Origin: Spirochaetia bacterium
GTDB lineage: Bacteria; Spirochaetota; Spirochaetia; DSM-2461
Direction: 5' to 3'
Assembly (NCBI GenBank): GCA_963668315.1
Contig: OY764216.1
Location: 1,632,001 to 1,696,000, forward strand
DNA length: 64,000 bases
The position numbers and the translations under genes are program-made. The notes below the pieces were generated by a model. That model made no database searches. It saw nothing but the letters and a program-made list of their open reading frames with translations, and was not told where the DNA came from. This document shows positions 1-64,000 of this stretch, piece by piece (position 1 is the first letter of the stretch; each line of letters opens with the position of its first letter).

Positions 1-239
1 GTTTTTATGTTGTGGGTATGAACCTGTTCCCCCGCTTCGATAGCACGGGAGGCCGAACCGATGGGGTAGCCGTATTTAATGATCTTCTCCCCTTCGGCGA
101 TGTTCATAAGAGCTACCTTGTGACCGGCGGGAATATCCTGGACCAGCGTGACGCCCAGGACTTCCGAGCCCTTCTCCAGGGGAGAGAGGGCAACGGCCAC
201 ATTATCGTTATCGGTGATTCGGATAAATGTGTCGGACAT
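1..239 (-). CDS. uxaA: Altronate dehydratase, N-terminal SAF domain (runs off the window edge)
   Basis: Hand translation from ATG at 239: MSDTFIRITDNDNVAVAL...IPAGHKVAL...IIKYGYPIG...VHTHNIK, a SAF-domain signature; lies directly after uxaB. Confidence 0.85.
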   Translation of the reverse strand, partial: MSDTFIRITDNDNVAVALSPLEKGSEVLGVTLVQDIPAGHKVALMNIAEGEKIIKYGYPIGSASRAIEAGEQVHTHNIK

Positions 240-241
240 TG

Positions 242-1753
242 TTACTCCTTGACCAGGGCGTCGATTACGTCCTTGACGGAACCGGAGGAGAGCTGGTAGA
301 GGAAGTCTCCGGTCAGCTCGGCCAGGCCTTTCTCAGCGCTCAGGTCCTGGCCCCAGAAATCGGTCTTGCTCAGAACTTTCTTCATGAGGGAAGCGCCGTC
401 GGCGGCGGAAGAGAGGGTCGTTCCTTCCCAGAGGGAAGCGAAGAATTCCAGTACCTCGGGGGAGTCGTTTACTTCGTACTCCTTGCCGTCTACCGCCCGG
501 GACGCCTTGAGGGTCCGTTCTGCCCCTTTCTCGCCTTTGTAGAAGAGGGTCAGAGCCGCCAGGGAGAAGGAGAGAAGGCGGGGAAGTTCGCCTTTTCTGA
601 CGATGTATTCCAGAAGGGAAGGCATGACGCGGGTTTTCCATTTGGATACGGAGTTGAGGGAGATGCTCAGAAGGAAGTGCTTGATGTAGGGGTTGCTGAA
701 TCTTTCCAGGATGGCGCCGCCGTATTCAGCAAGCTCTTCGGCGGGAAGATCCAGGGTGGGGATGATCTCTTCGAAGATTCCCTTTTTCACATAGGCCGAG
801 AGGACTTCGTCGTCCATGCAGTCTTTTACCGTTTCCAGTCCGTAGAGCCAGGCTCCCAGAACGGTCATGGTGTGGGCGCCGTTGAGGATCCGGACTTTCC
901 GGGTTCTGTAGGGGGTCATGTCGTCACACCACTTAACATTGAGTCCGGCCTGAACAATGGGGAACTCTTTCTCGTACTTGGTATCTCCCTCCACTACGAG
1001 GAAGTGGAAAATCTCTCCCGTGTCCAGCTGGTTGTCACGGTAGCCCTCTTTTGCCCAGAGCTCCTCCACTTCGTCCCGGGGATAACCGGAAACGATTCGG
1101 TCTACCAGGGTATTGAAGAAGACGTTGGCTTCGGTGAGCCAGGCCTTGAACGCCTTGTCTTCGGGATACCAGAGGTCGGCCAGCTGCAGGAGTACTTTCT
1201 TCAGGTTGTCGCCGTTGCGGTCGATAAGCTCGCAGGGAAAGAGGAGGAAGCCCTTGCTCTTGTCCCCTTCGAAGTGGTCATAACGCTTTTTCATCAGAGC
1301 GAGCAGCTTGCCCGGGTAGGAGACGGGGGGCTGGTCGTCGGCCTTATCCTCTTCCCGCAGTTCGATTCCCGCTTCGGTGGTGTTGGAGATGATGATTCTG
1401 AGGTCGGGGTTGAGGGCTTCGTCCAGGTAAGCCTGGAAATCCTCGTAGGGGTTGACGGCTCTCTCTATCGCGTCGATGATCTTCTTGTCCACGACCACTT
1501 CCCCGTTCTGGATGCCCCGGAGAAACAGGGTATAAAGGTAATCCTGGTCCTTGAGCATACCGATCATGCCCTGCGCCAGGGGCTGAACGATGGAGACGCC
1601 CCCGTTATAGATGCCCTGATTGTTCATCTTGTCGACCATCCAGTCCATAAAAGCCCTGAGAAAGTTTCCTTCTCCGAACTGGAGGATTCTTACGGGGCGG
1701 GTCTTTTTCTCAAATCCGGCCTCTCTGGCTACGGCTTCATTCAATACATTCAT
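242..1753 (-). CDS. uxaB: Tagaturonate (altronate) oxidoreductase
   Basis: ILQFGEGNFLRAF, SNTTEAGI, LVDRIV, KVRILNGAHT and RFSNPYIKH motifs of mannitol-dehydrogenase-family UxaB. Confidence 0.93.
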   Translation of the reverse strand: MNVLNEAVAREAGFEKKTRPVRILQFGEGNFLRAFMDWMVDKMNNQGIYNGGVSIVQPLAQGMIGMLKDQDYLYTLFLRGIQNGEVVVDKKIIDAIERAVNPYEDFQAYLDEALNPDLRIIISNTTEAGIELREEDKADDQPPVSYPGKLLALMKKRYDHFEGDKSKGFLLFPCELIDRNGDNLKKVLLQLADLWYPEDKAFKAWLTEANVFFNTLVDRIVSGYPRDEVEELWAKEGYRDNQLDTGEIFHFLVVEGDTKYEKEFPIVQAGLNVKWCDDMTPYRTRKVRILNGAHTMTVLGAWLYGLETVKDCMDDEVLSAYVKKGIFEEIIPTLDLPAEELAEYGGAILERFSNPYIKHFLLSISLNSVSKWKTRVMPSLLEYIVRKGELPRLLSFSLAALTLFYKGEKGAERTLKASRAVDGKEYEVNDSPEVLEFFASLWEGTTLSSAADGASLMKKVLSKTDFWGQDLSAEKGLAELTGDFLYQLSSGSVKDVIDALVKE

Positions 1754-2484
1754 TTTTTTTCTCCTTCAAAGATACGTTTGAGCGCCCAGTTCCGGTGAGC
1801 GGTCATGGCCGCTTCCGCTTCGTCGGCATCGCCGGAACGAAGGGCATCAATGATTTTCTGATGTTCTGCGGGGATGAGGGAAAAATCCTGTTCCCTCTGT
1901 CCCAGGTGGGGCTGGTCCCGCGTGACGATACGGGGGGTCAGCTGACTGAAAAGGGAAAGCAGGATATGGTTTCCCGTGGCATGGGCGATGGCCAGGTGGA
2001 AGAGATAGTCCTCTTCGAGAAAGCTCTCGCTGTTGCTGTAGAAAGCTTTGAGGAATCCTTCCTGCCTTTTCTCAATAAGGCGCAGGTCGGCTTCCGTCCG
2101 CCTCTCCGCCGCCAGCCGGGCGCACTGCACATCCAGAATAAAACGGGCTTCCATCAGATCCGCCATCTTCTGGTCCCTGGAGACGGGAATGGAGCCCAGA
2201 AGCTCTTCCATCGTTTCCTGTCCCATGGATGTAATGCGCGTGCCGCTCTGAGGACTGATCTCCACCAGTCCGTAGAAATCGAGTTTCTGCAGAGCCTTGC
2301 GTACGTTTCCCCTGGTTGTGTTCATCTTCTCAGCCATCGCCCGTTCCGAGGGCAGGCGGGTCCCCGGCTTCAATTCGCCTGAATGGACCAGCTCGCGTAT
2401 CCGGGCAATGATGAATTCCTCCGGGTTCTCCGATTTTTCCTTTACTTCGAAGAGACTCAGAACTGATGTCGTTTCCATGGGCAT
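1750..2484 (-). CDS. GntR/FadR-family regulator (UxuR/ExuR-like)
   Basis: LKPGTRLPSERAMAE wHTH plus FCD domain (EDYLFHLAIA, EHQKIIDAL). Start taken at MPMET because the longer ORF-track start runs through the promoter. Confidence 0.88.
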   Translation of the reverse strand: MPMETTSVLSLFEVKEKSENPEEFIIARIRELVHSGELKPGTRLPSERAMAEKMNTTRGNVRKALQKLDFYGLVEISPQSGTRITSMGQETMEELLGSIPVSRDQKMADLMEARFILDVQCARLAAERRTEADLRLIEKRQEGFLKAFYSNSESFLEEDYLFHLAIAHATGNHILLSLFSQLTPRIVTRDQPHLGQREQDFSLIPAEHQKIIDALRSGDADEAEAAMTAHRNWALKRIFEGEKK

Positions 2485-2498
2485 TAACGTATTCCTAT

Positions 2499-2550
2499 AA
2501 TTGGTTGACCAATTCAGAGTGATAATATGATTGGTTGACCAATTTGTCAA
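2499..2550 (-). promoter_or_regulatory. Sigma70 promoter TTGACA-17-TATTAT with two FadR-type operators TTGGTTGACCAA
   Basis: Identical palindromes at 2501-2512 and 2531-2542; one sits between -35 (2545-2550) and -10, the other just downstream. Confidence 0.85.
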
Positions 2551-2670
2551 GAAAAACTTACGCCAAAGTGAAAGTTTGATGACGGATATCGTCTCATTTC
2601 CTGAAATCCCCCTCTCCAACCGGTGGATGCCGGGGATAGGCAGAGAAGTCGACCTGTGGTAACATTGCCT

Positions 2671-3210
2671 ATGATTTCTCTCTCTTTTGAAGATTTTCTA
2701 AAACCCTCGGACTCGGGAATCTTCCGTGAGATTCCTGTGAATACGCCGGGCAAACTCTTTACCAGCCCCATGCCCACCGGAGCTTACGACAAGGGGAAGA
2801 AACTGTTCTCCATTTTCAAGAAGCACCAGGTCAGCCATGTATTCCCCCTTGTTACAGACGGGGAAATTGAGAATAAGGGACGATCCGATATTCTCGCCGA
2901 GTATACGAAAAGGGGAATAACCTATACCCGTTATATTATAAAGGATTATCAGACTCCCACCTATGAGATGATGAAAGGACTTGTCAAGGATGCGGAGCAG
3001 AGACTCGGAAATAAGGAACATCTCCTTGTTCATTGTCATGCCGGAGTGGGGCGGACTTCGCTGGTCGTCGCCTGCATCATTGTGGCTGTGGAAAATATGT
3101 CCGCCGATGAGGCCATTAATCATGTGAGGGCGAATATGACCGTAAACATCACAAGCGAGCAGGCCAATCTGGTGAGACGGTTCGAGAAGAAGTACCATTC
3201 CGGGCTGTAG
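2671..3210 (+). CDS. Protein-tyrosine/dual-specificity phosphatase
   Basis: P-loop VHCHAGVGRT and acid loop IKDYQTP; start uncertain (2623 or 2671). Confidence 0.85.
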   Translation: MISLSFEDFLKPSDSGIFREIPVNTPGKLFTSPMPTGAYDKGKKLFSIFKKHQVSHVFPLVTDGEIENKGRSDILAEYTKRGITYTRYIIKDYQTPTYEMMKGLVKDAEQRLGNKEHLLVHCHAGVGRTSLVVACIIVAVENMSADEAINHVRANMTVNITSEQANLVRRFEKKYHSGL

Positions 3211-3328
3211 ATCTCTGATTATTCGCGGTGATCGCGTCGGTTTAATCCTGGTCCGGCAGGAGGTCATTCCTTTCGGGATCGGGTATGATGTTGTATTCTT
3301 ATGATAAATCACTGATACTTAGTTAAGC

Positions 3329-3574
3329 ATGACAAAAATTAAAAATAATATATGGTTTTTATATATAATACTTGTCCTTTTCGCTTCCCTTCTTGTGACG
3401 GTTCACCTCAGGAGAAGTTATACCGCGACGGAACAGGATTTGATAAAAGGGCAGTCCAACAGGATAAATCTTATCAGTCTCTCCCTGAAATCCCTCCTGC
3501 ATCATCAGGATCAGCTGATCTCCTTTATAGAAAGCAGCCTGAGCGATTACGGTCCTTTGCCTGATAAGGGATAG
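3329..3574 (+). pseudogene. N-terminal fragment of a membrane sensor, cut by the IS256 element
   Basis: One TM helix and the start of a periplasmic segment; its stop codon lies inside the IS left end. Confidence 0.6.
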
Positions 3575-4917
3575 CGTACAATCAAGTTCGCAATTTTAAT
3601 TATTGAAAGAAGCCATCGAATTCTCCAGAATGGTAATGCACAACTAAAACCATGGAGGAAGAAAACGATGGCTAAGGAAAATGATAATGGTAATCTGGAA
3701 AAAATGCTACTCCAATTCATTTCGGAACCGGATCCCATTTTCAGCTTATTGAAATGGCTACTGGAAAAGCTTATGGAAATAGAAGCGGCGAATAAAGTAG
3801 GAGCTCAAAAGGGGTCTCATTCTACGGGAAGATCCACCCATTTTTCTGGATATCGACCACGCCGATTTGATACTCGTCTTGGAACACTGTATCTCCTTGT
3901 CCCCAAGCTCAGAAAAGGCGGATATATTCCCTTCTTTGTAACAGAAAAGAAGAGATCCGAGCAAGCTCTGATTCAGGTTGTCCAGGAAGCATTTATCAAC
4001 GGTGTTTCAACCAGAAAGATTGAGAAATTGGCTATGAGTCTGGGCATTGAAAATATTTCAGCCAGCCAGGTCTCTGAAATCAATAAGGGACTTGATGAAC
4101 AGGTAGATGAATTCCGCTATCGATCTCTTGATTCAGAATATCCTGTCATCTGGGTTGATGCCCTCTATGAAAAGATCCGGTATAACGGAAGAGTGAGAAA
4201 TATGGCTGTGATGGTTGTATCTGGTGTTAATTCACAAGGATTCAAAGAAATCCTTGCTGTTGAACCAATGCAGGAAGAATCAGAAAGCACTTATACCGAA
4301 CTGTTCAGGTCTCTTAAAGCAAGAGGATTTAAAAATGCCTGGCTCTGTGTCTCTGATGCCCATCTGGGACTTCAAGCCGCCATAAGAAAGGAACTCATCG
4401 GTTGCTCCTGGCAACGCTGTAAAATCCATTTTATGAGGAACATCCTGTCCCATCTTCCTGCCAGGGATAAAGAAGCTGTTGCCGGCAGAATTAAGCAGAT
4501 TTGGAATCAACCGAACTCCCAATCGGCCCGTGAATATGCATACCGAATTATAGAGGAATTTGAAGAACAATTTCCGAAGTCCATGACTTGTCTTGAAGAC
4601 GGATTAGAAGACTCTCTTCAGTATTATGAATTCTCAGAAATAGACAGCCGGAAAACTGCTTCTACCAATCAACTGGAACGATTGAATCGGGAAATCCGTA
4701 GACGATCTCGTGTTGTGGGAATCTTTCCCAGTATTGACTCCTACCTTAGACTAGTCTGTTGTTACCTGATTGAATACTCAGAAGACTGGGCTTCGGGAAA
4801 ACGGTATATCAGTGAGAAATCGATTGATGAACAAAGAATTAAATTAGGTCAGGCTGCCTAATGGGGAATTTTGATGGCTTCTTGAAAGGAAAGTTGCGAA
4901 CATGGCTGGACACTATC
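3570..4917 (+). mobile_element. IS256-family insertion sequence
   Basis: Imperfect terminal IRs gatagcgtacaatcaagttcgcaatttt and (reverse complement) gatagtgtccagccatgttcgcaacttt; sub-terminal aagaagccatc at both ends; no target duplication seen. Confidence 0.9.
3668..4861 (+). CDS. IS256-family (mutator-type) DDE transposase
   Basis: GVSTRKI, WVDALYEK, SDAHLGL, WQRCKIHFMRN, STNQLERLNREIRRR. Confidence 0.95.
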   Translation: MAKENDNGNLEKMLLQFISEPDPIFSLLKWLLEKLMEIEAANKVGAQKGSHSTGRSTHFSGYRPRRFDTRLGTLYLLVPKLRKGGYIPFFVTEKKRSEQALIQVVQEAFINGVSTRKIEKLAMSLGIENISASQVSEINKGLDEQVDEFRYRSLDSEYPVIWVDALYEKIRYNGRVRNMAVMVVSGVNSQGFKEILAVEPMQEESESTYTELFRSLKARGFKNAWLCVSDAHLGLQAAIRKELIGCSWQRCKIHFMRNILSHLPARDKEAVAGRIKQIWNQPNSQSAREYAYRIIEEFEEQFPKSMTCLEDGLEDSLQYYEFSEIDSRKTASTNQLERLNREIRRRSRVVGIFPSIDSYLRLVCCYLIEYSEDWASGKRYISEKSIDEQRIKLGQAA

Positions 4918-4944
4918 TTGTTTCTCCGTAAAATACCCCCGGAG

Positions 4945-4977
4945 AAAGGGCTGCCTTAAGCAAGGCAGCCTTTTTTT
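4945..4977 (+). terminator. Intrinsic terminator
   Basis: ggctgcctt-aagc-aaggcagcc followed by T7. Confidence 0.8.
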
Positions 4978-5118
4978 ATGCCTTCCCGGTAGATGAAATC
5001 AGACTTTTTTTCCGAACCGGTGCCCGAAAGGAAAAAAAGACTTTTAACTTTTTCCATGTCATGTGAAAATATGGCCGAACCGGATAACCGAATCAACCTT
5101 TCCGGTTTTAGGAATTTT

Positions 5119-7014
5119 ATGAAAATCAAATACAAAATACAGCTGACAAATCTTTTGCAGGGGATCTCATTACTTGCCCTCGTCGTGGTGTTCATCCTTT
5201 ATTCAAGCTATATAAGGAATATCACCGAAGAACAGGATTCCCTTACCGATCTCTATGAAAGCCTTTACCGGGAGCAGGTCGCTATGGCCAGGCTGGCATC
5301 GGACAGTTTCAAGCCCAGTTATGAGCGCTTTATCAAGGCGAGGGAAGAGTCGGACAGTTATTTCGATTTATTGGATGATTTCCGTTATCTGGTGCAGTTT
5401 TCCGGGGAGGTCGCCGATTCCATTGAAGCCATGCAGGCTCTGAAAATGATCCGCGTCAACTACCATAGAACTATTGATAATGGGGCCCAGTCTCTTCTGG
5501 GCGGGGACAACCCCCTGGAGATTAATGACAGAACATCCATCATGACTCTCTATGAAAAGGCGCTGCAGTCGGAAGATGAAGACATGGCTATGGTTCGCTT
5601 CAATCTCGTCAATATCATCAATCAGATAAATAAAAGCGATGTCGCACTCAGCGATTATCTTCAGGAAGTCAGAATAAATATCGATAGAATCGATGCCGAT
5701 ATGGCCCGGATGAACCGAAGGAGCCAGATTAGTCTTTTCTCCGCCGGACTTTTGCTTATCCTCCTTTTCTTTATCCTGAGTACAAGGCAATCTCTCGGGC
5801 TGTCCAGGCGCATCGCCGAAATAGACAGGAATGTGGATTATCTCAAAAACGGGGATCTGAGGACTGTCTTTATGGAAAAGGGCCGTGATGAGCTGGCCTT
5901 TCTGGGGAAGAATCTAAATCTTTTTCAGACAACCCTGGCCGGGGCGCTCCGTGATTTGAAGCATATTTCCGGGGAGAATATTTCGGTCCAGAAAGATCTG
6001 GATTCCCATGTCAGAAAAACCGAAGCCAATACGAATTCCATGCATGAGCAGGCCGATAGCATCGTGGGAAAGATGGAGGAGCTGAACGAATCCATTCAGA
6101 CCTCCACCCTCTCCATGGAACAGATGAATGTCTCGGTAAATACTTTGAATGATCAGGTCATCGATCAGCAGGCCATGGTGGAGGAGTCAACGGCTTCTGT
6201 TACAGAAATGATCGCTTCCATTGAAAATGTGACCGCCATTACCCTCAAAAAAGCGACCGTCATGGATGAGCTGGTGGACATGACCGTTACGGGCGGGGAA
6301 AAAATGGATATCAATTCCCAGTCTATCTCCCGGATCAATGATCATATCGATATGATTGCCGGCATTGCCGACATCATCAAAGCCATTGCGGGCCAGACGA
6401 ATCTGCTGGCCATGAATGCCGCCATTGAAGCCGCCCATGCGGGAGAGGCGGGCAGGGGATTCTCCGTTGTGGCCGATGAGATCCGGAAGCTGGCCGAGGA
6501 AGCCTCGGATAATTCCCGGATAATCTCCGATACGCTGAAACAGGTTATCTCGGGGATATCAGAGGCGTCCCGGTCAAATGAAAATGTTTCCGTGGTATTT
6601 AAAAAAATCAGTACGGAAGTCGATCAGTTCAGGGACTCGCTTTCGGAAATTTCCCAGACCATGGGCGAACTGAAGACGGGAGGAGGTCAGATCCTTTCTG
6701 CCATGGGAGCATTGACCGATGTATCACAGATTATCAAGGACAACACAAGTCAGATCCTCGTTGCGGGAAAAGAACAGGGAAATCTGGTTCATGACCTGAA
6801 GAACGCATCTTCCCTGGTCACCGGGAATGTAAAGGATATTCAAAACAGAATTCTCGAGATAAACTCCACATTGAAGAATGTTTCCGACTGCTCCGCCGAT
6901 ATTGGAAGTTCAGCCCAGTCGATTGACCGGACCGTATCTCTCTACAGGACGGAAGAGAGCTGCGACGATGGGGGCAGCGGAGAAAACCAGCCGGAGGCAG
7001 CCGCAAGGGATTAA
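5119..7014 (+). CDS. Methyl-accepting chemotaxis protein
   Basis: Two TM helices, HAMP (GRDELAFL), signalling hairpin [38 protein letters not shown]; start at MKIKY with aggaat RBS. Confidence 0.93.
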
Positions 7015-7148
7015 TCCCATAGTCTCAAGACAGGAGAATTGTAAAGAGTTATCAAGTTAGGGTTGACTAATTCTCCGGGAAATGGTATTTCTATGCATGT
7101 AGTATTAACTAAATAAGTGTGTTAAGGCTTATAAAAGAGCATGAAAAC

Positions 7149-7187
7149 AGTCCCCCCGGTCATTGCGGTAACAGGGGGGCTTTTTTT
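7149..7187 (+). terminator. Terminator-like hairpin in the leader of the DUF2023-like gene
   Basis: agtcccccc...ggggggct followed by a T-tract, ending ~22 nt before the ATG at 7210. Confidence 0.65.
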
Positions 7188-7209
7188 ATCCATGATGGAG
7201 AGAGAGGCT

Positions 7210-7548
7210 ATGAAAGTATTTTATCATCATATCTATGAGTATCAGAAAGGTCTGAGAAGCCTCGTTCTCCACACACTGCCCTCTCAATACAGGGAACTGG
7301 CGGAAAAGAAGCTTCAGCAGAATGCTATACCCTACCTCATCAGAGAAGTAAGCGAGAGGAAAATCAATATATTTTTCGGAGAGAAGGAGTGCGTGGAAAT
7401 CGTTGAAAGCTTCGGAGACAAACCGCTTAATCAGCTGTCCCATGAAGAAGACTTTATTCTGGGAACGATGCTGGGGTATTGCCGTCTTCTGCAGTGCCGA
7501 AGGTATTTAAAGAGGAAAGAGACAGCCCCTGTACTTAAGGCCGTATAG
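7210..7548 (+). CDS. DUF2023-like conserved protein
   Basis: MKVFYHHIYEYQKGLRSLVL...NIFFG...EEDFILGTMLGY...QCRRYL; gagg RBS. Confidence 0.75.
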   Translation: MKVFYHHIYEYQKGLRSLVLHTLPSQYRELAEKKLQQNAIPYLIREVSERKINIFFGEKECVEIVESFGDKPLNQLSHEEDFILGTMLGYCRLLQCRRYLKRKETAPVLKAV

Positions 7549-7578
7549 GAGTGATTTACCCCTTTCCGCTCCCGTCTT

Positions 7579-8472
7579 TCAATCGATTTCCAGAGTCAGG
7601 TGCTGGCACCGGCAGGCCGCTCTGACTTTTCCGGTGAATACTTCCTTGCTGAAATTTCCGCCCGCCTCCAGCTTCACGATCATCACCTTGTGGTTTTCCG
7701 AGGATTTCCATATGTGGAGGTCTTTGATACGGGAGCCCGACTCTCCGGCAATGGCCTGGATATGGGCCCTCTCATCTGCCGAGGGGAGATAGTCTACAAG
7801 AAGTTTTCCCGAGGAGACCAGCAGATCCCAGGCCCATTTTAAGATGACGGCCGCACCGAGCATCGCCACCGCGGCATCGGGCCAGGTCTGACCGGTAAGT
7901 TTCCCCGTAAGCAGGGCCACGATGGCCAGGACCGAGGTCAGGGCATCGGTAATCACATGGACATAGGCTGACCTCAGATTATGGTCGCGGTGGGATTCGT
8001 GAGAATGATCGTGACCGTGATGGTCATGGCCCCCGGAGGATAGGAGAAAGGCGCTGATAAGATTGACCGTAAGGCCGATTCCCGCTACCAGCAGAGCCTG
8101 GTTGAAGATGATGGGCTCGGGATTAATCAGTCTGTGAACAGCCTCATATACCATGTAGAGAGCCGTTATTCCGAGGATAATGGCGTTCGTATAACCTCCC
8201 AGAATACCGACTTTACCGGATGAAAAGGCAAAACCGGGATTCTCTGCCTGACTTCTCGCGAACAGATAGGCTGCCAGTGTCACTATCAGGGCGAAGGTGT
8301 GAGTTCCCATATGTATCCCATCTGCCAGGAGCGCCATGGAGCCGGTGAGAAAACCGTAGCCGATCTCTGCTATCATGGTTATCAGAGTGATGGATACGAC
8401 GATAGCCGTCTTCTTTATAGGGGAATCAGTATGATCATGGTCACTGATCTGATTGCATACTCTTTCTGTCAT
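7579..8472 (-). CDS. CDF-family Co/Ni/Zn efflux transporter (DmeF-like)
   Basis: GSMALLADGIHM, His-rich loop HDHHGHDHSH, NLRSAYVHVITDALTS. Confidence 0.88.
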   Translation of the reverse strand: MTERVCNQISDHDHTDSPIKKTAIVVSITLITMIAEIGYGFLTGSMALLADGIHMGTHTFALIVTLAAYLFARSQAENPGFAFSSGKVGILGGYTNAIILGITALYMVYEAVHRLINPEPIIFNQALLVAGIGLTVNLISAFLLSSGGHDHHGHDHSHESHRDHNLRSAYVHVITDALTSVLAIVALLTGKLTGQTWPDAAVAMLGAAVILKWAWDLLVSSGKLLVDYLPSADERAHIQAIAGESGSRIKDLHIWKSSENHKVMIVKLEAGGNFSKEVFTGKVRAACRCQHLTLEID

Positions 8473-8480
8473 AGGATCTC

Positions 8481-8891
8481 CTACATTATTTCCTGAATGG
8501 AATTTAGGCTTTTAAAAAACGTTCCGGCATCATCCTCGCCCAGCCTTTGCACTATCTCTTCAATCAGCTGTCCGTGGAGATGATGATGGTTCTCGTATTC
8601 TGTTTTTCCCGATTGGGTGAGTTTTACAAAGTATGATCTTTTATCCTCGGAACTTTTTATCTTTTCCAGATAACCTTTCGCAACGAGCCGTTGAACCATG
8701 ACCGTCAGGGTTCCGGTCGTGACGCCGAGCCGGTCAGAGAGTTCCTTCATGCGGAGCTGTCCATGATTACCGACGATTTCAAGCAGATGCATCTGGGGAA
8801 GGGAGATATCCCTGTCAGCTACGACTCCGTTTTCCCATGAGGACATTCTTTCAAAAAACTCCACTAAAATATGAGAATATGTCTCTTTCAT
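8481..8891 (-). CDS. MarR-family regulator, His-rich (AdcR/ZitR-like)
   Basis: wHTH LRMKELSDRLGVTTGTLTVMVQRL, DKRSYFVKLT, HHHLH. Confidence 0.88.
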   Translation of the reverse strand: MKETYSHILVEFFERMSSWENGVVADRDISLPQMHLLEIVGNHGQLRMKELSDRLGVTTGTLTVMVQRLVAKGYLEKIKSSEDKRSYFVKLTQSGKTEYENHHHLHGQLIEEIVQRLGEDDAGTFFKSLNSIQEIM

Positions 8892-8900
8892 AATTTATAC

Positions 8901-8950
8901 CTTGATTATCAAGATATATGAAGATAGTTTGAGTGTCAAGATATATCTTC
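8901..8950 (-). promoter_or_regulatory. Promoter and probable MarR operator
   Basis: Minus-strand TTGACA-17-TATCTT; atatatcttga occurs twice; palindrome cttgat-t-atcaag. Confidence 0.55.
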
Positions 8951-8964
8951 CTGATCATAGATAG

Positions 8965-9110
8965 ATTGTCAGTGTTAGAAGATCCAGGGGCCAGAGAAAG
9001 GGTTGTAAATAATTTGAAAGCCTTACCGCTCTCTGTCTCCAAGCCGTTACCGAGCTCTGCAAAGCCAGGAATGGCGGCAGAAATTGTGTCTATTCCAATT
9101 CGCCGCATAA
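8965..9110 (+). pseudogene. Decayed C-terminal remnant of a GGDEF domain
   Basis: One frame reads IVSV...*FESLTALCLQAVTELCKARNGGRNCVYS, resembling the AD-ALY-AK-GRN GGDEF terminus; internal stop. Confidence 0.4.
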
Positions 9111-9366
9111 TCGTTTTGGAATGCACTGTTCGCGAAAAACAGTATATGTATGGCTTTTCAGCTTAGTGCCTTATCTCGGATTGTTACATAAAATCAATCT
9201 CCTCTATACTCCCATCTACCGAAGATATCATGAAGAAGTTCAGGAGGACCTTGTCCTTTAGCCCAGGAAATGGAGAGGTCTGTGGAATTTCCTGAGAAAA
9301 GAACGTCCTCCCGATTTGGTCGTCTCAGTCTATCTACATAAATGGATTACTGCCCGGCGGGAATCC

Positions 9367-11883
9367 TTATTTCACCCAGTAAGTAACAAGATTGAACTTC
9401 TGCCGGACATCTCCGTCATCCCCGTTAAAGGATACGGGTATGCACATTATACCCCAGCGAAAGCATTCTCTGTCATAATCTTCTTCATTGGGAAAATATC
9501 CCACATTTCCGCTTATTGTCGTTCCCTCGCTTGTATTATAACTATTGTTATATGAATACTGAAAGCCATAACCATATTCTACAACTACCTTAATCCATGA
9601 ACTAAGGGATGTTTCGTTTTTTACCCCGAGAGTCATGTTATAGTCATATGTCTCAGTCCGGGAGTCGCTGGTTGAAATCCCCATCCCCGCTTCCGAGGCC
9701 GACTCTCCGACGGTCTGCTCCCAGGTGGTAAAGATTCCTTCCGAGGCATCACTGAGGGTTTCCATCTCCTCTTTCGTATAATAGGAAGAGATATCACCGG
9801 GAGTATGTTTCAGAAGGTCATCGGGAATCCGGTTTTCTTCCGATACGGATTTATTGTATTTCGAAAGAGATACAAACATGGTCTGGTAGTCCCTTGGTAC
9901 TGACACTGTATAATATTCACTCATAGGGGTGAAATTATCAGGGTAATTCAGATAGGTGTACAAATACACATCCAGAGGAACAACGGCGCATATGACCATA
10001 TCCTTACCGGCCATATTGGTATAAGTTACTTCCGATTCATATGAATGCTCAACGCAGAATCCGAAAGCAAAATCATGATGGGTCGTAATCGAATTGATAC
10101 TTTCTATGTACTCAAGATCCCCGCCAACACCTGCTGATCCTTCAATATACCACCCAAATGAATAGGAGTCCTCCTCGCTGTTACCGCAAGTCATGGCATA
10201 TGTCGTTCCGCTGTCTTCAATATTCATACTAGGTGTATAGGGCGGAGAAGCCAGGACCGCAAGAATTTTTGGTTCAGAGAATACCAGTTTACGGCCGTAA
10301 TACTGCAAGATCAATGAGTCGTCATCCACATTGCCGCAGGCAATGCAGGGGCAGTACTCATCGGAATTCAGGGAAATCTCCTGGTAGAATCGATTGGTCT
10401 CCTGTTCTTCGTCCCGACCCCAGACACAAAATGTATCGTATTCATCCACAGTCATATATTCCGTGTCTCTTTTTAACCAGCATACGTAGGAATCCCTGAT
10501 AAAGGCCAGATCGTCTATACCGTCTCCGGTAAAGTCTCCCGCTACTGCCAGATCATTATTCATACGGTTAAAGTCGCCGTCTGTGATATCGTCGTATATC
10601 TGAAAGTCCGCTTCATCGAAATTACCATTCCCGTCATAGGTATAGATTGTATCCATGATCAGAACGTCGACTGCGTTATCGGAGTTGAAATCGCCTGCGG
10701 CTGTCATGGGAATCTGAAAATTTCCATGGTAATGGCCTCCGTCTTTCCAGTTGTGATCGCTGATAAATTTGTATGCATTCAGCAATTCTGTCTCATTGTA
10801 AGTTCTGTCGCTCTTGTAAAATTTCATAATAAACGCATAGGCATCTACCGATGGAGTAAATCCTGCATCAGACGCGTTATCGACACCGGCGAAAAGAACC
10901 TCGTCAAGGCCGTCGCGGTCAAAATCGGCAGTCACAATTTCTGCCGCACAGAGAGAATGTCCGCCGCTGGTAAGATCTTTACTTGTAACTGGTCCATTTC
11001 CATTTAGATCCAATCCTGATTCGCTTCCCGTATAAATACTATAGGTCCCGACACCACACTGAACATCGGTCCCGTTTGTAACGACCAGATCCATGTATTT
11101 ATCACCATTCAGGTTGGCAGATTCAACTCTGACAAAGTTGAAATACCCCCATCCTTCATATGCGGAATCATCATCTTTATAAACCGCATATGAACAAGTT
11201 CCCATCGTGGAAAGATCACTATCCAGGATGGTGAGCGTATTGTGGCAGGAGAACGCGATTTCCGCTTCACCATCGCCGTCAAAATCACCGGCGCATACAT
11301 CCCGCATCTGCGACTGTTGATACCGCATATACCATGAATTCATAACAGCCAGGCCGCTGTTTTTTATGCTTTCTGTCGCCACTGTATTATTGTCATTTTT
11401 ATCGTCAATCCTGATATAGATATCATCTGATCTGTAGGCTACGGTCACTATTTCATCATATCCGTCGCCGTCCGTATCGGCCATAACGCTCTTTTTGGGA
11501 CAACTCGTCCAGGCTATGGAGCTGTCAAACATTTTAGATATGCTTGCGCTGCTGTCTCCAAGTTTATCGAGTAACTGCCCGCGTCCGGCATCGCTGATAT
11601 CGACTCCTGAGAGGAATATTTCTTTTAATTTGAAGGAATAAATATCAGATCCCAGCGGATGAGTATCTCCCACTTCCTCGCCGAAATCATTGACTGCCTC
11701 TCCCAGGTCCAGGTCGAATCCCAGGGCTATCAGAGAGTCTTCCTTCTCAATTTCGGTCACAGTATCTCCCCCGTCCTCGCTCGTTTCATTATTGTCGTTA
11801 CCCATGTTACAGCCTGTAAAAACAATGAGCGTAGCCAACAACAGGTTCAAAAGAAACATTTTTCCTACTTTCCTTCTTTTCAT
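9367..11883 (-). CDS. Large lipoprotein with FG-GAP/VCBS-like repeats and a beta-rich C-terminal domain
   Basis: Lipobox FTGC; repeated DxDGDGxDE-type motifs (DTDGDGYDEI, GDFDGDGEAEI, ADFDRDGLDEV, GDFTGDGIDDL). Confidence 0.8.
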   Translation of the reverse strand: MKRRKVGKMFLLNLLLATLIVFTGCNMGNDNNETSEDGGDTVTEIEKEDSLIALGFDLDLGEAVNDFGEEVGDTHPLGSDIYSFKLKEIFLSGVDISDAGRGQLLDKLGDSSASISKMFDSSIAWTSCPKKSVMADTDGDGYDEIVTVAYRSDDIYIRIDDKNDNNTVATESIKNSGLAVMNSWYMRYQQSQMRDVCAGDFDGDGEAEIAFSCHNTLTILDSDLSTMGTCSYAVYKDDDSAYEGWGYFNFVRVESANLNGDKYMDLVVTNGTDVQCGVGTYSIYTGSESGLDLNGNGPVTSKDLTSGGHSLCAAEIVTADFDRDGLDEVLFAGVDNASDAGFTPSVDAYAFIMKFYKSDRTYNETELLNAYKFISDHNWKDGGHYHGNFQIPMTAAGDFNSDNAVDVLIMDTIYTYDGNGNFDEADFQIYDDITDGDFNRMNNDLAVAGDFTGDGIDDLAFIRDSYVCWLKRDTEYMTVDEYDTFCVWGRDEEQETNRFYQEISLNSDEYCPCIACGNVDDDSLILQYYGRKLVFSEPKILAVLASPPYTPSMNIEDSGTTYAMTCGNSEEDSYSFGWYIEGSAGVGGDLEYIESINSITTHHDFAFGFCVEHSYESEVTYTNMAGKDMVICAVVPLDVYLYTYLNYPDNFTPMSEYYTVSVPRDYQTMFVSLSKYNKSVSEENRIPDDLLKHTPGDISSYYTKEEMETLSDASEGIFTTWEQTVGESASEAGMGISTSDSRTETYDYNMTLGVKNETSLSSWIKVVVEYGYGFQYSYNNSYNTSEGTTISGNVGYFPNEEDYDRECFRWGIMCIPVSFNGDDGDVRQKFNLVTYWVK

Positions 11884-12009
11884 TTTTATCCCCTTACTGC
11901 AATCTCAAGCAATATGCTTGATTGGCAGATACGTGTTTTGAATAAGAATAAGGGAGAAAGCTTTAGGAATCGTCCTGATTCAAGACAAAGCGTAAATCCG
12001 GAGATATTT

Positions 12010-13107
12010 TTATTGAAAGGTTTTTTTTCTCATAAAGTTGTGGGGAGCTTCGCTCGTTTCTCTTTTAAAATAATTATAGAAAGACGAAACCGAATTAAAT
12101 CCGCAGGAAAGGGCAATTTCCACAACACTTTTATCCGGTTCAGAGAGGAGAAGTTCCTTTGCTTTCTCAATCCTGTAAGAATTGATAAAGGAATTGAAAT
12201 TTTTCTGAAACCGATTATTGATCAGCATCGAGAGGTTCCTCTGAGACATCATCAGCTTTCTTGCCAATGATTCTATGGTGAGTTCGGAGTTCATAAAGAT
12301 TTCTTCGTCTTCCATAAGCTGGATAAGGCGTGCTTCGATAAGGGAGTTGTCCCGGCTTCTTGCCATGGATAATCCGTACCTTATATCTCTCGCTTCTTTT
12401 ATGACTTTGATGGCGAATTCCGGATTTCGGAAAGAAAAAATCATATGGTAGGCTGGAAGAATAATGAAGAACACAAGGCCTATGATCAACAGGATAGTAA
12501 TATTCAATAAGTTAGATAGGACTAATAAAGAACCGGCCGTAAAGAAACACATGAGAGAAAAAAATATGTACTTTATCTCACGGGTCATGGTTTTAGTCCT
12601 GAATAGAACGGATATATTATATAGACCCGTAAAAATATAGAGAGTGACATAGGCGTCGCAGATCGTATTGATCATTCTTAGTTTTCCGTTTATGGAATAG
12701 TCCGGCAAGAGTCCGGGGTCGTCTATGTAAGCTTGCAGAAGGGAGCTGTCGGTCATATCAATAATGAGAACAAGTATGAAGGAAATTATGAAAGGAATCG
12801 AATGCAGCAGTATCGAGGATGTCCTGTAAGCTTTGACTCCGGTTATCATTGAATAGTAGAGGAAGAAAAAAGGCGCGGCGAGGAAACTGAGGGGAATCTC
12901 CATATTCAGGAGAAAGGGAAGGCTCTTAAGTAGTCCCAGGCTGTAAGACCAGTAATAAAGGAAAATTAAACCGGTACAGAAGAAAGCTCCCGCGAGAAAG
13001 TAGTTTATCTGCAGTTTCCGTTTATAATTAAGCTGGACTATGGAAAAGAAGGTGAACAGAACAAAGGATGTGAAAGTAATGTTCTGGTATATTATTAAGA
13101 GACTCAT
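12010..13107 (-). CDS. Membrane-anchored AraC-family regulator
   Basis: About 7 TM helices, then C-terminal FNSFINSYRIEKAK...IALSCGFNSVSSFYNYFK. Confidence 0.9.
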   Translation of the reverse strand: MSLLIIYQNITFTSFVLFTFFSIVQLNYKRKLQINYFLAGAFFCTGLIFLYYWSYSLGLLKSLPFLLNMEIPLSFLAAPFFFLYYSMITGVKAYRTSSILLHSIPFIISFILVLIIDMTDSSLLQAYIDDPGLLPDYSINGKLRMINTICDAYVTLYIFTGLYNISVLFRTKTMTREIKYIFFSLMCFFTAGSLLVLSNLLNITILLIIGLVFFIILPAYHMIFSFRNPEFAIKVIKEARDIRYGLSMARSRDNSLIEARLIQLMEDEEIFMNSELTIESLARKLMMSQRNLSMLINNRFQKNFNSFINSYRIEKAKELLLSEPDKSVVEIALSCGFNSVSSFYNYFKRETSEAPHNFMRKKTFQ

Positions 13108-13214
13108 AGTTTTCTTTTCCCATCGAAATCATTACTATTCATTGGGCTTATTTTATTCTAGCAGAAGAAATACCATTTGGAAAGATAAATAATTATGAAT
13201 TAAGCTAAATGGTT

Positions 13215-14411
13215 TTAGCTGGAAATCTCCGACTGTTTTCGATAATGATTCCAGATTAGGGCGATCAGCAGCAACAGGGGAAAGACTATGGCAGCCAGAA
13301 TCCCTTTTTTCAAACTGTCATCAGCGGCGGACGATACCATTCCGACAACGGTCGGTCCTGCGGAACAGCCCACGTCTCCGGCCAGTGCGAAAAGGGCGAA
13401 CATAAGGGTTCCGCCGTTTTTAATCCCGGCGGAACCGGCGCTGAAAGTTCCGGGCCACATTATGCCTACGGATAATCCGCAGACTCCGCAGCCAATCAGG
13501 CCCATCAGGGGAAAGGGCGATAATGCCGTAAGCAGATAGCTCCCTATGCAGAGAACACAGCTGCCGACCATGAAATACTCCAGGTTTATGCGTTCTCCGA
13601 ACTTACCGTAATACACTCTCGCGATTCCCATCATGATGGCAAAAAACATCGGCCCCGCTATATCGCCTAATGTCTTTGATATTCCCAGACCCATTTCTGC
13701 ATAGGTGGACGCCCACTGGCTTACCGCCTGTTCGCTCGCTCCGGAACAAATCATCATCAGTATCATAATCCAGAATACTTTGTTCCAAAGCAGTTCCTTT
13801 ACACTCAGACCTGTTTCGTTGTCCCCAATCAGGTGGGTAATCGGCACTTTTGAGAATAAAAGGCTGTTGATTAGGGGGACTACCGCCCAGAGCATGGCCA
13901 TATATTTCCAGTTTTCAATGCCGAAAAGCAGGAAAAAGAGGGTGGAAATCAAAACGACTGCCACATGTCCCCAGCAATAGAAGGAATGGAGCATGCTCAT
14001 CGCCATCTCTTTATTGGCTGTAGGACTTGCCTCGACGATCGGACTAATCAGTACTTCAAGCAATCCGCCCCCCACGGCATAAACCATAACGGCGATTAAA
14101 ACCCCTGTGGACGGATCCTGCATAATCTCCGGAAGTATTGTCAGGAGTATGAATCCCGCCGCGGCGAATATATGGGCCAGAACCGCAGAGGTCCGGTAGC
14201 CTATTTTATCGATGAACCCTGCGGCCAGAAAATCAACGGTCATCTGTATGGTGAAATTGAAGGTAACCAGAAGAGTTATCCGGGACAGGGGGATTCCATA
14301 GGTCGAATGGAATGTCAAAAAAAGCAAAGGAATGAAATTATTCACTATTGCCTGAACGATGTATCCGGTAAAGCAGGCATAGATGGTATGGCGATAGGTC
14401 AGTTCTTTCAT
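13215..14411 (-). CDS. MFS transporter
   Basis: About 12 hydrophobic segments; motif A-like GFIDKIGYR. Confidence 0.85.
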   Translation of the reverse strand: MKELTYRHTIYACFTGYIVQAIVNNFIPLLFLTFHSTYGIPLSRITLLVTFNFTIQMTVDFLAAGFIDKIGYRTSAVLAHIFAAAGFILLTILPEIMQDPSTGVLIAVMVYAVGGGLLEVLISPIVEASPTANKEMAMSMLHSFYCWGHVAVVLISTLFFLLFGIENWKYMAMLWAVVPLINSLLFSKVPITHLIGDNETGLSVKELLWNKVFWIMILMMICSGASEQAVSQWASTYAEMGLGISKTLGDIAGPMFFAIMMGIARVYYGKFGERINLEYFMVGSCVLCIGSYLLTALSPFPLMGLIGCGVCGLSVGIMWPGTFSAGSAGIKNGGTLMFALFALAGDVGCSAGPTVVGMVSSAADDSLKKGILAAIVFPLLLLIALIWNHYRKQSEISS

Positions 14412-14514
14412 AAAAACGTGGCTTCCTTCTGTTTATCAAGGATTATACTATGATCCCAATCCGGCGGACAAGAGATATGGTGTCCAAAGAGAAAATGGGA
14501 TATACTAATAAGAT

Positions 14515-14835
14515 ATGAGTAAATGCAGAATCACAGTTCTAAAGCGGGAGTACTATCAGGATCTGGCCGATCAGTACCTGGCTGATCCGAATGTGGGAAA
14601 ATGTAATCTGTTCAAAGAGGGACAGGAATTTCTTGTTGATCAGAAAGATTATTTCCATATGCTGGATGGCAAATTCTGTTCAGAAGCCTGGGACAGTATA
14701 AGCCGATACGTCTATTCGGCTTTGCAGGGCGGTTCTATCATGAAAGGCTGGACCAATGACGAGAAGATCATGATCGCCTGCTGTAACGATGGAACCAGAC
14801 CTGTTATATTTAAAATAGAAAGGATTGACGACTGA
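14515..14835 (+). CDS. TIGR04076-like Cys-rich protein
   Basis: C-x-FKEGQEF, FCSEAW, ACCNDGTRPVIFKIERI. Confidence 0.75.
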   Translation: MSKCRITVLKREYYQDLADQYLADPNVGKCNLFKEGQEFLVDQKDYFHMLDGKFCSEAWDSISRYVYSALQGGSIMKGWTNDEKIMIACCNDGTRPVIFKIERIDD

Positions 14836-14900
14836 TCCGGGCTCCCTGGAGATGAACACCATTTCCCTGCAGGGGCCCTGAATCGTCCGGCATCCCCGTT

Positions 14901-16472
14901 TCAGAAACTCCTGAATCCCCTTGATACATCGACAAACTCTTCATAAACCCAGCCGAATTCTCCGTTGGCTCTTCTGACCATATACCAGGGAGTCGTATCG
15001 TATTTATTTTCTTCCCCGGCCGTATTTGCCGGAAGTCTTGAGTCAATCACAATCAGTTCTTCTTCGTCATCGAAGAGGCCGAGTATTTCGCCGTCCGTGC
15101 CGGGAGTACTTCTGTAGCGCACCCTTGTATCGTTCAGTCTTCCCGAAAGGCCGAATCCCTGTTTTCTGTAATCTTCCGGGGTCAGCTCTTCGGGCAGTCT
15201 GGCTCCGTAGCTTTGAAGCAGGGCCGTCATCTCCGGGGATTTGGCCGACTGCAGAGGGGTGCCGGCTGTGAATTTCCCGAACCCATAGCTGTAGTTCAGA
15301 AGATTTACATTCGCCCCCCCATCAATCAGTATCTTCACCATTTCGGGCTTCCCGTAAGAGATGGCGGAAGTAAGGAAATTGCCGCTTCCTCCCGAGTCCT
15401 CTCCGTTTGAATAACTGAAGGTCGGATGAGTCCCGTCGTATCCGTTGTCAAGGAAGAGCTGCAGCACTTCCGGGGTGGAATAACGAATCACCCGGTAAAG
15501 GTCCCAGCTTGTTCCCAACTCCCCGCCCATATTGTGAGCCGCTCCGGCTTCCAGAAGAAACGTGAGCATTTCCAGGTCGCCCTCTTTAATAGGGTCCCAC
15601 AGGCAGGAAACGGTGGCATCATAGTTGCCCCCGTAACAAGTCTGACTGAAGCCGTTATCAATGAGGAATTTTATCATTTCAAAATCCCTGTCATCGATGC
15701 TTTTAAAAAAGGGCGATTCTCCCCGTTCAATGTACGGGCTATCGTATTTTTTATAGCCGAGAGCCTTGAGTTTTAAAATTGAATCGTAATCCTTGTCCCC
15801 GTAAAAATACCAGAACCATTCGTCTTCCGGCTGGAGAACCATTTTTACTCCCAGGCTGTCCAGGTTCAGGGAGTAACTGGATTCATGATCATATTCGGTT
15901 TTCTCCTTGTTACGGGAGCGGTAGGTTCCGACGAAAAAATTACCTTCGGTCCTATCCCATTTCATCTCCGACACCTCGCCGTAACTGGTTTCCTCCCGGG
16001 AGAGGTAAAGGCTGTCAGAGGGAAGGGCATCCGAATCGAACCTTACCTCCCGGCTGCTTGAGGTGATAAATCGGAACTCCCCATCGGTATAGAATATCTG
16101 CATATGCTGATGCCCGCTATTGGGGTTATAGTAGGGCCCCTCTCTTCTTTCCTTATCCGTTGAAACCAGGGCTATGTCCCCACCGAAGACCCAGTGCTCC
16201 TCCCCGCTGGCTGTACGAATCTTAAAAAAGGGAGCGGTCTGATACCCGAAGGTGTAGGCCCTGGGAGATACTTCCAGTATGTCAGCCATACTTACGGAAT
16301 ATCCCCAGTTGCCGAAGGAATTCACGTCATGGGGGATATTCAGATAGAAACCGGGACTATCCCATCCGCGAATATGCTCTCCCATGGGGATAGCCTTGTA
16401 ATCGGATAGATCGATTTCGGCAAAAGCGAAGGTGCTGACCAGTATAAAGAGGGGAAGTATTAATTTATTCAT
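14901..16472 (-). CDS. Secreted ankyrin-repeat protein with C-terminal SH3b-like domain
   Basis: Signal peptide; ankyrin-like LTSAISYGKPEMVKILIDGGANVN; VRYRSTPG...WYMVR...GWVY. Confidence 0.75.
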   Translation of the reverse strand: MNKLILPLFILVSTFAFAEIDLSDYKAIPMGEHIRGWDSPGFYLNIPHDVNSFGNWGYSVSMADILEVSPRAYTFGYQTAPFFKIRTASGEEHWVFGGDIALVSTDKERREGPYYNPNSGHQHMQIFYTDGEFRFITSSSREVRFDSDALPSDSLYLSREETSYGEVSEMKWDRTEGNFFVGTYRSRNKEKTEYDHESSYSLNLDSLGVKMVLQPEDEWFWYFYGDKDYDSILKLKALGYKKYDSPYIERGESPFFKSIDDRDFEMIKFLIDNGFSQTCYGGNYDATVSCLWDPIKEGDLEMLTFLLEAGAAHNMGGELGTSWDLYRVIRYSTPEVLQLFLDNGYDGTHPTFSYSNGEDSGGSGNFLTSAISYGKPEMVKILIDGGANVNLLNYSYGFGKFTAGTPLQSAKSPEMTALLQSYGARLPEELTPEDYRKQGFGLSGRLNDTRVRYRSTPGTDGEILGLFDDEEELIVIDSRLPANTAGEENKYDTTPWYMVRRANGEFGWVYEEFVDVSRGFRSF

Positions 16473-16673
16473 AGCGGGGGGATTTTATATTTTATGGGGA
16501 TGACTGTCAAATGAGCGCTATTCTGAGTTATAGCGCTTTCTGGCTTATGGGTTACCAAGAATCATTGATTCTCCTTTCTTCAGAATTGGGAATAGTTTAC
16601 TTTCCTGTTACTTCATTCAGATATATTCCATGTAAATCATAAGAAAAGTTTCTGAAGGTAAAGGGTAATATAA

Positions 16674-18923
16674 GTGTCCGTTAAACATTACTGTATACTC
16701 ATCGTATCATTTTTAGTCTTCTCCCTGTCGTCCATTACGGCGGATGATGCATCCGGTGTGAGAGAAACTCCGAAAATCGCTCTTGTTTTACAGGGAGGAG
16801 GGGCCCTGGGAATTGCTCATATCGCCGTAATTAAAGAAATTGAACATCTGGGAATACCAATCGATATGGTTGTCGGGACCAGTATGGGATCGATAATCGG
16901 AGGGTTATATTCCGCGGGATATTCCCCGGAGGAGATGGAAGATCTTATCCGGACTACCGATTGGATGGAACTGTTCCTTCCGGAAATACCGAACAGCAAA
17001 AAAACGATCTGGGACCGTTACGATGAATCCCGATATATCTCAATGGGATTTTCCAGGAAGAAGCTGGATGCAGCGAAGGGATTATTATCTGACAAAAACA
17101 TCCTTCTTTATTTTGACAGACTGACTCTTCACTATGGGAACAATATTGATTTTGATACGCTCAGCCGTAAGTTCCGGGCTGTTGCTACGGATATTATGAC
17201 CGGAGAAAGGGTTGTTTTGAGCCATGGCTGTCTTTCCGATGCCATGAGAGCCAGCATGGGAATTCCCGGTGTTTTTGCACCCTATGCTGTGGGTAATCAT
17301 ATTCTTGTAGATGGAGGAGTCGTCGATAACCTTCCCATTGATGTGGCGAAGGAGCTGGGAGCGGATTACATTATTGCCGTACAGTTGAGCGGAGGGATCG
17401 ATTATTCCCTTGAAGAATTAAAGTCTTCACCTCTTATCCCCTTATCAAAGACAATTGATCTCCTAATTGAGCAGAATGTCAGATCTCAGCTCGATAAGGC
17501 TGATTTCCTGCTTACTATAGATCTTTCCGGATATCAGGCGGCTGATTTTTTACAGGGAGAAGAGATTCTGGAAATCGGCGAGGGGGTGGTTCGTGATAAT
17601 TCTGAAAGATTCCTTTCCCTTCGGGAAGAAATATATCAGATGAGGGCCGACACGAAAGGCTCCGATTCGGTATTAGTCCCGCCTCCCATTACAAGTCTTA
17701 CCGTAAGAGGAGCGACCAAAAAGGATGGGGAGAGAATAGAAGAAGCTTTCCACTCATTTCTGGGACACAGTCCGGATAGGGACGTCATAGAATCGGTATT
17801 GGAGGAATTATCGTCGGGTAATGTCTATCAGTCCATACGGATCGGGCGAAATTCCCCGGGAGAGGGGGGAGATGAATTACAGCTGAGACTTGAGAAGAAC
17901 CAGAACGTGAACAGCATTAATCTCGGGTTCTCTTCCGCCTCGACCTATTCTGATCAGGTTGGCAGTACCGAGGTCATATCCGGTGCCATTATTATGAGGG
18001 GACTATTCATCCCCGGTTCAAAATGGACGGTAGGATTTCAGCAGAATGATTCTCCCGGTCTTTATTTTACCTTTCTGCAGCCTGTGGGTCCCTTGTACCT
18101 TCGCTTTTTGAATTCCATATCAACCCAGGCGGACTTCGAATCTCTCGGTAGATTGGATGATAGTTCCTTTAAGTTCCAGAAAAGTGATACTACGATCATG
18201 GCGGGATTAAATCCCCTGAATACCGTTGATCTTTCAGTAGGTTTCAGTTACGACTCTTTCAGCTATAGTGAAGAGTATAATGAGATGATAGGGGAAGATA
18301 GGGAATCAAAATATCCTGTTTTTGTCAGTCATGCCGATCTGTTGACTCTTGATTCTTTCATTTTTCCTGAAAGAGGAGTTCATGCAAGAGTCTCATACCT
18401 TCATGATCTGCAAGGGTATATTTCGGAAAACAGTTTTCGGGTTTTTGAAACGGAAGGAACACTCGCGGTCCCTCTGACATCCTCTCTTTCATGTGAGCTT
18501 GAATGGGATGGAGGAACGGACTTCTCCGACAGGGAAGACGGAAGACCTGCCGCCCCGGTATTCTATAGACCCCAGCTGAATAACAGGAGGATGTTTCCTG
18601 AGAGTCTTGAGGGACAGGAAAGGACGGGAAGCTATACAGCGGGAATAAGCTTTCTATGCAAATACAGAATTCATAGAGATCTTAAAGATCCCCTCTTTCC
18701 CCTGTATTTTCTCATTCAGGGATCGGCAGGGTATTCCATGCAGGACTTTGATCAGGTGATGAATGGGGCGGATTATCTCTCCTGGAATGCGATCCTGGGG
18801 GGCGGTGTCAGGCTGTCCGATTCATTGGGCGTAATGCTCAAAACGGGGAGCTCATACGGATTTATCAATGGTCAGAGAGGCTTTATTGCCATTGACATCG
18901 GATCTTTCGGAATAAGGGATTAA
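16674..18923 (+). CDS. Patatin-like phospholipase with probable POTRA and beta-barrel (PlpD-like)
   Basis: GGGALG, GTSMG nucleophile, DGG motif; signal peptide; beta-strand-rich C-terminus. Confidence 0.82.
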   Translation: MSVKHYCILIVSFLVFSLSSITADDASGVRETPKIALVLQGGGALGIAHIAVIKEIEHLGIPIDMVVGTSMGSIIGGLYSAGYSPEEMEDLIRTTDWMELFLPEIPNSKKTIWDRYDESRYISMGFSRKKLDAAKGLLSDKNILLYFDRLTLHYGNNIDFDTLSRKFRAVATDIMTGERVVLSHGCLSDAMRASMGIPGVFAPYAVGNHILVDGGVVDNLPIDVAKELGADYIIAVQLSGGIDYSLEELKSSPLIPLSKTIDLLIEQNVRSQLDKADFLLTIDLSGYQAADFLQGEEILEIGEGVVRDNSERFLSLREEIYQMRADTKGSDSVLVPPPITSLTVRGATKKDGERIEEAFHSFLGHSPDRDVIESVLEELSSGNVYQSIRIGRNSPGEGGDELQLRLEKNQNVNSINLGFSSASTYSDQVGSTEVISGAIIMRGLFIPGSKWTVGFQQNDSPGLYFTFLQPVGPLYLRFLNSISTQADFESLGRLDDSSFKFQKSDTTIMAGLNPLNTVDLSVGFSYDSFSYSEEYNEMIGEDRESKYPVFVSHADLLTLDSFIFPERGVHARVSYLHDLQGYISENSFRVFETEGTLAVPLTSSLSCELEWDGGTDFSDREDGRPAAPVFYRPQLNNRRMFPESLEGQERTGSYTAGISFLCKYRIHRDLKDPLFPLYFLIQGSAGYSMQDFDQVMNGADYLSWNAILGGGVRLSDSLGVMLKTGSSYGFINGQRGFIAIDIGSFGIRD

Positions 18924-19054
18924 GCCTCGCCGGCTGTCGGAGATACGCCCGGGGGGAACCGTGATCCCCGTACGGGGACTTTTGAGGAACAAATAATGAA
19001 TAATCAATTCAATCCGGCAATAAAATCTGCGGTGGCTGTCCTTATCCTGGTGAA

Positions 19055-19095
19055 GACTCCGGGTATCAAAGGGGCAATTAAGGCGTCATACCCGA
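19055..19095. repeat. Degenerate relic of the att arm-site pair
   Basis: caaaggggcaattaaggcgtcatacccga matches aaaagggtcaataaaggcatcaatcccga (27723-27751) at 23 of 29 positions by hand. Confidence 0.55.
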
Positions 19096-19143
19096 TCTAT
19101 ATTTATAGTCTATTGACTTTATGTTTCAATTAGTAGTATGGTA

Positions 19144-19310
19144 AACAAGCAAGTAAGTATTTTTCATTTATTTTTTTTGATCCATTTTTGAGCTTAAGAT
19201 TCCGATCGTTTCTACTTTCCGTTTCCTTTTAACTTTTCTGTATCAATTTATCTAATCTGAATTATTTCCTTGATAAATAAAACCGGAGAATCCGGTAAAA
19301 GGAGACGCAC
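19144..19310 (+). promoter_or_regulatory. Conserved U-rich 5' leader of RRM gene 1
   Basis: Colinear similarity to 38490-38650 (minus strand); accgg/ccggt hairpin just before the aaggag RBS. Confidence 0.7.
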
Positions 19311-19580
19311 ATGTCAAGCAATATTTATGTAGGCAACCTTAGTTGGAATCTGAACGAATCTGATCTTCAGAACCTTTTTAGCGAATTTGGTGACGTTGAA
19401 TCTGTGAAAATCATCTTTGACAGGGACACTAATCGTTCAAAGGGATTCGGATTTGTCGAAATGTCAGATAATGATTCCGCTTCAAAAGCGATTTCTGCTC
19501 TTAATGGAAAGGAACTCGATGGCAGAAATATTAGGGTTAACATGTCAGAGCCAAGACCTAATAGGGGTCGGAACTACTAA
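19311..19580 (+). CDS. RRM (RNP-1) RNA-binding protein
   Basis: RNP2 IYVGNL and RNP1 KGFGFVEM. Confidence 0.95.
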   Translation: MSSNIYVGNLSWNLNESDLQNLFSEFGDVESVKIIFDRDTNRSKGFGFVEMSDNDSASKAISALNGKELDGRNIRVNMSEPRPNRGRNY

Positions 19581-19594
19581 GACTGATATTAAAT

Positions 19595-19626
19595 AAAAAA
19601 AAGGTCACTTATGGTGACCTTTTTTT
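19595..19626. terminator. Bidirectional intrinsic terminator
   Basis: A-tract, aggtcac-ttatg-gtgacct, T-tract. Confidence 0.75.
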
Positions 19627-19637
19627 ATGGAGAAATA

Positions 19638-19796
19638 ATGGGAAAAACGAACTACAGTTATGAAAAAAGAAAGCGGGAATTGGATAAACAGAAGAAGAAA
19701 GAAGAAAAGCTGAAGAAAAAACAGCTAAAGAAAGAGATGGTTGATAATCCTGGTGAATTTGAGATCATTGAAAAAACCGAAGATGAAGAAGAGTAG
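19638..19796 (+). CDS. Small Lys/Glu-rich protein
   Basis: MGKTNYSYEKRKRELDKQKKKEEK with ggag RBS. Confidence 0.6.
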   Translation: MGKTNYSYEKRKRELDKQKKKEEKLKKKQLKKEMVDNPGEFEIIEKTEDEEE

Positions 19797-20176
19797 GCCG
19801 ATTCATTATAGCGGTGCACTCGTTTTATAGCTTCTGATAATTATGGCAGAAGACTCCAGGGAGAAACCCTGTTTCGAAAGGCTATATCTTAAGCGTCCGT
19901 GAATTAGCTTGTCCAGACACATCGAAAACAAAGGCTGAATCCAGCCAAATGGTTCCAGGAAAAAGTTCATCAACATGCCCTGGCTCCCATGAAAAATGAT
20001 ACTCCTATGGGGTAATATCTCTCTTCTTTCCATTATGTCTCTCTCGGAAAAAATTATTAAGCCGATCAATGCTGAATTTCCAAAGAAAGAATTAATCAGA
20101 CTGCTGAAGTAGAAAGGAAAGTCTGTTCGGCCCAGTCCACTTCAGCTGCCTGTTTGTCAAATATCCCGTAGAAAAC

Positions 20177-21394
20177 TTACTCGCTAATCCATTCGGCCGT
20201 GAGCGTCAGGCTGAAGTTAATGGAGGAAGAGCGGGTATAGGTGATTTTCGTTCTTCTCCCGTCAACTACGGTGCTATAAATCCATCCGGCGAATATGAGG
20301 CCTGAGTTTCTATCCGCTGCGGGATCGCGTTTGGTGAAGCACTCTCCGGGAAGGACCTCCTCGTAGGCTACGATGTAGGAGGAGCTGCTGCCGCCGAAGT
20401 CATTCTGGAATTTCACCAGGTAGGGGACCGACAGGGCTTCCGCCTCAATGGCTTCCGATGAACCGAAGGAGTTGAAGCTGCATACGCTGTAGGTGTGGGT
20501 TTCCCCCCGCACGGCGTCGGCGTCCGTATAGGACGTGACGTTGCTGCCGAGGGTGGCGATGGGAGCGCTCTCGTCGTCCCGGTAGATAAGGAAGCCCGTC
20601 TCGTCGTAGCTTTCGTCGCACCAACCGATGGTGATCTTCCCCTTGGTGGTGCTGCTCGTGCTGCTTGTACGGACGGCGGTGACCCCCGAGGGCTGTGCCG
20701 GTATGCCGTTGAAGTCATCCTCTGTCAGTTCAATGGTCTTGCTGCTCTGCAGATTCATCCGGATTCTCACCAGTTCCGTTACCGTCGTCAGTTGCTTCGA
20801 ACTTTCGTTATAGAGGCGAAATACCAGAAGATGGTTTCCAGCGGCGGCCCGGGAGTCAAGGTAGGATGCATAACCCTTTCCAGTCAGAAGACCGGATGAG
20901 ATATCCTCTCCTCCCAAGGTGGCCGATACGGTAGAGACATCCAACCCGTCCGGCCAGTTCAGGGTCACGGCGAGTGTCCCCGTGCCCCTCTGGACGGCTT
21001 CGAGGGAAAAGGTGAGGGACCCCGATTCGGTAAGGGCCACATCCCGGGTATCCTCCATTATCAGGTACCCCCCAGACACCTCATCGTAGGCCTCCAGTCT
21101 GAAGCTCCAGAAGCCGGTGGCCAGAGAGAGGGTCATCGAGGAAGCATCGGCTCTCCAGCTCCCCAGCGTTTCCTCGGCGCCTCCGTTACGGCTGCCCGAG
21201 AGAACGTACCGGGCCGCATCGGTCTGGGTATAGTTGACGGTCCGCGAATCGGGGGATGAGAGGTTAATGGCAACAGTCGCGGTTCCCCCCTTTTCCGACG
21301 GGTCCGGAGATCCCAGGCTTCCCATTTCGCAGGAGATCATAACTCCCGCCAGAAGCAGACACAATATTATCGCGTTTGTAAAAGTCTTTGTCAT
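20177..21394 (-). CDS. Lipoprotein with fibronectin type III-like domain
   Basis: Lipobox MISC; PAQPSGVTA...W.D.S..ETGFLIYR...TSYTD...YSVCSFN. Confidence 0.78.
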   Translation of the reverse strand: MTKTFTNAIILCLLLAGVMISCEMGSLGSPDPSEKGGTATVAINLSSPDSRTVNYTQTDAARYVLSGSRNGGAEETLGSWRADASSMTLSLATGFWSFRLEAYDEVSGGYLIMEDTRDVALTESGSLTFSLEAVQRGTGTLAVTLNWPDGLDVSTVSATLGGEDISSGLLTGKGYASYLDSRAAAGNHLLVFRLYNESSKQLTTVTELVRIRMNLQSSKTIELTEDDFNGIPAQPSGVTAVRTSSTSSTTKGKITIGWCDESYDETGFLIYRDDESAPIATLGSNVTSYTDADAVRGETHTYSVCSFNSFGSSEAIEAEALSVPYLVKFQNDFGGSSSSYIVAYEEVLPGECFTKRDPAADRNSGLIFAGWIYSTVVDGRRTKITYTRSSSINFSLTLTAEWISE

Positions 21395-21407
21395 TTCGGG
21401 TTATCCT

Positions 21408-22301
21408 CTAGTTCGTTACTGTAAATGTGATGCGTGACGAGTAAACCGTCCCGTTCCCGTCTGTCGCCACCAGAGTCAGCTCGTAAACCCCTACGGTGAG
21501 GGATGCGGTATCGATTGTGACGGAAGAGGAGCCGGCTCCTGGGATAAGCGTTCCGTTCAGGTACCAGGCGTAGGAGCTGTAGGTCAGTGAGCTGGAAACG
21601 GAGAAATCCCCTGAGGTGCCCACTTCTAGGGAGCCGGGGCCGGTTATGGCCAGGTCCCCGTCCCCTTCAGTCGCTGTTGTCACGGTGATTTCCTGTACCG
21701 TGATCCATTTGGCGTAGAGGATTTTGTCCGTCCCGGGCACCCTGTCGGAGGCAAAATCCCAGGCCTCGGTGAAGGAGGCGTCCTTGTACCAGCCGTCGAA
21801 GTTATAGCCGTCGCAGGTGGGATCGCCGGGTTTGGTTATTAGAGAGCCGTAGTACGCGGTGATGGGGTCCACGCGGCTGCCTCCGTTGGAATCGAAGCTG
21901 ATGGTGTACTGGTTGGCAGTCCAGCACGCATACAGAACGACGTCTGAATCGCCCAGGACAAAGGTTTCGTTCTCAAGGTAGGTATTTCCCGTACCTTCAG
22001 ACGCTGTATTCCAGCCGGAGAAGCTGTGGTAATCTTTAGCCAGATCTGTGTTGCCCAGAACCGTGACCGTGTCTCCCCGACCGTACTCGGCGCTGTCCGA
22101 GGGGACCGTTCCCGAATCGGCGCCGTTTCCGTCGTAAGTCACGGCATAAGTCGCAGATGCCGGGGCGGTTGGCGAAGTACCGATGCTACAGGCGGAAAAA
22201 AGCACCATAAGCAGTGATCCCGTCAGAAAGGAGAAGGACAATTTTTCTTTCATAAAGTGAAGACCTCCCAGGCCAAAAGATAGAAAAGTGTGTTTTTTCA
22301 T
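21408..22301 (-). CDS. Lipoprotein with InlB B-repeat (Listeria-Bacteroides repeat) domains
   Basis: Lipobox FSAC; YAVTYDGNGA...FSGWNT, YTISFDSNGGS...GYNFDGWY...LYAKW; the true start may be 22253. Confidence 0.82.
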   Translation of the reverse strand: MKKHTFLSFGLGGLHFMKEKLSFSFLTGSLLMVLFSACSIGTSPTAPASATYAVTYDGNGADSGTVPSDSAEYGRGDTVTVLGNTDLAKDYHSFSGWNTASEGTGNTYLENETFVLGDSDVVLYACWTANQYTISFDSNGGSRVDPITAYYGSLITKPGDPTCDGYNFDGWYKDASFTEAWDFASDRVPGTDKILYAKWITVQEITVTTATEGDGDLAITGPGSLEVGTSGDFSVSSSLTYSSYAWYLNGTLIPGAGSSSVTIDTASLTVGVYELTLVATDGNGTVYSSRITFTVTN

Positions 22302-22386
22302 TGGTAAAAAAATATCCGAAGGCCGGGAGAATATCGTCCTAAATGATAATTCAGGACTCTTTTTTTGAATAAAAATGAGAAAGGGT

Positions 22387-22437
22387 TAAAAAAAAGCACC
22401 CTCCGAAGAAGATGCTCTATATATTATTACCCGTAAG
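22387..22437 (-). repeat. Orphan copy of the tRNA-Leu trailer and terminator
   Basis: aaaaaaaagcaccctccgaagaagatgctctatatattattacccgtaag, identical to the copies near 27770, 31590 and 39195; no tRNA fragment attached. Confidence 0.9.
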
Positions 22438-22450
22438 ATTTTCAGAATGA

Positions 22451-22743
22451 TCAACGATTTTTCCAACCTTCTGGATTTCTTTTCGCATGAAAGACGGCTA
22501 AAACAAGAATTGTATAATCCTGAATCGTATAGATGATCTGATACGGGAATCGTCTAATCAGAATTTTTCTATAAAGTTTATGGACAATTGGGAACATAAG
22601 GGGATTTCGCTTAATCATCGAAAATCCGTTATCAAGACAATTCAGAAATTCCCGGTCCAGATAGAGCGCTTTGCTTCTATACCATCGAAGAGCCTCACGG
22701 ATCTCATTCGAGCTTCCGATGTTATGACCAATTCATATTTCAT
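22451..22743 (-). pseudogene. RelE/ParE-family toxin with one frameshift
   Basis: Hand translation MKYELVITSEAR|NEIREALRWY...IKRNPLMFP...RRFPYQIIY...VLAVFHAKRNPEGWKNR*. Confidence 0.82.
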
Positions 22744-22752
22744 TAAAAGGAC

Positions 22753-22970
22753 TTATTCCTTTTCAAGTTCAGATCTAAAAGAATCCCAGTATAGAGCTGT
22801 CTCGGGATTATGTTTATAATGTTCTACCCTTTGCTCCAAATCCTTAATTTGAACATCGGTCAGGTTTGAGGTTTCTCTGGAAGCAGCTATTGTATCCCAT
22901 ATATCTTCCACAAGAATTATTTTTCTTCAATAGTCATATTGGATAGAGCCTGTTCAATGACAGTATTCAT
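22753..22970 (-). pseudogene. Addiction-module antitoxin (TIGR02574-like) with one frameshift in an A-run
   Basis: MNTVIEQALSNMTIEEK|IILVEDIWDTI...DLEQRVEHYKHNPETALYWD. Confidence 0.8.
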
Positions 22971-23415
22971 ATTACATCTCCCTTGTATTATTATAACAGC
23001 AAAGGTTGATGTTGACCATATCCGTCGATTAATTCTTTATTCTTAGGTAGGGCTAGGCATAAATCCATTTATATTCACCTCCCTATGTCCAATAACAGTT
23101 GCTATTCAAGATATACCACGGATTTCAAGATCGCCGTGAAACAGGGAATCGCCGATTTTTCCCATGTAAAGGAAATCCTCTATTCCCGTACAGCAACGGC
23201 GGTTGCTCTTTCTTTGGCTGACAATGCCCGGTATTAAAGATGAGAATTATACGATAAAACCCATTATGGAGAGTCAGATAAGCGGCAGCTACATGGAACA
23301 GCTCTGTACTATTAATGATGAAAGCGGGGAGCGTGTGGGTTATGTGGTTATTGAACTTCTTCCCGGTATTTATGAGGAATAATCAGATATTCCATTAAAA
23401 ATAGGATAAAATCCA

Positions 23416-23763
23416 ATGGCTGGTATAAAACTACTTGCCTTTGCAACTCTCGCGAGTGATCTTGAGCGATACAGGGGATTCTACTCCTGTTCAAATGCTA
23501 TTCTTTTTCTTGATGCCTATGGTCATGATGCGGGAGATTCAGTTCTTATATCAATCGCCGGTGTCATTAACAATCATATGCGCAGTTCGGATGTTATAGC
23601 TCGTAGTGGAGGAGAGGAAATCAGAGTTCCCGCTTCACTCGGGATAACAACGGTCAATGATTTAGAAGAACCTCTGGATCTGTTGTTGAAGCGGGCCGAC
23701 GAAGTTCTATATAAGGTAAAAGAAGAGGGAAGAAACTGCTGTCGTTATTCCATTGGAAAGTAA
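23416..23763 (+). pseudogene. Internally deleted GGDEF remnant
   Basis: YGHDAGDSVL, ARSGGEEI joined directly to ASLGI, RADEVLYKVKEEGRN; the central part is missing. Confidence 0.75.
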
Positions 23764-23806
23764 TAAACGAAATAATTCTGGCGCAGCAACTAATAATGGC
23801 CAGTTC

Positions 23807-25231
23807 CTATGAAATAAGTTTATTCTTCTCCTCCTTAATCTCACTCGCTTTTTTCTTTAGGATGAAGCCCAGAGGGACCGCTATCATAACAATGACAGCC
23901 GATATCTTATAGATACTGTTTACAGCCTCTGTGAATGAGTGGGATATGTCCCTGCCGGCCTGGGCATAGCGGGATATCAGAATGGTAAGCATGGAAGCAA
24001 ATATACTCAGGGAAAGGGATGCCAGCGCCTGGCGTATCCAGTTATTCAGGGAAGAGGCATGACTGCTCTCTTCCCTGGGGAGAATCTCCATCCCCGCATT
24101 GGTCGCCGGAATGATGGAGAGGGAAATACCCAGACTCCTTATTGTCATCCAGAGAATGGAGTAACCCTCCGATGTTACCGGTGTTAGCTCTCCCATTTTC
24201 CAGGAGCCCAACGCTATTAATATCGCCCCGGACAGAATAAGTGTACGGGGTCCTGTACGGTTGTAAGCCAGTCCGACCAGGGGCATAACCAATGCGGTAA
24301 TAAGCGAGGCGGGCAGGAGAACCAGCCCGGCTTTAAGGGGAGACATCTGCTGGACATTCTGCAAAAACAGGGGGGTAAGCAGCGAACCGGCATAAAGGGA
24401 AATCGTTATAATGCTCGTAATAATGACGCTTATGGTAAAGCGGGTATATTTGAATATCCGGAGATTCAGAAGAGGATGGGGACATCTTAATTCCTGAATG
24501 GTAAAGAGGGCCAGCAGGATCAATCCAAAGACTATAAGCCCCAGCGTTCGGGGCGAGGCCCAGCCCCATTTCGAACTGCTGCTGAAGGCAATCAGCAAAG
24601 CCAGGCTGGCCAGTATTCCGGTTGTGAATCCTATAATGTCAAAACGTTTGCTCTCACCCACTGTGTAATAGGGCACGTGAAACTTAATGAGGACGGCTGT
24701 GACTATTCCCAAGGGGATATTGAAAAGAAAAACAAACCGCCAGCTGGAAAGACCGATAAGCCATCCACTGAGAGTAGGACCGACGGCGGGGGATAGCATG
24801 GCCGCCAGACTCCAGAGACTGATGGCCAGGGCATGTTTTTCACTGGCGATGTTTTCATAAATAATCGTCATCGTGACAGGTGCTATCAGTCCGCTGAAGA
24901 TCCCCTGGAGTATTCGGAACAGAATCAGTGTTTCGCTGTTCCAGGCCCCAGCGCATAAAAGGGAAGAGAGGGTAAAGCCGAGCAGCGCATGGAAGCAGAC
25001 TCGCTGATTACTGAATTTCCGACCGAGAAATCCGGTTACCGGAGCGACTACTCCGGCGGCCAGCATGAATCCTGTAAGCGTCCAGTTTATGGTTCTCAGG
25101 TTCGAATTGAACTGCTCCATTAAGGCGGGCAAAGCGATATTCATAGTACTGGTACCGATGAATGCAAGGAAAGAGGACAGGAAGATTGCCAGCATCATCG
25201 GACCGGATTTATTTGTATTCTGTTTTGTCAT
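23807..25231 (-). CDS. DHA2 (EmrB/QacA-like) MFS efflux pump
   Basis: 14-TM pattern; MNIALP, GPTLSGWL, WRFVFLFNIPLG; gggagg RBS before MTKQN. Confidence 0.88.
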   Translation of the reverse strand: MTKQNTNKSGPMMLAIFLSSFLAFIGTSTMNIALPALMEQFNSNLRTINWTLTGFMLAAGVVAPVTGFLGRKFSNQRVCFHALLGFTLSSLLCAGAWNSETLILFRILQGIFSGLIAPVTMTIIYENIASEKHALAISLWSLAAMLSPAVGPTLSGWLIGLSSWRFVFLFNIPLGIVTAVLIKFHVPYYTVGESKRFDIIGFTTGILASLALLIAFSSSSKWGWASPRTLGLIVFGLILLALFTIQELRCPHPLLNLRIFKYTRFTISVIITSIITISLYAGSLLTPLFLQNVQQMSPLKAGLVLLPASLITALVMPLVGLAYNRTGPRTLILSGAILIALGSWKMGELTPVTSEGYSILWMTIRSLGISLSIIPATNAGMEILPREESSHASSLNNWIRQALASLSLSIFASMLTILISRYAQAGRDISHSFTEAVNSIYKISAVIVMIAVPLGFILKKKASEIKEEKNKLIS

Positions 25232-25379
25232 AATTAAGACCTCCCTCATCGAGTTTTTTATAGAGTTTACTTCCCGTTGTTTCAACCATTAAAATCCAAC
25301 ATAATGAAAGATATTAAACATATTAATAATATCTGACGGATTACTTTCATAAAGTAAAAAATTGACTTAGAATAAAAGT

Positions 25380-25943
25380 ATGAAATCAGACGGCAGAGTT
25401 CGGTATACTAAAATGATGATTCGTCATTCTCTCCTGAAACTTCTGGAAAGCAAAACCATAAACAAAGTGACGGTGACTGATATATGCACCCTGTCTGAGA
25501 TTAACCGGGCTACCTTTTATTATCATTACCGCGATGCCTTCGATTTGTTGAATCAGATACAAGAAGAGATGTACGAAGAGATCAGGCAAGCGTCCCTTAG
25601 CCGGGATAAGGAAGACCGCTACAGTACGGGATACGCCGTTTTATCCATTGTCAGCAGGCATGCCGATCTTTTCCGCATCCTTCTTTCTGAGAAGGGTGAC
25701 AAAAGCTTTCTGGAGAAAATAGGAGAGCTGAACAGGGAACAGTGTCTGTCTGAATGGCAGCAGTTGTACCCCCGGGCGAGTAAGCAGGAACTCAAAGCCG
25801 TCTTCGCTTATATTTCCCATGGCAGCCTGGCGATAATAGAGTCCTGGCTTAAGGACGGAATGAAAACCGGCGTCCGCGAACTTGCCGAATTCCTCCATGA
25901 AATGAACGATAGAAGCCTTTCTCTTCTTGCTGATCATCCGTAA
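25380..25943 (+). CDS. TetR-family regulator
   Basis: DGRVRYTK...VTVTDICTLSEINRATFYYHY; divergent from the efflux pump. Confidence 0.9.
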   Translation: MKSDGRVRYTKMMIRHSLLKLLESKTINKVTVTDICTLSEINRATFYYHYRDAFDLLNQIQEEMYEEIRQASLSRDKEDRYSTGYAVLSIVSRHADLFRILLSEKGDKSFLEKIGELNREQCLSEWQQLYPRASKQELKAVFAYISHGSLAIIESWLKDGMKTGVRELAEFLHEMNDRSLSLLADHP

Positions 25944-25988
25944 GAAACAGTTCCGGCCTGTTCTTGCCGCAGACCGGGACTGTTATAT

Positions 25989-26978
25989 TTAATCGACGGG
26001 CATTAACTTTCTGTTCTGTCGGATAAGCAGGAAAAGGTAAGCGAAATGGATGGCGGAAACCACAAGGACCGGCACATAGGCGACAGTGGTTCCCCTCGCA
26101 AAGGCATAGACTATATCGTAAATATGCAGGATCACCGGAATGGCGAATAATATAAGTCCGTCCTGCTTCAGATCCATGGGCTTCATTTTTTTTCTGAATG
26201 CGATAAGCAGAGCTATGGCAAAGGCAAAGTTGAGGCAGAGTATCAGAAGCTCGCTGGTAAGAGTTGACTGGGAGGGATCGATCTTTCCGAACAGCAGAAA
26301 GCGTCCCAGAGGATTCCCGAAGCTGAACGCCTGAATGATTCCGGCTATAAAGGGATATAAATTCCCGATCCAGGACAAAGAGGAGGGAAGCTTTCTGTAG
26401 AGCCAGTCCCCGACCATAGCGTAAACCGTGTAATAAAACATCAGATACATCCAGCCGCTGTAATTATAGAAGGGGATACCGAAAAATCCTCCCTCATATC
26501 CCGGATCGGTCCAGTTCCACTGTCCCGACATAATGCCGTTTCCCAGGGCGCCGGGGTGGGTCAGGTTTATCGAATCGGCGACCGTCTGGGGAAGGGCGAC
26601 CCTATCGAAAACGGCGGCCGGGTCAATCGTCATATCCTGTACCGAGCCGAACAGGCCTACGACAAAGGGAATGGCCCAGACGGGGAGATTCAGTTTCTTC
26701 GCCAGATTGAAAGCGGCATACCATATGGATGCTTCAAGAAGCAGGATTTCCAGGGGAACGCCACCAACCATAATGATTCTTCTGAAATCATAATAATAAG
26801 TGTGAACCACATTGGTACCAACATTTTCAAATATGGCCGCTCCCAGCATAAAGCCGAAAAGTTCGAGAATCCTCAGGAAGGAATTCTCCTGTTTTACCGC
26901 ATGGCTTACTACAATAAAAAATACTATAAACGAAAAGAGTTCCACCAGGAACCAACTGACGGGTGTTCCAAATATCAT
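25989..26978 (-). CDS. Integral membrane protein, carotenoid-biosynthesis/DUF422-like
   Basis: FEN, GGVPL, DMTIDP, W.W, FFGIPFYNYSGW motifs. Confidence 0.6.
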   Translation of the reverse strand: MIFGTPVSWFLVELFSFIVFFIVVSHAVKQENSFLRILELFGFMLGAAIFENVGTNVVHTYYYDFRRIIMVGGVPLEILLLEASIWYAAFNLAKKLNLPVWAIPFVVGLFGSVQDMTIDPAAVFDRVALPQTVADSINLTHPGALGNGIMSGQWNWTDPGYEGGFFGIPFYNYSGWMYLMFYYTVYAMVGDWLYRKLPSSLSWIGNLYPFIAGIIQAFSFGNPLGRFLLFGKIDPSQSTLTSELLILCLNFAFAIALLIAFRKKMKPMDLKQDGLILFAIPVILHIYDIVYAFARGTTVAYVPVLVVSAIHFAYLFLLIRQNRKLMPVD

Positions 26979-27157
26979 TTGATACCTCCAGGTATTTTGT
27001 TATGGTACAAATATAATTTATCCGAACCAGTATTCACACAACATCGCCAGGCCGGGTGTCGATTCTGCAATCTACAATTGCATTGTAAGTGTAGATTTCT
27101 TATTATATATAGGGAGGTGGACTTATCGAAACGGCAAAAAGAATAGAACAGGCTTTT

Positions 27158-27694
27158 ATGGATCTCCTCGTTGAGAAAGAGAACTTCGAGTCTCTGTCCA
27201 TCGTAGAAATATGCACGAAAGCGAATATACACAGGACTACTTTTTATCTTCACTTCCAAGATAAATTTGAACTGTTGGATAAATGCCTACTGGATATTCT
27301 GGATGTTCCGGAATCGGAAGTCATTCTCTATACAGATTTATTATTGGAAGAGAAAATCTTTAATCTTATGAAATATGTCGCTTTGAATTGCAGCAGACAC
27401 AGCGATTTCCTGCTTCTGATTTTACAGAACGGCAGGTATCCCTATTTTTATACCCGGTTTCTCAAAGAGCTGGAGGGACAGATAGGAAAACAGATAGAAC
27501 GTATAAACAGGACTATGCTCAAGTCGGGCGGGAAAATGAATAAATACTGTAATGTCTTTCTCAGTTCGGCTTTGTTCGGTTCTATTCTCTTCTGGGCGGA
27601 GAATGGGGAACAGGAAGATATTGATAGTTATTGCAGGACCATCACAAAGTATATCATTGCGACCCTATATGCAGAAAGAGAATCTGCCCTGTAA
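27158..27694 (+). CDS. TetR-family regulator, probably frameshifted at its 5' end
   Basis: HTH SIVEICTKANIHRTTFYLHF; in-frame upstream IETAKRIEQAF has no start codon, while GTG-GAC-TTA (MDL) at 27117 is out of frame. Confidence 0.75.
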   Translation: MDLLVEKENFESLSIVEICTKANIHRTTFYLHFQDKFELLDKCLLDILDVPESEVILYTDLLLEEKIFNLMKYVALNCSRHSDFLLLILQNGRYPYFYTRFLKELEGQIGKQIERINRTMLKSGGKMNKYCNVFLSSALFGSILFWAENGEQEDIDSYCRTITKYIIATLYAERESAL

Positions 27695-27718
27695 ACGTTC
27701 TTTCTCCGTGAGGTCTTG

Positions 27719-28007
27719 AAATAAAAGGGTCAATAAAGGCATCAATCCCGAAAATGGGACTAAATAAAAAAAAGCACCCTCCGAAGAAGATGCTCTATAT
27801 ATTATTACCCGTAAGGGTTAACGTTGCGGTAGAGAAGACTTGAACTTCCACGGTCTTGCGACCACTAGCCCCTCAATTCAGGGTACAGACTTATGTTGTT
27901 CATCTAAGGTCATAGGGAGCTGTATTTCATGTCTTATGTGGTTCTTTATCAATATAAGGCTTCTGAGCTTATATAATAAAGGCGTCGATACTGGTGTCTG
28001 TTAGTAA
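27719..28007 (-). repeat. att junction A: arm, terminator, tRNA-Leu 3' half (27825-27876), arm
   Basis: 52-bp exact tRNA 3' copy ending at the anticodon loop; 12-bp tandem repeats at 27723-27746 and 27978-28001. Confidence 0.92.
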
Positions 28008-28289
28008 TCATATGATTAATCTCGATTTTAGGTGGTTTACATCAACATTACTACCGAAGTAGTGCATGAAAGCGTAAAAAGTCATAGCACGCGGAACTAT
28101 AGATTTTCTTCAGGTCGGCGACAACTGCCTCGGTATGTCCTACTCCTTCACCTTTCCCATGAAATCCACCGAATCCCACTTCTTCTCAAAATTCCGCATT
28201 CCCTTCATCGCGTCCCACCGTTAAACAATCGATTTCAGTCTGACTGGTATGATAGCTTATAATGGATTTCGTAGATAGGGAGGGGCCGC

Positions 28290-30254
28290 TTAATCCTCTG
28301 CTGCCAGAATATCGCGCAGCAGCCGGCTCAGTTCGCCGTACATGAAGGGTTTCTGGATAAATCCGGCCAGACCGGCTTCTTTCATTTTTCTGATATTCTC
28401 ATCTTTCGTGAACCCGGAGGATATGATCACTTTGCATGCCCCGTCGATCTCCTTCATTTTGAAGAACGCATCGGAGCCGTTCATCTCGGGCATCAGCATA
28501 TCCATGATAACGAGATCTATTAGGGCATGTCTCTCCTTGAATAGTTCCACCACCTCCCTGCCGTTTGACGCCAGGGTAACGGAGAATCCCATTCCCTTGA
28601 GTATTTCCTTGCCAGTCCGGCGGATCAGTTCTTCATCGTCCGCCAGAAGAATATGCCCTTTTCCGGAAAAGGAGATGTCCTTCGGGGAGGAAGAAACCGG
28701 TGAATCCTCCGAACAGGGCAAGTAGAGGTGGAAAACGGTTCCCTCTCCCTCTTCGCTGTAGACATTTATGGCGCCCCTGTGGTTCTCTATCGTCGCGTAA
28801 ACCGTGGACAGGCCTAGACCCGTCCCCTTGCCCTGTTTTTTGGTCGTATAGAAGGGTTCGAATATTTTCCCTATCCTTTCGGGGGGAATTCCCGTTCCCG
28901 TGTCCCTGACTTCGATCTCAATAAAGTTTCCCGGGGAGATCTCAAAGGGGACAGACCGGCAGTAATAATCGTCAAGGAAGATATTCTTTGTCGAAATCCG
29001 CAGTTCCCCGCCGTCCGGCATGGCATGGGACGCGTTGATTCCCAGGTTGAGGAGGGCATTCTGCAGGGAAGCCCCGTCCCCCAGAACGGTAGACTGCTCC
29101 GCTTTTTCCGACAGATGAATCTCAATCCTTTTATCTATCGTCCTGTTGAGCAGGGTCATCATATCCCGGATAATGTCATGAACCGGGACAGGTCTCGTCG
29201 ATATTTCCGTTTTCCGCCCGAAGGTGAGCAGTTTGTTCGTCAGATTGGCCGCCTGGGTAGAGGCGTCGAGAATCATATCGACGAATTCCAATCCCGTCCT
29301 GTCCAGGTTCCTCTCGGGACTCTGCAGCAGCTGGGCCGCCCCGATAATTCCTCCGAGCATATTGTTGAAGTCGTGGGCCACCCCTCCCGCAAGCTGTCCT
29401 ATGGCATCCATTTTCTGGGACTGTCTCAGAAGATCATCCATTTTTCTGCGTTCCGTGATATCGATGAAGGATATGATAACCTGAATGATCTCCCCCCTTT
29501 CATCGAATTCCGGTTCCGCGTTGACCAGAACCCAAACCGGTTCACGGCTTTCCTCCTTTATGATTCCGACAATATAGTTTCGGATGGCCTTTTTCTGCTC
29601 CAGCACAAGGGATATGGGATATTCGGTAACGGGCATCAGAGTACCGTCGTCCCTGATGAAATGCCAGCTCTTGTCATCGGGATGCTTTCCCTTGATGGAA
29701 CTGTGGAGAAAACCGAGCAGCTGATCGGCCAGGGGATTGGTATCGATAATGTTTCCACGGCCGTCATGGAGAATTATGGCTGTCTGGACCTTGTTTATGA
29801 GGGATTTGTATTTCTCCTCGCTTTTCCTCAGGGTCCTGAGGGTCCCCGTGTGGGCATGGATCTGTTCCTGCAGGCTCAGGTTGCTCTTCTCCAGATCTTC
29901 GTTCGCCCGGCTCAGTTCGGCAGTCCTCTGGTCAACCAGCTGCTGCAGATTGTTTTCCTGTTCCGATTTTTCAAGGAGAATGGCAAGGATTTGTATGGCG
30001 TTATGGATCAGATTTTCCGTTTCCCGGTCCAAGGTTCTCTCCGAAATAAGGGAGAGGTATCCGTAGGTTTTTTTACGGGTGCATACTTCCATTTCCAGGC
30101 CCCCGTTCCTCCTTTTCTCCGAGAGCCAGCTGAAGGAGGCGGGCTGGAAAATGTTGTTCATGCTTTCGATAAAGAGCCGGATTATCCCGTCCTTGCTGTT
30201 CAGCTGGGAGATCGTCGTTGTCAGAAGGAACAGTTCCTGGGCGTAGTTCGGCAT
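28290..30254 (-). CDS. PAS-containing hybrid histidine kinase/receiver
   Basis: H-box GQLAGGVAHDFNNML, NLGINA, DTGTGI, GTGLGL; receiver ILLADDE...DMLMPEMNG...KP. Confidence 0.93.
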   Translation of the reverse strand: MPNYAQELFLLTTTISQLNSKDGIIRLFIESMNNIFQPASFSWLSEKRRNGGLEMEVCTRKKTYGYLSLISERTLDRETENLIHNAIQILAILLEKSEQENNLQQLVDQRTAELSRANEDLEKSNLSLQEQIHAHTGTLRTLRKSEEKYKSLINKVQTAIILHDGRGNIIDTNPLADQLLGFLHSSIKGKHPDDKSWHFIRDDGTLMPVTEYPISLVLEQKKAIRNYIVGIIKEESREPVWVLVNAEPEFDERGEIIQVIISFIDITERRKMDDLLRQSQKMDAIGQLAGGVAHDFNNMLGGIIGAAQLLQSPERNLDRTGLEFVDMILDASTQAANLTNKLLTFGRKTEISTRPVPVHDIIRDMMTLLNRTIDKRIEIHLSEKAEQSTVLGDGASLQNALLNLGINASHAMPDGGELRISTKNIFLDDYYCRSVPFEISPGNFIEIEVRDTGTGIPPERIGKIFEPFYTTKKQGKGTGLGLSTVYATIENHRGAINVYSEEGEGTVFHLYLPCSEDSPVSSSPKDISFSGKGHILLADDEELIRRTGKEILKGMGFSVTLASNGREVVELFKERHALIDLVIMDMLMPEMNGSDAFFKMKEIDGACKVIISSGFTKDENIRKMKEAGLAGFIQKPFMYGELSRLLRDILAAED

Positions 30255-30259
30255 TGCAG

Positions 30260-30919
30260 CTATGGTTTATTCAGGAACTGGGGGGCATTTTCGGCAAGCC
30301 AGATATCCGGTTCCACGAAGTAGGGGTTTACCGTGAAGACTCCGCCGTTGATGGAGTAGGGATGGGTGCGGAGTACATTCATAAGCATCTCCCCGGATAT
30401 TTTCGAGGTATTGTAGAGGCAGAGGCTTATGACGGTTTTGTCCTTGACGAAATAGTTCAGCCTTGATTCATAGGCGAACAGATGCTCCACCCCTTTTACC
30501 TTCTGCAGGGCCCAGACCATCTCCGCCACGGCCCGCAGGTTGCGGGGGCCTTCCGCCTGGGTGTAATCGAAGTACCCGTTTATCGCCGTATCCATCAGCC
30601 AGGGATCGAAGACCCCGTCGGGATAGTAAAGCTCGGAAGCTTCTTTCACATCAAGGTCCCCGGGATTGTCCCGGTCGGCCCGGCACAGGGGGCAGTGGGC
30701 GTGATAGGTATCCCAGAAATGCTCTTCCGTCTGTTCGCTGTGTATATATATCTGACGGTCCTCATCGGCATAGCCCCGGCAGAGATAACCGGAAATAATC
30801 TCGTCCCGTTCCTTTTCCGTTTCGTAGAGGCCGCATATATGGGTTCCCCAGTTACACGAGTATTTTCCGATTCCCAGCATGAGTTTTTTCATTTCCGAAG
30901 TCTTTATATGCATGGACAT
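30260..30919 (-). CDS. MEDS (DcmR-like) sensory domain protein
   Basis: WGTHICGLYET, LRAVAEMVW, YESRLN, LCLY, LRTHP. Confidence 0.8.
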   Translation of the reverse strand: MSMHIKTSEMKKLMLGIGKYSCNWGTHICGLYETEKERDEIISGYLCRGYADEDRQIYIHSEQTEEHFWDTYHAHCPLCRADRDNPGDLDVKEASELYYPDGVFDPWLMDTAINGYFDYTQAEGPRNLRAVAEMVWALQKVKGVEHLFAYESRLNYFVKDKTVISLCLYNTSKISGEMLMNVLRTHPYSINGGVFTVNPYFVEPDIWLAENAPQFLNKP

Positions 30920-31040
30920 TCCCTCCCCGCCGGTTCCTATGGATCTTCTCTTGAAGTTTAGTCTCTCATCATAGTGAAGTCAAATTTCAGGGGAGGACAG
31001 TAATCGGGGAATTGGCTTTCTTTCCGGGATAAAGAAACAC

Positions 31041-31223
31041 TTAGGACTCCAGCTGCAGAATATCATGGACCTGCCGGGAGAGTTCGAAGGATGAGAAAGG
31101 CTTCTGAAGAAATCCGTCCACTCCCTCTTCGCCGTCCGCGGCCTGACGTGTCTTATCGCCGCACCATTCCAGAATTTCAACGGCCAGCTGACGTATCAGC
31201 CTGTCGTCATCCACCACGAGCAA
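31041..31223 (-). pseudogene. Internally deleted receiver-domain remnant
   Basis: LVVDDD...AADGEEG joined to VDGFLQKPF; the phospho-Asp segment is missing. Confidence 0.7.
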
Positions 31224-31225
31224 TC

Positions 31226-31368
31226 CCTAGCTTATTGGCTTCTTTGGAGAGAGCAACAACGCATCCATCATTATTGCTGAGTACTACGACAGGTTTATCT
31301 TTAAGATCAGGTCTAAATACCTTTTCACAGCTGGCATAGAATGAGTTACAATCGACAAGAGCAATCAT
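31226..31368 (-). pseudogene. umuC: N-terminal fragment of UmuC-like Y-family polymerase
   Basis: Hand translation [49 protein letters not shown]. Confidence 0.88.
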
Positions 31369-31474
31369 GAAGTTTTGCAATGATGGATAATATCATTCAC
31401 TACCCCCCAAACCTCAAAATCCATCTCTTCCGTAATTTTGATTGGAGTATAGTTTTTGTTGCCTGGATATAGCC
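31365..31474 (-). pseudogene. umuD: C-terminal fragment of UmuD/LexA-like S24 peptidase
   Basis: [35 protein letters not shown] overlap with umuC. Confidence 0.8.
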
Positions 31475-31828
31475 GGGGTTCAGGTCATGTTTATTCAGGA
31501 TTCCTAAAAGGTAAAATCCTCCTTTTTCCTCTCTACTCCCGAAAATAAAAGGGTCAAAAAAGGCATCAATCCCGAAAATGGGACTAAAAAAAAAGCACCC
31601 TCCGAAGAAGATGCTCTATATATTATTACCCGTAAGGGTTAACGTTGCGGTAGAGAAGACTTGAACTTCCACGGTCTTGCGACCACTAGCCCCTCAATTC
31701 AGTGTACGACCTTATGTTGTTTTTATAGAGTCATATAGGGCTATATTTCAGGGTTTATGTGGTCTGTTTTTCATATGAAGCTTCTGGGCCTTTATAATAA
31801 AGGCGTCGATACTGGTGTCTATTAGTAA
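31475..31828 (-). repeat. att junction B: arm, terminator, tRNA-Leu 3' half (31646-31697), arm
   Basis: 31475-31697 reads identical to 39080-39302; 31698-31828 is colinear with 27877-28007. Confidence 0.93.
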
Positions 31829-32003
31829 ATGAAAAGTTATCATTTGCATTCTTAATGATTCTTCCAGGGTGCAATGATATATCCAATGACTGATAGTTAT
31901 CCTTCATCAAAAGAACGCTTTGCTACTTTTAGCCTTATTCAAGGATATGGATAGGGGAAGTTTCCAATTTATGCTATGAACGGGATAAAACGAACCGGAT
32001 CCA

Positions 32004-32879
32004 CTATATTTGTGAATAAACTGTGGTCTTATCTCTCCCGTTTTCTTTGGAGCGGTACAAAGCCTTGTCGGCTTCTTTTATTAACTCGAATATATCACAT
32101 CGATCGGAAATGATGGATATACCGATGCTGATCGTTAGATTGTATTCGCTGCTGAAAGCTTCCTTCACATTCATTCTTATTCTTTCTGCGAGATCGAGCG
32201 CTTCCTCCTCTTCCGTATGGGGAAGAACTATTATGAATTCTTCTCCTCCGAATCTCGTACAGATATCAAGTTCTCTTAAATTCAGGAGCAAAATCCTGCT
32301 GACTTCCATGAGGATTTTATCTCCGGTATTGTGCCCGAAGTTATCATTAATAGACTTGAAATGATCAATATCTATCATCAACAGTGAAAAAGGGGTCTTG
32401 TAGCGGATATAGCGCCGAATCTCAATATTGAGTACTTGCATGAGGTGCTGCCTATTGTATAGTTTTGTCAGCGTATCTACCGATGAGAGCTCCACAATTT
32501 TCCCGAGAAAGGATTCACCGATTATTTTTGGGGCTAGAATCTCCTTTTTTATATTCGTCAGATAATCGAGGGTTGCAACCGTGATTTCCACATTTCTGTT
32601 AAGCAGGCGGCTCAATTCTTTCTTATGGCGGAGAATCTCATTCCATATAGAAAAAGCCCTGTTCTTTTCAAACACTTCATAAGTCAAATGGAAAAGGACC
32701 TTTACGTAAAAATCTCCTTCCGATTCACTGAGTAATGTTTCAAAAAGCGCCTTCTCCTCATTCGTTTGGAAACGATCTCCGGCTATCCCGGAAATAAACT
32801 CCTTTGTAAAGACTTTATCGCTGATTATATCAAATAATTTACGGCCATCGTCGTTCTCATTTTTCTTCAAATAATCCAT
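32004..32879 (-). CDS. Cytoplasmic diguanylate cyclase
   Basis: DTLTKLYNR, DIDHFKSIND, RELD I-site, RFGGEEF. Confidence 0.92.
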   Translation of the reverse strand: MDYLKKNENDDGRKLFDIISDKVFTKEFISGIAGDRFQTNEEKALFETLLSESEGDFYVKVLFHLTYEVFEKNRAFSIWNEILRHKKELSRLLNRNVEITVATLDYLTNIKKEILAPKIIGESFLGKIVELSSVDTLTKLYNRQHLMQVLNIEIRRYIRYKTPFSLLMIDIDHFKSINDNFGHNTGDKILMEVSRILLLNLRELDICTRFGGEEFIIVLPHTEEEEALDLAERIRMNVKEAFSSEYNLTISIGISIISDRCDIFELIKEADKALYRSKENGRDKTTVYSQI

Positions 32880-33370
32880 CCTGTTGAAACAGATTCAATT
32901 CCATAGCTTGTCATCAGGGATTCCTTCAAAGAACTCATAGAATACTTGATTCACATGACGAAGCTCCCCAAAATATTGGTCTCATCCAAGGAGGAAATAT
33001 TTCATAACTATATATTTACATCCCTGACTCTAGCTCTTTTAATTGTAATCATTACCATTAAATAATGCAACCATAGTGCGTCCCGAGTCAATATAGCCTT
33101 ATGCCATATCAAAGGTAGTGACAGTTAGTAGAGAAGCTAACGGTTAATTCTGATGATATCGGGATCACTAATCAGAAACCTGTATATATTCTGATAAATA
33201 AAACTATCAGCGGATGTATCGGGGAATTGAGAAGATCCTTGGGGCTGAAAAAAAAGCTCAGAAGGTATTTAGAAAGTCTTGAATTAAGATGGTTGCATCA
33301 CAATCCGTATTGCCGATCCAGCGCTTGAGGGCATAGAAACTACCTCCCGTGACTCACGGATTCGGTATGT

Positions 33371-34228
33371 CTAAAGATGAAGCACTTTTTTCCAGTCCGT
33401 ATCGCGGAACAGGATGGCATGCGTCATGAGGGCTGCGAAAGCCAGAAAGGAGAAAATGATAAAGGTTATGAGCGACCATCCGGAGAAATCCGTTGAAAAA
33501 TCCAGGGCGACCAGCATAAGAGACAAAAGCAAAAAGAATAGGCTTACAACATTCAGTCCCCTGCGCCTGACAATCCCCGTAAGAAAAATAAAAAGGGAGG
33601 CGGGAATAAGCGCCGAGACGGCAATCGGGGACCAACTTATCTTCCCGGAAAGTATGTATTCCAGGGCGATGAGGAAGAGTGAGCTAATGAGGAGGGAGAG
33701 ACCGACGGCATTCTGCCATTTTCTCCTTGCCTTGCCCACGTAAAGCACGAAAATGTCCGCGGAGACCGCTCCCGCCAGGATGATCTGGAAATCCCCGGAG
33801 AGCAGGAAATCCCAGGGATACTGCTTCCTGAACAGCATGAACCAGCAGAGGATTATAAGGCCGGCGGAGTTGACAAGCAAGCCCGGCCTCCTGTAAGAAA
33901 GCACTCCCGCCAGGGCCATCCCGAAAGCGGCCGGCAGGGAAATCATCACATAATAGGACCAGGAGATAAGGCCGTTTTGGATATAATCCAGTAACGGGGT
34001 AACGAGGAGGGGCAATAGGCAGGCCATAACCGCCAGAGAAAGGAACAGCGACCTCTTCTGCCGGAGAGTGAGGGAGCGGTGCATCTTTCGGGCCTTCACC
34101 GAATCGGCGGGATAAATCCCTTCTGATTTCTGGGGATTCCGGACCTCCCCGGGGATGGCCGTATCGCAGAGGGGGCATTTTTCCAGGCGGTCTTCAACTT
34201 CGACTCCGCATCGCGGGCAATAGGGCAT
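33371..34228 (-). CDS. Zinc-ribbon membrane protein (DUF6320-like)
   Basis: MPYCPRCGVE...CPLC followed by about 8 TM helices. Confidence 0.75.
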   Translation of the reverse strand: MPYCPRCGVEVEDRLEKCPLCDTAIPGEVRNPQKSEGIYPADSVKARKMHRSLTLRQKRSLFLSLAVMACLLPLLVTPLLDYIQNGLISWSYYVMISLPAAFGMALAGVLSYRRPGLLVNSAGLIILCWFMLFRKQYPWDFLLSGDFQIILAGAVSADIFVLYVGKARRKWQNAVGLSLLISSLFLIALEYILSGKISWSPIAVSALIPASLFIFLTGIVRRRGLNVVSLFFLLLSLMLVALDFSTDFSGWSLITFIIFSFLAFAALMTHAILFRDTDWKKVLHL

Positions 34229-35506
34229 TCACATCCTCCCCGAATTCAATAAATTCGTCATGATACTTACGTAAACGCCCTCTTTGCGTAGCGCCGCAAA
34301 AAAAGCCGCTTCCACTTCCTTCCCCCATAATGTACTCCCGAAGAACAGGGAGATACTGTCCCTGTAGCCGATGGCCGTCAAATTAATCCGGCCGGAGTTC
34401 CTGGGCGGAATGATCTCGTATTTTTTAACATACTTTCCCATCTTAACAGGCAGGCGGACCAGGCCGAGATTGGAAAAGCTCATGGAGTAGGTATTCTCTC
34501 CCATCCTCCTGTTGATCCATTTGAGAATCGGCTTCTTGAGCAGGAGGGGGAGAACGCGGGACAGGACATTCGCTTCGCCCCGGATGTTGCGGGCTATCTG
34601 CATCTTAAGGTAATTGATATCCATTTCGAGTCTCATGTAATCCCTTACCCGGCCGATGATATATTCCAAGGTGGTCCGCCCCAGTCTCGGATCAACGGTG
34701 GGCTCTACGGTCAGCATGAAGTTCCTCATTGTTTTGGAAGGGAAGAACTGCCTTACGTCGACGGGGATAGTCAGCGTAACGGGCTTCATGCGCTTTTTCG
34801 TCCGCTCCAGGTCACATAGTACCTTAAGAAGCACTGCGCTCAGATAGACTCCTATGGTCACGCCGAAAGCCTCGGCGCGGATCTTTACATCCCCTGTACT
34901 CAGGATTCCCTCGATAATACGGTATTTCGGCGGCTTGAGCGGTGCTCCCCTTAGCTGCGCCGCTCTCCGGCACGGCTTCGCCCGGGGGATACTTCTGTCG
35001 AAATTCCTTTTGTAACCGTCTGAATACTCCTCCGGATCGCAGGAATCTTCGCAATCCAGCACCATCCCGTCGGAAGAGACATCTTCTCCCATGATTTTCA
35101 AATATTCCAAAATCAGCCCGTTCAGAAAAGTTATGCCCGATTTCCCGTCGGCCAGCAGATGGGACGCCTCAAAGGCGATGCGATGGCGATAGGCGATAAT
35201 TCGGAAAGGAAGGACATCCCTTCTTTTGAAGGGGATATACTGGCAGGGCGACTGGCTCTCCCCATGAACGAGGGGCAGGGTATCGACCTTGTCCAGATAG
35301 TACCAGAAGACACCCTGCTTCAAAGTGACTTGGTAATAGGGGCATCGCGCCATCATATTCCGGGCCGCCTCTTCGAGTGCGCCTATCCGGACTGGCTTAT
35401 CCATGAGAGCCGCAATCCGGAATATGGTGGTTCTCTCCTTTGAAAGAAGAGGAGGATAAAGCTTCCCCGCATTATCCAGGCGGTAATCGTAAAATTGCTC
35501 TTTCAT
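34229..35506 (-). CDS. Alcohol acetyltransferase/condensation-fold acyltransferase
   Basis: RLDNAGKLYP, HxxxDG (HLLADG), PVDVR, FSNLG. Confidence 0.78.
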   Translation of the reverse strand: MKEQFYDYRLDNAGKLYPPLLSKERTTIFRIAALMDKPVRIGALEEAARNMMARCPYYQVTLKQGVFWYYLDKVDTLPLVHGESQSPCQYIPFKRRDVLPFRIIAYRHRIAFEASHLLADGKSGITFLNGLILEYLKIMGEDVSSDGMVLDCEDSCDPEEYSDGYKRNFDRSIPRAKPCRRAAQLRGAPLKPPKYRIIEGILSTGDVKIRAEAFGVTIGVYLSAVLLKVLCDLERTKKRMKPVTLTIPVDVRQFFPSKTMRNFMLTVEPTVDPRLGRTTLEYIIGRVRDYMRLEMDINYLKMQIARNIRGEANVLSRVLPLLLKKPILKWINRRMGENTYSMSFSNLGLVRLPVKMGKYVKKYEIIPPRNSGRINLTAIGYRDSISLFFGSTLWGKEVEAAFFAALRKEGVYVSIMTNLLNSGRM

Positions 35507-35678
35507 CCTATGGCTGCCCCTTTAATTATATATGATCCCCCGGATTATTACCATCGGCCGTGATGAAAAACGCCGTTCCCTATCCCCCGTGCCTCCCATG
35601 GGGAGAAAATCGGCACGGATGGCCGAAAGAAGCGCGATCACGCCGGGAGTATGGTATAATGGGGGAAAGGATGAAAAT

Positions 35679-35900
35679 ATGAATAGAATTAAAACCGATA
35701 ATGAACTCAACACCATTGCCTTGAAAGTAGTGGATATTGCCGGTATCGCGGAAACCTTGAAAACAGCATGCGAAAAAGTCATTTACAGATATAACAAGGG
35801 AACACCCCTGAACCTTTCCGAGATTGAAAGGAGTATCCTGCTGAAGGCTAATTATGGTGAAATGATTATATCAGACCAACCCGACAGATGGCTTCTGTAG
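35679..35900 (+). CDS. Small hypothetical protein
   Basis: TATAAT and aagga RBS precede MNRIKTDNEL; 3' end overlaps the EI-like gene. Confidence 0.4.
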   Translation: MNRIKTDNELNTIALKVVDIAGIAETLKTACEKVIYRYNKGTPLNLSEIERSILLKANYGEMIISDQPDRWLL

Positions 35901-37553
35901 GCGCGAGTGGCGTACGGCCTCTTTGATTAAGGGGATAAGGGGAGGGGCTACGCTTAACGTTTCTATGCCGCATGAAAGGAGCTTTTCCACGTTCTGCGGC
36001 TGACCTGCCAGTTCCCCGCATACGGAAAGGGGCATGTCCGGAACGTCTCCCCGGGTAAGGCCGATCAATCTGAAAATGACTTGGGAAGAATCATTGAAAT
36101 AGGTCTCCACCGCCCCGTTCTCGCGGTCGGCGGCATAGGAATACTGGGTAAGGTCATTCGTTCCGAAACTGAGGAAGTCGGCATATTCGCCTATGAGCTT
36201 CGCAGACAACGCGGCGGCGGGGGTCTCGATCATGGCGCCGAGGGGGGGCGGGGATGCCATGTTTTCCTCGGAGCACAGCCGGTCGAGAATTTCCCTTACC
36301 CGGGCCATTTCTTCCGGCAGGGAAACCATGGGCACCAGAATGCGGATGTCAAATTCCAGGGACAACTGGAGCAGAGCTCTCATATTGGTTTTCAATAGCT
36401 CCGGGTATTTTAAAAGGAGCCGTATGCCGCGCTGCCCCAGTGCGGGATTCGATTCGGCCAGAAAACTCATAAACGCCAATTGTTTGTCGCTTCCGAGATC
36501 AAGAAGCCGAACGTTGACGGGCAGGCCTTTGGCGGAACTCAAGGTTTGCCTCATTTCCGAGAGCAGTTCGCTGACTTTCGGCGGAGCGATCCGCCCGAGA
36601 TAGGCCCGCTCCATCCGATAAAGACCTATTCCATCGGCACCGTTTTCCATGGCCCGCTCCGTGTCCTCGGGGCATCCGACATTCGCCAGCACGGAAATCC
36701 GTAAACCGTCCTCCGTAACCGCCGGGCCGGCGGCTTTGAGCCTGACAATCTCCCGGTTTTGCCTGTTCTCATCCATTTTACCACGGAAAATGCGGATCTG
36801 CTTTTCCATAGGGCGGATAATGACTGTCCCCTCATCGGCGTTAACAAGCGCCGGATCTTCCTCGGAAAAGAGGGACTGGATACCGGATATGCCGGATATG
36901 CAGGGTATGCCCATCTCGCGCAGAAAAAGGGAGGCGTGGGAGCCGTAGCTTCCGTATTCAAGGAGAACGGCAGATATGGAACGGCCTGAAAGAAAAACCG
37001 TATCGGAGGGGAGAAGGCGGGAGATAGCCAGCACGCTATGCTGCGGGATTTCGTCGAGGGGGTGGACTGTTATTCCGGCAAGGGCGTTTGAAAGGCGTAT
37101 CGAAACGTCCTTCATGTCTTCTCCCTTGTCCCTTGAGATTTGGGAATCCATTAAAAGAAACCTCTTTTCCCAGCGCAGGAAGACGGTTTTCACGGCGCTG
37201 CTCGCGGTGACGAGGTTATCTTCTATTTCCCTTTTCAGCTCATTCCTTAAGGAAGTATCCTCCACTATCAGCTTGTGGATCCCGAAAATACTGGCCAGTC
37301 TCGCATCCACTTGCTCTTCCACGCGAACGGCTAGAGCGCATAGATCATCGGATACCTTTGTCGTAGCCTCATCAAGCCGGTAAAATTCTTCTTCGATATC
37401 ATGGCGCTTTATGTCGGCGGGCACATCAATCGGCCCCAGAATATTGCGATGGGTGTGAACAAGCCCTTCCACAATTCCCGGGGAGAGGGGAATCCCCTTA
37501 ACTATACATCCCTTTTTCTGTGTCAACGGCTCATCCTTTCCAGTCTGAATCAT
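35871..37553 (-). CDS. PEP-protein phosphotransferase (PTS enzyme I-like paralogue)
   Basis: SPGIVEG, phospho-His motif GSYGSHASL, GIGLYRME, NPALGQRGIR, GAMIETP, SFGTNDLTQY, VCGELAG; start uncertain (37553 or 37604). Confidence 0.88.
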   Translation of the reverse strand: MIQTGKDEPLTQKKGCIVKGIPLSPGIVEGLVHTHRNILGPIDVPADIKRHDIEEEFYRLDEATTKVSDDLCALAVRVEEQVDARLASIFGIHKLIVEDTSLRNELKREIEDNLVTASSAVKTVFLRWEKRFLLMDSQISRDKGEDMKDVSIRLSNALAGITVHPLDEIPQHSVLAISRLLPSDTVFLSGRSISAVLLEYGSYGSHASLFLREMGIPCISGISGIQSLFSEEDPALVNADEGTVIIRPMEKQIRIFRGKMDENRQNREIVRLKAAGPAVTEDGLRISVLANVGCPEDTERAMENGADGIGLYRMERAYLGRIAPPKVSELLSEMRQTLSSAKGLPVNVRLLDLGSDKQLAFMSFLAESNPALGQRGIRLLLKYPELLKTNMRALLQLSLEFDIRILVPMVSLPEEMARVREILDRLCSEENMASPPPLGAMIETPAAALSAKLIGEYADFLSFGTNDLTQYSYAADRENGAVETYFNDSSQVIFRLIGLTRGDVPDMPLSVCGELAGQPQNVEKLLSCGIETLSVAPPLIPLIKEAVRHSRLQKPSVGLV

Positions 37554-37560
37554 GGGAGAT

Positions 37561-37815
37561 TCAATTCCCTTCACGCCCTTCTTCCCCAGGGTGGGCATCG
37601 TCATGTTGGTGAAGCAAATACATGGCGCCGCCCCAAACTAATCCTGACACGATAATAATCAGAACGCCGATCCAGGGAACAATGCCCAGAAGATATAGGG
37701 CCAGGCTGAATGCGCCGAACAAAACCCCCGTTATGGCAAGAAAAGTTAACAGCCATACCCATAAGGGTTTATCCGAAAGGAAACTGATGATTTTGTTATC
37801 TGTGGAATTATGCAT
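37561..37815 (-). CDS. Small two-TM membrane protein
   Basis: aggagg RBS, two hydrophobic helices, His/acidic tail; directly upstream of the EI-like gene. Confidence 0.65.
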   Translation of the reverse strand: MHNSTDNKIISFLSDKPLWVWLLTFLAITGVLFGAFSLALYLLGIVPWIGVLIIIVSGLVWGGAMYLLHQHDDAHPGEEGREGN

Positions 37816-38228
37816 AAGAACCTCCTAAGGTTCCGTTATGAAGATAGGAGGACGCGTCCGTTTCGGGTAGGGGAACCAGCTACGTTCTCTCCGCATAAAC
37901 CTATCACTCGCAAATGTATGTTGCTCAGAATTATTAGTAAGGCTTTAGCAGGGCAGGCGAAAGTTGCAAGCATGTTGTATAATGCTTGTCTCCTTCATGT
38001 TCCTATGGGAATGGTAGAAGAAATGAAATAAATTAGTTCCTAAGGATATATTAGAAATTTAACTACAGAAAACACAATAAATCAATAGGAATTGATATTA
38101 TTACCCGCAAAGGTTTCGCAGAGCCCATTTCTTTTAGAGCCATGCCAGCGAACCCGATGCGGATAAGGTGGGTGAGATATACCATGCCAGTTGACAGCCG
38201 GAGCTTCGCCTGGGCATGGTATGGAAGT

Positions 38229-38489
38229 TTATCTCCTGTTAGGATTCGACTCGGAGATGTTGACCTTTAGATTTCTGCCAAGAACTTCCTTACCATTAAG
38301 GGCCGATATCGCCTTGGAAGCTTCTTCACTATCTGACATCTCGACAAAACCGAATCCCTTGGAACGGCTTGTCTCCCTGTCCAAAATGATCTTGACGGAA
38401 TTGACTTTGCCGAATTCGTCAAAAAGGTTTTGAACATCAAACTCACTCGTTTCCCAACTCAGATTTCCCACATAAATATTACTAGACAT
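38229..38489 (-). CDS. RRM (RNP-1) RNA-binding protein, paralogue of 19311-19580
   Basis: MSSNIYVGNLSW...SKGFGFVEM. Confidence 0.95.
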   Translation of the reverse strand: MSSNIYVGNLSWETSEFDVQNLFDEFGKVNSVKIILDRETSRSKGFGFVEMSDSEEASKAISALNGKEVLGRNLKVNISESNPNRR

Positions 38490-38686
38490 ATTGTCTCCTT
38501 ACACCGGCATCAACCGGTCTTGTTAATCAAGAGAATAAATCAAAATAATAAATGACGCGGAAAAGTATAAAGGATACTGAAAGTGAATACAATCGAGATC
38601 TTATGTTTAATAACGAATCAAAAAGAATAAATGAAATAAACTTGCTTGTTGAATAAGACACTACCTTAGTTCATGCTTATTGTCAA
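38490..38686 (-). promoter_or_regulatory. Promoter (TTGACA-17-TAGTGT) and conserved U-rich leader of RRM gene 2
   Basis: Colinear with 19113-19310. Confidence 0.7.
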
Positions 38687-38746
38687 TACGGATTATCCTC
38701 TGACTCGATTGAAAAGGAGGTCACTTTAAAACTGCTTCCAGATACC

Positions 38747-39070
38747 TTGGGCAAATATATTAAACTATATAAGAGTATCAAGTTGTATAAAGAAGATATG
38801 GTAAATCAGTATTTATCAAAAGAGGGAGAAATCCCAAATTGTTTTTTTCCAACTCTAGGTTTGTGGAATTCTTCAAATGATTTAATTCATGAGAATGAGA
38901 TAATCTCAGATATCAGGGAGTTATATAGTTTTATCACATCAATACAAGATTATGGAAAAGACAGAGAAGCCTTATTGTTTTACAAAAAGAAACTAAGCTT
39001 GGATTTTAATAGAATATCTGCAAGAGATTTAATAAGTATCCCTCTAATTCATGGTTACAATCCATGTTAG
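38747..39070 (+). pseudogene. AT-rich ORF, probably the 3' fragment of an unknown gene
   Basis: No good start codon or RBS; ends 9 bp before the att arm. Confidence 0.35.
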
Positions 39071-39079
39071 AAGTATAAA

Positions 39080-39302
39080 GGGGTTCAGGTCATGTTTATT
39101 CAGGATTCCTAAAAGGTAAAATCCTCCTTTTTCCTCTCTACTCCCGAAAATAAAAGGGTCAAAAAAGGCATCAATCCCGAAAATGGGACTAAAAAAAAAG
39201 CACCCTCCGAAGAAGATGCTCTATATATTATTACCCGTAAGGGTTAACGTTGCGGTAGAGAAGACTTGAACTTCCACGGTCTTGCGACCACTAGCCCCTC
39301 AA
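39080..39302 (-). repeat. tRNA-proximal att site: tRNA 3' half, trailer, terminator, arm
   Basis: 223 bp identical to 31475-31697; terminator gcatcttc-ttcg-gagggtgc followed by a T-tract. Confidence 0.92.
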
Positions 39303-39334
39303 GCTAGCGTGTCTACCAATTCCACCACTACCGC
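39251..39334 (-). tRNA. tRNA-Leu(GAG)
   Basis: GCGGTAG acceptor stem, D-loop TTGGTAGAC, anticodon arm CTAGC-TTGAGGG-GCTAG, long variable arm GGTC-GCAA-GACC, T-loop GTTCAAGT; CCA not encoded. Confidence 0.97.
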
Positions 39335-39350
39335 TTGCAAACGCTCGATG

Positions 39351-39379
39351 ATATTACAAAACCGCAGAAGTTTTGTCAA
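39351..39379 (-). promoter_or_regulatory. tRNA promoter TTGACA-17-TAATAT
   Basis: Consensus spacing, 16 nt upstream of the tRNA. Confidence 0.75.
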
Positions 39380-39393
39380 CTACTTCGGCGAAA

Positions 39394-40746
39394 TTATTTT
39401 AACCGGATATTTACCGATTCCGCATGGGCTGTCAGACCTTCACTCTGGGCCAGGGTATTTATGTGTTTCTGCGCTTCGGCCAGCCCTTTTTTCGTGTATT
39501 GGATCAGGCTGGATGTCTTGATAAAATCGTTGGATGTCAAGCCGGAAAAGAAGCGGCTCGTTCCCCCCGTGGGCAGAACATGGCTCGGCCCGGCGAAGTA
39601 GTCTCCCGAGGCAACCGGCGTCTCCGAACCCAGGAAGATCGCTCCCGCATTGCGGATGCCTTTCAGGGTTTCCTGCGGATCGGCCGTTACGATTTCCAGG
39701 TGTTCGGGGCAGAAGATATTGCTCAGCTCCACCGCCCGGTTCATATCGGGGGTGACGATGATCAGACTGTACCGGTCTATGGCCTCGCCGATCTCCTTTG
39801 AACGGGAGAGGCTGGGCAGGAGCCGGTCCACTTCCTCGTTGACACGGTCAGCCAGTTCCCGGCTGTCGGTCATAAGGATCGCGCTGCCGGGAAAATGTTC
39901 CGCCTGGGAGAAAAGGTCCATGGCCACATTTGCCGGGTTGGCCGAATTATCCGCCAGTATGCCGATCTCCGAAGGTCCGGCGAAGAAGTCGATATCCACG
40001 TGGCCGTATAGCTTCTGCTTGGCCATTGTCACGAACAGATTACCCGGTCCGACAATCTTGTCCACCCTGGGGACCGATGCGGTTCCCAGGGCCATGGCGG
40101 CGATGGCGGGTACTCCGCCGATCTTGAAAATCCGGTCCACGCCGGCGATTTTCGCCGCTGCCAGCAGAGCGGGGGAGAGGCTGCCGTCCTTCCGTGAAGG
40201 GGTAAACATAATGATTTCTTTCACGCCGGCGGTCCGGGCCAGAACGGCCGTCATCAGGACAGAGCTGCACAGGGGGGTCTCGCCTCCGATGCCGCCGGGG
40301 ATATAGATCCCCACCCGTTCCATGGGAGTGACCTTAATCCCCCGCATCACCCCGTCTTTTTCCAGGGGAGGGACGCCTTTATAAAGTATATGGCTCTGGT
40401 ATTCGGCGATATTGGCCGCCGCCTTTTCCAGGGCCTCCACTAAAGACTTGTCCACATGATCAAAAGCTTCGGCCGTCATGGCCGGATCGGATTCGAAGAC
40501 GCCCTCTGCGAAATGGGCGCCGTCCAGTTCCTTTGCGTAATGGAGAACCGCCTTGTCGCCGTCGGCTTTGACATCGGCTATGATCCTGTCCACAACCTGT
40601 GACGGGACCAGGGGTACTCCGAAGACCTTTTCGGTCAGGGCGGATGACTTGGAGGAGACAATCCCCTCGGTCACGCTGAGTTTCTTCCGTAATTCTTCCA
40701 CTTCAGGGGGAAGACTGGTATTATCGCATTGAACTATCTTGATCAT
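39394..40746 (-). CDS. hisD: Histidinol dehydrogenase
   Basis: VGIYIPGG, KIVGPGN, IDFFAGPSE, SQAEH, PEHLEI, GDYFAGPSHVLPT; start 40746 or 40761. Confidence 0.95.
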   Translation of the reverse strand: MIKIVQCDNTSLPPEVEELRKKLSVTEGIVSSKSSALTEKVFGVPLVPSQVVDRIIADVKADGDKAVLHYAKELDGAHFAEGVFESDPAMTAEAFDHVDKSLVEALEKAAANIAEYQSHILYKGVPPLEKDGVMRGIKVTPMERVGIYIPGGIGGETPLCSSVLMTAVLARTAGVKEIIMFTPSRKDGSLSPALLAAAKIAGVDRIFKIGGVPAIAAMALGTASVPRVDKIVGPGNLFVTMAKQKLYGHVDIDFFAGPSEIGILADNSANPANVAMDLFSQAEHFPGSAILMTDSRELADRVNEEVDRLLPSLSRSKEIGEAIDRYSLIIVTPDMNRAVELSNIFCPEHLEIVTADPQETLKGIRNAGAIFLGSETPVASGDYFAGPSHVLPTGGTSRFFSGLTSNDFIKTSSLIQYTKKGLAEAQKHINTLAQSEGLTAHAESVNIRLK

Positions 40747-40805
40747 ACCTAGATTAAACATGTTAAAATAGAGTTAGTCAATTGCATTATATAAGAGGAG
40801 TCTTT

Positions 40806-41972
40806 ATGGCATCATTAAAATTACGTTACGGCTGTAATCCCCATCAGTCCACAGCTTCAATTTCCGCTTCGGGCAATCTTCCGGTGGAAGTTCTCAACGG
40901 TTCTCCCGGCTACATTAATTTCCTTGATGCCCTGAACTCCTGGCAGCTGGTTAAGGAACTGAAAGAGGCTTCCGGTCGTACGGCCGCCGCCTCCTTCAAG
41001 CATGTCAGTCCCGCCGGCGCCGCCCTGGCCGCCCCTCTTTCCGAGGAAATGAGAAAAGTCTGCCAGCTGGGAAGTTTGGAGCTTTCTCCTTCGGCTCAGG
41101 CCTATGCCCTGGCCCGGGGAGGTGACAGAATGTCGTCCTTCGGCGACTGGGCGGCCTTAAGCGATGAGGTGGACGAGGCTACGGCATTGATTATCAAGCG
41201 GGAGGTTTCCGACGGCGTGATTGCCCCGGGCTATACCCCCGAGGCTCTGGAGATTCTCCGAGCCAAAAAAGGCGGCAAGTACAATGTGGTGAAAATCGAT
41301 CCTTCCTACGAGCCGGCCGAACAGGAAGTACGTTCGGTATTCGGCGTCACTTTCGAGCAGACCCGCAACGCCCGTATCATGACAAAGGACGACCTGAACA
41401 ATATCGTGACCGCCAAGAAGGATCTTACCGATGCGGTCAAAGACGATCTGGTCCTGGCCATGATCACTTTGAAATATACCCAGTCCAACTCGGTCTGTTA
41501 TGTGAAAAACGGCCAGGTCATCGGCGTGGGAGCGGGGCAGCAGTCCCGAATCCACTGTACCCGTCTGGCCGGTGACAAAGCGGATATCTGGTATCTGCGG
41601 CAGCATCCCAAAGCCCTGGCTCTTCCCTTCCGCAAGGGATTGTCCCGGCCGGAGAAGGACAACGCCATTGATCTCTATCTCCGGGACGATATTACTCCGG
41701 TCGAGAGGAAATTCTGGCGGGAAGCCTTCTATCGCGAACCGGAAGTCCTGACCCGCGAGGAGAAGGCCGAATGGATCGCTTCGAACAGGGGAGTTTCCCT
41801 GGGATCGGACGCCTTCTTCCCCTTCAGGGACAATATCGACCGGGCGGCCCGCAGCGGTGTTGAGTTTATTGTTCAGCCCGGCGGTTCGGTCCGTGACGAC
41901 GGGGTCATCGAAGCCTGTGACGAATACGGCATGGTCATGGCCTGTACGGGAATTCGTCTTTTTCATCATTAA
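40806..41972 (+). CDS. purH: AICAR formyltransferase (short PurH lacking the IMP cyclohydrolase domain)
   Basis: LRYGCNPHQ, SFKHVSPAG, KYTQSNSV, GAGQQSRIHC, SDAFFPF, QPGGS, RLFHH. Confidence 0.9.
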   Translation: MASLKLRYGCNPHQSTASISASGNLPVEVLNGSPGYINFLDALNSWQLVKELKEASGRTAAASFKHVSPAGAALAAPLSEEMRKVCQLGSLELSPSAQAYALARGGDRMSSFGDWAALSDEVDEATALIIKREVSDGVIAPGYTPEALEILRAKKGGKYNVVKIDPSYEPAEQEVRSVFGVTFEQTRNARIMTKDDLNNIVTAKKDLTDAVKDDLVLAMITLKYTQSNSVCYVKNGQVIGVGAGQQSRIHCTRLAGDKADIWYLRQHPKALALPFRKGLSRPEKDNAIDLYLRDDITPVERKFWREAFYREPEVLTREEKAEWIASNRGVSLGSDAFFPFRDNIDRAARSGVEFIVQPGGSVRDDGVIEACDEYGMVMACTGIRLFHH

Positions 41973-41996
41973 AATCAGTAACGGGGACGGGAGATT

Positions 41997-43208
41997 ATGG
42001 AAAAAAAACGCTCGCTGGCCGGTATGGGCAACTATGCCTATTTTCTGGCGGCCATGCTGCTTTTCGGGGCGGCTTCGGGGCTTTTGAGGGGTATTCAGGA
42101 TAACTATCTGGCGGAAGTCCTGAATATTGAACCTTTTCTCAGAGGTGTGGTGGAGTTTTTCCGGGAACTTCCCGGTCTCCTCCTTCTGCTGATACTGGCG
42201 CTCTTCTACCGGACGCCGGAGAACCGGATTCTCAAGTACGCCCTCATGATCGCCCTTGTCGGGATATTCGGACTGATGACGGCGGGGACAAACCGGCTGG
42301 TATTCGTGATCTTCCTGACCCTCTGGAGCGCCGGGGAGCATATTCTCATGCCCGTGCGGCAGTCATACGCCGTCCATGCCTCGGAAAAGGGGAAGGAGGG
42401 AGCGTCTCTGGGCATGGTCAGCAGTCTGGGAAACATCGGACAGGTCGGCGGGTTCTTCATCGTGCCCCTGATCTTTCTGCTTTTCAGCAGGGGCGAAGGT
42501 GACCTGAGGGCTTTCCGCATCGTCATCGCCCTTCTGGCCCTGGTCATCGCGGCCGCCCTGGTCCTTTCTTTGCGCCTGAAAGAGCAGACCGGCCATGTGA
42601 AAAGACAGCGGCTTTTTTTCAGCCGTCGCTACAGCAAATACTATTTTCTTCAGGTCTTCTACGGAGGCAGAAAACAGATATTCCTGACCTTCGCCCCCTA
42701 TGTCCTGATTCTCAACTACGGGGCATCCACCGAGCTTATCGCCTCTCTTCTGGGAATCTGTTCGGTCATCAACATCTTTTTCACACCCATTATCGGGCGG
42801 ATTATAGACAGAATGGGCTACAAGATGGTGATGGTCCTGGATACGGTCTTTCTCTTTTTCGTCTGCCTTATCTACGGATTCGCCCATCGGCTCTTTACTG
42901 CGGATGTCGCGTTTTTTGTCGTATGCGGCGCTTTCATTCTCGACTCCATGATTTCCAACGCTTCCATGGCGACCAGTGTCTATTTAAGCCGGATCAGTCC
43001 GGACAGGGAAGAGATGACTTCCACCATCTCCACGGGTATCTCCATCAATCACTTCATCAGTGTGGCTATCGCCCTGGCTGGCGGTGCGATCTGGGAAAGC
43101 CTCGGCATAGAACTGCTCTTTATTCTGGCTTCGGTCATGGCTGTCTGCAACAGTCTTTTCGCCCTGACCATTCCCTCCCGGGAGGAAACGATGAAAGAGG
43201 CTGTCTGA
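41997..43208 (+). CDS. MFS transporter
   Basis: About 12 TM helices; GRIIDRMG. Confidence 0.82.
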   Translation: MEKKRSLAGMGNYAYFLAAMLLFGAASGLLRGIQDNYLAEVLNIEPFLRGVVEFFRELPGLLLLLILALFYRTPENRILKYALMIALVGIFGLMTAGTNRLVFVIFLTLWSAGEHILMPVRQSYAVHASEKGKEGASLGMVSSLGNIGQVGGFFIVPLIFLLFSRGEGDLRAFRIVIALLALVIAAALVLSLRLKEQTGHVKRQRLFFSRRYSKYYFLQVFYGGRKQIFLTFAPYVLILNYGASTELIASLLGICSVINIFFTPIIGRIIDRMGYKMVMVLDTVFLFFVCLIYGFAHRLFTADVAFFVVCGAFILDSMISNASMATSVYLSRISPDREEMTSTISTGISINHFISVAIALAGGAIWESLGIELLFILASVMAVCNSLFALTIPSREETMKEAV

Positions 43209-43262
43209 GGATGAGGTTTTTCTGCATGCAGGACCGTCTTCTTTATGCTATAATATTGTGAT

Positions 43263-44975
43263 ATGAGATTATTCCGCCCTCTGCTGCTCCTTCCCTTTCT
43301 TCTTCTGCTCTCGGCCTGTTCTTCCAGACAGGTCCCGGAAGATATTCTTCTTACCAAGGGGAAACTGGAGCTCTCATGGGAAGACATGGAACGGTCCTCC
43401 CTCTTCAAAGTGAGGGGGAATGCCGGATTCTACTGGGGCCAGTTCATAGACCCGTCCCAGCCGCCTCCCATGACGGAGTACACCGAAGTTTCCGAGGACT
43501 GGGGGGGCGTTTATCCCGAACAGGGCGACGCGAGCATCAGGGTCATCATTGAGAAGGATCCCCTTATCGACGAGATAGCCCTCTCCTTTACTTCCGTCTG
43601 GTGTTCCTACCGCATGTACATTAACGGGGATCTCGTCGCCGAGGCGGGCAATCCGGCGCTCGATCCCGGACGGCGGCAGCTCTATCTGCACAGGAAGGAC
43701 GTGATTACCTATACGGGCAGCTCGGACACCCTGGATATCGTCTACCACATCTCAAATCCCTATTATCACCGCAACGGGGTCAAACAGCTGAAAATCGGTA
43801 CGGATAAGGCCATAAGGGATGATTTTTTCTGGGACCTTTTTTCCGACTGTCTGATACTGGGAATCCTCCTGGCCATGACGGCCTATCATTTTATCATGGC
43901 CGCTTCCAAGACAAACCGGACCTATATCATGTTTTTCGCCCTGCTGACCCTGACCATTACCTACCGCTACTTTACCGTGTCCTCCCGTCTGGTTTTTGAC
44001 GTCTTTCCCAATTTGAGCATGATCTCCTACGACAGGCTGCAGAGACTGGGGATTTATCCGATAGCCGGATTCTTTATCTCCTATCTCTACCATCTCTATC
44101 CCCATATCGGACGTAAGTCTCTCGTGAGGATTATACAGATCGCCTCCCTCGTCTTTTCCGTTCTCTCCTTCTTCGTCTCCCCGAAGATGGTCTCGGGGGC
44201 TCTTTTCACGGCTTTCTATCCTGTTTTCATCCTAACCGTGCTTTACGGGATATATGTGATTGCCATCGCCATGATTAAAAGGGAGGAGGACGCCTTTCCC
44301 ATGGCGGCGGGGATCATGCTTCTTGTGGGAACGGCCGTCTTTGATATGGTCCTCGACAGGGATCTTCTGCCCTCCCATTTCGTCTACCAGATGGATAAGG
44401 GAATGATCGGCTTCATTTTCGTGCAGGCCTATATTATCACCCTTAGGATCAACCGGGCCTATGAGAACGAGAAACGGTTCCGGGAAGCCCTTCAGGGTGT
44501 GCAGAGCCGGCTGGAATTAACCGTGGAGGGGGGACAGCTGGGGCTGATTGAATGGGATATTGTTCATAATACCTGGTTCCTCAACGATATCTTTGCCGAA
44601 ATGATCGGTTTTAGAAAGGACCACCATATTTTCAGCCGGCGACACTGGCTGGATCTGGTCCATCCCGATGATCTGAAAGAGATCGACACCCTGCTCAAGG
44701 GAGCCCTCTCTGGCAAAATCGGCAATTTCAGAAAAGAGTACAGGATCAGAATGCACGGCGGCAGTTACCGCTGGTGTCTCCTCCTGGGAAAGGTCATACA
44801 GCAGAATCGTCTGGGCGGCGCCGAATGGTTTGTGGGGCTCCATATCGATGTCAGTGATAAAAAGCGCAATGAGGAAGCCCTCTCGCAGATAATTGAAGCC
44901 GATAAGAGCGGCCTGGAGGAAGCCCGCGACAAGGCGGAACAGCTTCTCCGGGGAGAGCTGAATCAGGATTCGTAA
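43263..44975 (+). CDS. 7TM-DISM-like receptor with PAS domain and no output domain
   Basis: Lipobox-like start, extracellular beta domain (FYWGQF, YRMYINGD), about 7 TM, PAS (W..LVHPDD, EYRIR...YRW). Confidence 0.75.
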   Translation: MRLFRPLLLLPFLLLLSACSSRQVPEDILLTKGKLELSWEDMERSSLFKVRGNAGFYWGQFIDPSQPPPMTEYTEVSEDWGGVYPEQGDASIRVIIEKDPLIDEIALSFTSVWCSYRMYINGDLVAEAGNPALDPGRRQLYLHRKDVITYTGSSDTLDIVYHISNPYYHRNGVKQLKIGTDKAIRDDFFWDLFSDCLILGILLAMTAYHFIMAASKTNRTYIMFFALLTLTITYRYFTVSSRLVFDVFPNLSMISYDRLQRLGIYPIAGFFISYLYHLYPHIGRKSLVRIIQIASLVFSVLSFFVSPKMVSGALFTAFYPVFILTVLYGIYVIAIAMIKREEDAFPMAAGIMLLVGTAVFDMVLDRDLLPSHFVYQMDKGMIGFIFVQAYIITLRINRAYENEKRFREALQGVQSRLELTVEGGQLGLIEWDIVHNTWFLNDIFAEMIGFRKDHHIFSRRHWLDLVHPDDLKEIDTLLKGALSGKIGNFRKEYRIRMHGGSYRWCLLLGKVIQQNRLGGAEWFVGLHIDVSDKKRNEEALSQIIEADKSGLEEARDKAEQLLRGELNQDS

Positions 44976-45004
44976 AAAAAAGCTCCCGCCGGGTTGACGG
45001 GAGC
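44974..45004 (-). terminator. Terminator of xylBA
   Basis: gctcccg...cgggagc hairpin with A7 on the plus strand. Confidence 0.7.
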
Positions 45005-45012
45005 CTCAGAAA

Positions 45013-46344
45013 TCAGCTGAACATCACCTTGTTGATAATGTTCTCGTACTTCTCCTGTTTTCCGCTTATCGCCTTGGCCTTGGCATAGTCTGCTTCGGCT
45101 GCCAGCTGGTCCAGGCTCATCTTGCCTTCTTCAAAATCCTTTCCCTTCCCGCTGTCGAAAGAGCTGTATCTCTCTTTGACCATCGCAGGGATGGAGGTGC
45201 TGTTAAGAATCGTCCAGGCCTTTTCCAGTCCAAGAGCGAAAGCGTCCATTCCGCCTATGTGGGCCAGGAAGAGATCGTCCGTGTCGGTGGAGTTTCTCCT
45301 TATCTTAGCATCAAAGTTCAGACCGCCCGTGACGAATCCGCCCGACTTGAGGATGGACACCATCGCTTCGGTCGTATCATACACGTCTGAGGGGAACTGG
45401 TCCGTATCCCAGCCGTTCTGATAGTCGCCCCGGTTGGCGTCAACACTTCCGAAGAGTCCTTCGGCCCGGGCTACTTCCAGCTCATGGGCAAAGGTGTGCT
45501 GTGCCAAAGTGGCATGGTTCGCTTCGATATTCAGCCTGAAGTCCTTGTCCAGACCGTACTTTCTGAGGAATCCGGCCACCGTGTGGGAGTCGAAGTCATA
45601 CTGATGCTTGGAGGGCTCCATGGGCTTGGGTTCGATAAGGAAAGGACCGGTAAAACCGATCTTGCGTCCGTAGTCCCGGGCCATGGTCAGAAAACGGGCC
45701 ATATGGTCCAGTTCGCGTCCCATTTCGGTATTCCAGAGGCTCATATAGCCTTCCCGGCCGCCCCAGAAAACGTAGTTCTCACCGCCCAGTTTCACCGTGG
45801 CGTCCAGAGCCGCTTTGACCTGGGCGCCCACATTGGCTACCACATTGAAGTCGGGGTTGGTGGCGGCGCCGTTCATATAGCGGGGATGGGAGAAGGCGTT
45901 GGCCGTAGCCCAGAGAAGCTTCATGCCCGTGGCGTCCTGACGCTCTTTGGCCATATCGGTAATCTTAACCAGATTCGCTTCGGATTCGGCTACCGTGGCC
46001 CCTTCGGGTGCGATGTCCCGGTCGTGGAAACAGTAGTAGGGAGCGCCCATCTTCGTAAAGAACTCAAAGGCCGCGTCCAGTTTGTCCTTGGCCGCTTCCA
46101 TGGGATCTGCCTTTTCGTCCCAGGGCATATCCCGCGTGGCTGCGCCGAAGGGATCGGCATTGCCGGCGCAGAAAGAGTGCCAGTAGGCGATGGCGAAACG
46201 CAGATGGTCTTTCATCGTCTTGCCGCCGATGACCTTGTTCTCATCGTAAAATTTGAAGGCCAGGGGGTTGTCGCTCGCAGGTCCTTCGTAACCGATTTTG
46301 CCGATTCCGGGGAAATACTCCCGGTTTCCCGTAAAATAACTCAT
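45013..46344 (-). CDS. xylA: Xylose isomerase (class II)
   Basis: [42 protein letters not shown]. Confidence 0.97.
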
Positions 46345-46359
46345 ATAAATACCTCCGAT

Positions 46360-47853
46360 TTAACTGAAGAGCCCGGAAAGGGCTTTCACATAGGATTCGT
46401 AAACTTTGTAAGTTTCCCGGTAAGCGGGAACATCCTTTTGATCAGGTTCGTAAATTCTCTCTTCGTCCAGGGTGATGTGCTCCTTCGTCAGCTGGGCAAT
46501 GGACACGGAATTATCCGAGGACGACTTGAGCATCCAGAGGGCCTGAAGGGCCGAACCGAGGGCGGCGGCTTCCTTTCCCGTGGGAATGCGAACGGTACAC
46601 TCCAGAATATCCGCCGTCATCTGGCTCCAGAAGGGACTGTTGGCTCCGCCGCCGATCAGCCGGATCTCCCGGGGGTTGAATCCCAGCTCCCTGAAGCTGT
46701 CCAGGCCGGTTTTCAGGCCGAAGATGGAGGCTTCCATGGAGGAGCGGCACACATTGGCCTGGGTGAAGTTCAGGTTGTTCAGACCCACGACGCATCCCTT
46801 TCCGTGGGGAAAGTTGGGAACCCGCTCGCCGTTGTAGAAGGGCAGGGTAATGACCCCTTCCGATCCGGCGGGAGCTTCCTGCGCCTTATCTTCCAGTTCC
46901 CGGACCGACTGGCTCAGGAAGTCACGGGTCAGCTCGGTGGAGACGGTGCAGTTCATGGTGCAGAGCAGGGGAAGCCACCCCCCCGTGGAAGAACAGAAAG
47001 AAGCCAGCCGTCCTTCCGGGTCTATAACGGGGCTGTCCGAATAGCCGTAAAGGGTCCCGGACGTTCCCAGACTGGCGGTGATGATGCCCTCTTCCACGGC
47101 GCCCGTTCCGATGGCGCCCATCATATTGTCCCCTCCGCCGGAAGAGACGGGTATGCCGGCTGGCAGGCCCAGCTCGGCCGCCCGGTCGGACTGGAGAATC
47201 CCGCAGGGTTTGTCCGCTTCGATCAGTCCGGGGAGGCAGGGCGTCAGATCCCTGTCCGGATCCAGAACCTTGATCATCGATTCATCCCATTTTCTTTTGG
47301 CTATGTTCAGAAGTCCCGTTCCCGAGGCGTCGCCGTACTCCATGGAGTATTCGCCGGTCAGCCACCAGTTCAGGTAGTCGTGGGGCAGAAGGATATGGGC
47401 CATCTGGGCATAAAGGTCGGGATGGTGGTTTTTCAGCCAGAGGATCTTGGAGATGGTGTATCCCGGGGGCAGCAGGTTTCCCGGTCCCTTCAGAAGTTTC
47501 TCCTCCCCGCCGTAGGCGTCGGTCAGGCAGGTGCATTCATAGGCCGAAGAGGTGTCGCACCAGAGCTTGACCGCATAAAGGACGTTTCCGTCCTTGTCCA
47601 TGGGAACAAATCCGTGCTGCTGGCCGGAGACGCCGATCGCTTCCACGGTCTTCTTGGCATCCTCGGGAAGCTGGGAAAGGCAATCCTTCAGCGCATCTAT
47701 CCACCAGTCGGCCCGCTGCTCCCTTGTGCCGTCCGATTCACTGATCAGCTCGTGGGAGCTCTGGCCCACGGCGACAATCTTTTTATTTTCGTAATCATAG
47801 ATGACAACCTTGGTACTCTGGGTACCGTTGTCTATGCCCATGACGGTTTTCAT
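46360..47853 (-). CDS. xylB: Xylulokinase
   Basis: GIDNGTQSTK, SGQQHG, GDASGT, GGGDN, SLGTSGT, GERVP. Confidence 0.95.
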   Translation of the reverse strand: MKTVMGIDNGTQSTKVVIYDYENKKIVAVGQSSHELISESDGTREQRADWWIDALKDCLSQLPEDAKKTVEAIGVSGQQHGFVPMDKDGNVLYAVKLWCDTSSAYECTCLTDAYGGEEKLLKGPGNLLPPGYTISKILWLKNHHPDLYAQMAHILLPHDYLNWWLTGEYSMEYGDASGTGLLNIAKRKWDESMIKVLDPDRDLTPCLPGLIEADKPCGILQSDRAAELGLPAGIPVSSGGGDNMMGAIGTGAVEEGIITASLGTSGTLYGYSDSPVIDPEGRLASFCSSTGGWLPLLCTMNCTVSTELTRDFLSQSVRELEDKAQEAPAGSEGVITLPFYNGERVPNFPHGKGCVVGLNNLNFTQANVCRSSMEASIFGLKTGLDSFRELGFNPREIRLIGGGANSPFWSQMTADILECTVRIPTGKEAAALGSALQALWMLKSSSDNSVSIAQLTKEHITLDEERIYEPDQKDVPAYRETYKVYESYVKALSGLFS

Positions 47854-47978
47854 AAATCCCTCCTGGTCAATACCGGCAATGATTTCACTTTATAGCCACT
47901 ATTCCCCCAAAAGAATGGATAGAATAGATAAAACTTATAAAAAATTGACATGGGAAGACAGTCAGGTTATGATGGGCC

Positions 47979-48809
47979 ATGGCGCTCATTGATTTCCGTG
48001 ATGTTGTTTTTGTATACCACATGCATGATGAGAAGGACAAACGCTGGCACGGGCGTTATCACAGTCATAATCCCCGGGAGTATGAACTTCACTATTTCAT
48101 CCAGGGAGAGGGACATTTCTACTCGGGGGAAACCTACGCCATTCATCCCGGTTCCCTTTTCATCTCTCCCCCGGGCGAGTCCCATCAGATCCGTGTCTCC
48201 GATATGGATAATCCTCTTTCCTATTATGCCATTCTTTTTGAGATCGATCTGAACGACAGGGAAGTCTGCTCTCTCATGGAGTCGCTCAGGCAGACGAAGC
48301 ACCGCATCATAGGGGCGAATTTCCGGTTTTTCTTTGAAGAAGTCAGGGAGAAGGCCCTGTCCGTCGATTTCTGGCGGCATAAGTCGGCCATGCATCAGTT
48401 CGTCTCCTTCCTTTATCTTCTCAATTCGGAAAAAGGGGATTTCCACTACGGGGACGAGCGAAACCGCCATATAGAGAGGGCTTTGAAGATCATGCAGGAA
48501 AATGTTTTCCGCGATCTGGATCTGGGGGACCTCGCCCGGCGGCTAAATCTCTCCGAAAGCTATTTCATCCGGCTCTTCAAAGAGAAAATAAAAATGACCC
48601 CCATGAAATACTTCACCCGCCTGAAGGTCGAAGCGGCGTCCTCCCTGCTGAGCAGCACCGATCTTACCAGCGCCGCCATAGCGGAAAGGCTGAATTTCTA
48701 TTCGGAATTTCATTTCTCCCGGGTATTCAAACAGTATACGTCCTATTCTCCCCGGGCCTACCGCCAAAGGTTCCTCACCGCGGGCGATGAGGCTCAGGAA
48801 TTCAGGTAG
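47979..48809 (+). CDS. AraC-family regulator of the xylose genes
   Basis: Cupin domain plus double HTH; divergent from xylB; promoter TTGACA-17-TATGAT at 47945-47973. Confidence 0.88.
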   Translation: MALIDFRDVVFVYHMHDEKDKRWHGRYHSHNPREYELHYFIQGEGHFYSGETYAIHPGSLFISPPGESHQIRVSDMDNPLSYYAILFEIDLNDREVCSLMESLRQTKHRIIGANFRFFFEEVREKALSVDFWRHKSAMHQFVSFLYLLNSEKGDFHYGDERNRHIERALKIMQENVFRDLDLGDLARRLNLSESYFIRLFKEKIKMTPMKYFTRLKVEAASSLLSSTDLTSAAIAERLNFYSEFHFSRVFKQYTSYSPRAYRQRFLTAGDEAQEFR

Positions 48810-49732
48810 TCCTTTAGCATTTCATCCTTTGTGGGGGGATTCGCTCCCGACCGGCTGCAGTTAATTCCGGCGGCTTTATTGGCATATTCTCCCAGTTTTT
48901 CAAGCTCTTCTCGGGATAATCGGGCTATCGCTTTTTTATCAAACCACCCGTTTTCATGGAAATAGGCCAGTATGGCGCCGTGGAACGTATCTCCCGCGCC
49001 GATAGTATCCGCCACGGGAAGATCGTAAAGGGGACTTCTTACGCTTACCGATCCGGTTACGAGCCGCGCCCCTTTTTTCCCTTCCGTCAGGGCGATCAGG
49101 GCGATACCGGAATCGAGGAGGGTCCCAAGAGCTTTTTCTACGGGTATCCCGGGATAGAGCCACTCCAGATCCTCATCGCTCAGTTTAATTAAGGTGCTGA
49201 TTTTACACAGATTCAGAAAGCGGTTCATGTAGATGTTCCGGTCATGCACGAGGGAAGGTCTGATGTTGGGATCGAAGGAGAGCAGGTAGTTTTTCCCCTT
49301 TTCCAGCAGAAATTTTTCGATAGTTGATCCGCAGGGTTCCTGAGAGAGGGATATGGAGCCGAAGTGAATAATCCGTGTCTCCCCGGGAAGGGAAATTGAG
49401 TCCATTTCGTCGGCCGGCCAGTTTCTGTCGGCGGCTCCGCTGGAAAAAAAGGCATACCGGGCCTGCCCGTCCGGCTGTTTGCTGACGAAGGAGAGTGTCG
49501 TGGGATCGTCCGATCTTAACGCAATATCCGTTCCTACTCCGTTTTTCCTCAGATAATCGAGCAACTGCTCCCCGAACATATCCCGGCTCACCCGCCCCAG
49601 ATACCGGCAGGAGACTCCCAGCCGCGAGACGGCGACCGCCGTGTTGTAAGGCGATCCGCCGGGAAAGCCCTTGAATTCCAGATCGTCCTGGCTGATAAAA
49701 TCGATTAGTGCTTCTCCGAGACTTACTATCAT
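48794..49732 (-). CDS. PfkB-family carbohydrate kinase (fructokinase-like)
   Basis: GEALID, PGGSPYN, FDPNIRP, DTIGAGDTF. Confidence 0.92.
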   Translation of the reverse strand: MIVSLGEALIDFISQDDLEFKGFPGGSPYNTAVAVSRLGVSCRYLGRVSRDMFGEQLLDYLRKNGVGTDIALRSDDPTTLSFVSKQPDGQARYAFFSSGAADRNWPADEMDSISLPGETRIIHFGSISLSQEPCGSTIEKFLLEKGKNYLLSFDPNIRPSLVHDRNIYMNRFLNLCKISTLIKLSDEDLEWLYPGIPVEKALGTLLDSGIALIALTEGKKGARLVTGSVSVRSPLYDLPVADTIGAGDTFHGAILAYFHENGWFDKKAIARLSREELEKLGEYANKAAGINCSRSGANPPTKDEMLKDYLNS

Positions 49733-49823
49733 AAAAACTCCTTTGCCCTATAGGCAGGCGGTGAGCCGCCCGACGGCCTTTTCATCTTCTATCCAACCGG
49801 AAGGCTGAGTTCCGGAATCGTCA

Positions 49824-50834
49824 TCAGCAGGAGGAGCGGGGAATCAGCTTCGTGGGAATCCTGTACTCCCTGAAAGGCTCGCCGTTCCCCCTTATCCGGT
49901 CAAGCATAACGGTTGCGGCGGTTCTTCCTATCTCCAGACGGTCCTGATCCACCGCGGTCAGGGGAGGATCGGACATGGAGAGCCAGAACATATCGTCAAA
50001 ACAGACGAGGGCGATATCTTCGGGAATCCTCAGGCGGTTCTCCTTGATGTAGCTGACGGCGCCCACCGCGGCCAGGGCGTTTCCACAGAAAAGGGCATCT
50101 GCCTTCCTGTCCCTTACCAGAGTTTCGGTCAGTTTAAAACTGTCGCCCACTTTCTGTTCCGAGAGTCTCAGAGGGCGTCCGCTGCCGAAAAGAATCAGCT
50201 TGTCATCGGCTTCAACGGCGTAATCAAGCAGAGCTTTTCTGTAGCCCCGCGCCCTTTCATCCATGGTCTCCGTAAAGCTCGACCCTATGAAGCCGATATT
50301 TCTGTAACCCCTGCTTAGGAGCAGTTCCGTTCCCCCATAGGCTCCGTCAAAGTTCTCCGTCAGGATGCAATCGCCGGGAAAATCCCCCGGCTTCCTGTCA
50401 AAGAATACGGCCGGGCAGCGATCCCCGATCAGATCCTGCATATAGGAACAGTCTTTTCCGGTAGGGGCGATAATCAGGCCGTCCACATTCTGCATAAGCA
50501 GACTCTCTATATTATCTCTCTCTTTCGCGGGGTCTTCATCGGAATTGATATATATCAGATGGTAGCCTTCGGGGTTGAGGACCTTGTCTATACTCAGGGC
50601 AATGTCCATATAGAACAGATTGGTCAGGTCTGAAATGACCAGGCCGATCATGTGGGAGTGGCCGCTGCGGAGCGTCCGGGCAATGGGGTTCACATTGTAA
50701 TTCAGGGCCCTGATCGCCTGGAGGACTTTCTCCCTGGTATCCCCGTTGACATGGCGGGTTTCATTGAGCACATGGGATACTGTCGCGGTGGATACTCCGG
50801 CCATCCGGGCCACATCCTTCATGGAAACACCCAT
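49824..50834 (-). CDS. LacI-family regulator
   Basis: MKDVARMAGVSTATVSHVLN; ggagg RBS before MGVS. Confidence 0.93.
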   Translation of the reverse strand: MGVSMKDVARMAGVSTATVSHVLNETRHVNGDTREKVLQAIRALNYNVNPIARTLRSGHSHMIGLVISDLTNLFYMDIALSIDKVLNPEGYHLIYINSDEDPAKERDNIESLLMQNVDGLIIAPTGKDCSYMQDLIGDRCPAVFFDRKPGDFPGDCILTENFDGAYGGTELLLSRGYRNIGFIGSSFTETMDERARGYRKALLDYAVEADDKLILFGSGRPLRLSEQKVGDSFKLTETLVRDRKADALFCGNALAAVGAVSYIKENRLRIPEDIALVCFDDMFWLSMSDPPLTAVDQDRLEIGRTAATVMLDRIRGNGEPFREYRIPTKLIPRSSC

Positions 50835-50848
50835 GGAATCCTCCGTAC

Positions 50849-50860
50849 GTAATCGATTAC
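50849..50860. promoter_or_regulatory. LacI-type operator GTAATCGATTAC
   Basis: Perfect palindrome with central CG just upstream of the lacI-family RBS. Confidence 0.65.
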
Positions 50861-50989
50861 CTGCCAAGAATACACGGTAGGCGGATGAAGGTCAAGGCTG
50901 ACGGGAAGTTCTGCCGCCCTGATGGCTCTGACAGATCCCGTGCCCGGGAAAATTTGACACCGCTTCCTTTCTATGTTATCAAGATACCC

Positions 50990-51628
50990 ATGAAAAGTTA
51001 CCTTTCCGTATTTTGTGCTGTGTCATTGCTTTTTCTCCCGGCGGGCTGTGACCTGGGGGACGACTCTGGCGAGGGCCGAGAGAAAGATCCCTTTAAGGCG
51101 GTTACCCTGGACTGGGAAAGTGACGGATACGAATACCGATTCTATACAAATGACTCCGCCCATAAGTACGCTATCCAGAAATATTCCCTGTCGAGAAGCT
51201 CCTATCTGGATCGAAACATTACGGTACATGCCCGAAAGACAGAGGGAAATCCCTCCGCTTCCTACGGTATGCGAATCCGTTCCATCTCCGATTCCCGGGA
51301 TTATATATCCTTTCTGATCAGCGATGACGGACAGTATATTATTTCGGTGTATGAAAATAATCGATGGGCGTTACAGTCTATGGACGATTGGGCGGAGCTG
51401 CCCGGGCTTGAGACGGGGCTGGGGAAGGAACACATCCTGTCCGCCGTCTATGACGAACTGGCGGGTATCTTCTCTTTTTCCCTGGACGGAACGGCGCTGA
51501 CCCATACCGTATATGTCGGTAATCAATACCTCTTTCTGGCGGGATTCCAGTGTTTTACCCGAACTCCCTCGGAGTCAATGCCTTACGATTTCCGATTCCG
51601 ATTGACTGCTCCCTTTATCAGTCCGTAA
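50990..51628 (+). CDS. Hypothetical lipoprotein
   Basis: MKSYL...LPAGC lipobox; beta-rich body. Confidence 0.65.
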   Translation: MKSYLSVFCAVSLLFLPAGCDLGDDSGEGREKDPFKAVTLDWESDGYEYRFYTNDSAHKYAIQKYSLSRSSYLDRNITVHARKTEGNPSASYGMRIRSISDSRDYISFLISDDGQYIISVYENNRWALQSMDDWAELPGLETGLGKEHILSAVYDELAGIFSFSLDGTALTHTVYVGNQYLFLAGFQCFTRTPSESMPYDFRFRLTAPFISP

Positions 51629-51839
51629 GTCATCTGAATCTGAGTGCCGATCGGTGGAAGACTACCCCCGGCAGGGGATAACAGCCGCTGTCGGTTATAC
51701 GAAATTCGTCTCATCTTCAATGTCTTGTAAAATACTCTCCAATAAAGAATAAAAAAAGCGGGAAATTAACACGAATTCGTATTAACTCCCCGCCCTCAGA
51801 CTAAATTCACACCCCTTTTTTTCAGGGCATCTCAAATCA

Positions 51840-54347
51840 CTATCTTACGACAATATTCACCAGCTTATCGGGAACGACAATCTCCTTGACGATGCTCTTG
51901 CCCTCGAGCTGAGACGCAATCTTCTCATTCTCCCTGGCCATCTTCAGAAGCTCATCCTTGCCCGTACCGGCGGAAACGGTCATCTTGGCTCTCACCTTGC
52001 CGTTAATCTGCACGACCACCTCTTTCTCGTCGTCCTTGCACAGAGCCTCGTCCCATTCAGGCCAGGCTTCGTAGGCCAGAGATTCGGTTTTGCCCAGCTT
52101 CTCCCACATCTCCTCACCCAGGTGGGGAGCGTAAGGGGCGATCAGAAGGACAAAGGGCTCCCACAGCTGACGGTAGCACTTCTCTTCCTTGTACACCTCG
52201 TTGATGAAGATCATCATCTGGCTGATAGCCGTATTGAACTCCAAAGCGTCCGTATCCATGGAGACCTTCTTAATCGTCTTATGGAGCACCTTCTTCAGCT
52301 CGTCCGAAGGTTCCTCATCGGTAATCTCCCGCTCGGCCACATCCCAGACGCGGTTCAAAAAGCGGTTAACCCCCACAAGACCCTTGGTCTGCCAGGGCTT
52401 GGAAACCTGCAAAGGCCCCATGAACATCTCGTAAAGCCGCATGGAATCGGCCCCGTAGTCCCGAATGATATCGTCCGGGTTGATCACGTTCTTAAGGCTC
52501 TTGGACATCTTGGCGATAACCTGCTCCACCGGCTCGCCCGTATCGTTGGCCGTGTACTTGCCCGGCTCCACCTCGGTCACTTCGTCGGTGGGCACCAGAG
52601 ACTTGTTCGCCCTCTGGTAGGCGAAACTGGTAATCATGCCCTGGTTGATCAGCCTCTGGAAAGGCTCCTTGTCCTTAACCACGCCCAGATCGAAGAGCAC
52701 CTTGTGCCAGAACCGGCTGTAGAGCAGGTGAAGAACCGCATGCTCCGCACCGCCCACGTACAGGTCCACGGGCATCCAGTAGTTTTCCTTATCCTTGCCG
52801 ACGAACTCGTTGGGGTTCTTCGCGTCCAGATATCTTAAGTAGTACCAGCAGGAACCGGCCCACTGGGGCATGGTATTGGTCTCCCGCTTCGCCTTGCCGC
52901 CGCACTTGGGGCAGGTCGTTTCCAGCCAGTCGTCCAGCTTCGCCAGGGGCGATTCCCCCGTGCCGGAGGGCTCGAAACTGGTGGTGGGGGGCAGGGTAAG
53001 GGGCAGCTGATCCTCGGGCAGGGCCACAACCCCGCACTTATCGCAGTGAACCAGGGGCATCGGCTCGCCCCAGTACCTCTGGCGTGAGAAAATCCAGTCG
53101 CGCAGCTTGTAGTTTACCGCCTTCTCGCCCACGCCCTTCTCACTCAGCCAGGCGATCATCGCGTCTATACCTTCCTGTTTGCCCAGCCCGTCGAGGAACC
53201 CGGAATTCACATGAACTCCGTCCTCAGTAAAGGCCTCTTTCTGCACATCTCCGCCCTTAAGGACTTCTATAATGGGCAAATCGAACTGCTTGGCAAACTC
53301 CCAGTCCCGGGTATCGTGGGCGGGAACGGCCATAATGGCTCCCGTACCGTAGGAAATCAGCACATAGTCGGCCACCCAGATGGGAATCTTCTTCTCGTTA
53401 ACCGGATTAATCGCATAACTGCCAGAGAAAACTCCCGTCTTCTCCTTGGCCAGATCGGTCCGCTCCAGATCGCTCTTCAGCTTGGCCTGGTAGCAGTAAT
53501 CCTCCACGGCCTTCTTCTGATCCGCCGTGGTCAGCGCCTCCACCAGGGGATGTTCCGGGGAAATAACCATATAAGTCGCCCCGAAAAGCGTGTCCGGCCG
53601 GGTGGTGTAAACCTTCAGCTCCTCGCCGGATTCGGTCCTGAACACCACGTCGGCGCCTACGGACTTCCCGATCCAGTTCCGCTGCATGGCCTTCACCGAT
53701 TCGGGCCAGTCCAGCGTATCCAGATCCTCCAGCAGCTTCTCGGCGTACTCGGTAATCTTCAAAACCCACTGGCGGATATTCTTCTGCTCCACCTGGGAGT
53801 CGCACCGCTCGCAGCGCCCCTCTTTCACCTCTTCGTTGGCCAGCCCCGTCAGACAGCTGGGGCACCAGTTGATCGGCTTATCCGATTCGTAGGCCAGGCC
53901 CTGCTCGTACAATTTCAGGAAAATCCACTGGGTCCAGTGGTAATAGTCCTCCGAATGGGTGCAGATCTCCCTGTCCCAGTCGTAGGAGAAACCCAGGCTT
54001 TTGATCTGCTGGGTAAAATGCTCGATATTCGCTTCGGTGGTCGTCTTGGGGTGGGTCCCCGTCTTGATCGCGTAGTTCTCCGCGGGCAGACCAAAGGAGT
54101 CGTAACCCATGGGGTGGAGAACATTAAAACCCTTCATGCGTAGAAAGCGGCAGTAAATATCCGTCGCCGTATAACCTTCGGGATGGCCCACGTGCAGGCC
54201 CGCGCCGGAGGGGTAGGGGAACATATCCAGAACATACTTTCTCTTCTCCACAGGAAAAGAGGGATCCTCGGTAGACCGGAACGTCTTATTCTCGTCCCAG
54301 AACTTCTGCCATTTCTTTTCAATCTCGCTAAAAGGGTACTTTGCCAT
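51840..54347 (-). CDS. leuS: Leucyl-tRNA synthetase
   Basis: [44 protein letters not shown]. Confidence 0.98.
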
Positions 54348-54412
54348 AATAGAGCGATTATAGCGTCACTAAGTAAAAAAGTAAATCCTGCCGGTCCTCT
54401 TTAGACTTATTT

Positions 54413-54521
54413 GGGGGCCACCCGGCGCTTCGCACCGGGCCGGGCTATCCCGGGCTCCGCTGTCCGCTCCGGCCCGGCCTCCCGGCCGGTCCACCTGCGG
54501 TGCCCTCCCTATCCCTGGCCC
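54413..54521. repeat. GC-rich multi-hairpin intergenic element (REP/MITE-like)
   Basis: Terminal gggcca/tggccc pairing; internal cccgg-cgcttcgca-ccggg and ccggcc...ggccgg hairpins. Confidence 0.5.
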
Positions 54522-54655
54522 TTTAATGCTTTTCCCCCTAATCCCTGACTCCCCGGTGATTGTCTCAAAAAAAAAAGTCCCAAATGATATACTGGGACGA
54601 CCGGAAGAATCCTTTCTGTTACTCTCTCTCGGAAACACAGTAACAGGAGTAAAAA

Positions 54656-55462
54656 ATGAAGTATAAATCCATTGTGAAATACTCACCGCTTATCTTTCTT
54701 ATCACCTTCGCATTATCCGCCTTGGCCGGATGCGATACGGCCGACGGGACAAGCCTCTCTTCGGAGGCGGTCATTCTGGACTATGCCTCGGACTATCTGG
54801 CCGAAGCGCCGGTCATCGACGTTCCAAACCGAACGGTTACCGTCACTGTCCAGCCCATGGACCTTTCCGGGTTTGCCCCGATCATCACCCTCTCAGGCAA
54901 TGCCCGACTGACCGTTCCCGCTGCCATAGAGGACGGAGTCCCCGCGACCTACACCGTAACGGCAGAGAACGGAAGCTCCGCCGAGTGGACCGTAACGGTT
55001 AACGTGCAGTACGGCATCAGCTACAACCTGGGGGGAACCCGGGTTGTCCATACCGGCTGTGTTATTGACACGAATGACGAAAATCAGGATACCTCTCCGG
55101 GCGACGAAGTTCCCGGAATCTTCGAAGGAAGGGGGAGATATATTGCCTATATTTATGAGAGAACCTTTGAACCTCAGAACTATACATCGTTGGATAGCTT
55201 AGACTTTGATTACTCTAACTTGAGCCTCTCCGAAGTTACTACGGATACATACACAGGAACATTAGGTTATTCGGATTATTCCGAATCTACTTATAGTTAC
55301 TTTGATATTGATAGCAATATCAAAACCTTTGAATCCATAGGCGGAGATATGATTATGACTTTCACGGGAGAAGAATCTATGGATAAATCCGTTACCCGGG
55401 CGGAACTGATAAAAGTTACCGGCGGATTCGCCAAACTCAAGGTCATTGCCGGACCCCAATAA
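54656..55462 (+). CDS. Lipoprotein with DUF5018/Ig-like domain
   Basis: LAGC lipobox; TYTVTAENGSSAEWTVTV. Confidence 0.75.
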   Translation: MKYKSIVKYSPLIFLITFALSALAGCDTADGTSLSSEAVILDYASDYLAEAPVIDVPNRTVTVTVQPMDLSGFAPIITLSGNARLTVPAAIEDGVPATYTVTAENGSSAEWTVTVNVQYGISYNLGGTRVVHTGCVIDTNDENQDTSPGDEVPGIFEGRGRYIAYIYERTFEPQNYTSLDSLDFDYSNLSLSEVTTDTYTGTLGYSDYSESTYSYFDIDSNIKTFESIGGDMIMTFTGEESMDKSVTRAELIKVTGGFAKLKVIAGPQ

Positions 55463-55535
55463 TTAATCAGGTCAGGGGGCAGATCCTTGTTTCGAGGGGT
55501 ATTACATTTCCCTGTAAAAGAGTTATAATAGCCCC

Positions 55536-56420
55536 ATGAAACGGATAATCCTCCTGCTCTCTCTCGTCCTTGTCCCATCGGTCTTGGCAGCTCAAACTTC
55601 ACTGGATGATCAAACCGCCCAAGCCTTTATTCAGGGGACCGAAAAGGTTGCCCGGAAAATGGTCTCCGCCGCCTTCGTCCCCTTTACCGATTACTCCCGG
55701 GGCGAAGTCCTCACCGGCGGCGCCCTGGGTTATACCCGCATAGACAAGGTTTGGACCGATCCGGAAATCACCGGAGACAACCTGACCGGCATCAGCCTGG
55801 GCGGTGGTGCCGGCTATGCACTAACCGATCAGCTGGCCCTTTACGCCGTGGCCGACTTCCTCTCCCTGGACGGACGCTTCTCCTCGACCTTTTACGGCTC
55901 CGGAGAGACGGGGGGCAGCTTGAACTTCCTCATGGGTAATATCTTTGCCGGGGCCGGGTATGACTTCATTAAGCGCGGCCCCTTCTCCCTGCCGCTCTAC
56001 CTGGGGCTGCACTGCTCCGCCTACTCCCTTAATGCCGCCCTGGACGAGGAAACCATATCGGGGAGTGCCGTTGAAAGTTCATTAAGCGCAGGCGGACTGA
56101 CTCCGGGTATTTCCGGAGGTCTGGCCGGCGAAGCCCGGGTCGGGAAGATGATACTGGGGGGCTACTTTCTGTATATGGCCGATTTTACCGGTCTCTCCGG
56201 CGAGGCAGAAATAAAAGCGGACGGCGTGACCCTGCCCGGTTCCTATGCTTATGAAACGGATGCCTACTCGGGAAGCACCTTCGGCCTGTCCCTGAAATAC
56301 TCTCCGGCGAAGAAGTGGACCGTGGGACTGGACTTCTCCGATTTTCTTCCCTTCGGTGAGCAGGGAGACAGCGCTGCGGAGATGTCCACCCTGGCCTTTA
56401 CCGTGAGCTACCGGTCCTGA
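55536..56420 (+). CDS. Probable outer-membrane beta-barrel protein
   Basis: Signal peptide, alternating Gly/aromatic strands, terminal FTVSYRS. Confidence 0.6.
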   Translation: MKRIILLLSLVLVPSVLAAQTSLDDQTAQAFIQGTEKVARKMVSAAFVPFTDYSRGEVLTGGALGYTRIDKVWTDPEITGDNLTGISLGGGAGYALTDQLALYAVADFLSLDGRFSSTFYGSGETGGSLNFLMGNIFAGAGYDFIKRGPFSLPLYLGLHCSAYSLNAALDEETISGSAVESSLSAGGLTPGISGGLAGEARVGKMILGGYFLYMADFTGLSGEAEIKADGVTLPGSYAYETDAYSGSTFGLSLKYSPAKKWTVGLDFSDFLPFGEQGDSAAEMSTLAFTVSYRS

Positions 56421-56431
56421 GGAGTCCCGTT

Positions 56432-57025
56432 TTGAACATACCCAAAGGTCCCGCCTTCGCACAGATCGAAATTAAAAAGTCCAAATTTCTGGCCTATGCC
56501 GTTCCCATATCCTCCCTGTCCGATATCAAAGGAGAGATTCAGAAAACCCGGGCGGAACATCCCGATTCCCGCCACGTGGTCCACGCCGCCGTGGTCGGTC
56601 CCGACGGAGGGGAGTTCAGCATGAGCGACGACGGCGAGCCCAAAGGCACCTCCGGCCGTCCTTCCCTGGAAGTCCTGAAGGGGCGGGACGTCACCAATGT
56701 CCTCGTTCTGATCGTCCGTTATTTCGGCGGCATCAAACTGGGAACCGGCGGTCTGGTCAAAGCCTACGGCGATGCGGTCAAAGCCGTTCTGGAGGAGCTG
56801 GAAACGGAACCCCTTGTGGAAAAGACCGATTTTACCCTGGCCCTCTCCTACCATGACCACTCTCCGGTGCGGCAGCTCCTGGAAAGGGAAGGGGTGGATA
56901 TTCTTTCCGAGGATTTCGCCGAAGGGGTGACCCTCTCATGCCGCTGTCCCCGAAGCGTTCTGGATGACCTGACTCCTCTGGTCAGGGATCTGACCAGAGG
57001 AGAGGGGGAGATTGTTCTGATTTGA
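56432..57025 (+). CDS. yigZ: IMPACT/YigZ-family protein
   Basis: IKKSKF, SDDGEPKGTSG, RYFGGIKLGTGGLVKAY. Confidence 0.92.
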   Translation: MNIPKGPAFAQIEIKKSKFLAYAVPISSLSDIKGEIQKTRAEHPDSRHVVHAAVVGPDGGEFSMSDDGEPKGTSGRPSLEVLKGRDVTNVLVLIVRYFGGIKLGTGGLVKAYGDAVKAVLEELETEPLVEKTDFTLALSYHDHSPVRQLLEREGVDILSEDFAEGVTLSCRCPRSVLDDLTPLVRDLTRGEGEIVLI

Positions 57026-57031
57026 GGATAA

Positions 57032-57811
57032 TTACTCTTCTGCCAGCTCCAGCAGCAGACGGGCATCGTCGGCCGCTTCGCTGTCGGGGAACTCTTTCAG
57101 AAAAGTCCTGAAGGAGGAGGCGGCCTTTTCGTTGTCTCCCGCCTTAAGGGAAATCCTTCCGCTCAGCAGAAGGTAGGAGGGATAGTAGTCATCCCTTTCG
57201 GGCATGATGATTTCTCCCAGATGTTTCCAGGCTTCTCCCGTTTTGCCCATCATCTCTTCTGCATAGGCCAGAGAGAAGAGCAAACGTCCTTCGGAAAAGG
57301 GGTCGGCGGACATTTCATAGTAGAGTTCCAGATCCGCTTCGGCGCCGGCGTAATCTTCATTGGCAATTTTCTGCCAGGCCCGGTCCAGATCTTCCCGGCT
57401 GGTCGTTCCGAAGCCGAGATCATCGAAATCCGCCTCGGCGCCCCTGATGCCCATCGCCACGGTGGCATCAGGTTTCTGGGTGTTGAGGAGGCGGTTGATT
57501 TTCTGGGAAAGTTTATCAAAGGCCGTGGTCTGCTCCACGGCTGTCTTTGTCCTTACGGCTGTCAGAATGTATTCTCCCTCCTGGGAAAAGAAGAGGGAGT
57601 TTCCCGGAGAATCCAGCTGCACCGAGGAGTGGGCGGCCAGGCGTATTTTTGTCTGACTGTCGATCAGGGTTCCGAAATCCAAGGAAAACCAGCGGCCGTT
57701 CTTCAGGTAATCCGCTTCGCCTTCCAGATATACGCATTCGAAGGTTTCACTCCAGAGTGAAAGGGAGAATAAAACCAGTCCCATGATCACAGGTAAAACA
57801 TATCTCTTCAT
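57032..57811 (-). CDS. Secreted FecR-like/TPR protein
   Basis: Signal peptide, YLEG...MGIRG, C-terminal TPR (FLKEFPDS). Confidence 0.65.
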   Translation of the reverse strand: MKRYVLPVIMGLVLFSLSLWSETFECVYLEGEADYLKNGRWFSLDFGTLIDSQTKIRLAAHSSVQLDSPGNSLFFSQEGEYILTAVRTKTAVEQTTAFDKLSQKINRLLNTQKPDATVAMGIRGAEADFDDLGFGTTSREDLDRAWQKIANEDYAGAEADLELYYEMSADPFSEGRLLFSLAYAEEMMGKTGEAWKHLGEIIMPERDDYYPSYLLLSGRISLKAGDNEKAASSFRTFLKEFPDSEAADDARLLLELAEE

Positions 57812-57867
57812 ACCATTAATTCTAACACAAAAGTTCTTAACAGGCATGAAATTCCGGGAAAAATCTT

Positions 57868-58452
57868 CTATTTTTTGGTTTTAATGTCTATTCCGCCCAT
57901 GAAGGCCAGACCCTGCACTTCAATATGGGGTCCCAGGCCGTCGGCATCGGTCTTATTGTCGCATCCTCCCATAAAGGGGAACACCGAAGTCGAGACGGTG
58001 ACTCCGGGAGGAACGATTATATCAACTCCCCCCATAAAGGCCAGGCAGCGTATGACGACCGTTTCCCGGGGAAAGGAGGCCTGGCGGAAATCAAGATCGA
58101 TACCCCCCATGAAGGCGACGGCGTTGATTTCCCGGGGGGATGCCCATTGCCCCTTTCTGCCGCTTCCGGACATAAAGGCAAAGAAGGTCTGGCTCTTTTT
58201 CCTTTGCCGGGGGATGCTGTCGTATCGGTCCCGTTCCCATTGATAGGTATCGCCCGTCCTCCGGTCATCCGAACCGGGCATGGGCGGCAGGCCTTCGGTA
58301 AGGCCGGAGAGTTCGGTCAGGCTGTCAGTCCCGTATAACCGCGACAGCCGGTCTTCCAGTTCGCCAATGGTGATATGGTTATTGGTATAGGCCCATCTCA
58401 GGTGGGCTTCGGTTTTTTCTTTGAACTCTTTGAAATGATCTTCCATGGACAT
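57868..58452 (-). CDS. DUF1707/LiaF-like protein
   Basis: ITIGELEDRL; repeated AFMGG. Confidence 0.75.
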   Translation of the reverse strand: MSMEDHFKEFKEKTEAHLRWAYTNNHITIGELEDRLSRLYGTDSLTELSGLTEGLPPMPGSDDRRTGDTYQWERDRYDSIPRQRKKSQTFFAFMSGSGRKGQWASPREINAVAFMGGIDLDFRQASFPRETVVIRCLAFMGGVDIIVPPGVTVSTSVFPFMGGCDNKTDADGLGPHIEVQGLAFMGGIDIKTKK

Positions 58453-58610
58453 TCTCTCCTGTTGTTTATATTATCATTAAAGCAAAGGCCGTGCCAAATG
58501 AAATTTACCGGGAGAAGCCGGGATTTCCTGTCTCGTCTTTTTCAAGGCTGGGAAATCTCCCAATATATGGTCTATATGACCAAAGTTCATGGTATGTGAG
58601 AGGGGAATAA

Positions 58611-59096
58611 GTGATAGAAGAGTACCGGGTCATCATAGAGAGGGCGGGAAAACGTAAGAAGGAGATTCAAAGGGCGCTTAAGGAACTGAAGAAACAGCGC
58701 CGTCTGAATCTGGACGGCATCTTCGCCGCGGAACATGAGCGGGCATTTGAAGAGATTGACTGCCTCAAATGCGCCAACTGCTGCTCTTCTCTGGGCCCCC
58801 GGATCACCGATAAGGATATCGACCGACTGGCTAAAGCGGCCAGGATGAAAGGGGGCGATGTGGTGGAAACCTGGCTCCGGATAGATGAGGACGGGGATTA
58901 CGTCTACCGGGAACTTCCCTGTCCCTTTCTGGGGGCGGACAGATATTGCCTCTATTATGAAGCCCGTCCCGATGCCTGTCGCCGTTATCCCTATACGAAC
59001 AGGAGAAATGTGAAGGGCTATACGGGGCAGCTGGTTAAGGATATGGCCGTCTGTCCCGCGGTGGCTCTGGTCCTGGAGAGAATTACCGAAGTCTAG
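58611..59096 (+). CDS. YkgJ-family cysteine cluster protein
   Basis: CLKCANCC, PCPFL, C..YEARPDACRRYP. Confidence 0.88.
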   Translation: MIEEYRVIIERAGKRKKEIQRALKELKKQRRLNLDGIFAAEHERAFEEIDCLKCANCCSSLGPRITDKDIDRLAKAARMKGGDVVETWLRIDEDGDYVYRELPCPFLGADRYCLYYEARPDACRRYPYTNRRNVKGYTGQLVKDMAVCPAVALVLERITEV

Positions 59097-60517
59097 CCGA
59101 TTTCCGTCCGGTTCCGGCCGTTCTCCTTGGCCCTGTACAGAGCTTCGTCGGCCTTCTTGATGAATGTTTTCATCTGATCCTCTTCACGGGGTATGGCCGA
59201 ATAAATCCCTGCGCTTATGGTGATTTTTTCCCCGATGGGATTATGATCCAGAGAGGCGATCTTTTCCCTGATCCTCTCCACGGCGGCCAGGGTCATGGTT
59301 TCATCTGTTGATGCCATGATAAGGATGAACTCCTCCCCGCCGAAACGGGCGAGAAGATCGGTGTTTCTCACCTCCTCCCGGCAGGTCCGGGCGATATTTT
59401 TCAGAACCACATCCCCCATATTATGCCCGTATTTATCGTTGATGTTCTTGAAGTGATCGATATCCATCATGACGAAGGATATCTCGGTCCCGTTTCTCAG
59501 GGCCGTATCAAACATGAGCCTTCCTTCCATATCCATACGACGGCGGCTGCCGATGCAGGTGAGGGGATCTTCCATGGCCAGTTTGAACGCCTGCTCATGG
59601 AGCATGGCGTTTTCCATGGCTATGGAGATGTGGTCGCCGATTATTTCCGCCAGTTCCAGATGGTGCCGGGTAAATACGTTCTTTCTGTATCCATCCATGG
59701 AAACCAGGCCTATGACATTGCCGTGCGATATGAGAGGGATCCCAAGCCAGGAAATAATGGCTTTTTCCTCCCGGGGCTGGGTGAATGCGGGGAAGTCTTT
59801 GGATACATTGTTCGTCAGGAAGGGCTTATTCTCCTGAATCACTCTTGTGCTCAAACTGTCAGGGGAGGGAAATCTGAAACGCAATGTCCTTATTTCCGGG
59901 ATATCCTCGAAGCCCTCCGTTCCTTCTATGCAAAGAAAACCGTTCTTTAGAAGCTGAAGGGAGCAGGACTCATAGGGAATAACTCTTTTCAGATGCTTAA
60001 GGATATTTTTTATTGTCTCTTCCGTATCCAGGGAGCCGCTGATCTCGCTGACGATCTGCCTGAGTGTTTCCAGTTCCTTTGTCCTCTGCCGCTCGAGCTT
60101 GACGCTCTCCCTCAGCTTCTCTTCCGTTTCCTTCAGTTCTGTGATATCTGAATCGGCCCCCACGAAGAGGGCGGGTCTGTCGTCTTCCCCGGTTTTAACC
60201 GTCTGGCCGACCGACAGGACCCAGCGGTAACTTCCGTCCTCCCGGCGGAGGCGGTAGATTTCATTGAAGTTGGTAATCCGACCGTAAAACAGGTCTTCAA
60301 GGGCCCGGGCCAATTTGTCTCTGTCGTCGGGATGAAGATGGGTGAGGTAACTCTGTTTTTCGTCTCCTGGACTGAATATATCGGGAATTTCCTTCCACAT
60401 CCGGCTGGTCAGGCACTCTCCCGTTTCATAATCGGTTATAAATACGCCTACTTTGCTCAGAGCATCAAGGAAATCCTCATTATTCAGATCTGTATTGTTA
60501 AAAGGTTTCTTTCCCAT
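59093..60517 (-). CDS. PAS-GAF diguanylate cyclase
   Basis: PAS (HPDDR), GAF (SWLGIPL), DIDHFK, RFGGEEF. Confidence 0.92.
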   Translation of the reverse strand: MGKKPFNNTDLNNEDFLDALSKVGVFITDYETGECLTSRMWKEIPDIFSPGDEKQSYLTHLHPDDRDKLARALEDLFYGRITNFNEIYRLRREDGSYRWVLSVGQTVKTGEDDRPALFVGADSDITELKETEEKLRESVKLERQRTKELETLRQIVSEISGSLDTEETIKNILKHLKRVIPYESCSLQLLKNGFLCIEGTEGFEDIPEIRTLRFRFPSPDSLSTRVIQENKPFLTNNVSKDFPAFTQPREEKAIISWLGIPLISHGNVIGLVSMDGYRKNVFTRHHLELAEIIGDHISIAMENAMLHEQAFKLAMEDPLTCIGSRRRMDMEGRLMFDTALRNGTEISFVMMDIDHFKNINDKYGHNMGDVVLKNIARTCREEVRNTDLLARFGGEEFILIMASTDETMTLAAVERIREKIASLDHNPIGEKITISAGIYSAIPREEDQMKTFIKKADEALYRAKENGRNRTEIG

Positions 60518-60626
60518 GAATGACTTTCAGTATAGAGGATTTTCTATTTCGGCGCCAGTGGAAAATTGATTCCCGGGGCAGTTCTCCTTTTGATTTATTC
60601 CTGAAGGTGGAGTATATTAGTCAGGA

Positions 60627-61541
60627 ATGTCCAGGTGCCCGTATGATTCCCCCCTTATGGTCTTTCTCCTGTTCCTGTTTTCGGCTGTTCCTCTGGTTTC
60701 CCAGGACGCGGAAGGAAACGTGGAGCGCTGGAACCGCCTGCAGAACTATTCGGATTTTTCGGCTTACAGAACCATCGGGGCATTGATGGAGGCCTATCCG
60801 GGAATCGTAACGGACAGATCCCGGCGGAAAGGGGACTGGTCCTTTCTGGTTCGGGGACGGCGTTTTTTCTGGGCCGGGGGGCGGCTGCTCCCCGAAGAAA
60901 ACCTCGTCAGAGCGGATAACTACTCACCGCAGCCCTTCTATGTCTATCCCGGGGATTATGAACCTTACCGCATGCTTTATCTGGGAGAGAGGGAAGAGGA
61001 ACTGAGGCGCCTTGTTGACCTGAGGGAGAGCCGGCCCCTTAACCGGCATCCCGGTTTCTATGATACCCTCTATCGCCTCCGCGACGAGGAGAGCGCCTGG
61101 TCGATGATGAAGACCATCTATTTTCTGGGACACAAGGTCACCCTTCACAGGGATCTTCTTGAGGACCTGGCCCGGGTGGAGGAGACTCTGATCAGGGAGC
61201 TTCCCCGGGATGAGGAGCTGAAGAATTATGTGGACGGCCTCTCCCTCGTCGCGGGATACAGCTGGCGCCCCATAGCAGGGACGGAAAGCCGCAGCAATCA
61301 CTCCTATGGAATCGCCCTGGATTTCATCCCCGCCGATTACGGGGACAGAGACGTTTACTGGCGCTGGTCAAAGGATTTCAACGACCAGTGGTACAACATT
61401 CCCTGGAACCGGATGCACAGACCCCCCGAATCCTTTGTCCGTGCTTTCGAGGCGGAAGGATTTGTCTGGGGCGGTAAGTGGCTCCTATTCGATACCATAC
61501 ATTTCGAATACCGGCCCGAGCTGGAAATCCTCAACCGCTGA
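60627..61541 (+). CDS. M15-family D-Ala-D-Ala metallopeptidase
   Basis: WRPIAGT..RSNHSYGIALD, GFVWGGKW..FDTIHFEYRPE. Confidence 0.88.
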   Translation: MSRCPYDSPLMVFLLFLFSAVPLVSQDAEGNVERWNRLQNYSDFSAYRTIGALMEAYPGIVTDRSRRKGDWSFLVRGRRFFWAGGRLLPEENLVRADNYSPQPFYVYPGDYEPYRMLYLGEREEELRRLVDLRESRPLNRHPGFYDTLYRLRDEESAWSMMKTIYFLGHKVTLHRDLLEDLARVEETLIRELPRDEELKNYVDGLSLVAGYSWRPIAGTESRSNHSYGIALDFIPADYGDRDVYWRWSKDFNDQWYNIPWNRMHRPPESFVRAFEAEGFVWGGKWLLFDTIHFEYRPELEILNR

Positions 61542-62583
61542 GGGAGTGGGCCTTGAAGAGGCAGTAGACCTTTGATCCCTCCCTGAGCTTAAGTTCCTCC
61601 GCCGAATGGGGTGTTATCTCGGCGGTCAGAGTCATTTCTCCTTCCACGCGGCAGAAGAGTTTGTTCTCCAGGGAAATCATCTTCGTCAGGGTTCCGGGAA
61701 TCTGGTTCTGCATGGAGATGTGGGGGGCGTGGGACAGGGACAGGGCTATCTCATGGGGGGGCAGGGTCAGGACATTTCCCTTCTCCGGAGCAAAGGGGAC
61801 TTTCAGAAGGGCCCCGGGAAATTCTTTCACCCTGCAGTCGTACAGGGACGGAGCGGACAGGGTGCTCTCTTCAATGGTGAATGTGTTGACCGGCCCGGAT
61901 TTGAAAAGAACCCTATGGCGGGAATCCATCAGGCTGCCTATGTTACCGAAACCGGAACAGCGCCCCCCCTCGAGAAGGTAAACCGTGGATGTCAGCCTCT
62001 GGATATCGGGCAAGTCATGGCTTATCACCAGCATGGGAATATCCAGGCTGTCGCGAAGTCTTTTGAGATAGGGCAGCATGGTTATCCGGCGGGAGTTGTC
62101 CACCGCATTGAAAGGTTCATCCATAAGGAGCATCTCCGGCGAGGTGAGAAGAGCCCGGCCTATGGCCACCCGCTGCTGTTCTCCCCCTGAGATTGCATAG
62201 GGATAGGAGTCGAGGAGGTCGCCCAGATCCAGAAGATCCAGGGTATCGGATAAACGGATCGTCTCCTTTTTACTATATTTCTGACCGAAGAGCAGATTCT
62301 CCCTTACCGTCATATGGGGAAAAAGGCGCTTATCCTGAAAGACAACGCCCATCCTTCTTTTATGGACCGGCTCGAAAATCCTTTTCTCACTGTCCACAAT
62401 TGTTCTTCCGTTAAGGGTAATTTGCCCTCTGGAGGGATTTTCCAGCCCGCACAGAAGATGGAAGAAGGAGGTCTTTCCCGCTCCGGACGGCCCGAAAACT
62501 CCGGTTATACCCTTTTCGAAAGTTCCCTCCAGCTTCAGAAGAAAATCCCTGCGGGGGAGTTCTACGTCAAATTTCAATGCCAT
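61531..62583 (-). CDS. modC: Molybdate ABC transporter ATPase
   Basis: GPSGAGKT, ISGGEQQRVAIGRAL, C-terminal TOBE domain. Confidence 0.92.
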   Translation of the reverse strand: MALKFDVELPRRDFLLKLEGTFEKGITGVFGPSGAGKTSFFHLLCGLENPSRGQITLNGRTIVDSEKRIFEPVHKRRMGVVFQDKRLFPHMTVRENLLFGQKYSKKETIRLSDTLDLLDLGDLLDSYPYAISGGEQQRVAIGRALLTSPEMLLMDEPFNAVDNSRRITMLPYLKRLRDSLDIPMLVISHDLPDIQRLTSTVYLLEGGRCSGFGNIGSLMDSRHRVLFKSGPVNTFTIEESTLSAPSLYDCRVKEFPGALLKVPFAPEKGNVLTLPPHEIALSLSHAPHISMQNQIPGTLTKMISLENKLFCRVEGEMTLTAEITPHSAEELKLREGSKVYCLFKAHSLSG

Positions 62584-63271
62584 GGCTTCTCTGCCTCCTG
62601 TAGTGCGATTTTCCGTTCAGCCGGGAAGAGAGGAACATGGCCGCGAAGGATACGATAATGGACACCATGACCAGAAGGGCGGCTTCCTTCTCCTTGCCGG
62701 GGATCTGGAGAAAGGAGTAGACCGAGAGGGGAATGGTCCGGGTTTCCCCTTTTATATTTCCCGCGAAAGTCATGGTGGCCCCGAACTCTCCCATGCTTCT
62801 GGCAAATCCCAGAACGGCGCCGTTGATCACGCCGGGCATGATAAGGGGAAGTGTCACCCGCAGAAATACCGATTTCCTGTCGGCTCCCAGCGTCATGGCC
62901 GCCTTTTCCAGGCGGACATCCACCATCTCCATGGACTGCCTGATGCTTCTGACAACCAGGGGAAAGGACACGGTCATGGAGGCGATGACCGCCGCCGCGG
63001 CCGTAAAGGCGATGCGAATACCGAACAGATTAAAGAGAACGGAACCGATGAGCCCCTTCTTCCCCAGAATATAGAGGAGAACGTACCCCGTCGTGACGGG
63101 AGGCATGACCAGGGGCAGGCTGATAATCCCTTCCAGGGCATCCTTGCCCCTTATTCTGCTGTGGACAAGGACATAGACCGTCCCCAGAGCCAGGGGGAGG
63201 TTGATCAGCGTCGCCAGAAAACCGACTTTCAGTGACAGAAAAAGGGTTTCCAGTACATCGGTTCCGCTCAT
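62567..63271 (-). CDS. modB: Molybdate ABC transporter permease
   Basis: LPLVMPPVTTG, FARSMGEFGAT. Confidence 0.94.
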   Translation of the reverse strand: MSGTDVLETLFLSLKVGFLATLINLPLALGTVYVLVHSRIRGKDALEGIISLPLVMPPVTTGYVLLYILGKKGLIGSVLFNLFGIRIAFTAAAAVIASMTVSFPLVVRSIRQSMEMVDVRLEKAAMTLGADRKSVFLRVTLPLIMPGVINGAVLGFARSMGEFGATMTFAGNIKGETRTIPLSVYSFLQIPGKEKEAALLVMVSIIVSFAAMFLSSRLNGKSHYRRQRSHGIEI

Positions 63272-63273
63272 GC

Positions 63274-64000
63274 CTACTCTCCGTCTATCAGACTGAAACC
63301 GTATTTGGCGTAAAGTTCCTTGACTTCGTCCGACTCAAGGAGGAAGCGGTAGAACATTTCCCCCTCCGGTGAGCTGTCTTTGAGCAGGGCGGTGTAGTAG
63401 TGGATGGGGGTGTGCGATTCCTCGGGAAACCGTCCCACGATAACGACTTTGTCCGATTTGGCCGCATCCGTTTCATAAACGATGCCCCGTTCCGCCTCAT
63501 CCCGCTCTACCACGGCCATGGCCGACCTGACGTCGGTGCCGGGCAGGAAGCGGTCCTCCAGGGAACCGGTCCATCCGAAGTAATCCAGAGCTTCCATGGC
63601 GTATTTCCCCGCGGGGACATGGGCCGGGTCTCCTATGGAGAGGCGCCCGGAGAAGCTGTCCGGAAAGGGGAGGGAACTGTTGATTTCCGAGACGCTGGCG
63701 TCCGTTCCCAGGGGGGCAATGAGGACCAGCTTGTTCTTTATGAAGGAGGTGCTTTCCGAAGCGGCGCCCAGCTCATTCACATAGGTCATCCATTTTTCGG
63801 AAGCCGAAATATACACATCCACCGGGGCGCCCTCTTCTATCTGCTTTGCCAGGGTCCCGCTCGATGCGGGATTGATTTTTACTTCGACTCCCGTTTCCCC
63901 TTGGAAAAGAGAACCGATATCCTCAACCAGATCGGTCGTACTGGCGGCGGCAAACAGGGTAATGCTGCCTGTCCCTTCCGAAGGCGAAGCTTTTTCCGCA
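63274..64000 (-). CDS. modA: Molybdate-binding protein (start lies outside the window)
   Basis: FAAASTTD, SSGTLAKQIEEGAPVDVYISA, GDPAHVPAGKYA, VYETDA. Confidence 0.92.
   Translation of the reverse strand, partial: AEKASPSEGTGSITLFAAASTTDLVEDIGSLFQGETGVEVKINPASSGTLAKQIEEGAPVDVYISASEKWMTYVNELGAASESTSFIKNKLVLIAPLGTDASVSEINSSLPFPDSFSGRLSIGDPAHVPAGKYAMEALDYFGWTGSLEDRFLPGTDVRSAMAVVERDEAERGIVYETDAAKSDKVVIVGRFPEESHTPIHYYTALLKDSSPEGEMFYRFLLESDEVKELYAKYGFSLIDGE

Follow-up and report, generated by a model that had tools for sequence, protein, structure and literature searches.

A stretch of 64,000 nucleotides of a spirochaete genome (here called the window; assembly GCA_963668315.1, contig OY764216.1, positions 1,632,001 to 1,696,000) raises the question of how three units without an integrase gene came to be stacked behind a single tRNA-Leu(GAG) gene. 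The original prediction was that they form a family of small cassettes in an integron-style capture array. This was not supported: unit 1 matches the right end of a large island, units 1 and 2 have broken genes at their left junctions, unit 3 has no right att core, and no member of the likely cognate integrase clade was found in the genome (G000). We consider it probable that larger islands, inserted serially by a clade of tyrosine integrases of ~380 aa, were reduced by deletion to the three units, which are partly chimeric. The array is best read as a tandem accretion of remnants resembling CIMEs, which only an incoming cognate integrase could move. The accretion concept itself is established; what is new here is a motif in the arms, an integrase that is likely to be cognate, and a pair of parent and remnant.

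Junctions at tRNA-Leu(GAG)

The intact tRNA-Leu(GAG) gene (39251..39334, minus strand) follows hisD and purH-like genes and constitutes the attL of the array, with a probable crossover in its 7-nt loop (39296-39302). Letter comparison confirmed two exact 52-bp copies of the tRNA 3′ half, junction 1 (31646..31697) and junction 2 (27825..27876), both on the minus strand. Both match positions 33-84 of the tRNA without a difference and have the loop TTGAGGG as their first seven letters. The 52-mer occurs four times in the 5.62-Mb genome, at the tRNA, at junctions 1 and 2 and once beyond the window, which is far beyond chance. The flanks proved to be conserved on both sides of the copies, as had been claimed: downstream, the tRNA and copy 1 are identical (100%) over 223 bp and the tRNA and copy 2 are 97.5% identical over 158 bp, while the upstream arms of the two copies are 79% alike over 125 bp. 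The displaced tRNA 3′ fragment thus begins at the 7-nt loop and has core-like symmetric flanks, as in the anticodon-loop (A) class of tRNA islands. These observations favour the earlier view that a tyrosine integrase produced the repeats as att-type junctions, probably by crossing over in the anticodon loop.

The units measure 7,605 bp (unit 1), 3,821 bp (unit 2) and 5,439 bp (unit 3). The sizes of ~7.6, ~3.8 and ~5.4 kb given earlier stood; unit 3, however, is closed by a 50-bp terminator piece and not by a tRNA copy. Beyond the array, positions 3000-22390 of the window had only patchy matches within the genus, and in a synteny test of the right boundary the genes downstream of the tRNA in G001 and G003 were scattered over G000.

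Content and decay of the three units

The left (P′) arm of unit 1 (39080..39250, minus strand) comprises a terminator-like hairpin and a direct repeat (39155-39173) 129 bp from the loop, and is 100% identical to the left arm of unit 2. Next to it lies a likely internal fragment of a gene of uncharacterised kind (38693..39070, plus strand), set between two putative deletion junctions. This frame aligns with residues 85-172 of a 394-aa protein at 37% identity. HMMER gave four matches, of which the single-stretch one (P0039) was compared and three multi-stretch, repeat-like ones were left out; a word search found no longer homologues. The 13-mer that ends the shared left arm was considered as an IS end and discarded, since the genome contains it exactly only once more, in an unrelated context. 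A recombination hotspot common to the units at arm position 171 is not needed, because at most 48 bp past this position remain unassigned in unit 1. The rest of the unit is a 7,049-bp block (31646..38692, minus strand) with genes for an RRM protein, a PTS enzyme I-like protein, a 425-aa unknown protein, a DUF6320 protein and a GGDEF protein, and it includes the right (P) arm (31698..31820, minus strand), whose arm repeat (31802-31820) lies 123 bp before the loop. A second copy of 31994-38692 is present elsewhere in the genome (G000:4487701-4494397, 96%).

In unit 2, the left arm (31475..31645, minus strand; arm repeat 31550-31568) is joined directly to a 3′ fragment of umuD (model positions 83-115 of 115) and then a 5′ fragment of umuC (1-52 of 422), which together occupy 31207..31474 on the minus strand. 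The cargo (28290..31199, minus strand) consists of a receiver-domain stub, a MEDS sensor protein (30260-30919) and a hybrid histidine kinase (28290-30254). The right arm (27877..27999, minus strand) is 79% identical to that of unit 1 and has its repeat (27981-27999) 123 bp before the loop. Broken genes thus lie at the left junctions of both unit 1 and unit 2, and both units keep att sites on both sides, with the core and both arm repeats.

Decay is greatest in unit 3, the unit farthest from the tRNA. Its left arm (27719..27824, minus strand) carries an arm repeat (27726-27744) 132 bp from the loop, and its cargo (23416..27694) encodes a TetR, a 329-aa unknown protein, a second TetR, an MFS transporter and a GGDEF fragment. 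An IS transposase stub (23085-23237, plus strand) and frameshifted antitoxin and ParE genes (minus strand) follow at 22451..23237, a segment that shares 88% identity with the right end of a G003 unit located at tRNA-Leu(CAG). The alignment continues until the right arm of the G003 unit starts; there unit 3 jumps across a short imperfect repeat to a 50-bp terminator piece (22388..22437, minus strand). A deletion of ~200 bp would have left this piece and taken the right arm, core and tRNA half, and unit 3 accordingly has no right att site. The gene fragments suggest that units 2 and 3 also originated by deletion; for unit 2 and most of unit 3, no larger parent was found among 38 genomes.

An assembly artefact is an extremely improbable source of the repeats. 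No contig covers the array in full, and the best runs possibly represent the source sample. However, single contigs span 22408-27794 and 27852-31504 with zero differences, and depth is 83.5 and 92.2 in X1 (flanks 85.3 and 66.6) and 222 and 223 in X2 (flanks 226 and 224). Furthermore, the flanks of the copies differ, and G007, G020 and G045 show the same architecture. The contigs are uninformative on excised circles because across the 171-bp arm the joint of a unit-1 circle could not be told from junction 1; no circle joint was listed. In run X5 most of units 1 and 2 is without cover, which proves nothing, and one X5 contig (depth 4.4), set aside as weak, links the MFS end by 40 letters to a piece of tRNA 3′ sequence.

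Recombination genes in the window and genome

A Pfam scan was performed on 62 window ORFs, the likely genes from 122 ORFs of at least 90 aa plus some short ones. Among these no recombinase, relaxase or phage protein was found, and no relaxase or T4SS family was found among the unit ORFs. The 14 PF00589 proteins of G000 all lie outside the window, and when these tyrosine recombinases were compared with the window by tblastn the best E value was only 0.013. A clade HMM run on all six frames of units 1-3 found no integrase. The earlier statement that no recombinase, relaxase or phage gene is visible was upheld by Pfam for the scanned ORFs and, for tyrosine recombinases, by tblastn; the window does contain mobile-element genes, an IS256 transposase (3668-4861) and the IS stub of unit 3. 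A resident enzyme for these arms was sought among the 14 PF00589 proteins and rejected: no member of the 380-aa clade was found in G000, the best match having 28% identity (122.5 bits). Five integrases of G000 lie next to tRNA genes. The PF07508 serine recombinase family was absent from the G000 search results. These results support the proposal that the units lack an integrase, so that any movement depends on one from outside.

A probable parent island in another genus

The 7,049-bp block of unit 1, including the right arm, corresponds at 98.8% identity to the right end of a 51.7-kb island at tRNA-Leu(GAG) in G007, a member of another genus; the right arms alone are 98% identical. Other G007 DNA is only 66-71% identical to G000, except for one mobile-type block at 85%. 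The island encodes a 382-aa tyrosine integrase (Int; L048:11968-13116), followed by a 93-aa excisionase-like ORF, and ParA, and has a weak match to a replication initiator. Among its scanned ORFs, many of them without a family match, no relaxase or VirB4 was found, and PF03135 was not found in 4/4 genomes. The parent is accordingly only a possible ICE or IME. By this comparison, the right 7 kb of unit 1 is evidently what deletion left of a larger integrative element. Among the findings that the original prediction had named as refuting it was that relatives show the units as deletion remnants of large integrase-bearing islands with no independent movement; this applies to unit 1, which matches the right end of such an island. 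The left arm of unit 1 is only 85% identical to that of the G007 island, as against 100% to that of unit 2. A simple internal deletion of one island is therefore insufficient, and a chimera or a tandem double insertion must be assumed.

An arm motif and its likely integrase

A direct-repeat motif is present in both arms, at a set distance from the loop. Among 41 listed cores, the pattern gave a score at 15 junctions, and in all 15 the repeat precedes the loop by 123-124 bp; on the left the 129-bp spacing was found solely in units 1 and 2, other scored junctions having 122-123 or 132-134 bp. The right-arm pattern gave 24 matches in 13 of 38 family genomes, whereas the reversed control gave 0. 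Within the family the motif occurs at three tRNAs: Leu-GAG and Leu-CAG, where the site is the anticodon loop, and a CAT tRNA, where it is the T-loop. We do not regard the use of both loops by one clade as novel, since symmetric tRNA sublocations are already reported for integrase subfamilies as a class (bioRxiv 10.1101/2020.11.02.365908).

The motif was compared with integrase identity at 32 of 39 metagenome loci. It was present near 4/5 loci with an integrase at least 50% identical to Int and near 0/27 with distant integrases. An integrase gene near such arms, for which a search had been proposed earlier, was seen in the G007 island and in four of the five close metagenome loci. Near full-length clade members were found in 2/38 family genomes, and integrase stubs of varying length sit in arm-bearing loci. 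The clade of the 382-aa integrase is likely to be the cognate enzyme of these arms.

Origin of the array

In the preferred account, an incoming island would bring an attP composed of right arm, 7-bp loop core, tRNA 3′ half and left arm. Recombination of this attP with the intact tRNA gene would regenerate the gene and displace the older islands outwards, and later deletions would strip the integrase and backbone, so that arms and end cargo remain. The arrival of an island encoding that integrase could still lead to excision or co-transport of units 1 and 2. The crossover position, the cognate integrase and the order of events are what we infer.

Besides the 85% match of the left arms, the larger parent not found for unit 2 and most of unit 3, and the relaxase and VirB4 not found for the parent island, two findings count against this account. 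No integrase trace was found in 18 of 22 hand-delimited arm-bounded units, and two more hold only stubs, which is more than passive decay obviously predicts. In addition, one 2.5-kb integrase-less unit is present whole in both G020, where it is first and has an added IS, and G045, where it is second, at 94% identity compared with 77-78% for flanking DNA. Both fit a reading in which the deletion products have become a non-autonomous population, with both arms under selection, whose members are moved singly in trans by rare integrase-bearing islands. The scarcity of the clade relative to the arms (2/38 against 13/38 genomes) and the presence of unit 3 cargo pieces at ~98-99% in a run that belongs to a second study point the same way. 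However, the G020/G045 likeness does not stop at the junction but extends into the following block, at 91% over 1.1 kb, which co-transfer of a tandem fits better than single movement; it is also an indirect hint of possible cis mobilisation after accretion. The IS makes up over half of the G020/G045 unit, none of units 1-3 was found whole elsewhere, unit 3 has no right core, and the left-arm spacing of units 1 and 2 recurs at no other scored junction. Such a trans-moved population is accordingly possible but unlikely. We are equally doubtful that the rare clade serves a large standing stock of integrase-less units with both arms at the three tRNAs, which visiting islands excise, re-order and export between genera; if true, tRNA arrays would be a distributed cassette-exchange network without a resident recombinase.

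Integrons also line up accessory genes in order behind a single entry site. They have intI beside this site and cassettes bounded by attC hairpins, usually with one intact gene each. An integron-style platform, in which a resident integrase captures and reorders cassettes, has a candidate in a 459-aa integrase (G000:3447090-3448469), as the fourth exact 52-mer and a left arm lie directly behind this gene and its 209-aa partner gene. Yet the 459-aa integrase adjoins tRNA-Pro(GGG), whose own 52-bp copy is 113 kb away, it shares only 24% identity with the Int of G007, and the fourth Leu copy has no right-arm motif ahead of it. Here, unlike in integrons, there is no linked intI, the att sites are double-stranded and of the arm type, and the units are broken multi-gene blocks instead of single intact genes. 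The repeat scan revealed tRNA-plus-arm repeats only, with no attC-like family between genes. Such a platform is very unlikely.

Relation to known elements

The accretion of remnants has its closest counterpart in CIMEs, cis-mobilizable elements described as remnants of 1-13 kb, left by deletion, in which att sites persist but recombination and transfer genes are lacking (PMC5704250, PMC7563491). Like this array, CIMEs as reported stack at one target gene without an integrase, and decay rises with distance. Tandems are described for ICESt1/ICESt3 and streptococcal tRNA-Lys islands (PMC5704250, PMC7563491), with the worst decay farthest from the target gene (PMC7563491). In the units of the window, likewise, no functional integrase or other recombination gene and no conjugation or mobilisation gene was found. 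In contrast to CIME tandems, no intact island stands in this tandem and unit 3 has lost an att site, and the parent has Int, Xis-like, Par and Rep-like genes with no detected relaxase or VirB4. This is a natural case of accretion and decay outside streptococci, and unusually complete, with a parent, a remnant in another genus, an arm motif and a candidate integrase. Together these four make it directly testable whether the remnants are dead or trans-mobilisable.

Several tandem islands behind one RNA gene are also described at Dehalococcoides ssrA, where 15 lack an integration module and are read as cis-mobilizable (PMC3146451). That system, as presented there, has a tmRNA, a serine recombinase and 20-bp repeats, whereas the present one has a tRNA anticodon loop, a tyrosine integrase and 52-bp repeats. 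Prochlorococcus tycheposons resemble the array in that serial tRNA insertion pushes older elements outwards, leaving partial tRNAs and fragmented integrases (bioRxiv 10.1101/2020.12.28.424599); their host and hallmark genes differ, and an integrase is part of their definition as given, whereas the window units have none. The anticodon-loop (A) class of Islander shares the 3′ tDNA fragment from the anticodon loop and the tyrosine integrase (PMC4383910). Islander, as described, needs an own integrase for each tandem member and would therefore miss this array (PMC4383910); such a gene is present only in the G007 island and not in the window. Island finders that require an integrase overlook such arrays. 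The integrase/att pair could be a site-specific integration tool for free-living spirochaetes.

Layout of the tRNA-Leu(GAG) array

The host is taken to be a free-living spirochaete. In its genome (G000, a single contig of 5.62 Mb, with the window at G000:C1:1632001-1696000) the intact tRNA-Leu(GAG) gene lies on the minus strand at 39251-39334. Exact copies of its positions 33-84 were recovered at 31646-31697 and 27825-27876, the coordinates originally predicted for two exact 52-bp copies of the 3' half. The three units behind the tRNA, predicted at ~7.6, ~3.8 and ~5.4 kb, measured 7,605 (unit 1, nearest the tRNA), 3,821 (unit 2) and 5,439 bp (unit 3). Unit 3 is closed by a 50-bp terminator piece (22388-22437) with no tRNA copy. 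The predicted absence of recombinase, relaxase and phage genes was borne out by Pfam searches of 62 chosen window ORFs, and PF00589 had 14 matches in the G000 genome and none in the window.

That the repeats arose during assembly is extremely improbable. Although no contig in the run data examined spanned the whole array, units 2 and 3 were recovered without differences, at single-copy depth, in contigs from two runs of one sample that is possibly the source; a 6.7-kb stretch duplicated elsewhere in G000 appeared in the same contig data as two variants at raised depth. The array is a real, well-resolved observation of a known kind.

Junctions and arm motif

Internal junctions run from right (P) arm through the 7-nt loop, the remaining tRNA and a terminator-like hairpin to the left (P') arm. 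Both arms carry the direct repeat TGAYRCC-N4-TYGAYSCY, which we take to be an arm-type integrase site by likeness to lambda- and Tn916-type integrases. The repeat was scored upstream of 15 of the 41 loop cores listed in the fetched loci, always at 123 or 124 bp; downstream spacings (n=21) were 122-123 (7), 132-134 (12) and 129 bp (2), the last belonging to units 1 and 2. The same arms occur at three tRNA sites: the anticodon loop of Leu(GAG), that of Leu(CAG), and the T-loop of a tRNA with a CAT anticodon, with NCTAGTG or a near variant directly after the loop at each. The right-arm pattern gave 24 matches, one actually a left arm, in 13 of 38 family genomes, and its reversed control gave none in the 38. 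In another family genome, G001, a different integrase uses the same tRNA and the arm motif is missing from the junctions. The literature searched, mostly outside subscription journals, held nothing relevant on the host group or the arm motif.

In G005 (L063:1600-2800), right-arm-like sequences with an internal insertion flank toxin-antitoxin pairs behind tRNA-Leu(GAG), and the tRNA copy is absent. Two full tRNA-Leu(GAG) genes lie 8.5 kb apart in G041 (L066) and 27 kb apart in G007 (L047:2243-2328 and L048:9718-9801), both G007 genes having promoter-like sequence upstream.

Unit 1 matches an integrase-bearing island

Window 38692 to 31646, including the right arm, is 98.8% identical over 7,049 bp to G007, a genome of a different genus. 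In G007 the match makes up the right-hand end of a 51.7-kb unit that stretches from tRNA-Leu(GAG) to a displaced tRNA 3' half of G007's native type; such ends are what attL and attR should look like. The genes of this island include those for ParA, a 382-aa tyrosine integrase and a second Xer-like recombinase, together with a broken reverse transcriptase of the retron type and a weak match to a replication initiator; a 93-aa ORF behind the integrase, without database match, is read as a putative excisionase-like gene. No relaxase was detected in the island, and VirB4 (PF03135) was not found in any of the four genomes searched. The remaining G007 DNA is just 66-71% identical to G000, save one 85% mobile-type block, so movement of the common block was recent. 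Of this block, 6.7 kb is present a second time in the G000 tRNA-Met island, and unit 1 is closer to the G007 copy (98.9%) than to this one (96.2%). To the left of the common block, the stretch 38693-39070 resembles an interior fragment of a longer gene.

On sequence grounds the G007 island is the apparent parent of unit 1. The outcome that the original prediction had set against itself, deletion remnants of large integrase-bearing islands, was obtained for unit 1. Its left arm speaks against simple deletion: it is 85% identical to that of G007 and 100% to that of unit 2, so a chimera or double insertion is needed.

The frameshifted reverse transcriptase (L048:9993-11303) is St85-like, has a 94-aa HTH-like gene upstream and sits between attL and the integrase. 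RRM-protein genes lie at window 38229-38489, within unit 1, and 19311-19580, past the array end; the surrounding 417 bp are 75% identical.

Decay of units 2 and 3

The left arm of unit 2 leads directly into truncated umuD (its last third) and umuC (its first 52 codons), followed by a receiver-domain stub. Its MEDS and kinase genes are intact; their relatives elsewhere reach just 68-70%, and no arms were found near them in the two loci checked. Unit 3 ends on the right in an IS stub and a toxin-antitoxin pair, and this end shares 88% identity with the right end of a G003 unit of 2.6 kb located at tRNA-Leu(CAG). G003 runs on into right arm and core, where the window instead passes straight to the terminator over a short, imperfect repeat that ends in AATAATA; about 200 bp with arm, core and tRNA half would have been lost. 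Compared with G003, the toxin and antitoxin genes of the window both carry frameshifts. Both units are decayed, and unit 3 is a fixed remnant. A second umuD/umuC remnant with similar cut points lies just downstream of tRNA-Arg(CCG) in G003 (L127:2661-3360).

A candidate integrase for the arms

An integrase beside the same arms, which had been proposed as a check, was present in the G007 island and in a 9-kb stretch of L134 (tRNA-Leu(CAG), arm, cargo, intact integrase, toxin-antitoxin genes, arm). The clade of the G007 integrase comprises 27 matches at 53-95% identity among the 36 listed, with catalytic residues invariant across 19 aligned members. A scan of 32 of 39 metagenome loci (seven short weak matches omitted) found the arm repeat in four of five loci with an integrase of at least 50% identity (43 kb) and in none of 27 with distant integrases (165 kb; many loci short). 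The G007-type enzyme is therefore the likely candidate integrase for these arms. Near full-length members occur in two of 38 family genomes, G007 and G042 (minus the first 30 residues), and N-terminal stubs in G020, G041 and G006; no close member was found in G000. Among 22 hand-delimited units (three from the window, some boundaries approximate, loci picked via arm or integrase matches), two hold an intact integrase, two a stub and 18 none.

Origin of the array

The array is probably best explained as the deleted remains of serially inserted larger islands. Two articles describe cis-mobilizable elements (CIMEs) as remnants without integration and transfer genes that keep their att sites and arise by integration, decay and accretion (PMC5704250; PMC7563491). 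Units 1 and 2 resemble CIMEs in behaviour and in the features tested, the exception being the parent, an integrase-bearing island without detected relaxase that is at most a putative ICE or IME. Similar tandems are described at ssrA of Dehalococcoides (PMC3146451) and at tRNAs of Prochlorococcus (bioRxiv 10.1101/2020.12.28.424599). The integron-style capture array originally predicted is not supported: the integron features looked for were not found in the array, most of unit 1 matches the right end of the integrase-bearing G007 island, and a resident integron-like system is highly unlikely.

A population of integrase-less units mobilised in trans is a less remote alternative, though still an unlikely one. 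An integrase-less 2.5-kb unit is common, whole, to G020 and G045 (94% against 77-78% in flanking DNA) at different array positions; the common DNA carries on into the adjoining block (91%), in keeping with co-transfer. Against such mobilisation, searches of 37 other family genomes, many of them incomplete, recovered none of units 1-3 whole; the first of these looks scored seven candidates per genome.

Related loci in the host genome

Outside the window, G000:C1:3446261-3448636 carries tRNA-Pro(GGG) and a gene pair, a 459-aa integrase with its 209-aa partner. Directly behind this pair stands a fourth tRNA-Leu(GAG) 3' half that has a left arm and lacks a right one; it may mark either a deletion junction or an insertion into a look-alike site. 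Three tRNA-Met junctions in G000 carry the integrase-partner pair again. A tandem tRNA-Met(CAT) array (G000:C1:4482848-4649123) with 47-bp and 23-bp copies holds 13.6 kb of G007 island cargo at 97% identity and ends, on the far side, in a triple arm repeat; genes near its tRNA resemble, by eye, a nucleotidyltransferase defence cluster. An IS256-family element at window 3569-4918 is repeated almost identically at 13 or more other places in G000. About 105-120 bp within an MCP gene (window about 6385-6500) recur at ~80-87% in many places of G000-G003 and are probably the conserved MCP signalling domain.
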